A stretch of DNA of 64,000 nucleotides from Marsupella aquatica (Eukaryota; Plantae; Marchantiophyta). This document shows, one piece after another, positions 1-64,000 of the stretch (positions are counted from its first letter, which is position 1; each line of letters opens with the position of its first letter). The notes below the pieces were generated by a model, which saw only the letters and a list, made by a program, of their open reading frames with translations, made no database searches and was not told where the DNA came from. The DNA lies in assembly GCA_973895155.1 (NCBI GenBank), contig OZ316895.1:556435-620434 (forward strand), in the 5' to 3' direction. Position numbers and translations under genes: made by a program.

Positions 1-391
1 GGTAACTTTTTTGGATCTTTTTTGGCGAGAACGTAGCCACTGAAGCTAGCAACGCGGTGCACCACTCGATTTCCATTTCCGACAACGGGTGGTACTTGGA
101 TATTTTCTTATTCCCCGAGGTGGTCAAAACGGGAGAGAATTTTTGAGTTTTACCCACCCCGACCGAAATGTGAAAAAGTTTTTCGTCGGAACTCGGTTTC
201 GATTTCGGATTTCAGCGTTGGCTTGCTAGGTTGGTGGGCTAAGTGGCGGTGACAAGTTTCAAGGTTTTTGGAAAGTTGCGAAAAACGACATTTTTTCATG
301 ATTTGGATTTGAGTCAACGCGAAGGAAGGAAGGAAAATGCATATAGGGAGCAACACAACAATAGCACGTGGAGAACGTTGGGAGGACAACG

Positions 392-1294
392 ATGGCATCC
401 AAGTTTGGAGGTGTCAAGTTTGAGGTGGAGAAATATGATGGGCGCACAGATTATTTGCTATGGGAGAAGCAGGTTAAGGGAATTCTTCGTGCTATGGGCC
501 TAGATCATCTGCTATCGACTCGGGAGGAGTCTAGCAGTGAGGAGGAGATCCCGTTGAGGAAATGGAGGCAAGAGCAAGTGATTGCTGTGAATGCGGTTAT
601 GCTGTATCTGAAGCCGCATATCATTAAGAAGCTGGACGACTACGAGGATTGCGTATCCTTATTCAAGGCCCTCAGAGAGAAGTACTACCGAGAGGATGCC
701 TCAGATCGGTTGTACAAGAAGTCTCTCTTGATGAGCTTGAGACTAAAAGAAGGAGGCAAGCTTCGAGATCACTTGGATGAATTCAACAGCCTAGCTGTAG
801 ATTTGTCAAATTTTGGCAAGGGAGTGGAAGATGAAGATAAGGCATTGCTTCTCTCAGTTCCTTACCCCCATCATATCAAGGTTTGAAGCAGGTTCTCTTG
901 TATAGAGATCTCAAAACCATTTCATATGATGAGGTGGTAAGCTCTTTGTTGTCAGATGATGCACAGAAGAAACTGGGTCATGCCCAGACACCATCTTCAT
1001 CTGGCAGTGCATTGAATGTGAACCGCGGGAGGACTCAATAGCGGATGACTGGTGAAAACAGGTCCTTTTCACAAACGTACCCCTCACGGAATAGAGGCAA
1101 GGAGAAGGCTCGGTCTAAGTCTAGATCCAGGTCTAGAGAGAAATCTCTAGGAAAGGAAACCAATTATATGCTGGAAATGTAACAAGCCTGGCCACATGAA
1201 ACGAGACTGTCGAGTCAAGCAGACTCATCAACCATTAGCGAACGCAGCCACTGATGTTGATATGATTGACTTGCTTGATGATGAAATCTTGTGA
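392..1294 (+). pseudogene. gag: copia gag of element A (frameshifts and an internal stop; CCHC zinc knuckle)
   Basis: MASKFGGVKFEVEKYDG... is homologous to element B gag; CWKCNKPGHMKRDC near 1168-1210; ends DDEIL-TGA at 1292-1294; lesions near 850-886, 1039 and 1150. Confidence 0.9.
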
Positions 1295-4200
1295 AGTCCA
1301 GATGTTGCCCTTTGCATTTCATCCAGTAACAACGGTGATGAATGGATTTTAGACTGTGCCTATACCTATCATATTTGTTGTATGAAAGAGTTTTTTAGTT
1401 CTTACTCAGTATCAACCGATTCCGTGTTGATGGGGAATGATCATCCTTGTCAAATTATTGGAATTGGATCCATGAAAATTCAGATGTTTGATGGAGCTGT
1501 GCGAACAGTGAGTAATGTCAGACACATACCTGACATGAAAAAGAACTTGATTTCTCTTGAATGCTGGAAGCAAATGGATGTCGGTGGAGTTCTGCTGATG
1601 GTATTCTTCAAGTGTCAACCGGAGGCAAGGTTGTCATGAAGGGTAAGCGGCACAGGAATCTATACCTGTTGGAGGGCAACGTGATTTGTGAAGAAGCCAA
1701 TGTAACTAGATCTCAATGCGAGATGACTCAGTTGTGGCACTACAGATTGGGACACATGAGTGAAAAGGGTTTGGCGGTACTTCGCAGGCAAGGACTTCTT
1801 TCTAATTTGGAATCTACTAAGCTAGATTTTTGTGAACACTGTGTGCTTGGGAAGCAGCACAGGAGAACCTTTGGTGTTGGAACTCACAATACCAAAGCTA
1901 TACTTGAGTATGTACATAGTGATGTGTGGGGTCCAGCCCCAACTCCCTCACTTTCTGGAAAATTATACTATGTCACGTTCATTGATGATTACTCACGGTA
2001 TGTGTGGATCACATTTCTACACGCCAAGTCTGAAGTTTTTGGCACTTTTAAGAAGTGGAAAGCCCAAATTGAGAATCAGACTGGCTCCAAGGTGAGATAT
2101 CTGCGATCAGATAACGGCGGGGAGTATAGTTCAAGTGAATTTGAACTATATTGTGCAGAGCAAGGGATTACTCGTCATCTCACGACAGTTTATACTCCTC
2201 AACAGAATGGTGTTTGTGAGCGGCTAAACTGAACACTATTGGAGCGATCAAGGAGTATGTTGAGCCAATCAGGTTTACCGCATGAATTTTGGGCTGAAGC
2301 TATAAATACGGCAGCTTATTTGGTAAATCTTTCTCCTTCAAGTGCAATCAATTTCAAGACGCCGTTTGAAATGAGGTATGGACGGCACGCAGACTATCAG
2401 GTTTTGAGAGTCTTTGGAAGTGATGCATATGCTCTCACACCTAAGCAGAATCGATCTAAACTAGATTCTACTTCCAAGAAGTGTCTTTTTCTTGGTTATC
2501 AACCAGGTGTGAAAGGTTACAGGCTATGGGATCCAGAAGCTTGTACGTTGCTTGTCAGTAGAGATGTATCCTTTAATGAATCCAGATCATCAAAGGAGGG
2601 GGAGAATGCTCAGGCTTCCCGTACTGACAAAGGTAAATCTCCTATCCTGGACCATGTTGTGGGGGAGATTGGTCAGGAGAGTTTTCATGACATAAATGAA
2701 GGAGGTGCTCCGAGAATGGAGCTGGTTCCGGTAATGGAACAAGAGGAGCAGGCTGTTGATGGAATACCTCAAATTCAACCAACAGAACAAGATCAACCAG
2801 AATCATCAGCTAGAAAATCGAGACGTACTACTCGAGCTCCTACAAGGTATGGACAATGGACAATGGACAGATTCATCAAGGTTAGATGATGTTGACATTG
2901 CACCTGATGATGATGACAGAGCACTGATCTTGGAAGAAGGAGAACCTTCTTCTTATCATGAGGCGTGCATTTCAGACGAGAAAGATGAATGGAATGCAGC
3001 GATGCAGAGGAAGTTGCAATCTTTAAGTTACAATAGAACATGGGAGCTGGTGCAGCTGCCAAGTGATCAACAAGTGGTGGATAGCAAGTGGATTTACAAG
3101 CTGAAGGACAACTCTTCAGATGGAGGAGACAAGATATACAAGGCAAGGCTTGTTGCCAAGGGATTCACTCAAGAGAAGGGAGTGGATTACAATGAGGTCT
3201 TCTCTCCAGTTGCCAAGTATTCCACGATACAAATTTTGTGTCAACTTGTTGTGTTTTTTGATCTGGTGTTAGATCAAATGGATGTTGTTACTGCTTTTCT
3301 CTATGGCACCTTGGAGGAACAAATTTTCATGAGGCAACCACTGGGCTTTGTGAAGAAGGGCCAAGAGAGTTTAGTTTGCAGGTTACTTAAGTCCTTGTAT
3401 GGATTGAAGCAAGCTCCTCGGCAGTGGAACAAGCGATTCGATGATTTCATGTTTGCACAAGGATTCACTAGGATGGTGTATGACCCTTGTGTGTATACGA
3501 AATCAGTCAAGAATGGTGTGTTTGGTTTGCTCATTCTGGTGCTCTATGTGGATGACATGTTGATTGTGGCTAAGGATCAAACTGAGGTTGACAAACTCAA
3601 AGCAAAATTGAGTTCTGAATTCCGAATGAAGGATCTTGGGAAAGCCAAGAGGATCTTAGGTATGGAGATTACGAGGAACTTTGAAACTGGACAGTTGTGG
3701 TTGAATCAAGGCAAGTATGCTGAAAAGGTACTTGCAAGATTCAACATGGAAAATTGTAAGCCAGTAAGTATTCCTTTGGCTCCACATTTCAAGTTATCAT
3801 CGGCTTTCTGCCCCACGGATCCAGTGGAGAGAGGTTTGATGACTAAGGTTCCATATGAGAAGGCAGTGGGCAGTCTAATGTATTTGATGACATGTACCAG
3901 GCCTGATCTAGCCCTAGCAATGGGCAAAGTGAGTAGATTCATGTCAAATCCAGGGAAGGTACATTGGGAGGCTGTGAAATGGATTCTCAGGTATCTTAAG
4001 GGCACAATAGACTATGGTCTATTGTTTGATAGTAGATCAAACAAAACCAAATCTTTGGTTGGCTATGTAGATTCTGACTACGGAGGCTGTCTGGAAACAA
4101 GGAGGTCAACGACTGGGTATGTGTTTACTCTTGGAAGAGGATGCATAAGTTGGAGATCTACCTTGCCGAAGTGTGTATCTCAGTCTACTACAGAAGCAAA

Positions 4201-4528
4201 ATATGTTGCAGCAGCAGAAGCAGCAAAGGAAGCAATTTGGTTGGATAAGCTGGTCACTGAGATGGGATTGGAGCATGGAAAAATGACTCTTCATTGTGAC
4301 AGCCAAAGTGCGCTTCACCTAGCTATTAACCAGGTTATAGATAGCAGGGTGAAACACATTGATATCAGGTACCATTTTATTAGGCAAGCAGTGTCTGATA
4401 AAATGTTTGAGCTAGTCAAGATTGATGGAAAGCTCAACCCGGCTGATGCTTTTACCAAAGTGATTCCTTTGGAGAGTTACTCAAGACACCGTGCTACTTT
4501 GCAAGTTTTGCATTTGCAGCACAAGTAG
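1295..4528 (+). pseudogene. pol: copia pol of element A (protease, integrase, RT, RNase H), disrupted
   Basis: WILD protease motif, WHYRLGH..CEHC zinc finger, HSDVWGP, LRSDNGGEY, YKARLVAKG, YVDD, ADAFTK; frameshift near 1560, stop at 2230, 7-bp duplication (TGGACAA) frameshift near 2850. Confidence 0.93.
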
Positions 4529-4732
4529 AGTAACTTAACAATATGTAATTTCTGTATATGGGTTACTCAATCCTATTATGGCTACGGCTTAATTCTAGTT
4601 AACCCTTAGTTAACCTTAAATGGTTTTTAGGGGGACACCTATGGTTTTAGGTGATTGTCTATAATTTTCCGCTAAGTATCTCATATGGATAGCAGAAATT
4701 GCAGTCCCCAAGACTAGAGTCAAGGGGGAGTT

Positions 4733-5064
4733 TGTTAAGGATTGCTCTTAGTCTTGTGACTCATAGGTTACGGCACTTAGGCTAACCACAGTTAGGATCT
4801 TAGCTGAGGTTAGATTAGTCGTGTGTGACCTTGTATATACCAGGGCTAGTGTAAGCCGCTGGTGGGTGGTGCTTACTCATTGTAACAGAACAACAGGAGG
4901 AAGAGAGAGAGCATGTGTGTTCGTCTACTCTTGAAGTAAAGCTTGAGTGTTCGTGTGGACGTAGCCTTGGAGAATAGGTGAATCACGTAGAGATTGTGTC
5001 GACTACGTGTGCATGGAATGAGTCATGGTTGTATGGTCGTTGCGAATGACGTCTTAGTTCAACA
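4733..5064 (+). repeat. 3' LTR of copia element A
   Basis: TG...CA ends (TGTT/AACA), directly after the PPT; a homologous solo LTR lies at 62691-63042 on the minus strand. Confidence 0.88.
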
Positions 5065-5179
5065 CGTTGCACACTGGCCAACTCTTTGCATCATTCTGGA
5101 CGTCATCGGATTAGCAATATCACAAGCACAAGCAACAACAACTAAAGAGGCACAACATATAGCACGAGCATCATCAGAT

Positions 5180-5397
5180 TGTTGAGCAAAGATAACATTC
5201 ACCATGACATGTTCATGAACAAGTAACAAGCAAGTAGTTGATGTACTAGAGAGATGTGTAGTAAGTTCACCTTAGATGAGGGTATGTCCTCGGGAACACA
5301 CATTCAAAGGTTTACTGCACTCTAGGCCGGTCTGCCATACCAAGTCTCCGCAACACAAGCCCTGAACTCTATTTCTCAACTAACTCCGTGACAATAA
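5180..5397 (-). repeat. old diverged LTR relic (element-B-like), interrupted by element B; remainder at about 11930-11951
   Basis: Starts TGTTGAGC and aligns with the element B LTR (CGGGAACACAC, TTTACTGCACTCTAGGCCG, CTCAACTAACTCCGTGACAATAA); resumes as TCCTATGTTC after the right TSD. Confidence 0.75.
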
Positions 5398-5739
5398 TGT
5401 TGAGCATAGACGACATTCACAACGGCAAGCCCATGAACCATCCAACGCACAATAGTTGACACAGAGAGATACGTGGTTCACCTCCACATGAGGCTACGTC
5501 CACGGGAACACACAAGAGCTTTACTGCACTCTAGGCCGACCGGCCATACCAAACATCCACAGCACAAGCTCTCCCTATCTCTCAACTAGCTCCGTAACAA
5601 TAAGCCTAAGTTCCACCAGGGTCTGGCATCAGCCCTGGCTATATGCACAACAGCACTACCGCTAACCTTAGCTAGGTCCTAACCTGAGTTAGCCTAACTG
5701 GCTAGCATAAGAGTCACAAGACTAGAGCAATATCTAACA
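5398..5739 (-). repeat. 3' LTR of element B
   Basis: TGTT...AACA; PPT (AAGGGGGAGTT on the minus strand) at 5740-5750; differs from the 5' LTR by about 2 substitutions and one 2-bp indel by eye. Confidence 0.96.
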
Positions 5740-5946
5740 AACTCCCCCTTGAATCTTGTCTTGGGGACTGGACTAAATGCTACCATATGGAATCCTCAGC
5801 GGGAAGTTCTAGACAATCACCAAACCAGGTCTCCCCCTAAAAACTACAAGGGTTAACTAAGGGTTAACTAGAACTAAGCCGTAGCCTAACAGGAATGAGT
5901 AATCCATATACAAATAGTCACACATTGCTAAATAACTCTACTTGCA

Positions 5947-8900
5947 CTACAACTGCATAACTTGCAAAGTAGCACGGTGTCTTGAGAAACTCTCCAAAGG
6001 AATCACTTTGGTAAAGGCATCAGCGGGATTGAGCTTTCCATCAATCTTGACTAGCTCAAAAGTTTTATCAGACACTGCTTGCCTGATAAAATGGTACCTG
6101 ATATCAATGTGCTTCACCCTGCTATCCATCACCTGGTTAGCAGCCAAGTGAAGAGCACTCTGACTATCACAGTTTAGAGTCATTTTTCCATGCTCTAAAC
6201 CCATCTCCGCGATCAACTTATCCAACCAAATTGCTTCCTTTGCAGCTTCTGCTGCTGCAACATACTCTGCTTCTGTAGTAGACTGAGATATGCACTTCTG
6301 CAAGGTAGATTTCCAACTGATACATCCTCCTCCAAGAGTGTATACAAACCCAGTTGTAGATCTCCTTGTATCCAGACAGCCTCCATAGTCAGAATCTACA
6401 TAGCCAACTAACGTTCTATTTGATCTGTTATCAAATAGTAATCCATAGTCCTGTGTTCCCTTCACATACCTGAGAATCCATTTCACAGCTTCCCAATGTA
6501 CCTTCCCTGGATTTGACATGAATCTGCTAACCTTGCCCATCGCTAGGGCCAAGTCAGGCCTAGTACAAGTCATCAAATACATCAGACTGCCTACTGCCTT
6601 CTCATAAGGAATCTTAGCCATCAGACCTTTCTCCACAGCATCCGTAGGAGATAAAGCCGATGATAACTTGAAATGTGAAGCTAAAGGAATACTCACTGAC
6701 TTACAGTTTTCCATGTTGAATCGTGCAAGTACTTTCCTTGCATACTGGCCTTGACTCAAGCACAACTGTCCAGTCTCAGAGTTCCTAAAAATCTCCATAC
6801 CTAAGATCCTCTTGGCCTTACCAAGATCCTTCATCCTGAATTCAACGCTCAATTTCGCCTTGAGACTGTCAACCTCAGATTGATCTTTAGCCACAATTAG
6901 CATGTCATCCACATAGATCACCAGAATGATGAAACCAAATACATCATTCTTGACTGATTTCGTATACACACAAGGATCATACACCATCCTTGTAAAACCT
7001 TGAGCAAGCATGAAATCATCAAACCGCTTGTTCCACTGTTTGGGAGACTACTTCAATCCATACAAGGATTTGAGCAATCTGCAAACTAAGTTCTCTTGGC
7101 CCTTCTTCATAAAGCCTAGTGGTTGTCTCATGAAGATCATCTCTTCCAAGTTGCCATAGAGAAAAGCAGTAACAACATTCATCTGATCCATCACCAGATT
7201 AAAAAACACAACAAACTGACACAAGATCCGAATTGTGAAATACTTAGCCACCGGTGAAAAGACCTCATTGTAATCCACTCCTTTCTCCTGAGTGAACCCC
7301 TTGGCAACAAGCCTTGCCTTATAGATCTTATCTCCACCCTCTGAAGGACTGTCCTTCAACTTGTAAATCCACTTGTTGTCCACCACTTGTTGACTTCTTG
7401 GAAGCTCCACCAACTCCCATGTCTTGTTGTCACTCAAAGATTGTAACTCCCTCTGCATTGCTGCATTCCACTCATGCTTCTGCTCTGAAGCAAAGCCTCA
7501 CTATACGAAGAAGGCTCTCCTTCTTCCAAGATCAAAGCCATATCATCTTCATCAGGTGCAATGTCAATATCATCTAGCTTAGATGAGTCTGCCCATTGAC
7601 CATACCTGGTAGGAGCTCTAGTAGAACGACTGGAAGTTCTTCTAGTAGATGACTCAGGCTGATCTGTTGCTGCTGCTGGTTGAATTTGAGGTACCCCAGC
7701 AACAATTTTCTCCTCTTGTTCCATCACAGGAACCAGCTCCAAGCCCGGAGCTTCTCCATCTCTCCTGTCATGAACTGCATCATGACTAATCTCCCCCTCA
7801 ACCCGGTCCGGGATGAGAGATTTCTCCTTGTCAGTATGGGAGTCCTGAGAACTCTCCCCCTCCTTTGATGATCTGGATTCATTAAAGGACACATCTCTAC
7901 TGACAATTAGCTTACAGGTTACTGGATCCCATAACCTATAACCCTTCACACCTTTCTGATAACCAAGGAAAATGCATTTCTTCGACTTGGACTCCAACTT
8001 GGATCGAAGCTGGGAAGGTGTAAGCACATAAGCATCACATCAAAAAATCCTCAGATGTGAGTAATCTGCTGGACGCCCGTACCTCATTTCAAATGGCGTC
8101 TTGAATCCAATAGAACTGGATGGAGAAAAATCTACCAAATAAACTACAGTGTTGACAGCTTCAGCCCAAAACTCATGTGGTAAGCATGATTGACTCAACA
8201 TACTCCTCGAGCGGTCCAATAGTGTTCGGTTGAGTCTCTCAGAAACACCATTCTGCTGAGGAGTATAACTTGTTGTGAGATGGCGGGTAATCCCTTGCTC
8301 CTTACAATACGTTCCAAATTCACCGGAACTGTATTCACCGCCGTTATCCGATCGAAGATATCTCACCTTATTACCAGTCTGATTTTCAACTTGGGCTTTC
8401 CACTCCTTAAAAGTGGCAAAAACATCAGACTTATTGTGTAGAAAGTATATCCACACATACCTTGAGTAATCGTCTATGAACGTGACATAGTATAACCGTC
8501 CAGAATGTGAGGGAGTAGGGGCTGGACCCCACACATCACTATGTACATACTCAAGTACCTCCTTGCTGGTGTGAGTTCCAACTCCGAAGGGTTTCCTGTG
8601 TTGCTTCCCTAGCACACAGTGCTCACAAAATTCCAACTTACAAGATTGCAAATTAGAAAGTAATCCTTTCTTCTGAAGAATAACCAAACCTTTTTCACTC
8701 ATGTGGCCCAAACGGAAGTGCCACAGCCGGGCCGTCTCCTCATGAGATAAGGTTACATTGGCTTCATCACAGACTACACTGCCTTCCAAAACGTATAGAT
8801 TGCAATGTCTCTTTCCCTTCAATACAACTTTAGTACCAGTTGAAACCTGAAGGACACCATTAGCAGAATTCCACTGATGGCCATTTGCCTCTAAAACTCC

Positions 8901-9164
8901 AAGTGAAATGAGATTTTTCATCATGTTGGGAATATGTCTCACATTCCTCAATGTTCTCACAGCACCATCAAACATCTGAAATCTTACAGATCCAAGTCTA
9001 ACAACTTGACATGGGATTCCATTTCCCATCAACACTGACCCGTTGGAAACCGTGTAAGAACTGAAACAATCTCTCCTAGAGCAAATATGAAAAGTACATG
9101 CACTATCTAGAATCCAGTCATCACTACCTGGATTTGACACTACGTTGAGAGCATAACCTTGACA
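5947..9164 (-). pseudogene. pol: copia pol of element B (PR-IN-RT-RH), disrupted
   Basis: ORFs 8040-9140 (WILDSA, WHFRLGH, LRSDNGGEY), 7434-8027, 7048-7458 and 5947-7011 (YVDD, ADAFTK); frameshifts near 8040 and 7490, stop at 7048. Confidence 0.93.
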
Positions 9165-10025
9165 TCACAATATGTCATTATCATCGAGTAAATCTACCTC
9201 ATGCGAGCTCGATGCCGCATTAGCAGAGGCAGTAGGGACCTTTACTCGACAATCCCTTTTCATGTGGCCAGGCTTGCCACAATTCCAACATGCAAGAGGC
9301 TTCCTCTCTTGTGATTTTCCTCTGGATTTAGATCTCCCCCGTGATGTAGATCTAAACCTGTTCTGTCCATTCGTGCGCTGCGCTGCTCTTCCCCTGTTCA
9401 CATTGAGCGCAGTGCCAGAAGAAGATGCTGTTTGTGATTGACCCAACTTCTTTTGAGCATCATCAGACAGTAATGAGCTCACCACCTCATTATATGAAAT
9501 GGACTTCAGATCTCTGTACAAGAGAACCTGTTTCAAGCCCTGATAAGACAACGGTAAGGAGCTTAGCAGAAGCAAGGCCTTATCCTCATCTTCAACTCTT
9601 TTTCCCAGGTTTGACAGATCCACCGCTAGACTGTCAAACTCATCCAGGTGATCCTGCATCTTGCTCCCTTCCTTGAGCCTAAGGCTCATCAAGAGAGACT
9701 TCTTGTACAGCCGGTCTGACGCATCTTCCCGGTAGTACTTCTCTCTTAGAGCCTTGAACAGTGACGCGCAATCCGCATAATCATCCAGCTGCTTGATGAT
9801 GTGCGGCTTGAGATATAGCATCACTACATTGACAGCAATCACCTGCTCCTGTCTCCATTGCCTCACTGAAATCTCCTCCTCTCCATCATACTGCTCTCGC
9901 GATGAAAGCAGATGAGCTAACCCCATGGCCCGTAGAACACCCTTCACTTGCTTCTCCCAGAGCAAGTAATCAGTACGACCATCGTACTTCTCCACCTCAA
10001 ACTTCACTCCTCCAAATCTAGCCAT
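9165..10025 (-). CDS. gag: copia Gag of element B (intact ORF, CCHC knuckle)
   Basis: MARFGGVKFEVEKYDG...CWNCGKPGHMKRDC...DDNDIL-TGA; the frame stays open upstream to 10430 but has no ATG there. Confidence 0.9.
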   Translation of the reverse strand: MARFGGVKFEVEKYDGRTDYLLWEKQVKGVLRAMGLAHLLSSREQYDGEEEISVRQWRQEQVIAVNVVMLYLKPHIIKQLDDYADCASLFKALREKYYREDASDRLYKKSLLMSLRLKEGSKMQDHLDEFDSLAVDLSNLGKRVEDEDKALLLLSSLPLSYQGLKQVLLYRDLKSISYNEVVSSLLSDDAQKKLGQSQTASSSGTALNVNRGRAAQRTNGQNRFRSTSRGRSKSRGKSQERKPLACWNCGKPGHMKRDCRVKVPTASANAASSSHEVDLLDDNDIL

Positions 10026-11566
10026 CTCCCTCTTCTTCCCTACTACCGACAGCTCTGGTAGTAACACAGCTTCCTCCACTGCACGCCGCACCGGTGATCG
10101 TACCGGTGTTATAAGTTCCTCCTCAAACGGTAGCAGCTCCTCCTCAGACTCTCCGTTTGACCGTCGCGATCCTGAAGCTCCACCGACGCCAATTCTTCTA
10201 GTATCCTCCGAGTCACTTGGGAAACTCCCCCGTTTTGACCACCTCGGAGAATAACCAAAATACCAAGTACAACCTGTCGTCGGAATTGCGATGTGATCGG
10301 TGCGCCGCGTTGCTAACTCCAGTGGCAACGTCCTCACCAAAAAAGAACCAAAAAAGTTACCGTGCGACGGACGGAATCTTTGTGTGACGGCCGAAAAACA
10401 GCTCTCTATTTTTTGGGAATATTCCCGCACAGTCCAATAGGGCTCACAGGGGGCCGTTCCCCCTGTCGGAGCGGTTAAAACGGAGGGTCACAGGGCCCGG
10501 GATGAGGCACAACCAATGAGGAGGAGGAGAGAATTTTTTTTTTCAGAAAAACACACTCTAAAGGGGTCTTAAAGCCCCTGGCAAAGGCGCGCGTATTCGC
10601 GGTATCGCGCGCGTATTCACGGCCAGAATCGCGTATAAATTGCAAAAAACGTGAAAAAACTGGTTTAAAGTGGTCAAAACGCGCGTTTTTCACATTTTTG
10701 GGCCGTATATGGGCGTTTTTGGCCGTATTTGGGCCCAAAAAAGCACGTTTTTGCGCTTAAAGGGGTGTGGGAGGCCGGTGTGCACGCCGGGGCGTATGGC
10801 GAACCTGGTTTGTCGGGTATTGGGGCCGTATTGGGGCAAAAAATGCCCTAAACTAACCTTAAAAATGTGCCCAAAATGACACAAAGGCCGTGTTACAAAC
10901 CTCAGCCGCCTCCGCTTTGGTTTCCAATGAGAAAAGTGATGCCCGCCGACATGAAAATGTTTCCGAATTGCACCGGCACGTCTGAAGCTCCACCAGAGAA
11001 AGAACTTATGTTGCGTCGTCTTCACTCCGCGTCAAGTGCCAATCCCGGACTCAAAACGACCGTCTCGCCACGATCTCTCCGTTGAGCCTCAGCACTTCGC
11101 GTTTCTTCCTCCGAGTCAAGCGTCACGATGAGTAATCCGGTTCAGGGAAAAACAAGCACCATAGCTTGTCAAAAAACCAGAACGCCTCCTTCACTTGTCA
11201 CGACGCACTCGTTCTGCAAACGTCAGCAAACAAGATACCAAAACGACCAGCACGCTCCAACCTTCAACTTGAACTATCACATGCGACGCCTCGCACACCG
11301 CACAGCTCACACCGTTGAAGAAACGATCTCTGGTTTCTCCCCCGAAATACCGTCGAACATGAATAAACCCTGAACGACGCAAACTTCAATTCCTCCGCAC
11401 CACGGATACCGATCAGCGAGCTCTAACCACCGTTAGAATGCCCTCTCACTAACCTATCCGCTTAGCCACACACAATCGAGTTTCATGCAATGAAACTCTG
11501 AATGTACCATCGACAATGAACGCTGGAAAAACCTGTCATGAAAAAACCTCGTCACCTCCCAGGCAT

Positions 11567-11578
11567 GCTCTGATACCA
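11567..11578 (-). promoter_or_regulatory. primer binding site complementary to tRNA-iMet
   Basis: GCTCTGATACCA on + equals TGGTATCAGAGC on -, 2 nt from the 5' LTR. Confidence 0.95.
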
Positions 11579-11580
11579 CT

Positions 11581-11924
11581 TGTTGAGCATAGACGACATT
11601 CACAACGGCAAGCCCATGAACCATCCAACGCACAATAGTTGACACAGAGAGATACGTGGTTCACCTCCACATGAGGCTACGTCCACGGGAACACACAAGA
11701 GCTTTACTGCACTCTAGGCCGACCGGCCATACCAAACATCCACAGCACAAGCTCTCCCTATCTCTCAACTAGCTCCGTAACAATGAGCCTAAGTTCCACC
11801 AGGGTCTGGCATCAGCCCTGGCTATATGCACAACAGCACTACCGCTAACCTTAGCTAGGTCCTAACCTGAGTTAGCCTAACTATGGTTAGCATAAGAGTC
11901 ACAAGACTAGAGCAATATCTAACA
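11581..11924 (-). repeat. 5' LTR of element B
   Basis: Near-identical to 5398-5739; adjacent to the PBS and the TSD. Confidence 0.96.
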
Positions 11925-11968
11925 AATAATCCTATGTTCAGACTCCTAACAAACAGTCAAATACCCCT

Positions 11969-12245
11969 CTCGGGGGGTTGACTATCAAAAATTTTATGAA
12001 CTACGTGCGATCCAAAATAGATATTTTTGATAAAAATTAACTAAATTTTTAAAAAGCGTAGGAGGCAAAAGAAGGTATTATAAACTCATATTTATAGAAT
12101 ATTCTCTATAAATAAAATAAAATAGATTATTAATATTAAAAATGAAGAATATTCTTGGAATATTTTCTTTATAAAATAGATCTATTTATATTAGGCTAGG
12201 ATCGCACATGGTACCCCAAAATATACACTTAGTTAACCCCCCGAG
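11969..12245. mobile_element. hAT-like MITE (277 bp, AT-rich core)
   Basis: 16-bp TIR CTCGGGGGGTT(G/A)ACTA; perfect 8-bp TSD ATACCCCT (11961-11968 and 12246-12253). Confidence 0.88.
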
Positions 12246-14080
12246 ATACCCCTTCGAAGACATCCATGTCTCACTTGCAAACTTAGTCAAGACACTAGAT
12301 GTGGACCATTTATTACTCATCCCACTATAGTGCACATGTGGACAGTTAGCTCATCACACTATCATGGCATTGGTATAATTATCTTTTCTCCATGTTTTCC
12401 TTTCCACTTTCAAAACTTACCTCTTTTGAGTTTGTCTTTCTCCGCTTTCATTGGACCTCTTAATATATGCTTGTTCGTCAGACAATGTACTTGACCTGTT
12501 TAATTGGTCCTTTTTGTAAATACACTTAACATACTTGCGTGGTATACTTACTAGAGAGCCATACATATAGAACGGGACTAATAAAATTGACACTCACTTG
12601 AATGTGTTTAATTATTGTACCTAAGCCGTAACTGTCCATTTTAAACTACTTAAATTTTCTCACCAGAAAAGGTGATCAGGTAGTGCATTTTACAGTCTAG
12701 TGAAGTGTACTGAAAGAATGAGAACAGAGTGACTGTCTTCTCGAAAAACCACCTCATGCGGTGGTCTAAATCTTGGCCAGAACTACACTCTCCAAATAAC
12801 CATTTTGGGGTCCAACCATCTAAGATTGGGATATTTACATCTCGGATTGGGAGACCATTTTAGAAGTGATCTCTTGATTTCATGTATACCCTCACTGTCA
12901 CTTGAATAATGTCATTGTGCAATCCCTGGCATATAGAAGGTTGTGACAAAATGTAGAAGCTAAGTCTTGGAAGTGAGCAATCATTTGTTGTGAGTCCCAT
13001 GTTTCCTGTAAAGCCCGTGTTACCTAGCTCAATCGTGGTTCCTATCCCTTCCAGAAAGTGTCCTTTTCTCAAACAGTATTTGTGTGAGTTTCCTTTTTGT
13101 CTCTATGTAAGGATCCCACTTGGAGGGACTCCACTCTAGTCATGCCCTAAGGAATTTTTCCATTGTACTTTTGAGGGCATTCTGGAGCATCATGCCCTGA
13201 TCAAGATCTGCATCACCTCTTTGGGAAGTAAGTTTCTCCCCCAGTTTCTACTCTAATTTTCCTAAACTAAGTTAGAAAAAATAAAAAAATTTCATGCCAC
13301 TATATGTAGTTCCAAAGCATTATAGTCAATAATAGCCCCTCAAAACTCCAGCTGAAGCTATTTAGGGGCATTCTATCCCATAATCCTCTCTAAATATGAC
13401 TAACTGTATACCTCTGAGTGTGCACCAATGCGACAAATCTTGTTCCGTTGCCAAATATAGACGGACAGAAAATTCGGAACATATCACCTTTGCTACAAAG
13501 AATGCATGGCTATAACTAGTGGCAGAAGTGATGACTATTTTGCATGTGTGGCGATGATTAATGAGATCCAGAACCGAGGTCAATACTTGGCCTTGTGCCT
13601 GATGGGGTTTGGGACAAAAGGGTTCCCAGGTCTATTGAGGTCTATTAAGTGTAGGGGACGACTAGGCTGCCTGTTGTGTAGTGTAGCTGACCTCGATTGT
13701 CAATAATTTGTTGCTCAGATAACAAGTGTCCACAAGTCAAGATCCAACTCAATTAAACTAAGAATGGCGAAAAGCTGTCCAAAACGTTGTCCTTGTCAAG
13801 ACAGGAGTGGGTCCATGTGTAGCAGAGGCCTGCCATGTAGCAAAATCAAATTAAAGATATCTAACAAGTTGGCCCCTTCTGCATCTTTGGGGACTTGCTG
13901 GACAACAAAGATCCGCTCAAGACTTGACCAGGCCAGACTTGACCAGGCTCGTGGGATGGTGGGCCATTTTAAATTCATGAAAATAATGCAGTAATTAACT
14001 CCACAGCAGACCTTGTCTGGTCCACCTCGCTACACACATCGCGCCACCCCTTGACTCCTGGCACTACAAAATATAGAGGA

Positions 14081-14640
14081 CTAGCTCAATACTCGTGCGT
14101 TGCACAAAAGATGTCGTGTCGGCCAAGATGTCCTTAAGACAAAAGATGTCGTGTCCGGGGTCGTGTCGGCCCAAGATACCGTTAAGAAAATAGAGGTCGT
14201 GTCCAGGGTCGTGTTGCCAATGATGTTGTTATGTAAAAGGGATGTCATTAAAAAAAGAAGTTGTGTCGCCAAAGAGGTCTTTATGTAAACGATGTCATCA
14301 AGTAAGAAGATGTCATTAAAACAAAGAAGTTGTGTCACCAAAGAACTTGTTATGTGACAGATATCGTTAAGAAGATGTCAAGTAAAAATATGTCGTTAAA
14401 AAGAGTCGGGCAGGGGAGAAGGGAAGAGGGGGAGAGTGGGGCGAGGCAGGGCTGCCCCGGGTAATTGGGTTGGGGAAGGAGGGTGGTGGGAGGTTGACCG
14501 CAAGAATGCGGCAGTCTACAGTTGGCATGCGGAGCAAGGTGGTAGGGTGGTCGCCCCACTCGTAGTAGAGGCTGGCCGCACAACATTTTACTTGCCTCCG
14601 CTCGGTGCTTTTGCCGCAATCAGATGGAAGTTGACCTCAG
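14081..14640 (-). mobile_element. probable non-autonomous Helitron 3' end with internal degenerate repeats (5' boundary undefined)
   Basis: Minus strand reads GTGCAACGCACGAGTATTGAG-CTAG-T, i.e. a subterminal hairpin plus CTAG before a T; degenerate AAGATGTCGT repeats at 14108-14400. Confidence 0.6.
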
Positions 14641-17020
14641 GAGCTGGTGTGAGGGCCATTTTTGGTCTCTATTGCTTTGGTTTTTTTCCATACTGAATTT
14701 CTTACACCCAAATTGGCCCTGTAAATTCAAATGACGACCATGGCAAAAAAAGGCACAACACCTTATTATAGTTTTTGATGTTGTCAAATGTGGTTGTCCC
14801 TTTATATATGTGTCCCAAAACCCTGTCACCCCAGCCAAGAGTGGTTTGGCCCCCAACACCTTGTTATCTCATCCAAATGTATATATTGAATTTTGCCAAG
14901 TATATTTTTTTTTATAAAATGATTTCATTCATATGAGTACCACGGTGAATGAGTGTATACACTTTCCTTGCATTGCATGCACATCAGGTGTACATTGAGG
15001 CAGGGTCAATACAAATAAGACAATGGCCTGGGAGGGATTAGATAAAAGAGTGTATTTTTTAATACTATGATGGCATCAAAAGGAAGTACTTTACCTGCTA
15101 AAGTGATGAGGAATATCAAGAAGTATTCTGCTCCCTTCATATTTTGCTGTGGGTTTATTTTTATTTGTTCTCTTAGCTTTGCTTTGCATATTTGATTTCT
15201 TTCACTTGGCTTGGAAATGTAAATTTTGAATGACCGACCACTTCAAAAAGTGGCGCAAGTGTGTATTATAGGAGTTAATTTGTAATTGACATAGATTATC
15301 ATGGGGGTACTTGATATGAATGTCTAGGTATGGAAAGTACTATGTCTATGCATGGATGGTTTCCTATGCATTGATAGTATTATACTTATATGTCCAAAAA
15401 ATACTTGATTATTGTGCATTGGTATTCCTGGCATTCCCTTTATTTCTTGATTGGAAAACGTGCACGCTTTACTTCACACTAAACATTATTCAATTTTGGT
15501 TTATTCCTTCTGTTTGTCAGATTCTTTGATTTTTGTGCCCTTCAAATTCAAATGACGACCACTGCATAAAAAGGCGCAACCTTGTATTATAGTTCTTGAT
15601 GTTATTTGTTTTGATGAAACCTCAATCTTTTAGTGAATGATGAAAACTATATTGGAGCTTAAAATTGTGTGGTGAGATACCTGGAGGTCAAGTTACCTAC
15701 CAACAAAGTTTAGACCTTTTTTGACATCTTCAATGCTCAATATTACCGAGAATATTACACTTAATATAAATTAATAAATCTCATTGTACATCTGACCACT
15801 TTTCTTAAGTCATTGGTTTGCAAAAGCATAATACTTTGACAATTCACTTGGAATGTGTTCACTGACTTATTAAAAAAAGCTGCCTAACTTAGTTTGCTCT
15901 AGGTACCTAAAGAAATGCAAGTATAAAGTGCTACAACATGTAATTCTATACTTTCATTCATTTGACTTAATTCTTATTAGGCAGTCTCAAAGCTAGCTTT
16001 TTAGTCACAGATAATGGCTTTTGGCTTTGGGTTGTGCAAGTTTTTTTCTTTCTAATTTTACACTAGCCTCTACAATGACAGAATTGACAACAGTGCCAAA
16101 ATGCTCTCCTTTCAAATTTGCATGCAGACTACCGATAGTTTTGGTGAGATTGCACATTTATAGTAGTTAACATACATCAATTCATTAATTTGGGAATTTA
16201 GTTTCAATTCATATCTTGCTCAGCTGTGATGGGCACGTAGACTTCGTGGAGGTCTTGAACCCCTTCCGAAAGCTATTATATGAACTATGATGTTTTGTGA
16301 TTTCCTTCCTGTGCTTTTTGGAGAATGGGCTTTTGTTGACGAGACTTTGGTAGTTTCCTACCTTAATTTACTAGGACCCACCTAACTTGCGTGCTCAGCC
16401 TGTTAGTTTCTCTGGAAGCTTTCCTCTGGACCTTCCTACCCACTTTTCATTCGAGCTGATTTATGAGTCCTTTCGGACACTGGCATCGCTAGCTGCCGGC
16501 CAGGGCGGCCTGATTTGATGAAACACACAAAGCGAGGAACTCGAGCTACCATGTGAGAATTTGAGTCTTACCATTTTTGTTTGCCTCTTCAGAGTTTCCA
16601 TGATTGAGGACCTGCCTGTGATTAGCAAAACTGAGTGTCCATTTGATCAAATTGTACCATCGATGCTGGAGACTGACCTCAATTGAAACCAAATGGACTT
16701 TGTTTGTCTCAGTTCTTTGGAGCACTAATACCCTCCACCCGAGTTTATGAAATAATGGGAAAGGCACCCTGGGCCACCACAAGTTTGAAGGTACGCGATC
16801 TGAAGTCGGATCGATGTCTTAGGATTACTTACCATTGCCAAGGACCTTGCTCTATTGACACTCATTTTGTATTGAATGCCAAGAAAATCTCAGTCAGTAC
16901 ATTTCAGATTTTATAAAATCCTATATTATCTCGTATATTATATGACAGTCTACATCATCATTTGATGTCTACATTCTAATAGTTTTTCTAGCATGACCGT
17001 GCATTGTCAATAATGCCATG

Positions 17021-20000
17021 CTATCGCCCAGTTAAGGAACTCATTTGAAGAATACCTTTAGGACGTTTTGTGCCACTGATGCTGCTAGAGGAAGATTCAA
17101 AACCTAAGTCAAGCAAGAAAAAATCAGTAGATTCGTCTTCAACGACTGTTTGGAGAACAGAATTCTCCTGGATTTGGTCGTCAGTGGTTCCAAAGAGGTG
17201 CTTAAAGTGAGACCCTGTATCCTCAGATTCTTTCAGGGAGGCTTCCACATCCGTATTTCCCATAAGCATGAACACTACTTGAGACATTGAAGGGCGCCTT
17301 TCTGGATCATTTTGCACGCATAGAAGACCAACCCTGAGTGCCCGAACGACTTCAACTACACAGTTGTCTCTTAACGCAGGTTCCAAGACATCAAGCAGCA
17401 ACCCTTTTCTGTGCATTTTATCAACCTGTAGAGAAATCAGAGACCATTGCAGACAATATGAAAGTCAGCAAGGCTTTTGTTTGAAATCAAGTGGAAAAAT
17501 GTGTTGGACCACATAACAAACTATGCAACGTACATCAGAAGGAGATAAACAAAAAACAAGTGATTAACATAACTGATCCTAAGGAGCAACGAATTGCACC
17601 TATCATCAGAAGGTGCAATCCTCAATTGTTACAAATTGCACCTATTCTTCCACTCATATTGGAACTAGTAGAACTTCGTACTTGTGTACTTTTTTCCTGA
17701 TGTTTGAATACAAATCTTGGCATTTGACCAGAAGTTTTGCAAGAGCATACCCAATCTTTAAGAAATACTTCTTCTGTAGGAAGCGTGTAGTCAATACACT
17801 TTCTTCCGCATACAATCTCTAAAACCACAATCCCGTAGCTGTAGACATCAGCTTTGTCAGAAAGTTGGCCAAGCGTAGCATACTCTGGAGAAAAGTAGCC
17901 TCTGCAACAAAATGCAGCCAATTTAATTACACAAAAGTAACACCTTAGAAAAAATTGAATAACACTCAACACTATTATGACTGAAGAACCCTCCAAAATA
18001 TTGCCAAGAATACGATCAGCACAAAAGCTAAACACAACATTCTGAACTCCATATCCAGGTACAAGACAAGTAGTGGAGCTCAAACTAAGCAAACTGCGAC
18101 GAAGGAAAAGTGGTACTTGCTTGAAGTATAGATGTTAGGGCAACGTACAATGTTCCGGCAACTTTTGTGTATAAAGAATCCCTTGATTCCTCTGATAAAT
18201 GCCTTGCTAGACCAAAGTCACCTATTTTAGGTTTGAAGTTCTTATCCAGAAGAATGTTCTCTGGTTTGATGTCCCTGTGTATGATAGATGGTTGCAACTC
18301 CTCATGAAGGTAGGAAAGGCCACGCGCAACTCCCACGCAAATCTGAAAGCGTTGTGCCCAATCCAAACTCCCGTGAGGCTGAGATCCTGCACATGTCATA
18401 TGAATGGTAACTGTGAAGAAAACAGTACACGTTACGTACTTATGATTCCATGTACAAAAGCTATTGAAGATATGTGAACAATTCATTCATTATTATATAA
18501 CGCACTTTCAGTTAGTACATTCTTGTTTCCATACTCGTATATATGTTCTCTGTGCAAACGCATTTTAACCAACGATCATGCGGACAACCTACAGAATGAG
18601 CGATACTAAGTTTAGTGGTAGGGACACAGAATGAGTGATACTAAGTTGAGTGGTAGGGACGGTCAAACTGTACCCCACAACGCTTGGGCCAAGTTCCCAT
18701 TCTCAACATATTCAAACACCAGCATGCGTTGTTGCTCCCTGATACAACAGCCTTTCAGATGAACCAAGTTTCTATGCTTGATGCCTGTAATCAGCACGAC
18801 CTCGTTCAAGAACTCATTCAAGACTTGTACTTTTTGAGAATTGAACAACCTCTTCACTGCGAGAGCAGTCTTGTCTGGTAGAACCCCCTGCTCATTATGT
18901 ACAAAGCCAATAGGCAAACTCAATAGAATTAGCTTCCAATGATCAAACTTGTTTGAAAACGTGAATTAAAGAGAATTGAAATGTTAAATTTGAACTAATA
19001 ACTAAGTACAGTAGATTTTTTCTGATGGACATTGAGTGTAGTTGCCTATTGGTAGCCTGTTCCCAATGAATGGGTAAGTCCAGAGAGTTCAATTGCCACT
19101 ATTTAAGTTGAGTTAAGAAAACATATGAGGAAAGTGAGAACCTATGAACACCATGTCAATATTTCACCAAGCAAAGTCTAGCTAAAAATTAAAGGTGCGT
19201 CCTTCAAATTGAAAGAAATGAAGAGCTTACCATATATACGTCGCCGAAGCCACCATGCCCAAGTTTGTTGTCTTTGTGAAAATCTCTTGTTGCTGATTTA
19301 AGGTCACTATATTTGAAAAATGGAGGTTTCACTTTTTGGTCAGCCAGAGCTGCAGAAAGCAAATCAACAGGTTGTGAAAATCTCTTTGATTGATAATGAC
19401 ATTAAGCTTTCCCACCAATCATTATGGCATTAGTACCATCAAATAAAGGTTAACACCACAAAACGTCTACTGACATCTTGGAGTAACAAACCATATCGTA
19501 TTGCAATTAGTGTCTCTCGTGTTATAAAACTCACAAAACTCAAACTAACCTTCCTGTATTTCCCGGAGGGCATACACTTGCTTCCAGAATTTCCACATCG
19601 TTGCGAGAGTAATAATGGAGAGTAGAAATGCAACAACCCCAAGACATATGCCAATAATCATGATGTCGTTGTTGTGGTTACTTCTTGCTGTACAATTTTC
19701 AAGAACGAACAATCATATCAAAATAGAGAGCAACAATCATATAAAAATACAGAACAAAAAGTGTAAAAAAGATTTGGCAACATGCCTCCTAGCAATTAAT
19801 CCAGACAACATTCCGTATTCCCAATATCTGTCCTAGCACTTGGCCATGACGTTTAGAAGTGCCAATGGATGCAAAAGAGAATGAAGTCCAGCATTCTTAC
19901 GCCTAGAATAGTCTTCAGTAGTTGTGGATCTGCAAAGAAATCTTTGTATGTCTGATTTTGCCCCGTAGCAGTAGGGGTTCCCACCGAGCCTAAGGAATTG

Positions 20001-23000
20001 CAGAACCACAGCAGCAATCGTGAGTGGAACTTGGCTTATACAACATACATTGAAATCTCAAACCGCTGGCTTTTGGATGAATTGAAATACTCCCAAACGC
20101 TCCATATCCCCGCAGTCAATTCTAATGTTTAGATTCACGCCATTCAAAACAGAATCAACTTTGAAGTAAACAGATCTGGCCGTCTGGGTTCAAGCAGAGT
20201 AATGCCAATAATTGTGGGCCAGTACGTGGTGTCATGAAGCATCCGTTCGTTGTACAGTCTATGAGATATGCTATTTGTCAACGAGTTTGAAAGCCGACTG
20301 GAATGGTTAGTACTAGTAATGAAAGCTCTGGAGCCTAGTGTATAATCTCCTGACGCGATCTTTGATAATTAGTTTTTCAAACTGAATAATGTTTTCTATA
20401 TACGGGCCAGTAATGATTATTGCATGATTACTCTCCCGAGGCCAATCATTCCATGGAAGCCGGTGTAATAGTTTCAAATTCATACTTACAGGATGGTTCT
20501 GTTCACATTGATTTTTTGATCTCGCAAGCTTTGGATTGTAGGCTCGAGAGCATCTGCGTTTGGTATAATATCCGAAATTCTGTTATTAACAAACGAGAAT
20601 AATTTCTTGCTGGTCTGAGAGCCGTTCTTTTTGAGCGCGTCCAACCATACGCTCAAATCCAGTGTCCCTTGGATGGCATTTCCCTCAAAATTTCTGCGCA
20701 CACACAGATCATTTAAAAACCCATTTCTCTGCACACATACCCAAGAATTTACCAAGAAATGAAATAAATCTCTCAGCAAGTCCCCGTAGAGCAGTTAGCT
20801 GGCCAACTATAGCTCGGTCGTGCATGTTCGCGCTTCGTTCTGAAGGGCTCTGAAAACTTCAAATACATTAATCCGCTCCAATCCAAGTCATGGAAGCTTC
20901 ACACTCAATTTAAAGCAGATGTCCTAGCGGTTGTTCATGGGATTTGTGGACACGAGGTCGATTGCCAATTGGAGGGTACTGTCAATCAATTCATTCCTTC
21001 TGGAAAAAATCATAAGAGTGTATGTGTAAACATTTACATTCTAATATACAGCTGTCAACCTTGGAAACGTTTTTAGCTGCATTCAAATACATTACCTACA
21101 CCCTGTATCCTGACTTTGTAAATCTTACGAACATTTCAGACGACCTCAGGTTAGTGAGTGATACTTACGCAAAGGTGAGATTTGAAAGAGTAGCTGAGAA
21201 ATACAAGGCACTGGAAAAGGTCCCGGTCAGACTGTTGTTGGAAACGTCTCTGCAAATTCAGACAAGAACCATGTCTAAAGAAGTTAGATCTGTAAAAATG
21301 TCCGCGATCAATCTCCTTGCCATTATCTGAGCATCTACTGAATGAAAAGAAGTTCCAGGAGGTTGACATTTTCTACACATTGTGAATAGGGAATCTAGCA
21401 TAAATGTTCATCACCCAGAAATGAAACAGATTGGCATTCGTCACTTGTTCTATTACGGAGGCACGTTCCTAAAACCAACGATCTACGGACTTCATCAAAA
21501 CCAAAAGCGTTATTTTATTCCACTACAGTAGACAGCTAAATGAATTACGCTTCAAAGTACGAACCGGTGCAGAGAATGTGCAATAAGACTGGAGAAAATA
21601 ACAGCTGTACGTTACTTCTAGCTCTGACTACGGTCAACGTGAAGGAGGCTGTTGTACAGAAAAATCATAGCAGTCCGTGTCCATCGGAAGCGCTAGCCAC
21701 TCACAGTTCTCGTAAAGAGTTGGAATTTATCTCAACCAACGGATCCAAGGAAGAGATGTCGCCCACGAGATTGTTATGAGACAAGTCCAAGACAGCCAAA
21801 GCATTGGTTGTGTTCTGCCACATGCTTGGAAGAGAGGACATTGCATTGTGACTGAGATTCCTGTCAAACAAGGGAAACATATTTTACCATCAAACTGGAA
21901 TTCCGTAACCGCTGTCATTGAACACAATTTATTGCCAGACGTCGGGGAGACCAGGTTCTAGGATTAATTGTCGATGGCTAAAGCATTATAGCTAAGTTAT
22001 TTGGAACGCCGAACATCATTTCTGTAAAGAGCCAGGTTTGCTGATGTAGGCATAATCTACCCAGCACTATGCATGATCATTAAAGTCGGTAATGATCACT
22101 TACAGTTCTTGCAATGTGTTGAAGAACGACACGTTTTCGAATGGGCTGAGCTCACCAGCAAGACGATTGTGAGACAAGTTCAAGGACACAAGATTGTTCA
22201 AGCCATCCCAGTCACTTGCGAGTGGGACGTTCTCGATCTTGTTGTTGGTGAAGTCCCTACAAGAAGGCGTACACAGTATGACTATGAAATAATATCTCGG
22301 CTCCGCTCACACCTTAATTGAGCGAGAACATAGACACTCGCATAGACATCGTCTCTGTGTGTTGAATCAACTCCAATTTAGTAAAACTGAGTAAACTTGT
22401 CACAATCGAAAATCTGTCGCACCAACACCTCCGAATTGGGCTATACTAGGCGAGAGATATTCACCTGTGTGGATGACCATGATATTAAGAGTCTGCAGCT
22501 ATGATTTTCTTTCGGGGTATTCCTATTAAAACTTTAGGAAACATGTCAGATTTGAGAAGATAGAAGTGCATACAATACTGTTAACGCTCCACCGGAGAAA
22601 TGATTGATGAGGAACTTAAACGCTGACAGATCCACTGTACTTCCTGTGATGTACCTGAGAATGACAGTACAACAAATTCACGAGGAGCTGAGTTTGCTTT
22701 CAGTAATTGCTTTTGATCCTAGATTTGGAAGAGTTGTGACATGTTTCAGCACAGCAATTGGCTAACCAGACTTATCAAGTATGTTAGTGATGCCAAGAAA
22801 TGCAAATACGGATTCTAGCTAGTAGACAGTAAGGTTACATGTGTCCAGACAACAAGAACAAGCACAATTTGAGGAGAACAGAACCTTGCAACAACGCATA
22901 TTTCACAAATCCAAGAGACAATGAGAATTGAGCGCGCATCCATAGAAAAGGAGGTTAGGACTTACATTTCTTGCAAACTATTTAGCTTGATGCCTGGTGA

Positions 23001-26000
23001 GTTTGCTGCATTATTTTGCAAGGTGGGAAAGTCTAGGCTTGGCATGTTCGAAAGCGTTCTACAGAGTAACATACAAATATATTAGTTTACTGAGTTTCAA
23101 ATCAGTGTAACAGGACTGAAACATAATTGAGAGACTTTGGATTCAACGAACGTGACAAGAGATTCGTATGGAAGTCCCACGAATTCTCTATCGTTGACTT
23201 CAATTGACCAATTCAGACACATCACTACGGGTTCGGAGGGCAGCTTACAAAGAGTTGACAGAATATGTGGTCCGCAAAAATCCCGGTTGCGCAGTACATT
23301 GGTCCGTCTTCCGAACACCACATGCTTTTGGAAGGGGTGCGGCAAAGCTGGTCGAGGAGTCACCGCAGGAAAGCCAGTCATGGGGAACGGGAGTACACGG
23401 ATCTCCTTGCCAGTCGTTCAGTGACAAGCTTTCCTTCAGAATAGTGATCGCGGCGTCTGCATACAATCGATATAAATTGAATCCGAGTCCTAAAGTGGCC
23501 AGTTTACATTATTACCTAGGTGAGCGCCAGGAAATCAGCTGGCCCCTTATTTTCTAACGCGAGGACAGGAAAGAAAAATTTCCCATATATATGATGACCT
23601 TCCGGTTGGAGGCTTGGACTTGCATCCGAAGTGGAAATCTTACCGTCTGTGGGAGTTGTCGTGGAGAAATTGAAGTTATACTGGGCAAACACCTCTACGG
23701 CGTTCATTGATGCCATTGAATCTGCGGCAGCTGCGGTCATTGAGATGTTCAGTGCATTCGACGATAGAATGAAATTCGAGATGACCGACATGCTTGCCTG
23801 TTTCGAGAGTGTGAGATCTGGGCCACGAATCCCGTCAAGCTCAACAACCATTGTCCCTCCTGCCGAATCTGGGTTTAGTTCCTCAGCATACACAACAACA
23901 TAAGCTATATCCGCGGGTGTAATGTATATCGGCGAAATGAAGAACAGAGGGAGCAGAATCCAGAACTGATAATCAACCCAGGCATCTTCCATGACTTTGG
24001 GCGGTACGTTGTTTGTCTCCGTTCTTGGAATAGGGTCCGGTGGAGTTGTGGTATTCCATATCGGAACATCATGGTACCAATTTGACTCAGGGGCTTGCCA
24101 CTCACGGTCGTATGAATCATCCGGGTACCTGATCGCATGACACCAAGTTAATTCTTCAGCAAATTAAACGATCTCACAATCGGTTTCAAACCACGCGGGA
24201 GCCAGTACGTACCAGTACTTCGTGGTGAGCTGAATTTCTCTGTGTCTGTGATTGTGCTACATCGAAGGGTATTGTGCCTAAAGAATAACCAAAAAATCAC
24301 GACCTTGATTGACAGTGGGAAATTCTCAAACTTAAGCAGGTGGCCGCCTGGAAGAATTGCAGTCACCTAGATTTCACAAACAACTGGAAGCGCGGTACAA
24401 AAGAGCTTATTGGGAGATGCCCAATCGGTCTATATATGGAGGAAATGTCAGACTATCACTAATAATCAATCGTGTGATACTATTCAAATTCAACTCATTA
24501 GTGTAAGGATGGGCAGTTTTGTGGAGCAGGGAGCATGGATTGGAGCAAAATCCTTCTCAACGGCTTGACCGCGACGACTAGATTAGCACGAATCTGGGAG
24601 ATCATGTAGTCATGAATGATCCCAGGTGACTTGAAATGGATCCTCCGTCTAGACCTACACTGGACTGAACTTCCTATCGAAGAAAACAAAAAGGATGATG
24701 GCCTGAATTTGAGCTTACCTTAGCAGCCCATTTGGAGTACTTGAGGGATCAGCACCAATGTTATATCTGACCAAGTTAGCAAGATACTGCCTGTCACCAC
24801 CTGGGTACGAGTACATGGAAGGGTCAAGTTCTCGCAGACTCAAGTACGAGATAAACGGTGTTCCAATCAGTGGTTGTAGGCAGATATACATGACGCTCCC
24901 TGGAGAGTAGAAGATGCCTTCATAGGACACTCTTGACACATTGGCCAACTGATCGTCCGACGCCATGTACGTCACAGTAAACACATTCGTAGCGTTGACG
25001 TAGACAACAAACTTGATGGGTAGAACCAGCGCGGACTGCAAATCGAACTCTGCGTGAACCAAATACGTTGTGTTCCTCTTTGTGGGCAGCTCATAACAAT
25101 ATTTGTTACGGCGCTCGGGAAAGAATCTGAAGGGTACAAGAGTAGTGCTGGAAATGTCCATACTGCTGTTCCCTGTCAAAATGAAGGTACTGTTGATATC
25201 CGAGGCAAAGTACAATCCGGTAAAAGGGTCCAGGAAGCCAGAACCGCCACAGGCTATATTCAAAAACCCTGCACGAACAATCAATGAAAGTGAGTGTGCA
25301 AATTAATCCCCAATTTTAATTTCATTTGGCGCCTGGTTTTGGGACATTGCAACGCCGGGATGGAAACACTAGGATACTCTGGCAAATTGCGAATTGCGTA
25401 CTAATAAATGCATTGACCGTAGCAACTATTGGTGCATGCATACTTCCCCTTGGGTATCTTCAGATCAGAATGAGCTAAGCGTATTTGGTCACTATTGGTA
25501 ATTTCAAATAGCTAGCGAAGTTCTGCTGTGACCACCTAAAAAACGCATGATATACAAATTAAGTCGCTTTGTCAGTGGCATCCTTCTTTAGATCGCGAGG
25601 ACCGCCATTGCGAAGGCCAGATACAGTGCATGACGAGAGCATCATTCTTCGATCATAACTGAAAAGCGTCGATTGTATACAAGACTTAAAACGGCATCGG
25701 CAGATTCATCAGATCTATGACGTACCGATTCAATTCGATCGGAGTTGCGAAATCTATTCTATATCAATATCTGTCCCACGATGTGTTTCGCAACTCGAAA
25801 GCTTGCACATCTCTGTTGGACAATTGAAATCCTGTTATGAAATTTTTCCTACTGTAACGAATACCAATTCGTCGGGCATAACTCGAAATGATGATTGAAT
25901 GCTCAAAACAAGTGACAAACCTGGAGTTTGCTGCTGCCCATAGGAAGTTGTCGTAAGAGTCATCCAAATTGTCAGGATGGGTAACAGACAGATCGTAGCA

Positions 26001-26062
26001 ATGCCTTGCATTCCGTATCCATGCATAGAGCAGTTCCTCTTTCCTTCCCACGATCCAGCCAT
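17021..26062 (-). CDS. malectin-like/LRR receptor-like kinase, copy 1 (multi-exon, apparently intact)
   Basis: GT-AG exons approximately: 26062-25921 (signal peptide), 25268-24719 and 24128-23644 (malectin-like), 23456-23249 (WQGDPC), 23059-22966, 22653-22575, 22256-22104, 21860-21705, 21249-21168, 20693-20490 (LRRs), 19989-19901 (LGGNPYC), 19687-19551 (TM), 19349-19232 (GHGGFG), 18887-18674 (AVK), 18385-18149 ([11 protein letters not shown]), 17900-17751 (SPEY, DVYSYG), 17426-17021. Confidence 0.9.
24719..25268 (-). CDS. RLK copy 1 exon 2: first malectin-like subdomain
   Basis: GFLNIACGG...[15 protein letters not shown]...YLVHAEF...[18 protein letters not shown] is typical of malectin-like domains. 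Confidence 0.9.
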
Positions 26063-28439
26063 GTTTTCAAATTGAGATGTAGCCTGTGAATCCAATCTAT
26101 CGTATTCCACTAAATTCTTAAAGCTCTTCTCACAGTTGCTGAAATCGATGCCTACCTATCTACCCGAGGTAGTCACAATCCTCCCGTTACATTTGGGAAT
26201 TTCACTCCGACGACAGCAAGAACCTCGAGCTGGGCATTACATATTTTCAGCTCAATGGTCTTCAGGTATCGCCTGTCAGTGCTTCCAAAAGACTAAATGC
26301 TTACTATATGCTGCACTTTCCGGATGCGATTCATTCTCTCCAGACGATGGCACTCTACTCACCTGTTCACCAAATTTAAGAGGGAGCCGTACTCATGAGA
26401 CCGCATGGTTAACCTGAGGTGGAGTAAAGTAATGAGATCTAATAACCTGTAGCATGACGAGGGAGACGGGTAGCTATGCTTTTGGCCTTCATAATCATCA
26501 TACCCTGCCCGACTAGATGTCGAGCAGCCTTATTAGTCGGTCTTCAGACATTGCAATCCGTGGGCTGCGCACTCAATTGCCGCGTTAATTATTTACTCGG
26601 TGTTCACAGATCATAGCTATAGTTGAGCTGCCCACGCAATTGCCCGTCGGTGTTGATTTGTGCGACAGATGGACGACGAGTGTGGGACTTCACAAGAACG
26701 AGACCGCCTCCCTCCTGCATCTCCAACCAGGACTTTGGACTTTAATTACGGAACGGGACCAGCCGCCTCGTGCATCTCCAGAACTTCATCTCCAGAACTT
26801 TTGCACATCTCTAGAACTTGATGACCAGTCGATGCACTGCAAAAGATCGATACAAGACTCAGGCCTATCAGCCTATGTTACGGTGGACTGCATCAGAAAT
26901 TCATCAAATGCAACTCCATAGCATTCGTCGTCGAGTCCACCTTTGTTACACAGGGAGCCACCCATTTTCTCATGCGGCCAAGATGTTAATTTTGATGAAC
27001 CCCGATATTTCACTAAATGATGAAATGAGTTATTCTTTCCATTGTCAAATCAATTGAACCCCACCATAAGTGTATGCTTTCTTAATCTTCTTACTCTGAC
27101 CCTTCTATAACCCTTTTCGAATTTGAATCTGTACATTCTATGAAAATATGACTGTTTAGGATAACTTTTAACACCCTACAATCTATGAAAATGAGTACTG
27201 AGGGCCCAGCTAGAGCCCTTGACCTCACAGTCCCAACCAAAGTCTACCGCTAGTGCACTATACAGTTTATTATGCTCTGTTTTTAAGTCCCTAATAGCAT
27301 ATGTCTGATTGACCGACTATTCTCTAGCAAAGGAACCTAAGGCATGGAAGTTACTATCTTGGGAGGTAGGTCTGAAGTCAAACCCCATAGCTTAGAGATG
27401 AGCACAGAGTTGGCCTGACCAGAATGGAAGCTCAATGGAAGTTGGGATCTCATGTATGGCCTACTGAAGTCGAGAGTCCTTTGGGCAAAAGCATAATTAT
27501 ACTTCTACACTCACTTAAACTCTGTTGACTTATTTGAAGAAGCTACCTAAATTAGACTTGGTTTTAACTTCTCTAGGTACCTAAAGAAAAGCATGGTGTA
27601 GATTATAGTTTGGGAAAAAGTGAATTTGAGTAGCGGGTTGCCAGTGTTGGATATGTCAAGAAAGGCCCACTACTTTCAGTAAGTATCTTGAACTTACCTA
27701 AAACAAAATTCATTTAGTTATCCAGTAAAATATTCAGGTTTATCAGACATTAACATTCTGAAGGTTTTATGGTGCCCCAAGTCAAGCAGAGGTGTCCTGT
27801 GTAGAGGAGGCAATCTGACAACATATGCTGACTTTGATGAATTTCTGACAGCCCACCTTCCAAAGGGCCTGGTCAAGTCCTAAACTATTTTGGAGTCCAT
27901 CAAGTCCTGAAGATGTACTATCTGCCCTATTAAGTCCTTTGATCTGTTCCATCAAAAGGGACTGGACCTCTATCCAATGACAGACGAATCCAAGAATCAG
28001 TATGGTTAGTTCTTTTGCAATTGCTGGGACTTCAGGCTTTTGGGGGTCTTCTTGGGGATTTCTATTGTTTCAATTATTGGGTCTCCTTCCTGTAGTATCC
28101 AGTCTCCCAGTTCGTCCCTGTTTGTTCGCTAAAAGTGTAAATAAGATCCAATAGAAAACTGTAAAAAGTTATACCAAGAAAATAAACTTTGCGCCTTGTG
28201 TCCAATTGCATTTGTACTTCCTGAAATAATTACCATTGATATTGTCATACTGTCTCTGTGTGTGTGGGGAGGGGGGTGTTGTGTTGCACTCGTACTAACA
28301 ATCTTTTCTTCACATAACACATAATAAACTGCGAGTGAAAATAATGCGGCCACAAAATAAGATAGTCATCTTTGGAAATTTGTAGGGCTTTCAAAATTTG
28401 ACTATATGAAAGATCTTTCTAAGAAGATTCTAATGAAGT

Positions 28440-28530
28440 AAAAAAAACAAACAAACAAACAAACAAACAAGGAAAGAAAAAAAGAAAAAAAAGGAAAAAC
28501 AAAACAAAAAACAAAAAAAAACCAAAAAAA
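28440..28530. repeat. A-rich low-complexity / (AAAC)n microsatellite
   Basis: Direct reading of the sequence. Confidence 0.8.
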
Positions 28531-28951
28531 TGAAGTCAAAAACATCAAATTACATTGAATATTGAGGGACATACTGAATGTCAAAGTTAGGTGCTCTGAA
28601 AGGCAAAGTGTGGACTGCGAGTGACCTCATAGCCCGTCTGATAGTAATGTTTAGAAGCTTATAGACCCCTCTCAATTCTACATGAAATATTAGACTGGTC
28701 CATCTTTCCAAGCTCCTTCTAACTACCGGTAGCCCAAGATGAGACTCTTCCATTGCATGTCTAGGGAGATGGTCAAACCTTGCTACTGAAAACATTCTGG
28801 AAACAAGCTAGAAGAATATAATTAATGATTCAAATTGTAAACGGAGTACAGTCCATGGGTGTTGCATGGTTCATGGGCAGGTCCATGTGATGCAATTTCA
28901 AGGTGGTTTTCGTAGGCTTAGCTGTGATGGTCACATAGACTTCCTGGAGGA

Positions 28952-29250
28952 CCCGGTTTGAACTCACAGGCAAGTTTACATGTTGCCCTACACATATACC
29001 TGTCACATTATGGCTCCAAAAGGGGCCAAATGATGCATATTCTTCTTTATTCCCCGGCCAGTCCCAAATTTTCCCGAACCCTTTCCTGGCCCAATCCTGG
29101 ACTCCCCTAGTTTGGGGTCGGGGACGGGGCTGGGAATTTAGAATTTGGCTTAGGGTCGGGTCGGGGCGGGGCAGGGTTGGGGCGGGGTTGGGACCACCAG
29201 GGTGTCTGGAGTGACAGGTGACTGGATCAGGGGTCTGAAGCCAAACCGAG
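28952..29250. mobile_element. hAT-like MITE (299 bp, G-rich core)
   Basis: Termini CCCGGTTTG...CAAACCGAG; perfect 8-bp TSD CTGGAGGA (28944-28951 and 29251-29258); empty paralogous site near 16245. Confidence 0.88.
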
Positions 29251-29275
29251 CTGGAGGACTTGAATCCCTCCCAAA

Positions 29276-29786
29276 CCAGGTTTTCACTGTCGGACATGGT
29301 GTCTACTTGTCGGACACTACATATGACAACTTGTCGGCTCAAAAATGGGTAATTTGTCGGATATTCCTCTATATTCCCCGGTTGGGACCGACCCCCCGAC
29401 CCCCTGACCTGACCCCCGACCCAACCCGACCAACACCCCGATCCCCCCGACCGACCCCCCCGGCCCTACCTCTGACCCCCCCCCCCCCCCGACCGACCTG
29501 ACCCCCCGACCAACCCAACCTCCCTACCCCCGACCCCCTGACCCAACCTCCCAACCCAACCCGACCAACACCCCGACCCCCCCGACTTGACCCGACCCCC
29601 CGATCAGACCCGACCCCCCAACCGCACAACCCGACTCTGACCCGACTGAGTCCCCCCGACCCTACCCCCCGGGCCGACCCGACCCTCACCCGACCTGACC
29701 CCCTTACCCTGCCGGGATCGATCAGGGTGACATCTGTCAGATGTCGGACCCCAATGCTCCTATTTGTCGGACAAGTTCAAACCGGA
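29276..29786. mobile_element. hAT-like MITE (511 bp, CCGAC-repeat core)
   Basis: Termini CCAGGTTT...AAACCGGA; perfect 8-bp TSD CTCCCAAA (29268-29275 and 29787-29794); empty paralogous site near 16265. Confidence 0.88.
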
Positions 29787-30253
29787 CTCCCAAAAGCTAT
29801 ATGACCAACCGTATTTTCAGATGTCCCTTCCGGTGCTTCTGGAGAATGGGCTTTTGTTGACGAGATCTTGGTCGCTACCTACCTTTGATAAACCCTAAAC
29901 CCACCGAACTTGCGTGCTCAGCCTCGATTTCTCCGCAAACTTACTCCGGACCTTCCTACCCACTTTTCCAGTCGACCTGATTTATGAGTCCGTTGGGACA
30001 TTGGCAACGCTTGTTCCTGCTAGCTGCAGACCAAGGTGCCCTGTTGTTGATGAAACACACCTGTAAAGAATGGAACTAGAGCTACCATGTGAGAATTCAA
30101 GGCGCACCATTTTTTGTTCGGCTCTTAATTATTAAGAGTTTCCATCAGGACCAGTCTGTGATTAGCACAATTGTCCAGCTGTTCAATTGCACCATCGATC
30201 GATCGATCGATACTGGAGACTAACCTCAATTGAAACCAAATGGACTTTGTTTG

Positions 30254-32302
30254 AACAAAATCCAGATTGAACTGAGATTCAACCTCGCGTTTTCCATGAC
30301 TTTGGGCGGTACGTTGTTTGCGCCTGCTCTTCGTTTAGGGTCTGGTGGAGTTGTGGTATTCAAAATCGTATATAATTGTACCAAGTTGAGTCGGGGGAAA
30401 ACCAAACACGGTCGTATGAATCATCCGGGTACCTGATCGCATGACATCAAGAACCTTGAGCAAATTGAAGATCTCAGATTGGTTTGAAACCTATTCCAGC
30501 AGACTCATGCGCGCGCGCGAGTACGTCGTGGTGAGCTGAATTCCTTTCCTCTGTGTCCATCATTGTGCTATATATCGAACGGTGTCGTGCTTGCTTAGTG
30601 TAACCTAAAATTTACGACCTTCATTGGCTTCCTGGAAATTGTACAGTCACCTAGTTCACAAACAACTGGAAGCACTTTGCAAAGGACCTCATTGGGGAGA
30701 CGCCCAATGGGTCTATACATTCAGGAAATGTCAGAATATTATAATCAATTATGCGAAACTATTGAGCTCATTTAGAGTAAGTACCGGCTGTGCCATAGAT
30801 CATGGAGCATGGATCAAAATCTATGTCAATGATTTGACTGAGAAGAATAGATTAGCACGAATCTCGGCGATCATGTAATCAAGAATGACACCAGGTGACC
30901 TGAGATGGAACCCCGGCCTAGACCTAACTGAGCTGAATCGAAGAAACAAAAGGGTAATGGCCTGAATTTGATGCTTACATTATTTAGATATGGAGCACTT
31001 GTCGCGGGATCAGCACCAATGTTATATCTGAGCAAGCTAGCAAGATACTGCCTGTCAATACCTTAGTAAGAGTACATAGAAGGGTCAAGTTCTCGCAGCT
31101 TAGTACGTGATGAACGGTGTTCCAATAACTGGTTGTAGGCAGATATACGACGCTCCCCGGAGAGTAGAAGCTAGATGTCTTCATACCCTGACACATTGGC
31201 CCACTGATAGTCCGAGTATGTCACAGAAAATACATTTGTAGCGTTGATGTAGACAACAAACTTGATGGGTAGAACCAGCTCGGACTGCAACTCGAACACT
31301 GCGCAAACGAAATACGTGGTGTTCCTCTTCGTGGGCAGTTCATAACAATATTTATTACGGCGCTCGGGGAAGAATCTGAAAGGTGACGGAATAGTGCTGG
31401 AAATGTCCGTACTGCTGTTCCCTGTCGAAATGAAGGTACTGTTGATATCCGAGGCAAAGTACAATCCGGTACTAGGCTCCAGGAAGCCAGATTGGCCACA
31501 GACTATATTCAGAAAACCGGCACGAACAATCAATGAAAGTAAGCGGGGAAACCCCCAAAAGATCAATTTCATTTGGCGCCTGGTTTGGGGACGTTGCAAT
31601 GCCGAAATGGACACTTAGAACACTCTGGCAAAGTGAGCACTGCGTACTGATGCATTGACCGTAGCGACTATTCGTACCTATTGACCGTACTATCCATTCG
31701 AATCGCTAGTGAAGATCTGTTGTCACCACCTAACAGGCACATAATAGTGGAACGTCGTCCTCTTGTTTTTTGCCCTTTCCCAAGCTAGAACTATACAAAT
31801 TAAGATGATTTGCCAGTGTCATTTCGATCTCTTGTAAATGGCGAGGACTGCCATGCATGGGGAGTTGAATACAGTGACGACAACTGAACCATTTCCGATT
31901 ACAACTGAAATGCGTCGATTCTATACAAGACTAGAGCGTCATCGGCGGAGATCTCTATCACCAATATTAATTCAATTCGATCGGAGTTGCGAAATCTATT
32001 CTACAATCATTATCTGTCCCACCATTTGTTTCCCAACTCAAAGCGTTTTCTACGTACGTCTCTATCCGACAATCGTAACCGTCCTGTTACGAAATCTTTC
32101 CTACAGTAACGAAGTCAACACCAATTCGTCGGGCATAACTTGAAATGCTGATTGAATGTTGAAAACTAAAGACAACCCTGGCTGCCCATAAGACGTCGTC
32201 ACCAGATTCATCCAAATTGTAAGGATGGGAATAGAGCGATCTTCGGAATTAAAGCCTTGCATTCCGTATGCATGCATAGAGCAATTCCAACGATCCAGCC
32301 AT
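30254..32302 (-). pseudogene. truncated RLK copy (exons 1-2 and part of exon 3) fused to the 3' flank
   Basis: Exon 1 has deletions and has lost its donor; exon 2 (about 31515-30980) has a frameshift/stop near 31171-31190; exon 3 breaks near 30254 and joins sequence homologous to 16220-16705. Confidence 0.88.
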
Positions 32303-34362
32303 TTTTTCCAATTGAGATGTAGCCTATGAATCCAATCTATCGTACTTTACCAAATTCGTAAAGCTCTTATCACAGTTGCTGAAATCGATGCCGACCAATC
32401 TACCTGAGGAGCTGAGAATCCTCCCGTTACATTTGAGAATTTCACTTCTCCGACAGGAGTAATCTCGACCTCTGCATTGCATATTTTCAGCTCAATGCCA
32501 TGTATCGCCTATCCGTGCTTCCAGAAGACTCAATGCTTACTATGTCGCACTTTCCGGATTCGTATCAGTGTCCCGATCAGTCTCTCCAGACGATGGCACG
32601 CTACTCAACTTTGTTCACCGAATTTCAAGTTGGGAACAGTACCCATAAGATCCCAGGGTCATCCTCAGGAGTACTTAAAGTAATAAGCTAAATCTATCTA
32701 ATGAATGTAGTATGACCAGGCACACGGGTAACTATGTTTTTTGCACCGACCATTATCGATCATCCCCCTACCCAATTAGATGTCGTGCAGCGTTGCTCGG
32801 TTCGTAGATATATAGCTATACTTCGGCTGCCCAGCCAGTTGCCTATGTTGGGTAGTCTTTCATTCCAGGACAGTGAGTCTTTCCGCGTAGTAACGGCATT
32901 GTTGTTATCCCTGCCTCAAAAATTCCGAAATTTTCCTTAAGTATTACACTTCGAGCCTCAGTCTCCTAACGCTGCACCAATGCGATGATTCTTGTCAAGT
33001 TGCCAATTCAAGTATCTGTCGATCGAAAGCTACGTGGAACGCATGGCTGTAATTGGTGGCAGGAGTGCGAGTCCGGTGATATGCATGAGGTGGCCACGAT
33101 TGATTGTTCCTGAAGAGCTTTGGGCAAAAGAGTTCCCAGGTCTGTATGGGAGGACCAAGCTTCCCGCCATGGGAAAACTTACTTCGTTGCGGACCTTAAG
33201 GTGCGGTGAGAAGGTGCGGACGATGTTGCTGGGAAGCTATAATTGGAGACTGACGTCGATTGTCAATAATTTTCTCATGGCTGAATTCAACAAGCGGTCA
33301 CAAGTCCCACACAATGTAAGTTTAATATACCTCCGGAAAACCTGGTCAAAGTTGTGGAGAAAAATAAGATCTTTCGAGGCCTTTCTGGAGCAGACCGTCT
33401 GAAACGTAGATTTAGTACATATCTCAAAAATCCACACTGCGGCAAGTGAGACTTGGAGTTCAAGTTTCACCTAGCTTTTGCGCAATACAAAAGTGAGGTT
33501 CACCAATTGAAGCCCTTAGCACACAAAAGGCTCGACTTTTTAAAAAAGACTAGCGGTCCTTCTCTTGTCATCTAAATGGAAACACAGGGCAGCATCAGAG
33601 CGAGTGAGATTGAGCTAAATGAGTAGCACCTAAGAGTCAGACCCAAGGGAGTGTACTAAATGAGTTTTCCAAGGAACCATTAGACCCAAGGGATTGTATT
33701 AAGTGAGTTTCCCAAGGAACCTTTCACCTGAATCACAAGATTTCCCTCAAGACTCCCATGGACTCAGCATTTTTTACTAAGGTCAAATGCTACTGAGTAA
33801 CAAATTTAGAGTTACTGTTTTCAGAACTATCTATAGAAGTTGTAGGGGTCCTTCTGAGCAGACACTTATTTCAAGTTCTCATATTTTTGTTTACTATGTC
33901 TGGTTTTTATTGTCATTACCGAAGGCAAGTGAGGATCTTATGATTGTATCTTGTGCACAACTTTTGATTGATTTGAGTGCAAGTGAGACCATTGAGCTGA
34001 AAACTAATATACAATGCACAGGTCACCCTGGACACCAGAAGTCTGAAGGTACGAGATCTGGAATGTGACGGATATCTTATCATTACTTACTACTGGCCTG
34101 ATTACCCGGCATTCATTAAACGTAAACATAGTTAACATAAGAAAACTCTTGCAAAAGTACATAATTATGCTGTTTCCCCTTCACACATAAATCCTGTGTG
34201 CAGTGGGTATACATCTGCATTCTAATATTTTTGCTATCATGACTGTGCATCGTCAACAATGCCAAGCTAGCACCCAACTAAGGACCTCATTTGAAGATCG
34301 AATAGCTTTAGGACGTTGTGTGCCACTGGTGCTGCTAGAGGAAGATTCAACAATCACCTAAG

Positions 34363-37300
34363 TCATGCAAGAGAAACCAGTAGATTTGTTTCAACAACTG
34401 TTTGGAAAGAAGAGTAGGCCATTTGGTCGTCAGTGGTTCTGAAGAGGTGCTTAAACTGAGACGGAGTATCCTCAGATTCTTCCAGAGTGACTTCCACATC
34501 TATATTTCCCATGAGCATGAAGACTACTTGAGACATTGAAGGGCGCCTGTCTGGATCATTTTGCACGCATAGAAGACCAACATTGAGTGCCCGAAGGACT
34601 TCAGTTACAACACATTTATCTCTCGATGCAGGTTCCAAGACATCCAAGAGCAACCCTTTTCTGTGCATTTTATGAACCTGGAGAGTAAACAAAGATCAGT
34701 GCAGACAATAGTGAATGTCAGCAAGGCTTTTGCTGGAAATCAAGTGGAAAAACGTGTTGGACTAGGTAACAAACTATGCAACATCAGAAGAAATAAGCAG
34801 ATAACAAGTCAAAAACATAACTGATCCTCAGCTGGTCCCCAAGGCTATATTACAGTAGCAATTCAACGAATTACACCTATCATCAGAAGGTGCTATCCTC
34901 AGTTCTTATGAATTGCACCTACCATTAGAAGGCACCAACCTCAAGTCTTACGAATTGCACCCTAAAGTAAATATCTCACTTTTAGTGTATACATTTTTCT
35001 AATGTTTTAACACAAAAACTTGGCAATTGACCAGAAGTTCTGCAAGATCATATTACCCAGTCCTTAAGAAACACTGCGTCTGGGAGTGTGTAGTCAATAC
35101 ACTTTCTTCCGCAAATAATTTCTAGAACCACAATCCCATAGCTGTAGACATCAGCTTTGTCTGAAAGTTGGCCTTGCATAGCATACTCTGGAGAAAAGTA
35201 GCCTCTGCAACAAATACAGCCGATCCACTACACAAGTCAGAGTAACATCTTACAACAAGTAGAATAATCCTCAGACAACATGTTTATGACTGAAAGATCG
35301 ATCCGTCAAAAAATATTGGCAAGAATAGAACATAGTCACGTTTGACTACAATCAGTACGAAACAAATAGTGGAGCTCAAACTTACAATGTTCCAGCAACT
35401 TTTGTGTATAAGGATTCCCTTAATTCCTCGGATAAATGCCTTGCTAGACCAAAGTCAGCTATTTTAGGTTTGAAGTTCTTATCCAGAAGAATGTTCTCTG
35501 GTTTTATGTCCCTGTGTACGATAGATGGCTGCAACTCTTCATGGAGGTAGGAAAGTCCACGAGCAACTCCTACGCAAATCTGAAAACGGTGTGCCCAATC
35601 TAAACCCCCATGGGGCTTAGATCCTGCATGCACATGTCATATGACATGTTAATAGTGAACAAAACAGTCATCGTTACGTACTTGTGACTATCAAGAATCA
35701 TAAAGACCAAATCTGTAATTAGTTTGAATTCAAACAAGGGATATTCATTCCCTGTACAAAAGTTATTCAGGATACATGAACAATTTATTCATTCAATTCA
35801 TTCACTAAACCGCAATTGCTCGTATATAAGGTGGAAGTGTTTATTCAAGTCAAACTTCTCTCTCTTTCTATATTCCATTCACTTCTTTCATTTAAAGTGC
35901 CAGTCTGCTCCACAATTTTGGGGAAATTTTACTTTCACTAGTGAAATTGGGATACTGTGGGTGAAAGCAGCTCTTGAAAGTGCAGCTCTTATTAAATTGT
36001 ACAATGCAATTTCGCTGTAATTGTTCACTGTGCAAACACGTTTTACCCAATCATAGTACAACCTACAAAATGAGGGTACAAACTAGCGGTAGGGACAGTC
36101 ATATTTACCCCACAATGCTTGAGCCAAGTTCCCTTTCTCAACGTATTCAAACACAAGCATGCGTTGTTGCTCCCTGATGCAGCACCCTTTTAGATGAACC
36201 AAGTTTCTATGCTTGATGCCTGTAATCAGCACAACCTCGTTCAAGAACTCATTCAAGACTTGTACTTTTTGAGAATTGAACAACGTCTTCACTGCAAGAC
36301 CGGTCTTGTCTGGTAGAACCGCCTGCTCGATATGCACAAGTTCATTAGGTCAACTCAATATATAGAAGCATCTAATGATTAAATTTATTTAAACACTATA
36401 TGTCCAATCGCGTCTTTTTCCCTCTATCATCCATTTACAAAATGCACTTTTGGCGTGGGCTGATTGTAACTGTTGAATTTAAATCATAAAGTTTCCTACC
36501 TAGGAATGGGGTGGAAACAAGAATAAAGGGGAAATTCTAGCTTGGGACATAGAACCCCCTGCGCCCACGCCTAGACTCACGCATTGACATCCATTATATA
36601 AATGCATGCTTGCCCCCATTCACATAAACAGAAATGATAGAATTAAAGAGAACAATACACATCAGAGTTTGACTTGAAAAAAGATGATTTATGCAAGAGT
36701 CTACTGGTCAAGAAGAGAGTTGCACCCTTTTGATTTGCTTCTGTTTGGTTTGTGTGCCAGCTTTAAAGAGACTTAATCCCAGATCATATGTAATAGTGGC
36801 CCCATAAACAAAAGTGCAAAAAATATATTGAAGGGAGAATATATTTTCCTTATTTTTTCTGTCCTCTCTGTGAAGTTATTTTTCAAGTTATAGTAACCCT
36901 AAATGCTAAAACAAATTGTAACGACATCATTGACCAATGACACAATGACCATATGAATAAAACTGCCACAACAATGAAATGAGTGCTATGATAAACTGAT
37001 TGAAATGGTGAAGTGGCTGTAGGAACAATTGTGCAAAGCAGGGTTCGTTTTAATAGGAAAAAGAAGCAAGCCATTTCATTTGTACTTGGTGGCTATCTCA
37101 ATGTCAACTAATAACTAAGTACTAGATATTTTGTACTCAGTTGGCTCTTGAAGCCTTAAAGTTTCCCCAAACGAAATTGCCACTATTTAAGTTGAGTCAT
37201 GCATGCAAATTGGTGCTCGCGTTCCCAAAGAAAACGTACGAGGAAAGTGAGAACTTAAAACCACTATGTCAATACTTCACTAGGGAGCAAGGTATAGCTG

Positions 37301-40300
37301 ATAATGATATGGACATTCTCCAAGCAATGAAGACCTTACCATGTATACCTCACCGAAGGCACCATGCCCAAGTTTGTTGTCTTCGTGAAAATCTCTTGTC
37401 GCTGATTTAAGGTCACTATATTGATAAAATGGAGGTTGCACTTTTTGGTCTGCCAGAGCTGCAAAGAGAAAATCACCAGGCTATTAATCTTCTCGATTGC
37501 CCATGACATCAACCTTTCAAACCAATCATTATGGCATTCAGTAGTATCAAAGCTAACACCACGAAACCGCCCACATCTTGAACTAACAAACCATACTATT
37601 GTGTTGCAATTACAGTCTCGCATGCCTGGTATGTAACTCCCCAAACTCAAACTTACCTTGTTGTATTTCTCGGAGGGCATACACTTGCTTCCAAAATTTC
37701 CATATCGTTGCGATAGCAATAATGGAGAGTACAAATGACACAACCCCAAGACATATGCCAATAATCATGATGTCCTTGTTGTGGTTACTCTTTGCTGCAC
37801 AATTCTCAAGAAAGAACAATCATATCAAAATACAAAACAAAAAGTGTAAATAAGATTTGGCAACATGTCCTACGTACCAATTATTTCAATCCGTATTATT
37901 TTGCAATATCATTCTGTCCTAGGACTCGGCCATCAGGCTTAAGATTTACAAATGGTTGCACAAGAGAGTGAAGTCCAGCATTCTTACGACTCGAATAGTC
38001 TTCACTAGTTGTAGATCTACAAAGAAATCTTTGAATGTCTGATCTGGCCCCGCTGCAATAGGGGTTCCCACCGAGCCTAAGGAGTTGCACAACCACATTC
38101 CAATCGTGAGTGGAATTTGACTAATATAACGTACACCGAAATCTCAAACCGGTGGTTTCTTTTACTTAGTTTGATTCAATACTCCAAAGCGCTCCATGTC
38201 CTCCTAGTCAATCCTAAAGTTTAGAGTCAGGCCAGTCGAAACAGAATCAAATGCCGAATACCAGATTTGTCCTGTGGGTTCAAGCACAGCAATCCCAAAA
38301 ATTATGGCCCAGTGGTGCCATTGCCGCATCCGTTCGTTGTACAGTCTATGATATGATGCAAGTTTGTCGACGACTTTGAAAGCTCTAGAGCCTACTTGCT
38401 GTATAATCCTCGATTTGTAATGATTAGTACTAGTAATGAAAGCTTTAGAGCCCGGTGTATAGTCCCCTGACTCGATCTTCGATTATTAGCTTTCAAACTG
38501 AATAATCATTACCAGGCCGGCTTCCAATTACAGGTCAGTGGATCTTATTGCATGATTACTCTCCTGACACGTATCATTGTAATGAAATCAGTCCAATAGC
38601 TTTAACATTCTTACTCACAGGATGCTTTTGTTCACATTGATTTTTTTATCTCGCAAGCTTTTGATTGTAGGTTCGAGAGCATTTGCGTTCGGGAAAATAT
38701 CCGAAATTCTGTTATTAACAAGCGAGAATAACGTCTTGCTGGCCTGAGCGCCGTTCTTTTCGAGCGCGTCCAACCATACGCTCACATCCAGTGTCCCTTG
38801 GATGGAATTTCCCTCAAAATTTCTGCGCACAAACAGAACATATAAACACCCACTTCTCAGCACACTCAAGAACTTACCAAGAGTAGAAATAAATCTCTCA
38901 GGAAGTCACTGCAGAGCAGTCAGCTGATTGAAGCAAACTAAGCTCGGTCGTATAGTTCGTGTTTCCCTTCTTAAGTACAATCTCGTAACACTTCGCCTAC
39001 ATTAATCCACTCCAATTCAACTCATGCAAGCTTCGAACTCAATTCAAAGCAGCTGTCCTAGGCATTGTTCAGGGGATTGATGGACCCAAGGTCGATTGCC
39101 AATTGGAGGGTACTTCCAATCAATTCAACACTTCTGGGAAAAATCGTAAGTAGTGTAATTATGGATAAAATGGCAACACTTACATCTTCTAATGCTCCAA
39201 CACAATATACAGCTCTCAACCTTAATTGGAAACTTTTTTGAATCAAACATTCTGCCCTGGTTAAAGACATTACGTACACCTCGTATGCTAACCTTGTAAG
39301 CCTTACTGAATGATACTTACGCAAATGTGAGATTTGAAAGAGCCTGTGAGAAGTACAAGGCACTGGGAAAAGTCCCTGTCAGACTGTTATTGGAAACGTC
39401 TCTGCAAATGGAGACAAGAACGTTAGACCCGTCAAAATCTCACCGATTAGTCTGCTCGCTATTACTTGAGCATCTACTTTTGGAGATGCGCATTTTGTAC
39501 AAAACCTGAATGCCAAATTGTCTCAATCCAAGAAAACATCAGGCCTCAATACCAAAAGGAATCTAGCATCTGTTCAGCAGCCGATAAATTAAACAGAGTG
39601 GCATTCGTCACTTCTTCAGTAACGGAGGCACGTTCTTAGAATCCAATTGTCCCATTCAAATTGCAGCCACTAACAAAAGAACCTTTCAGAAGATCGATGG
39701 CTGAGTCGATCTACGGACTTCAAACCAAAAGCAAATGTAAATCCACTAGACAATTGATTACGTTTCAAATACGAACTGCTGCAGAGACTGTAGAGCACGA
39801 CTGGAAAAAGTAACAGTTGCACGTTACTTCTATCTCTGACCACGTTGTACAGCAAATCATAGCAGTCCATGTCCATCGGCAGCGTTAGTGACACTTACAG
39901 TTCTCGTAGAGAGTTGGAATTCATCTTAACCAACAGATCTAGGGAAGAGATGTCGTCCATAAGATTGTTATGAGACAAGTCCAAGACAACCAAACCGTTC
40001 GTTGTGTTCTGCCACGTGCTTGGAAGAGAGGACATTGCATTGTGACTGAGATTCCTATTAAAACGAGGGAAACACATGTTACATCAAATTAACTGGATTA
40101 CCGCATGTACGTTAAAAATGAAAACCGGTGTCATATATTGAACACAAGTTATTGCCAGACGTCGAGGACACCTTTCAGGATTATTGACAAAGCATTAACA
40201 AGTCATTTGGAACGTAGCGTATCATTTCTGTAAAGAGCCAGGCTAGGTTTGCTGATGTAGGCAGATCGAACCAGCACTAACAATGATAACAATTACAGTA

Positions 40301-43300
40301 GGTAAGACTCACAGTTCTTGCAATGTGTTGAAGAACGGCACGTTTTCGAATGGGCTCAGCTCACCAGCAAGACGATTTTGAGACAAGTTCAAGGACACAA
40401 GATTGTTCAAGCCAGCCCAGTCACTTGCGAGTGGGACGTTCTCGATCATGTTGTTAGTGAAGTCCCTAAAAGGAGGCATAGACAGTATGAAGTCCTGTAA
40501 AATAATATCTCGGCTCCACTCAGACCTTTAATTGAGCAAGAGCACAGACATGGTCTTTGTGTGTTCAATCAACTGCAATTTCGAAAAAACTGAGTAAACT
40601 TGTAACGATCTGTTGCATCATCACCTCCGAATTGGATCAGCTGTACTAGGTGAGAGATATTCGCCTGTGTGGATGACCACATTGATACTAAGTTTCTGCA
40701 GCTATGAATTTTTTTTGGGCTTTTCCTAGATTACCAATCATGTATGAAACTTTAGGAACCATGTCAGGTTTGAGAAATAGAATTGCGTACAATACAGTTA
40801 ACGCTCCACCGGAGAAGTTATTGATGAGGAACTTAAAAGCTGACAGATCTACTGTACTTCCTGTAATGTACCTGAGAATGACGGTACAGCAAATGGAACA
40901 GTTGTGGCATGTTTCAGCACAGCAAATGGGTAGCCAGATCAAGGCAACAAGTATAAGTATGTTAGTGATGGCAAGGGATTCAATACAGATTCTAGCTAGT
41001 AGACGATACAGTCAGGGGTACATGTATCTCGACAAGAAAGAAGAGTAAACAAGGTCTATTAATAGTAAATTGAGTACCCCCCACAAACACTCAATCGAGA
41101 CTTACATGTCTTGCAACATATTGAGCATGATACACTCAATTGAGAAGAGGAGTTACGACTTACATTTCTTGCAACATATTGAGCATGATGCACTCGATCG
41201 AGAAGAGTGAGGACTTACATTTCTTCCAACATATTGAGCATGATGCCTGGTGACTTTGCAGCATTATTTTGCAAAGTGCCAAAGTCCAGGCTTGGCATGT
41301 TCGAAAACGTTCTGCATTACATATCGATCCCGGATATCGATCATGCAAGCTACTAGTTTATCAAGTTCAGATCACAATAACAGAAAACTGAAACAAGCTG
41401 AAACAGTTTGGATTGAACGAACATCACATTCAAGACCTTCGTATGGAAGTCAGCCACGAAATCGACCATTGAGTTCAATTGACGGTTCAGACAGATCAGT
41501 GAGGGTTCGGAGGCAGCGTGCAGCTTACAAAGAGGTGACGTAATATGCTCTCCGCAAAAATCCGGGTTGCACAACACATGGGTATGCGCTCGTAGAACCG
41601 CATGGTTGTCGAACCGGTGCGGCAAGGCTGATCGAGGAGTCATCGCAGGAAAGCCAGTCATGGGGAACGGGAGTACATGGATCTCCTTGCCAATCGTTCA
41701 GTGACAAGCTTTCCTTCAGAATAGTGATCGCTGCGTCTGCATACGAGAACCGAAGATCGATATAATCTGAGTCCGAGTCCTAAAGTGGCAAGTTTGCATT
41801 ATTACCTAGGTGAGCGCTAGCCAATCGGCTGGCCCTATGTTTTTCAACGCAAGCACCGGAAAGAGAAATTTCACGTACTATGACCGTCGGTGTGGAGGCT
41901 TGGACTTGCATCCGAAGTGAAAAGCTTACCGTCCGTTGGAGTTGTCGTTGAGAAATTGAAGTTATATTGGGCATAAATCTCTAAGGCGTTAATCGATACC
42001 ATCGAATCTGCCGCTGCGCTGACTGAAATGTTCAGTACACTCGAAGACAGAATGAAATTCGAGTTTACTGACATGCTTGCCTGCTTTGAGACAATGAGGT
42101 CTGGGCCACGAATCCCGTCAAGCTCAACAACCATTGTCCCTCCTGCCGAATTCGGGTTGAGTTCTTCAGCGTACAGAACAACATAAGCGTAATCTGCGGG
42201 TGTACTAATGTATAACGGCGAATCGGCGTACAGATAGAACAGCAACATGACCTGAGAACCAACCCACGCATCTTCCATGACTTTGGGCGGTACGTAGTTT
42301 GTCTCTGGTCTCGGCTTAGGGTCCGGTGGAGTTGTGGTATTCAAAATCGTTAAATCGTTGTACCAACCTGATTCGGGTGTGTGCCAAAAACGGTCATATG
42401 AATCATCAGGGTACCTGAACGCACGCCATCAAACTCAATCTTCAGGAAATTAAACGATCTCAAATTGGTTTCAAATCACTCTTGCGAATTCACGCCCGCC
42501 AGCACGTCGTAGTGAGCTGAATTTCTGTCTACGATTGTGGTATATATATCAAACGATATTGTGCCAAATTAGAAGAACCAAAAATGTACGACCTTTGTTG
42601 ACACTGGCAAATTTTCGAAGATAAACAGGACTGGTGACGACTGACTGGAAAAGTTTTACAGTCAGACACCTAGATTTCAAAAAGAACTAGAAGCACGTAC
42701 GGTACAAAGCAGGTCTGTGGGAGATGACCAATTGATCAATATATGGAGGAAATGTCAGAGTATTTAATCAATCGTGCGAATCATTAGCTTAAGTACGGGC
42801 AGTGCCGTAAATCATGGAGCATGAATAAAAATTTAATTTATGTCAATGATTTGACCGAGACGAATAGACTAGCAAGAATCTCGGCGAGCATGTAACCGTG
42901 AATGACCCCAGGGGACTTGAAATGGAACCTCCGCCTAGACCTCAATTGAATTCAGCTAAATCGAAAGACACAAAACAAGGGACGATGGCCTGAATTTGAT
43001 GGTTACCTTAGAATTGAACCAAAATCTGGTGGACCAGCGCCAATATTAGATCTGACCATGTTAGCAAGATGCTGCCTGTCACTACCTGGGTAAGAGTACA
43101 TAGAAGGGTCAAGTTCTCGCAGTACCAAGTACGAGATGAACGGTGTTCCAATAACTGGTTGTAGGCAGATATACATGACGCTCCCCGGAGAGTATAAGAT
43201 GCCGTCATAAAGCTGTCCCAACCAATATTCCGACGAATTGTCCGACGCCGAGTACGCCACAGTAAACACATTCGTAGCGTTGATATAGACAACAAACTTG

Positions 43301-44325
43301 ATCGGTCGAACCAGCGCTGGCTGCCAATCGAACCTTACGCGAATCATATACTTGGTGTTCCTCTTCGTGGGCAGCTCATAACAATATTTGTTACGGCGCT
43401 CGGGAAAGAATCTGAAGGGTGTTTTAATAGTGGTGGAAATGTTCATACTGCTGTTCCCTGTCAAAATGAGGGTACTGTCGATATCCGAGGCATAGTACAA
43501 CCCGCTCAGAGGGTCCAGGGAGCCAGGACCGCCACAATTTAGAGTCAAGAACCCTGTACGTACACACAATCAATGAAAGTAAGTAGGCAAGCCCCCAATT
43601 TTAATTTCATCTGCGCTGGTTTGGGGACATTGCAATGTCGGGATGGAATTGCTAGAATACTCCGGCAAATTGCGCACTGCGTACTGATGCATTGACCGTA
43701 GCAACTATTAGTACGTACTGATCGACCCTTGGGTATCGACTTCAGTTGAGAATGAGCTAAGTGTATTTGGTCTTTGTTGGTAATCTCAAATAGCCAGCGA
43801 AGAAATGCTGTGACCACAAAAGCGGCGCATGATTTACAAATTAAGACAGTTTGCCAATGTGTTCCTGTTGAAAATGGCGAGGACCGCCACGGGGAAGGTT
43901 ACATCAGTGACGACAGCATGAACCATGTTCGATAATAACTAAAAGCGTCGATTGTATACAAGACTAGGGCGTCATCGGCGGCGATCTCTATCACCGATTC
44001 AATGCGATCAGAGTTGCGAAATTTATTGTACAATCATTATCTGTCCCACCATTTGTTTCCCTACTCATATCTCTATCCGACCACTGAAATCCTGTTATGA
44101 AATCTTTTACACTGTAACGAATACCAATTCGTAAAGCAAAACTCAAAATGACATTGATTGAATGTTCAAAACATGAGACAAACCTGGAGGTTGCTGCTCC
44201 CCAAAAGACGTCGTCGCCAGATTCATCCACATTGTAAGGATGGATAACAGAGAGATCCTAACAAATCCTTGCATTCCGTATCCACGCATACAGCACTTCC
44301 TGCTTCCTTCAAGCGACCCAGCCAT
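34363..44325 (-). CDS. malectin-like/LRR receptor-like kinase, copy 2 (C-terminal tail truncated by frameshift)
   Basis: Same exon series: 44325-44184 (signal peptide), 43553-43007, 42414-41930, GDPC exon about 41736-41529, LRR exons 41.3-38.6 kb, TM about 37.8-37.66 kb, kinase exons 37.46-34.36 kb with HRDIKPEN and DFG; stop at 34363 instead of about 34267. Confidence 0.85.
41090..41245 (-). repeat. triplicated exon end plus splice donor (55-58 bp units)
   Basis: Three copies of ATCATGCTCAATATGTTG(C/G)AAGA(A/C)AT|GTAAGTC on the minus strand. Confidence 0.85.
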
Positions 44326-45280
44326 CGGTTCAAATTGAGATGTAGTCTATGAATCCAACCGATCGTATTCCACGAGATTCTTAAGGTCTTCTCAAAGTTC
44401 CTGAAATCGATGCCTACCAATCTGACTGAGGAACTCGGAATCCTCCCGTTTCATTTGGGAATTTCAGTCCTCCGACAGCAAGAATTTCGACGTGGACATT
44501 ATATACTTTCAGCTCAATGGTGTTCATGTAGCGTCTGTCCGCGCTTCCAAAAGACTAAATGCTTACGATGTTGCACTTTCAGGATTCGTATCAGTCTCTC
44601 CAGACGATGCCACGCTTCTCAACTACTCACCAAATTTCTAGGTGGGGACAATACTCATGCGACCCCAGGGTCATCCTCAGGAGGACTTATCGTAACAAGA
44701 TCTATTTAACCCAGTATGACTAGGCACAGGGTAACTATGCCTTTGTCCCCATAGTTATTATCCCCTTCCCCGACTACTGTAGATGTCGAGCAGCGTTTCT
44801 CGTCGTTCGTATCTCGTCGTTCGTATTGCCTATGTTGGGATCTGTCTTTCATACCTGTACATTGAACCTTTCCATTAACCTCATTGTTCCCGACGTTGTT
44901 CCCGGAAGGTCACTCTGTGGGAGTTTTCTTTTGGCTTCTCCGTAGGTCTTCTACTTCAAAGCTCGGTCAACGGTCTCCAAGGCAATGTTTCTCTGGTAAA
45001 GCTGCCAAGTATTGGTCGATCCAAAGCTACAGAGAACGCATGGCTGTAATTTGTAATTGGTGGCAGGAGTGCGAGCCCTGCGATCTGCATGAGGTAGCCA
45101 TGATTGTTGTTCCTGATTGGCTTTCGGGCAAAATAGTTCTCACGTCTACTGACAGTAGGGGAGGACCAGGCTTCGATCACGCCATCGATCTGCAACTTCC
45201 TGCGTTGGGGATTGCAAAGCCCCGTCGACAAGGTGCGTCTTTCGGCTGAATTAAACAATTCAGGCTGAATTAAACAACTA

Positions 45281-45594
45281 AACCAACTGGCACTGGTCAT
45301 TTGGCCACGGGATGAGCTTAGAACCTAAAAATCCCAGTTAAATCCCCCTCCACATGCAAGGGTTGTGGAGGGTGAGTGTGTGTGGGTGTACTGGTGGGAG
45401 TCCTGGACTGTTTCTCTTCAACCCCTAGCTAGTCCACTTTGGGTTCTGGTCCAATTCTCTCTCCCCTCCTGGTACCGGGTATGACCCCCCTTGTGGGCTA
45501 CCCTCTCTACCCTACAGAGGTGCATGCACAGGAGTTGATGTCTATCCTCTGTTGGATGGGTCAACTTTAGATATTCAAGGCAAAAATCAATAAA
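45281..45594 (+). mobile_element. tRNA-derived SINE (older copy)
   Basis: Homologous to 60568-60889; degenerate A/B boxes, A-rich tail, TSD about AATTAAACAA; empty paralogous site near 60134-60170. Confidence 0.8.
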
Positions 45595-45797
45595 AATTAA
45601 ACAATAAGTCACAAGTACACATCTGACTAATGTGTACGTGTAGCTTACCTATAGCTGGCCCATAGGACATCAATAGTTATTTTGTCTCTTCTACAACTAT
45701 AATAAGAGAACTATAACAAGGGATTGTCAAATTTCTCTCATCTTGGGGAGGGACCATTTTTATTTTTTATTTCTCACTGCCAAAATGATAGGAACGC

Positions 45798-46024
45798 CAA
45801 ACAAGGGGGGTGGAAAAGACCCCAAGAAGACCAAAGAGGCCCAACAAGTCAACCTAGAGACATGGTCCCAAAGGCAAAAGAACCCAATAAAGGGGGATGG
45901 AAGACCCCAAGAAGACCAAAGAAGCCTAACAAGTCAACCCAGAGACATGGTCCCAAAGGGGAAAGAACCCAATAAAGGGGGATAGAAAAGACCCCAAGAA
46001 GACCAAACAGGCCCAACAAGTCAA
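45798..46024. repeat. tandem repeat, ~86-bp unit x ~2.7
   Basis: Repeated AAGACCCCAAGAAGACCAAA...CAAGTCAACC(T/C)AGAGACATGGTCCCAAAGG. Confidence 0.85.
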
Positions 46025-46534
46025 AGAGTAACTCAGAAAAACCATAAGACAAAGAAGCAAACAACAACCATTGTTTGCAGTAAGATGATGTGCACTAATA
46101 TTTTAGACTCTTGCATTGGGTGAAAAAGTGCCCGTAATTTGAATAGTAGGATAAAGTATAGTACAGGTAACCGACCGTTAACATGTGCTTGCTACTGTAT
46201 AGTACACAAAATAAGCGACACAATAGCTGACATGTGCTAGCTAGAGTACACAATGCATACTTAGCCAGATCATAGATTGAGTTCCATGGAGTATTAAATG
46301 AATAGATTGACGTCACATCGGGAGTTTTGGCATTCAGCAAACAGAGTGAGTTACATGGAGTATTAAATGTGTGAATAGATTGAACTCAGATGGAGATTTT
46401 TGGCATTGAACAAATAAAGAGAAAGTAAATTGACATGAGAAAATTTTCTGGCCTTCTCCTTTCCAATTTGATGCTTTGTCTTGTCTTCCCAATTTTTTTT
46501 TCCATTTTAATTGTGTTGGAGGGAAGAAAAAGGG

Positions 46535-47034
46535 CCAGGTTTGAAGTGACGGGCAACTTGCCGAGTTTCAGGGCACGTAAACTCGGCATTTGCTGGGCAA
46601 AAATCGGCCCAAATGCTGGCCGGGCTGGGTGTGGGTCTGAGCCAGGCAGCGATAGGCCGGGACAGGCCGGGGCCGGGCCGGGATAGGCAGGGACCGGCCG
46701 GAATAGGTCGGGACAAGCCGGGGGTCGGGCCAGGAGAGGCCGGGACAGGCCGGGGACAGGTCGAGAGAGGCTGGGACACGCCGGGGACAGGCCGGGACAG
46801 GCCGGGACAGGCCGGGACAGGCCGGGACAGGCCGGGACAGGCCAGGTTTGAGGCCGGGACAGGCTGGGGTCGGGCCGGGACAGGGTCGGGGCGGGGTGTG
46901 AGCCAGCCGGAGCCGGGAGGTCATGGCCGGGCCAGGCCAGGAAGTCAAGATTGGCTGGGCCGGGACGGTCCGGGTGACAAGTTCCCGGTTGACGGACTCT
47001 AAAGCCTCTATTTGCTGGGCAAGTCCAAACCGGG
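46535..47034. mobile_element. hAT-like MITE (500 bp) with internal (GCCGGGACAG)n array
   Basis: Termini CCAGGTTTG...CAAACCGGG; 8-bp TSD AAAAAGGG (46527-46534 and 47035-47042); the terminal 65 bp is homologous to 29720-29786. Confidence 0.88.
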
Positions 47035-48787
47035 AAAAAGGGGGAGGGGGAAGGACACAGGCACTCGGGCACGAGTGGAAAGACATATAGGGCATTGGGG
47101 AGTGGAAAGACATATAGGGCATTGGGGGCGCGGGTGGTAGAGGGGGATAAGGGGCAAAAAGAGGTTAACTAAAACATTCCCTTTTCCCTTCTGCTTAAAA
47201 CCTCAATGCCGCTTGTTTTGACTTCAAACCTTTAATCATTCCTTGAAATTTCTCATTGCTTTCTTGGGTTTTGATTGTATGGGCTCAAGGTCAGTGCAGT
47301 TTATTCTAGTGACCACTAGCTCAATGCCCTACATTGCACAGAAATTGTCAAGGTGAGGCAAAGAATGATGTTAGGGCAAGGCAAACTAAGATGTCAAAGC
47401 AAATAAATTTAGATGATTGTTCGGTGAGACTAAGGTTCAAGTGCAGGATACCCCGTGACCTGCCAATCAAAGTCCACCACCACTGCGCTACACAATTATG
47501 CTGCTGTGTTTGAGTTCCCAATTACGTATTTGTCACTGACCTGCACGACGTCTTGCGACTATTCTATACCCAAGGAAACGAAGGCATGGAAGTGGCTATC
47601 TTGGGAAGTTGGTCTGAAGTCAGGCCCCACAGCGTAAAGATATATGAGCACCAAGCCGCCCTGATCGGAATGCTATAAAGTACTTCCACAATGGACGTCA
47701 GGACCTCACGTACGCCTGGCCTATTTAAGTCGGGAGTGCGTTGCGCAAACGCTTAATTATTATACTTCTATACTTAACTTAGAATTTGTTGACTGTTGAA
47801 GAAGCTACCTGACTTAGTCTTGGTTCGAACTTAGCTCTAGGTACTTAAAAGGAAAATGCATACAGTGGGTGTAGATTGTAGTTTGTGAAAAAGTGAATTT
47901 TGAGGATTTAGGATTGAGTGTTGGATATCTCAGAACCAACTTCTTTCAGTAAGAATCTTGAACTTCAGACTGAGATAATATGCATCAATTTTAATCTAAA
48001 ACAGAATTCATTCAGTCATCCAGTAAAACATTCGGGTTTATCAAAAATTCTCTAGGTTTCGTGGTGCCTCAAGTCAGGCAATGGTGCTCTGTGTAGCAGA
48101 GGCGGAACCGATGACAATGTTGCAGAGTTACTGCATTCTATGAATTTCTGACCACCGACCATCTGAAGTGCCTGGGCAAGACCTGATCTATCTTTCCAGT
48201 CCATCAAGGTCTGAAGATGCACCCGGTTACTTCCTCTGATTTATTCTATCAAGAGGTGACAGTGAAGATTCGAAAGAGAAGAATCCAAGAATGAGTATGG
48301 TTCTAGTTCTTTTGTAGTTGATGATGACTCTCAAGCTTTTTGGCATCTTCCTGGTATTTCGTGTTAGTCCGATCCTGTCTCTCAGTTTGGCCCTGTTTGT
48401 TCTTGGACTCAAAGTGTAAATAAGATTGATCAACTGTCCCAGCTGATCAACTGCACCATACCATCGATGCTGCTAACGTCAATTGAAACCAAATGCATGG
48501 ACTTTGTTTGTCTCAGTTCTTTGGAGCACTAACACCCTCCACTTTTATGGAATAATGAGAAATTAAGTCCACCTGGGCACCAAACGTTTGACGGCACGTG
48601 ATCTGAAATCTGATTACTTTCTATTGCCAAAGGACCTTGCACTATTTACGCAAATTTTGCATTGAAGGCCAAGTAAATTCTCAGATGGTACATTTCACAT
48701 TTTATAAATCCTGTGTGACAGTCTTTACATTATCATTTGATATCTACATTCTACTATTTTTGACTATGCCTCGTCAATAATGCCAAC

Positions 48788-51700
48788 CTATCGCCCAACT
48801 AAGGAACTCATTTGAAGAATACCTTTAGGACGTTGTGTGCCACTGGTGCTGCTAGAGGAAGATTCAAAACCTAATGCAAGCAAGGGTAAACCGGTAGATT
48901 CGTCTTCAACGACTGTTTGGAGAGCCGAGTACGACAATTGGCGGTCAGTGGGTCCGACGAAGTGCTTAAACTGAGACGGAGTATCCTCTGATTTTTCCAG
49001 AGAGACTTCCACATCCATATTTCCCATGAGCATGACAACTACTTGAGACATTGAAGGGCGCCTTTCTGGATCATGTTGCACGCATAGAAGACCAACATTG
49101 AGTGCCCGAAGGACTTCAGGTACTACACACTCATCTCTCAACTCAGATTGCAAGACATCCAAGAGCAACCCTTTTCTGTGCATTTGCTGAACCTGGAGAG
49201 TAAACAAAAATCATTGCAGACAATGGTGAAAGTCAGCAAAGCTTTTGTTCGAAATCAAGCGGAAAATTGTGCTGAACTCGGAACAACTATGCAACATCAG
49301 AAGAAATAAATCAATAACGAGTGAGAAACATAATTGATCCTAAGCTGCCTCCCAAGGCTATACCACCGTAGCAACGATTGCACCTATCATCAGAAGGTGC
49401 AAGCCTCAATCGTAACGAATTGCACCTATTCTTCCATGCAGAATTCAAACAAGTAAGACTCTCTTCTTTAACTGTATACTTTTCGTTTGAACACAAATCT
49501 TGGCATTTGACCAGAAGGTTCTGCAAGATCATATTACCCAATCCTTTAGAAATACTGCTTCTGCAAAAGTGTAGTCAATGCACTTTCTTCCGCTAACAAT
49601 CTCTAAAACCACAATCCCATAGCTGTAAACATCAGCTTTGTCTGAAAGTTGGCCTTGCGTAGCATACTCTGGAGAAAAGTAGCCTCTGCAACAAAATACA
49701 GCCATTAGGCTAATATCTTAGAACAAGTTGAATAATACTCAGCAATTTATGATTGAAAAGATCCCTCCAAAAACTTGCCAAGAATAGAAATTGTCATGTT
49801 TGACGCCGAGAAGTACAAAACAAAAAGTGGAGTTCTAACTTATCAAACTAAGACTCCGACCAAGGAAAAGTGGTACTTGCTTGAAGTATATATTCGGGAA
49901 ACTTACAATGTTCCAGCAATTTTTGTGTATAAGGTTTCCCTGGACTCCTCTGATAAATGCCTTGCTAGACCAAAGTCAGCTATCTTAGGCTTGAAGTTCT
50001 TATCCAGAAGAATGTTCTCTGGTTTTATGTCCCTGTGTATGATAGATGGTTGCAACTCATCATGAAGGTAGGAAAGGCCACGAGCAACTCCCACGCAAAT
50101 CTGGAAGCGTTGTGCCCAATCCAAACTCCCGTGAGGCTGAGATCCTGTACATGTCACATTAAATGTTAACAGTGAAAAAAACAGTGCGTGGTACGTATAT
50201 ATGTGTAGCAGGAATCATCAAGACTATATACATGATTAAGTTGAGTTCTAGGCATGGATTTCCATATACAAAGCTATTCAAGATATGTAAACAATTCATT
50301 CATTAATTGTACAACGCATTTTCAGTACATTCTTGCCTCAAACTTGTATATTTGTTCACTGTGCAAAGACTTTTTACCCAATCATGCATGGCACAACCTA
50401 CAGAATGAGGGATACAAATTATAGTGGTCGAGACGGTCATAATTTACCCCACAATGCTTGGGCCAAGTTCCCTTTCTCAATGTATTCAAACACAAGTATG
50501 CGTTGTTGCTCCCTGACGCAACAGCCTTTTAAATGAACCAAGTTTCTGTGCTTGATGCCTGTAATTAGCACAACCTCGTTCAAGAACTCATTCAAGACTG
50601 GTACTTTTCGAGAATTGAACAACCTCTTTACTGCAAGACCGGTCTTGTCTGGTAGAACCGCCTGCTCATTATGCACATGCCCAATAGGCAAACTCAATAG
50701 AATTAGCATCCAAGAATCAAACTAATTTGATAACGTAAGCTAAAAGAGAACTAAAATGTTTTCAATTTGAACCTGATGTCTATTTAAATTTCACCTAATA
50801 AGTGAGTAGATGTTTTATGAATGTAGTTGCCTCTTCTGTCCCAAAAAAGAAGGGGTACAGAGAGTTCAATTGCCGCATGTCATTGGGTGCTCACATTCTC
50901 AAAGGAAACATATGACGAAAGCGAGAACCTACGAACACCATGCCAATACTACACCAAGCAAGGTATAGCTAACAATGAAAGGTATGTCCTCCAGGTTCAA
51001 AGCAATGAAGAACTCACCATATATACCTCACCGAAGCCACCGTGCCCAAGTTTGTTGTCTTTGTGAAAATCTCTTGTCGCTGATTTGAGGTCACTATATT
51101 GATAAAATGGAGGTTGCACTTTTTGGTCTGCCAGAGCTGCAGAAAGAAAAACACCAGGTTACGAGAATCTCTTTGATCGATAATGAAGCTTTCCCACCAA
51201 TCATTATGGCATTCAGTAACATCAAATTAAGGTTAACACCACAAAACGGCAACGTCTTGGAGTAACAAACCATATTGTGTTGCAAGTGGTCTCTCGTGGT
51301 ATAGAACTCCCAAAACTCAATTTTACCTTGCTGTATTTCTCGGAGGACATACACTTGCTTCCAAAATTTCCACATCGTTGCGACAGTAACAATAGAGAGT
51401 AGAAATGCAACAACCCCAACACATATCCCAATAATCGTGATGTCGTTGTTGTGGTTACTCTTTGCTGCACAGTTTTGAAGGAAGAACAATCACATCAAAT
51501 TACAAAACAATAAGTGTAAAGACGATTTGGGAACATGTCTCCGGTCAATTATTCCAGATAATATTCCGTATTATTTTGCAATATCTGTCCTAGCACTCGG
51601 CGATCAGGCTTAAGAGCGAGCTTAAGAGTTACAATTGGTTTCGAAAGGAGTGAAGTCCAGCATTCTTACGACTCGAATAGTCTTCAGTAGTTTTGGATCT

Positions 51701-54700
51701 ACAAAGAAATCTTTGGATGTCCGAATTTGCCTCGTTGCAATAGGGGTTTCCACCGAGCCTAAGGAATTGCACAACCACAGCTCCAATCGTAAGTGAAATT
51801 TGACTAATACAAAATGCACTAAAAGCTCAAACCGCTAGTTATTTTTAGGAATTGCAATACTCCAAGCGCTCCATGTCTCCGGAGTAAATCCTACATTTTA
51901 GAGTCAGGCCATTCGAAACAGAATGAACTGTCAAACACACAGATTTGGCCTAAGGGTTCAGGAGCAGAAATCCCAAGGATTGTGGCCCAGTGGTGCCATG
52001 ACCGCATCATTCCGTTCGTTGTAGTCTACGAGATGATGCACTTTGCCAAAGAGTTTGAAAGATCTACCTCTACTGTATAATCTTTAATCTGTAGTGATTT
52101 GTATGAAAGCTCTTAGCCTAGTGTATAATCTCCTGACGGGGTATTCTGTAATTAACTTTCAAACTGAATAATCAGTACCAGGCTTTCGATTTATGGGTCT
52201 GTAATTTGTCAAAGAGTTTGAAAGCTCTAGAGCTTACTTTGTAAACTTCGATCTCTACTGATGTAAATGGACAGCCGGCTGGGTCAGTCACGAGTATTGC
52301 ATGATTACACCCCTGATACGTAATTATCATTCCATCGAAATCAACCAATAGCTTGAACATACATACTTACAGGATGCTTCGGTTAACATTGATTTTTTGA
52401 TCTCGCAATCTTTTGATTGTAGGCTCGAGAGCATCTGCGTTTGGGATAATATCCGAAATTCTGTTATTAACAAACGAGAACAACTTCTTGCTGGTCTGAG
52501 GGCCGTTCTTTTGGAGCGCGTCCAACCATACGCTCAAATTCAGTGTCCCTTGGATGGAATTTCCCTCAAAATTTCTGCGGACAAACAGAACATTAAACAC
52601 CCACTTCTCTGCAATACCACCTCAAGAACTTTAAGAGTACAAATAAAAATCTCAGCAAGTCACCCTTACTAGAGCAGTCAGCTGATTGAAGTAAATTAAG
52701 TTCGGTTGTGTTTGTTAGTGTACCCTTCTTAAGTGCAATCTCTTGATTCTTCGCCTACATTAATCCACTCCAATTCAACACATGCACGCTTTGACCCCAG
52801 GTCGATTTCAATCAAATCAACTCTAATTTCAATCAAATCAACTTTTTTGGGGAAAAAACATTAATGTATGTGTACAAATGACAACATTTACATCTTCTAA
52901 TGCTCCAATGCAATATACAGCAGTCAACCTTGGAAAGTTTATCAGCTGCAATCAAATGCCCGTTTTAAAGACATTAAGTACACCTCGTATGCTGACTTTG
53001 TAAACCTTAGTGAGTGATACTTACGCAAAGGTGAGATTTGAAAGAGCCGGTGAGAAGTACAACGCACTGGAAAAAGTCCCCGTCAGACGGTTATTGGAAA
53101 CGTCACTGCAAATGGAGACAAGAACCATGTGCAAAGGCGTTAGACGCGTAAAAATCTTACCGATCGGTCTCCTCGCTGTTACTCGAGCATCTACTGGGAA
53201 ACAGAAAAAAGTTCGAGGATATTCACATTTTCTACAAATCATGAATGTGATGTTCTCGCAAATCCAAAAACATCTTGCTTCAATAACGAGTAATTTAGCA
53301 TTTGTTCAGCACCGAGAAATTAAACAAATTGGCAGTCGTCACTTCTTCTGTTAGGGAGGCACGTTTTTATAATTCAACGATACCACTCAAATTGCAGCTA
53401 CTAACAAGCTAAACTTCAGAGCCTAGCATGATCGAGTTCATCTACGAACTTCATCAAAGCCAAAAGCGTCATGTAAATCCCATCGCCAGTTAATTACGTT
53501 TCAAACTACAAATTGGTGCAGCGACTGCGGAATACGACTGGGAAAGATAACAGTTTTACGTTAAACCCTAAACCCTACAACTCTAGCTCTGACAGGCTAT
53601 TGTACAGTAAAATCATAGCAGTCCAAGTCCATCGGAAGCGCTTGTGCCACTTACAGTTTTCGTAGAGAGTTGGAATTTATCTTAACCAACAGATCTAAGG
53701 AAGAGATGTCGCCCTCAAGATTGTTATGAGACAAGTCCAAGAGAACCAAAGCATTGGTTGTGTTTTGCCACGTGCTAGGAAGAGAGGACATTGCATTGTG
53801 ACTGAGATTCCTGTCAAAACAAGTAAAACACGTTTTACATCAAACTGGAATACGGCATGTTAAAAATGAAGACCGGTTTCATATATTGAACACAAGTTAT
53901 TGCCAGACGTCGAGGACACCTTTTAGAATTGTCGATGGCTAGAACATTACAGCAAAGTAATTTGGAACGTAGAACATCGATTTTGTAAAGAGCCAGGTTT
54001 GCTGATGTAGGAATAATCTACCCAGCACTATGCATGATCATTAAAGTGGGTAAGACTTACAGTTCTTGCAATGTGTTGAAGAACGGCACGTTTTCGAATG
54101 GGCTAAGCTCACCAGCAAGACGATTTTGAGACAAGTTCAAGGACACAAGATTGTTCAAGCCCCCGTTCAAGCCAACCCAGTCACTTGCGAGTGGGACGTT
54201 CTCGATCTTGTTCTTGGTGAAGTCCCTACAAGGAGGCATACACAGGATGACTGTCAAATAATTTCTTGGCTCCGCTCACACCTTTAATTGAGCAAGAACA
54301 TAAACATCGTCTCTGTGCATGTTCAATCAAGTGCGATTTAGTAGAACTGAGTAATCTTGTAACAATTGATAATCTGTTACATCATCACCTTCGAATTATC
54401 AGCTGTACTAAGTGATAGATATTCGCCTGTGTGGATGACCATGATATAAAGCTTCTGCAGCTGTGATTTTCTTTTGGGCTAGTCCTAGATTACCATATGA
54501 AACTTTAGGAAACATGTCAGATTTGAGAAGATAGAATTGCATACAATACAGTTAACCATCCACCGGAGAAGTTATTGATGAGGAACGTAAAAGCTGACAG
54601 ATCCACTTTACTGTTTGTAATGTACCTGAGAATGACAGTACAGCAGATAGACGAGGAGTTGAGTTTGCTTTCACTAATTGCTTTGATCCTATATTTTGGA

Positions 54701-57700
54701 ACAGTCGTTACTGCTTTCAGCACAGCAATTGGCTAGCCCGATTTATCAAGTTAGAGATGCCAAGGAATTTAATACAGATTCTAGCTAGCTAGTATAAGAA
54801 TTAATTAGACAGTCAGGTTACATGTGTCAGACAACAAGACAGAGTGAACAAGGTCTACAGTAAGCAAGGACAGTTTATGGAGAATGAAACCTTGAAGCAA
54901 TACATGTTTCTCAAATCCAAGAAGATGACTGAGAATTAAGCACGCATCCCACGGCCCCTCAATCTAACAGGAGTCTCACATCACTTGCACGTTTTTGAGT
55001 AGTACATAGTGTAAAAATCATTCCCTAAATTACTTAAAATTGAAAACTCTATGTTTTCTGTAATTCTCAAAATTCTATTTAAATAGTTCTGATGCCTTCC
55101 ATAAAGTTCGTCTTCTACTAGCCACAACGAAAAACTTTTTAAAAATCCAGTATTTGTTGCGGGTGATGGGTACGTAGGAAGTAAATGAGTACCCAGAGAC
55201 ACTCATTCAAGAAGAGGAGGTTAGGACTTACATTTCTTGCAAAAGACCCAGCATGACGCCTGGTGACTTTGCTATATTATTTTGCAAGGTGGGAAAGTCC
55301 CGGCTTGGCCTGTTCGAAAGAGTTCTGCACAGCCACATATCGATAATGCAAAAACATTACTTCACTGAGTTCCAGATCACAAGAACAGGAGACTGAAACA
55401 AACATTGAAACATTTTGGATTGATGGATGTCACAAGACATTCGCATGCAAGAAGCCACGAAATCGCAATCATTGACTTCAATTGACCAGTCAGACAAATA
55501 AGTACAGGTTCGGAGGCAGCGTGCAGCTTACAAAGAGGTGACGGAGTATCCTGTCCGCAAAAATCCCGGTTGCGCAGTACAGTGGTCCGTGCTTGAAAGA
55601 CCACATGCTTTTGGAAGGGGTGCGGCAAAGATGGTCGAGTCACCGCAGGAAAGCCAGTCATGGGGAACGGGAGTACACGGATCTCCTTGCCAATCGTTCA
55701 GTAACAAGCTTTCCTTCAGAATAGTGATCGCTGCGTCTGCATACAAGAACCGAAGATGAATATAATCTGAGTCCGAGTCCTTAAGTGGCAATTTTGCATT
55801 TATTTATAACCTAGATGAGCGCAAGAAATCGGCTGGCCCCATAGTTTTCAACGCCAGGATCGGACCGGAAAGCGAAATTTCACGTACTATGACCGTGCGT
55901 TTGAAGGCTTGGACTTGCATTCGAAGTTAAGAGCTTACCGTCTGTTGGAGTTGTCGTGGAGAAATTGAAGTAATATTGGGCATAAACCTCTAAGGCGTTC
56001 ATCGATACCATCGAATCTGTCATTGCGCTGATTGAAATGTTTACTTCAGTCGACGAAAGAATGAAATTCGAGTTTACCGACATGCTTGCGTTTTTGGAGA
56101 CAGTGAGATCTGGGCCACGAATCCCGTCAAGCTCAATAACCATTTTCCCTCCTGACGAACTTCGGTTTAGTTCTTCACCATACACAACAACATAAGCGTA
56201 TTCCGCGGATGTCGCGTATATCGGCCAACCGGCGAACAACAGATTGAACGCAATCCAGAACTGAGAATCAACCCACGCATTTTCCATGACTTTAGGCGGT
56301 ACGTTGTTTGCCTCTGCTCTCGGTTTAGGGTCCGGTGGAGTTGTGGTATTCGAAGTGGGATACCAATTGAACCAACTTGAGTCAGGGCTCCACCAATATC
56401 GGTCGTATGGATCATCCGGGTACCTGATCGCATGACATCAAGCATCTTCAGCAAATTAAACGATCTGAAATTGGTTTCATCAAACCACTCCAGCGGACTC
56501 ACGCGTGCGTACGTCGTGTTCCCTTTGCTCTGTGTCCATAGTTGTGCTATATCGAACGGTATCGTGCCTAATTAGAGTAACCTAAGACTTAAGACCTTCA
56601 TTGACACTGGCAAATTTTCAAAACTAAACAATTTAAGACTGCCTGGAAAGTTGTACAGTCACCTAGATTTCACAAACAACTGGAAGCACGGTACAAGGAC
56701 CTCATTGGGAGATGCCCAATGGGTTTATATATTCAGGAAATTTTATCTGAACTATTATAATCAATTGTGCGAAACTATTGAGCTCATTTAGAGGAAGTAC
56801 GGACGGTGCGGTAGTAGATCATGGAAAATGGATCAAAATATATGTCAATGATTGACCGAGACGAATAGATTAACTGTACGAGTCTCGGATCGAGATGATG
56901 TAATCGTGAATGACACCAGGTGACTGGAAATGGAAGCCCCGCCTAGACCTAAACTGAACTGAGCAGAATCGAAGGAAAAAGAAAGGATAAGGGCCTCAAT
57001 TCGATGCTTACATTAGCAGCCCATATGGAGTAGTTGAGGGATCAACACCAATGTTATATCTGACCAAGTTAGCAAGATACTGCCTGTCACTACCTGGGTA
57101 AGAGTACATCAAAGGGTCAAGTTCTCGCAGCTCCAAGTTTGAGATGAACGGTGTTCCAATCAGTGGTTGTAGGCAGATATATATGACGCTCCCCGGAGAG
57201 TAGAAGATGCCTTCATAGCTCAAACTTTTATTGACGAACGAAGAGTCCGAAGCCGAGTATTCCACAGTAAACACATTCGTAGCGTTGACGTAGACGAAAA
57301 ACTTGATGGGTAGAACCAGCTCGGACTGCAAAATGAACGATGCGCGAACCAAATACGTGGTGTTCCTCTTCGTGGGCACCTCATAACAATATTTGTTACG
57401 GCGCTTGGGAAAGAATCTGAAGGGGTACGGAATAGTGCTTGAAATGTCCATACTGCTGTTCCCTGTCAAAATGAGGGTACTGTTGCTATCCGGGGTAGAG
57501 TACAATCCGGTAATATTGTCCAGGCCGCCAGAACCGCCACAGTCTATGTTAAAAAATCCTGCACGAACAATCAATGAAAATAGTGGGCAAATCCGCAATT
57601 TTAATTCCATTTGGCGCATTGACCGTACTATCCGTTCGAATTGGTAGCGAAGGTCTGCTGTGACTACCTAAAAGGCGCACGATAGTCGAAAGTCTTCACC

Positions 57701-58258
57701 CTTCCTTTTTTCCCGAGCAAGAACAATACAAATGACGACGATTTGCCAGTGTCATTCTTCGTTCATTCATTCGCCAAATTAAGGAGGACCGCCGTGGGGA
57801 AGGTTTAATGCGGTGACTACAGCATGAACCATCTTCGATTACAACTAAAAAGCGTCAATTCTATATAAGACTTAGAGCGTCATCGGCCGAGATCTCTATC
57901 ATCGATTCAATTCGATCGGAGTTAATTGCGAAAGCCATTCTACAATCATTATCTGTCCCACCATTTGTTTCCCAACTGAAAGCCTTTCCTACGTCTCTAC
58001 CCGACAATCGAAACCTGTTCTGAAATCTTTTCTACAGTAAGTAACAAAATCAATACCAATTCGTCTGGCATAACTCGAAATGATGATATATTGAATGTTC
58101 AAAACTAAAGACAAACCTGGAGTTTGCTGCTGCCCATAAGACGTCGTCGCCAGCGTCATCCAAATTGTAAGGATGGATAACAGAGAGATCTTAACAAATC
58201 CTTGCATTCCGTATCCATGCCCACAGCAGTTTCTCCTTCCTTCAAGCGATCCAGCCAT
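48788..58258 (-). CDS. malectin-like/LRR receptor-like kinase, copy 3 (apparently intact)
   Basis: Signal-peptide exon from 58258, malectin-like exons about 57557-57012 and 56423-55939, GDPC exon about 55736-55532, LRR exons 55.3-52.4 kb, TM about 51.47-51.33 kb, kinase exons 51.14-48.79 kb with all catalytic motifs. Confidence 0.9.
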
Positions 58259-59330
58259 CTTTTCAAATTGAGATGTATCCCCGGATGTAGCCTATGAATC
58301 CACTGTAACACAGCTCTTCTCACAGTTGCTGAAATCGATGCCTACCAATCTACCTGAGGAACTCACAATACTCCCGTTACATTTGAGAATTTCACTCCTC
58401 CGATAGCCTGTGCATCGTATACTTTCAGCTCAATAATCTTCGTGTATCGCCTATCCGTGCTTCCAAAGAACTAAATGCTTACTATGTCGCACTTTCCGGA
58501 TTTGTATCAATCTCTCCAGACGATGATGCTATGCTACTCAACTTCGTTCACCCAATTTCTAGGTGGGAACAGTACTCATGAGATCCCAGGGTCATCCTCA
58601 CGAGTACGTAAAGTAATAAGATCTTTCTAGCCAAGTATGACCGGGCAAAGGGCGGGTAACTATGTTTTGTGTGCCCACAATAAATTATCATCCCCCTGCC
58701 CGATTAGATGTTGACTGTGTAGCGTTTGCTCGGTTCATAGATAGCATATTTGGGCTGCCCAGCCAGTTGCCTCTGTTGGCTTCGATCACCCACTGACCCA
58801 CCTGCTGGACAGTGAATTTTTCCACGTACTAACCTCATCGTTCTTGTCCCTAGCCCTGCCGATGAAAATTCCGGAAGCTCTTTCTGTGAGTTCTTTTTGT
58901 GTCTCCATAACTACTCCACTTTGAGACTCAGTCTCTGAGTGTGGCACCAATTCGATGATTCTCGTCAAGTTCTGTCCAAGTTGCCAATTATCGGTCGATC
59001 TACGGGTATTAAGAACGCATGGCTGTAATTGATGGCACGAGTGCGAGTCAGGTGATATGCAGGAGGTGGCCATGATTGATTGGTCCTGAAGACCTTTGAG
59101 GCAAAAGAGCTCCCCAGCTCTATTGACTGGAGGGGAGGGACCCGGCTTCATGCACGCCATTGGAAGCTTATAATACTTCGTTGAATGCGGACTTTTTAGG
59201 TGCGCTGACAAGTTGCCCACGATGTTGCGGGGAAGCTGTGATTGGAGACTGATCGACCTCGATTGTCAAGCCTTTTCTTTTCTCTTGGCTGAATTAAACA
59301 AGTGGTCATAGACACAGAGACACACATCTC

Positions 59331-60074
59331 CAGCAAAATACTTCGATGGGCCCCTCTAACTAAAGATATTCCTCACGACTCACTAGCCCTTAACTTTTCA
59401 AATATACTTAATGGGCCCCTTCCCTTGTCCTTGTAACCCTTTCTCAGAACGTCACATTATTTCTTCCATTTTTTAATTATAATCTGACTGTACAATTATC
59501 CACATCAGATATACTGTCGAGAAGCAATTTTCAGTGCCTTGACACTCTCATATTCATCTTAAATTACTCCTGCATGGGTTCTTATTCTCTTTACTATTCC
59601 CTAACAATTACTAAAACATTAGACTTGGTGAAATGTTTCACAGTTTTGATGAGTTGCATGGTTGCCTTCATTCTTGAATGAAATGTCCTGCATGGGAGGG
59701 CTTCTGCCTGGTTGAAAACAAATTACATATTTCATGTTCATGTTTGTCTTTTTGGAACCACTGTCCCAAGGTCTTGCAGCAGGGTTAAGGCAGACCACCC
59801 TGAGGGTTTAGGGTTTAGGGAGGACCAATCAGATTGCAGAAGGGACTGTAGAGATTACAATACTAGATTACAATACAATAAATAAATTTTATTTTCTATT
59901 CAAACAAGAGTACACCGAATTGCTTCTGGACAGTACATTTGGTGGATGACGTAGATAGCTGTATAGTATGTTACAATTAAAAAATGAAAAAAATAATATG
60001 AGAGGTCCTGAGAAAAGGTTACAAGGACAAGAGGAACATCTTTAGCTAGAGGCCCCATCAAGTTTTTTTCCCGT
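59331..60074. mobile_element. Mutator-like MITE with long imperfect TIRs
   Basis: Inverted homology over more than 100 bp (GATGGGCCCCTCTAACTAAAGAT...CTTGTCCTTGTAACC vs GGTTACAAGGACAAGAGGAACATCTTTAGCTAGAGGCCCCATC); 9-bp TSD ACACATCTC (59322-59330 and 60075-60083). Confidence 0.78.
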
Positions 60075-60567
60075 ACACATCTCTAACTATCTACACAGTG
60101 AACTCTCACTAAAATGCACGCTTCTTTTCTCTTGGCTGAATTAAACAAGTGGTCACAAGTACACATCTCTAACTATCTACAGTGAACTTTCGGTAAGTGC
60201 ATGCTCTAGGGAAGACCTATCTGGGGTGCACTAAAACAGGTGTGGCATGCCTTGATAAGCGCACATGCATCCCATAACACTTAGTGCTTTTATAGATAAC
60301 TGTGCTTCATTTAGATTCCTTTGTTGAATGTGTATGGACCCCTCTATCAGTGAATAGTCAGCCTCGTGCACCATATCCCTGCCCTAATTCTGTGCCCACA
60401 CTCCTTAGGTGCATTCTTTACTCTACTAAGAATGGGCATGCATTTATCTGTAAATGAGATTTCCGTAGTTTATGCGATTACATGTAAGCACATACAAACA
60501 CTTATCAAGGGTATGCACTTAAAAAAAATGTTTAGCAAACTGATTTCTCTTTGAGATTCACTCATCT

Positions 60568-60889
60568 AACCAACTGGCTTTGGTCAGTTGGCCAGAGGAT
60601 GAGCCTAGAACCCAGAGGTCCCAGGTTCAATCCTCCCTCCACACATAAGGGGTGTGGAGGGTATGTGTGTGTGTGTGGGTGGGGTGTAGTGGTGGGAGTA
60701 TTGATTATCTCCTCAGCCCTGGTTGCCCACTTTGGGTTCTGGTTTAATCCTCTCTCCCTCCTGGTCTGGGTCCCTGTTGGATCCCTGGGTATTGTCCCCT
60801 TGTGGCTGCCCTACATAGAAATGCATGCTCCAAAGCAGGACGTCTATCCTCTGTTGGATGGGCCTGCTTTCGGTTTTCAAGGCAAAAAA
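60568..60889 (+). mobile_element. tRNA-derived SINE (full length, ~320 bp)
   Basis: A box TGGTCAGTTGG (60581), B box GGTTCAATCC (60624), A tail, perfect 15-bp TSD GAGATTCACTCATCT (60553-60567 and 60890-60904). Confidence 0.9.
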
Positions 60890-60994
60890 GAGATTCACTC
60901 ATCTCACTTGAGACACAGTCAAGTACATTGTTTTTTTGCCTTGAAACATCAGTCAAGTACATTGTTCACCCAAAAATTTTGTGACTAATATTAC

Positions 60995-61138
60995 TTTTTG
61001 CCTTTTAAACTAAAATCAGGCCCATCCAAAGAGTAAAGACATCATGCTATGGAGCATGAGATTCCATGTACTAGGGTAGCCACAAGGATGAGATTCTATG
61101 TAGGGTAGCCACAAGGAGATAGTACCCAGGGATCTAAC
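60995..61138 (-). mobile_element. 5'-truncated copy of the same SINE
   Basis: Reverse complement of the SINE 3' half (TTTTTGCCTT...CAGGCCCATCCAA...TAGGGTAGCCACAAGG). Confidence 0.7.
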
Positions 61139-62419
61139 TGCCATATATAGCATGCTCATCCTGGAAAATGCTTGATTTTTTGTCTTGCAGTGAATAAAAT
61201 ATGAGAGCATAACTAGAAGGATAAAATAAATAATGTAAGTAAAGTGTCTGCCAAGAAAAGCACAGTGACCATTGAAAAGTACAACTTACCATTCAACGAT
61301 GCTATGATTTGTGCACTTAATTCAATGTGCCTTATGAATGACTCTTATTTCAATAAAAACCAAAAACTTACAAAAGAAAGACATGAGGGGAACTTAAGAC
61401 ACTATGTGTTCAAGTTAGAATCCTTTCTCTCACTCATGAGCTAGAATAGTTTGTTCAAGTGGTGGAGTCATTGGTTTCCTCTCTAAGTAAGGGATCACAA
61501 ACTTTAAAAGCTAAAAGTGGCTGCCAAAATAAGTTCAAAATACTCTAGAATACCTAAAATTAAAGGCTGCACATTGAAATAAAAATACATGACACAAAAA
61601 TCTGAATAAGACAAAATCTGAAAAGTGGATAACACTAATTTTCTCCTAATACTAATTTTTGCATAACACTAATTATGGTGAAGAATGTAGCTTTTGTACA
61701 ATGCCAAAGTGGAGTTCACCGAAGCCCTTCACACACAAAAGAATGGACACGTTAATGAAGTCACACCTGCCCATATTCAAAGCTCCCCATCCCTGCCCCT
61801 TACTTTTCATTCTTGTCCTGCATAGGACAATGTACTGACCTTAAGAAGTGGAGCCCAGGTCCCTCTTCCCCGCATTCCTAGTGAAACTGACAGTGTATAA
61901 TGAGAACTATTGGTTACCCATAGCTCTTATGTAGGTAGTTGTGGTTTCAAATTAAACAAGGGGTCATTCTCTTCCACTTAATATATGAAAAGGGGCAAGA
62001 GGGCAGCACCTAAGAGTGGGACCCGAGGTATTGTACTAAATGAGTTTCCCAGGTTACAGTCCACCCAAATCACAAGATTCAACCTCAAGACTCCCATGGA
62101 TTCAGCATTTATTGGCACTGCCAAAAAATACTTCTACTAAGCTGAAACGCTATTTAAGTAACAAATACTTTGTTTCAAAGCTATCTATAGAAGTTGTAGG
62201 GGTCTTTCTGAGCATCCTGTCAAGGTTCTGATTTCTGGCATTTTCAAAATCTGGTTTTTGTGTGAAGAATATAAAAGCGATGAAATGATGTCACTCAGAG
62301 TTTTTTGGGTAGAAATTCCCTGTGGCACCAAACAATGTCCAAAATGCATTCAGAATGGATGGATTTTTGCAATATATGTCCCAGTTAAATCTAACTAATA
62401 ACTGGCAATCAAGGTGCAA

Positions 62420-62500
62420 AAGAGGTGCATGCTAGGGAGTTGATAGCCTAAATATCCTCTGTTGGATGGATCAGCTTTGGGTATTAATTCAAGGCAAAAA
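62420..62500 (+). mobile_element. 5'-truncated SINE 3' end
   Basis: TATCCTCTGTTGGATGG...TTCAAGGCAAAAA, flanked by the imperfect TSD TAA(C/T)TGGCAATC. Confidence 0.65.
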
Positions 62501-62648
62501 CATATTAATTGGCAATCCAAAGCTACTTTCTAGAGCCTAGGGTCTAAAGTGAAGTCTCTAGACAATGATATTGGGGTGGGGGCAAGTTTGGGTGTTTTAG
62601 GCGAGGTGGAGAAGGCAACGGGCAAAACCTGACACTCAGGCTAGTTTT

Positions 62649-63354
62649 TGTTGAGCATAGACAACAATTGCAACAACAAGCCCATGAACCTGTTGAACTA
62701 TGATGTCTTCCTTCATGACGATACACTCATGACTCATACCATGCACATGTAGTCAACACTGTAATTCATACGTGGTTCACCTCTTCTCCAAGGCTACGTC
62801 CACACGAACACAGTCACCAACTTTGCTTCAAGAGTTTTGAACACACAAGCTCTCTCTCTTCCTCAAGTTGCTCCATTACAATGAACAAGCACCACATACC
62901 AGCAGCTTACACACTAGCCCTGGTATATGCAAGGTCACACACGACTAACCCTCGGACTAACCTAACCTTAGCCAAGTCCCTAACTGAGGTTAACCTAATT
63001 GACGTAACCTATGAGTCACAAGACTAAGAGCACTCCTTAACATAACAATCCAACGCACAAGAGTCGACACAGAGAGATATGTGATTCACCTCCACATGAG
63101 GCTAGGTCCACAGGAACACACAAGAGCTTTAGTGCACTCTAGGCCAACCGGCCATACCAAGCATCCACAACACAAGTTCTCCCTATCTCTCAACTAGCTC
63201 CGTAATAATGAGCCTGAGTTCCCACTCTCCAAGCAAACACCGCTTGGGTATAGAGTGTGCACAGCATGACTAACCTAACCAAGTTTGCAACTAAGGTTAG
63301 TCTTAATTATTATACAGTCGTTACTCTAGTAAGACCTAAGAGTAAATCCTAACA
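62649..63354 (-). repeat. solo LTR related to element B, split by a nested LTR
   Basis: TGTTGAGCATAGAC...CTAACA; TSD GTTTT/ATTTT; sequence resumes ATCCAACGCACAA after the insertion. Confidence 0.85.
62691..63042 (-). repeat. solo LTR of the element A family, nested in a B-like LTR
   Basis: Reverse complement homologous to 4733-5064; TGTT...AACA; degraded TSD GAACC/TAACA. Confidence 0.87.
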
Positions 63355-64000
63355 ATTTTAGCAAATATTGAAATGTGTTTCGATAAAGTAGACCTATTTT
63401 TGGGTCCAATTTCTGAAAATATTTTGACAAAAAGTATTCTTCCCATAAAGTAGCTTAGCCAGGCATGCATGGGCGATCCAACGCTCCTATCCTCCCAATC
63501 AAAAAGTAACATGAAAAAATTCTGGAAAGGTTTTTAAGAGTAGGTTGCATCACTCATGCAACACCACTTGACTTTGGTAGACTTTAGTCCATAATTATCT
63601 AGGCGGCTCACTCCTCATCACTTCTGTCCTAACTAAGTCTGTAGTCTTGGGCCGAGGGGTTTCTTTTATTATTAGGTTCAGCTGGGGCACCTACCTAATC
63701 CCGCCAACTCATTAAGTCCAATGTGTAGTTTAACTTAGTGTTCATTCTCCCATTTTTATTTCAGTGTTCATTGTCGTCCATGAATCATATTCAAGACCAA
63801 ATCTATACACCGAAAAAATAAGGAAACTACTGTCAGGGAATGCTGGTTGGTTGGTTCCCATGGGTTTGATATTCGTTTCCATGCTGGCACTAGTCCCAAA
63901 AGCAGTTATTTGTCAAAGTGGGACAAGCCGCATTCCCCCAATGCTCAGTCAATATTACTTTTTCTTATGGCATGGAAAATGTTCCTCCCTAGTATATTTG

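Follow-up and report, generated by a model that had tools for sequence, protein, structure and literature searches.

Domain swapping among receptor-like kinases is known generally (PMC10834447), which limits the surprise of any further case, and receptor fusions are usually recent and rare (PMC7318236). For CRKs, exchanges between ectodomain and kinase and a grass-specific kinase switch have been reported (PMC6368629). In the SYMRK family, the consensus WxxDPCxPxxWxxxxC lies between the malectin-like domain (MLD) and the LRRs (10.64898/2026.05.08.723708), and release of the MLD at GDPC has been described for SYMRK (PMC10739070; 10.64898/2026.05.08.723708). The latter source also reports lineage-specific SymRK-family clades in Marchantia and Physcomitrella and, in its accessible part, no kinase switch in them. 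LRR-VIII-2 receptors have a malectin domain after the LRRs and, according to the accessible part of PMC5380761, no GDPC; defence-type signalling is known from VIII-2 receptors that respond to oligosaccharides derived from cellulose and glucan (10.1101/2022.08.09.503277).

A kinase-based survey counts 75 VIII.2 genes for S. magellanicum, against 16 for M. polymorpha and 13 for Arabidopsis, and a GDPC motif in 210 of 1989 VIII.2 receptors has been mentioned as "data not shown" (PMC10739070). That remark is the only hint of the receptor build considered here in the accessible literature, mostly papers free of subscription, and a literature search by Marchantia gene identifiers found only an unrelated paper mentioning Mp1g05060. 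Moss and hornwort LRR-RLKs are reportedly covered by Furumizu and Sawa in 2021.

The present analysis concerns a 64,000-nucleotide stretch of the Marsupella aquatica contig OZ316895.1, called the window below, in which a sequence-only reading had proposed a tandem family of chimeric receptor kinases. The best overall explanation, to which we give a probability of roughly 0.6, is that these genes join an LRR-I-related MLD-GDPC head to a bryophyte LRR-TM-kinase body and encode a diversifying sensor of microbes or wall damage.

Results

The tandem family is real. On the minus strand, an array spanning about 16.3 to 59.3 kb of the window consists of three 17-exon genes and one internally deleted fourth copy. 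The 17-exon model was built from sequence on copy 3 and then mapped onto the other copies, the exons being inferred from splice signals, inter-copy conservation and full-length relatives. In each of the three genes, 16 of 16 introns are GT-AG; their phases are identical among the copies and their sizes range from 181 to 1017 bases. The bounds proposed earlier are exact: 58258 belongs to the ATG of copy 3, and 17021 is the last base of the copy 1 stop codon.

Copy 1 (17021..26062, minus strand) is open and intact over 17 exons and 1168 aa. Its exons 1-6 lie at 26062-25921, 25268-24719, 24128-23644, 23456-23249, 23058-22966 and 22654-22574, exons 7-12 at 22256-22104, 21860-21705, 21249-21169, 20693-20490, 19989-19901 and 19687-19550, and exons 13-17 at 19349-19231, 18887-18674, 18386-18149, 17901-17751 and 17425-17021. 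Copy 3 (48788..58258, minus strand) is likewise open and intact, with 17 exons and 1169 aa. Copy 2 (34267..44325, minus strand) has 17 exons and an open kinase, and ends at a stop after residue 1136; its tail is frameshifted by indels and the conserved C-terminal motif is lost. This broken tail is not an assembly error, because over 34321-34579 the contigs of runs X1 and X2 match exactly and those of X3 and X4 differ by one extra base at 34389. The X1-X4 contigs cover the introns, and among those listed none has a joint at an annotated intron, so that they are uninformative on expression.

The fourth copy, a pseudogene at 29787..33300 on the minus strand between copies 1 and 2, was absent from the earlier reading. 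It retains the upstream region, frameshifted exons 1-2 and the start of exon 3 (to ~30253), which is followed directly by the homologue of the 3' flank; the remainder of the gene, from exon 3 to the 3' flank, is deleted. In terms of copy 1, 23951-25433 corresponds to 30253-31675 and 16263-16706 to 29787-30253. Contigs of X1 tile the pseudogene junction without differences, and none of those listed has 31 letters on both sides of it. Elsewhere in the window, two inverted copia-type retrotransposon copies occupy positions 1-10500.

The protein order is MLD, WQGDPC, about eight LRRs with two atypical strands, LGGNPYC, TM and RD kinase. Pfam and the gene models bear out the order read from the sequence, and a sequence check found all the motifs quoted there in the copies. 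For the LRRs, read earlier as roughly 7-8 irregular repeats, about eight regular repeats and two atypical strands were counted, by eye, from the alignment and from the predicted model of the relative P0070 (nine strands, one repeat fewer).

In copy 3, exon 1 (58117..58258, this and the following on the minus strand) encodes a predicted signal peptide, recognized by eye as a hydrophobic stretch. Exons 2-3 (55939..57558) encode the MLD, the LRR-I-derived and most variable part by PF12819, MLD tree and dN/dS. Exon 4 (55532..55736) contains WQGDPC and an LRR N-cap with a disulfide-type insertion, and is the main match region of LRR-I proteins. Two irregular LRRs and the probable graft junction zone (residues ~460-515) fall in exons 5-6 (54545..55324), and the other LRRs with the LGGNPYC cap, homologous to LRR-only bryophyte receptors, in exons 7-11 (51670..54225). 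Exon 12 (51327..51464) encodes the TM helix and the LREIQQ juxtamembrane helix, and exons 13-17 (48788..51136) the RD kinase of a bryophyte DLSV clade and the C-terminal tail. Pfam matched Malectin_like PF12819 to exon 2 (E 1e-19) and exon 3 (E 1e-7), LRRs weakly to exons 7-8 and the kinase to exons 14-16; three of the ten exon pieces scanned had no match.

All three copies have WQGDPC, followed by the P, W and C of the consensus WxxDPCxPxxWxxxxC, and also the Gly-rich loop, the AVK lysine, the helix-C glutamate, HRD and DFG; the kinase has intact RD motifs and is predicted to be active. The kinase introns follow VYx, LWG, AGTx and the W of subdomain X in phases 0, 1, 2 and 0, positions that presumably match those of CRK, SD-1 and VIII-2 genes and differ from those of LRR-I. 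About 35 residues separate the LGGNPYC cap from the TM, which leaves no room for a malectin domain, and PF11721 was found in P0400 only among 11 proteins scanned; a malectin domain hidden before the TM is ruled out by this gap and the Pfam scan. The predicted model of P0070 (mean pLDDT 79.5) consists of a head rich in beta structure, LRRs with nine strands and a continuous TM-juxtamembrane helix at residues 729-770, and it shows no malectin ahead of the membrane. When P0002, an ectodomain relative, was searched by sequence against the PDB, the matches were generic LRRs only, with no malectin-like structure, and among the matches listed by Foldseek for the full-length model there were kinases only.

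The closest proteins come from the leafy liverwort Calypogeia fissa, P0060 reaching up to 84% in the kinase, and by this resemblance the source of the window is likely a leafy liverwort too. The nearest Calypogeia gene appears to be annotated in two pieces at intron 2, P0122 (229 aa) and P0060, whose contigs have equal lengths, and we read this as a split gene model. Two relatives on assembled-read contigs carry PF12819 and kinase in one frame, namely P0070 (1147 aa; contig of 4195 bases) and P0278 of the Mp1g21730 cluster (1043 aa; contig of 3801 bases), and these contigs are likely spliced transcripts because their lengths leave no space for introns. From the phase-matched splicing and these relatives, we infer that head and kinase are on a single transcript.

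For the kinase phylogeny, 302 kinase domains were collected, with the exception of those shorter than 262 residues and of all but four Asteraceae PP2-kinase proteins. In a FastTree of these domains, the window kinases fall within a clade of 108 domains, and every identified member of it comes from a moss or a liverwort; the label B8 for this clade is drawn from that tree. Maximum likelihood trees were calculated on hand-picked subsets, namely 78, 50 and 45 of the 302 kinase domains and 55 of 145 MLDs; the labels of VIII-2, CRK and SD-1 rows come from precomputed Pfam domains, and the rows include no named SYMRK, IOS1 or LRR-VIII-1 and no identified hornwort or fern. With 78 rows (IQ-TREE), B8 has a support of 99 inside a DLSV branch of 98, in which VIII-2, CRK and SD-1 are not resolved. 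With 45 rows and a mixture model, B8 has 100/99, VIII-2 95/91 and B8 plus VIII-2 93/83, while the DLSV branch (32 rows including DUF26, SD-1 and LRR-VIII-2 kinases and those of the window) has 100/99. The 50-row tree also places B8 as sister to VIII-2, at 94 SH-aLRT. On these alignments, B8 is probably the sister of LRR-VIII-2. The kinase, described earlier as VIII-2/CRK-like, groups in the DLSV branch, within which the window kinases belong to a separate bryophyte clade.

The sequence-only reading had named a grouping of the kinase with LRR-I as the result that would speak against chimerism. Forcing the window kinases together with LRR-I lowered the log-likelihood by 165 units and was rejected (AU p=4.3e-6, 50 rows), and forcing all of B8 there gave p=8.5e-5 on the 50-row tree. 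The copy 3 kinase has median identities of 54% to 63 Sphagnum B8 domains, 46% to 36 VIII-2, 43% to CRK and 39% to 48 LRR-I kinases. The proteins are not CrRLK1Ls, since LRRs are present and the kinase lies in the DLSV branch.

The head, by contrast with the kinase, falls among bryophyte LRR-I heads in the MLD tree, and the incongruence that the sequence-only reading had suggested looking for was found. With the kinase outside LRR-I and the head inside it, these receptors are very probably chimeric, as had been proposed, and the chimeric unit was then amplified in tandem. The LRR-I head nearest to the window head clade is P0129, with weak support (96/62).

The position of the join is given by the LRR region. 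In a local set, residues 515-810 of copy 3 match Sphagnum LRR-only B8 receptors at 33-35% identity and E ~1e-29 (P0339, 1.6e-29; P0343, 1.9e-28). The best LRR-I match to the copy 3 LRR region has E 3e-8 and covers residues 393-538 only, and P0129 matches only over 395-426 in a local search of that region; in bins of 50 residues, the identity of copy 3 to P0129 is 50-52% over 101-250 and 12-22% over 451-800. Because residues 515-810 match LRR-only B8 receptors and the LRR-I similarity stops earlier, the graft comprises the MLD-GDPC head only, with its probable junction near exons 5-6. A swap at the border between ectodomain and kinase, as had been pictured earlier, is not supported: the LRR array from ~515, the cap and the TM match those of LRR-only B8 receptors and travel with the kinase. 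A swap between TM and kinase is likewise rejected. Nor is the comparison with VIII-2 receptors in which a malectin follows the LRRs supported, as the clade to which the kinase belongs is confined to bryophytes and those of its members that are not chimeric have LRRs without malectin. Introns 4-10 are all of phase 2, and an exchange within introns would therefore keep the frame. LRR-I genes presumably share phase-2 LRR introns.

A single B8 kinase together with an almost complete MLD occurs in 43 of the fetched proteins: 3 from the window, 5 from Calypogeia, 5 from Marchantia (3 of which form one cluster), 11 from Riccia, 17 from Sphagnum and 2 from Logan. This is a search-biased sample rather than a census, and the relatives are automatic gene models, some of them clearly fused (P0010, P0014). 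GDPC or a near match is present in 35 of the 43 and absent in 8, including Mp1g21730, which with Mp1g05055 represents Marchantia polymorpha. Most liverwort B8 members keep the MLD, and none of ten B8 members from other mosses (Ceratodon, Physcomitrium, Pohlia) has one. The family is hence not lineage-specific, as had been supposed: judged from these proteins, the same build is common to Calypogeia, Marchantia, Riccia and Sphagnum, and it is the window array itself that is recent.

On the 55-row MLD tree, the kinase class changes seven times, with at least four changes forced by strongly supported branches, and none of 200 bootstrap trees has just one change. The B8-linked heads do not form one clade, whether all are taken together or those of liverworts alone (monophyly rejected at p ~3e-5 each time, in tests framed post hoc), which rules out one ancient fusion inherited unchanged. 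Individual cases illustrate the changes. Sphagnum P0301 and P0345 are 74-94% identical per 50 residues over 51-450 and 2-14% over 501-650, and their kinases differ; in this pair and in Sphagnum P0309, P0348 and P0353 the heads are mostly 66-94% alike and the kinase classes different; and Calypogeia P0226 stands beside P0294-P0300 on the MLD tree, another clear class change. Head swapping has thus quite probably been recurrent, and it appears undescribed. By gene numbering, the chimera Mp1g05055 is near the LRR-I gene Mp1g05090, and the S. magellanicum chimera 17G102100, its locus tag matched by number, is near the LRR-I genes 17G100100-100600. A kinase-based LRR-I table lists Sphmag19G090200 and 17G100100-100600 and omits the chimeric 17G102100 (PMC10739070).

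Within the array, pooled pairwise dN/dS of the three copies is 0.72 for the MLD (95% 0.56-0.94), 0.41 for the LRRs and 0.19 for the kinase (0.12-0.27), and reaches 0.92 (0.63-1.34) in the first half of the MLD; with three paralogues, positive selection and relaxation cannot be told apart by these estimates. As the value for the MLD is below 1, relaxed constraint is as good an account of it as positive selection, and we do not take the latter as established, the intervals including 1 or sitting under it. The differences between copies cluster at residues 141-160, 221-260, 281-300 and 421-440. The copy that differs from the other two is not the same in all parts of the gene (chi-square test on 29 segments, p=5e-16; on exons alone, p=0.004). 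Such mosaic relationships are consistent with conversion among the copies, to which rate variation or intron misalignment could contribute.

Discussion

Under the explanation that we prefer, LRR-I and VIII-2-like genes that lie next to each other would exchange heads by recombination or conversion inside their phase-2 LRR introns, and would have done so repeatedly, both in liverworts and in Sphagnum. The head may bind or screen an apoplastic signal, by analogy with SYMRK and IOS1, and may be released at GDPC, by analogy with SYMRK; the remaining LRR body would then pair with a co-receptor, and the kinase, once activated, would give a defence-type output. An immune role, as the sequence-only reading had suggested, is plausible by this analogy, and a role in immunity or stress taken together is somewhat favoured. 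The likely outcome of head swapping is that sensors of microbes or wall damage arise anew at the cell surface.

It is unlikely, but deserves the first consideration among the alternatives, that the chimeras are real and that head exchange and divergence are a by-product of unstable arrays, with the head relaxed and the LRR body doing the work. Such neutrality would account for the MLD dN/dS of 0.72, near 1 in the first half, for one dead copy in four and another with a broken tail, and for the ten MLD-less clade members of other mosses. However, exons 2-3 are open and spliceable in all three copies, whose introns have diverged to ~60-89%; the differences are clustered (141-160, 221-260, 281-300) instead of evenly spread; and most liverwort clade members keep the MLD.

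Slightly less likely still, the genes could encode developmental or cell-wall-integrity receptors, like CrRLK1Ls or the developmental LRR-I receptors RHS and CAMEL, rather than immune ones. CrRLK1Ls have the same MLD, and some MLD-LRR kinases are developmental (10.64898/2026.05.08.723708). However, tandem expansion, pseudogenes, mosaic copies and a fast head fit the variable, stress-linked class (10.64898/2026.05.08.723708; PMC10739070) better than low-copy conserved clades.

The symbiosis role raised by the sequence-only reading found no support in this analysis, and a mode of action like that of SYMRK, or of NS1/NS2 as loci of strain specificity, is improbable. The MLD-GDPC-LRR order is indeed that of SYMRK, and variable MLD-LRR arrays also make up NS1/NS2, by which symbionts are gated; SYMRK, on the other hand, is mostly single copy (10.64898/2026.05.08.723708). 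The SYMRK kinase structure is only 34% identical to the P0070 kinase in a structure alignment. Furthermore, members of the family occur in Marchantia polymorpha and in Sphagnum, neither of which is known to form arbuscular mycorrhiza.

That the head exons and the kinase exons form separate adjoining genes is very improbable: the closest relative is apparently annotated as two pieces (P0122, P0060), but all three copies show continuous, phase-matched splicing across introns 181-1017 bases long, P0070 and P0278 are single-frame, many full-length models exist in four genera, and even within P0060 the second half of the MLD is joined to the kinase.

These chimeras bear on existing surveys. Both types of survey can miss these proteins, because kinase-based ones file them as LRR-VIII-2 and ectodomain-based ones as SYMRK-family. 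The bryophyte VIII.2 counts likely include the B8 clade, and the chimeras offer an explanation for the bryophyte-driven VIII.2 expansion and for GDPC among VIII.2 receptors (PMC10739070). In addition, natural pairs with a near-identical head on different kinases, together with Mp1g05055 and Mp1g21730, make the role of the MLD and of GDPC release testable apart from the SYMRK/IOS1 kinase.

More tentatively, and with the odds against it, the much enlarged set of bryophyte "VIII-2" receptors could be a modular chassis, in which one LRR-TM-kinase body acquires N-terminal heads again and again from receptor genes nearby: malectin-like heads of LRR-I on several occasions and, in Ceratodon P0401, a SERK-like cap, each head perhaps serving as an interchangeable sensor or decoy. 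If true, the chassis would parallel integrated-domain NLRs at the cell surface, and would be a principal way in which mosses and liverworts diversify immune recognition.

Comparison with known systems

The window receptors resemble LRR-I receptors (SYMRK, SHRK1-3, IOS1, FRK1) in their N-terminal PF12819 followed by WxGDPCxP, and in forming tandem arrays with fast heads. However, the window kinase is excluded from LRR-I, the juxtamembrane region is unrelated, and where LRR-I has a short LRR stretch, about 8-10 strands with an LGGNPYC cap are found here.

Among vascular plants, the nearest kinases (median 46%) are those of LRR-VIII-2 (At1g56130/40/45 IGP/CORK1, RKF1, LIK1). These receptors, however, have a single malectin domain PF11721 after the LRRs and before the TM, which is lacking here, whereas the window genes have a tandem MLD and GDPC in front and belong to their own bryophyte kinase clade.

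The bryophyte LRR-only B8 receptors, such as Sphagnum P0343 and P0339, share the LRRs from ~515, the LGGNPYC cap, the TM, the LREIQ helix and the kinase, with 60-64% per 50 residues over 801-1000 in the kinase region; they differ in beginning with a plain LRR N-cap, without an MLD. Finally, the CRKs (DUF26) are alike in that a DLSV-type kinase has gained a new ectodomain by fusion. Their ectodomain is a different one and they are confined to vascular plants; moreover, the whole ectodomain was replaced in the CRKs, but only the head in the receptors described here.

Organization of the array

The duplicated unit of the tandem receptor kinase genes is not confined to the coding regions: window positions 27233-28055 match 47463-48354 in sequence, and therefore the unit includes part of the spacer. 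There are GC-rich low-complexity repeats at 28833-29780, on the downstream side of the pseudogene (the internally deleted fourth copy), and at 46389-47168, on that of copy 3. The upstream segments concerned are located at 32794-33300, 44808-45185 and 58714-59308. The pseudogene, copy 2 and copy 3 share roughly 1 kb of conserved sequence (72-75%) before the start codon, whereas in copy 1 the conservation is limited to about 0.5 kb, which suggests that the promoters have diverged.

At the other end of the gene, the tail of copy 2 contains four indels (34267-34400) and lacks the C-terminal L-x-x-R motif that is present in most family members; its sequence is not identical across the sequenced samples.

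Two Ty1/copia-type retrotransposon copies in inverted orientation occupy positions 1-10500, with gag-, integrase- and reverse-transcriptase-like ORFs that contain stops and a mutual likeness of about 76-89%. A related terminal sequence is found again at 11581-11880 and 62769-63305.

Related proteins in other bryophytes

In P0401 (Ceratodon M758_5G144000; a cluster of seven sequences), a SERK-like N-cap and first LRRs are joined to the same bryophyte LRR-cap-kinase body as in the chimeras; this part would be a second kind of borrowed head, besides the malectin-like domain (MLD). P0388 (Riccia fluitans R1flu_012636) combines a coiled coil and a weak U-box match with a kinase that belongs to this clade, but the fusion, represented by one gene model only, could be an annotation artefact.

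The Marchantia chimera P0145 (Mp1g21730) retains the MLD and has very few LRRs; its kinase does not match the HRD-K-N pattern applied and is possibly atypical. GDPC, the motif at which head release is described for SYMRK, is absent, making this protein a natural control for cleavage.
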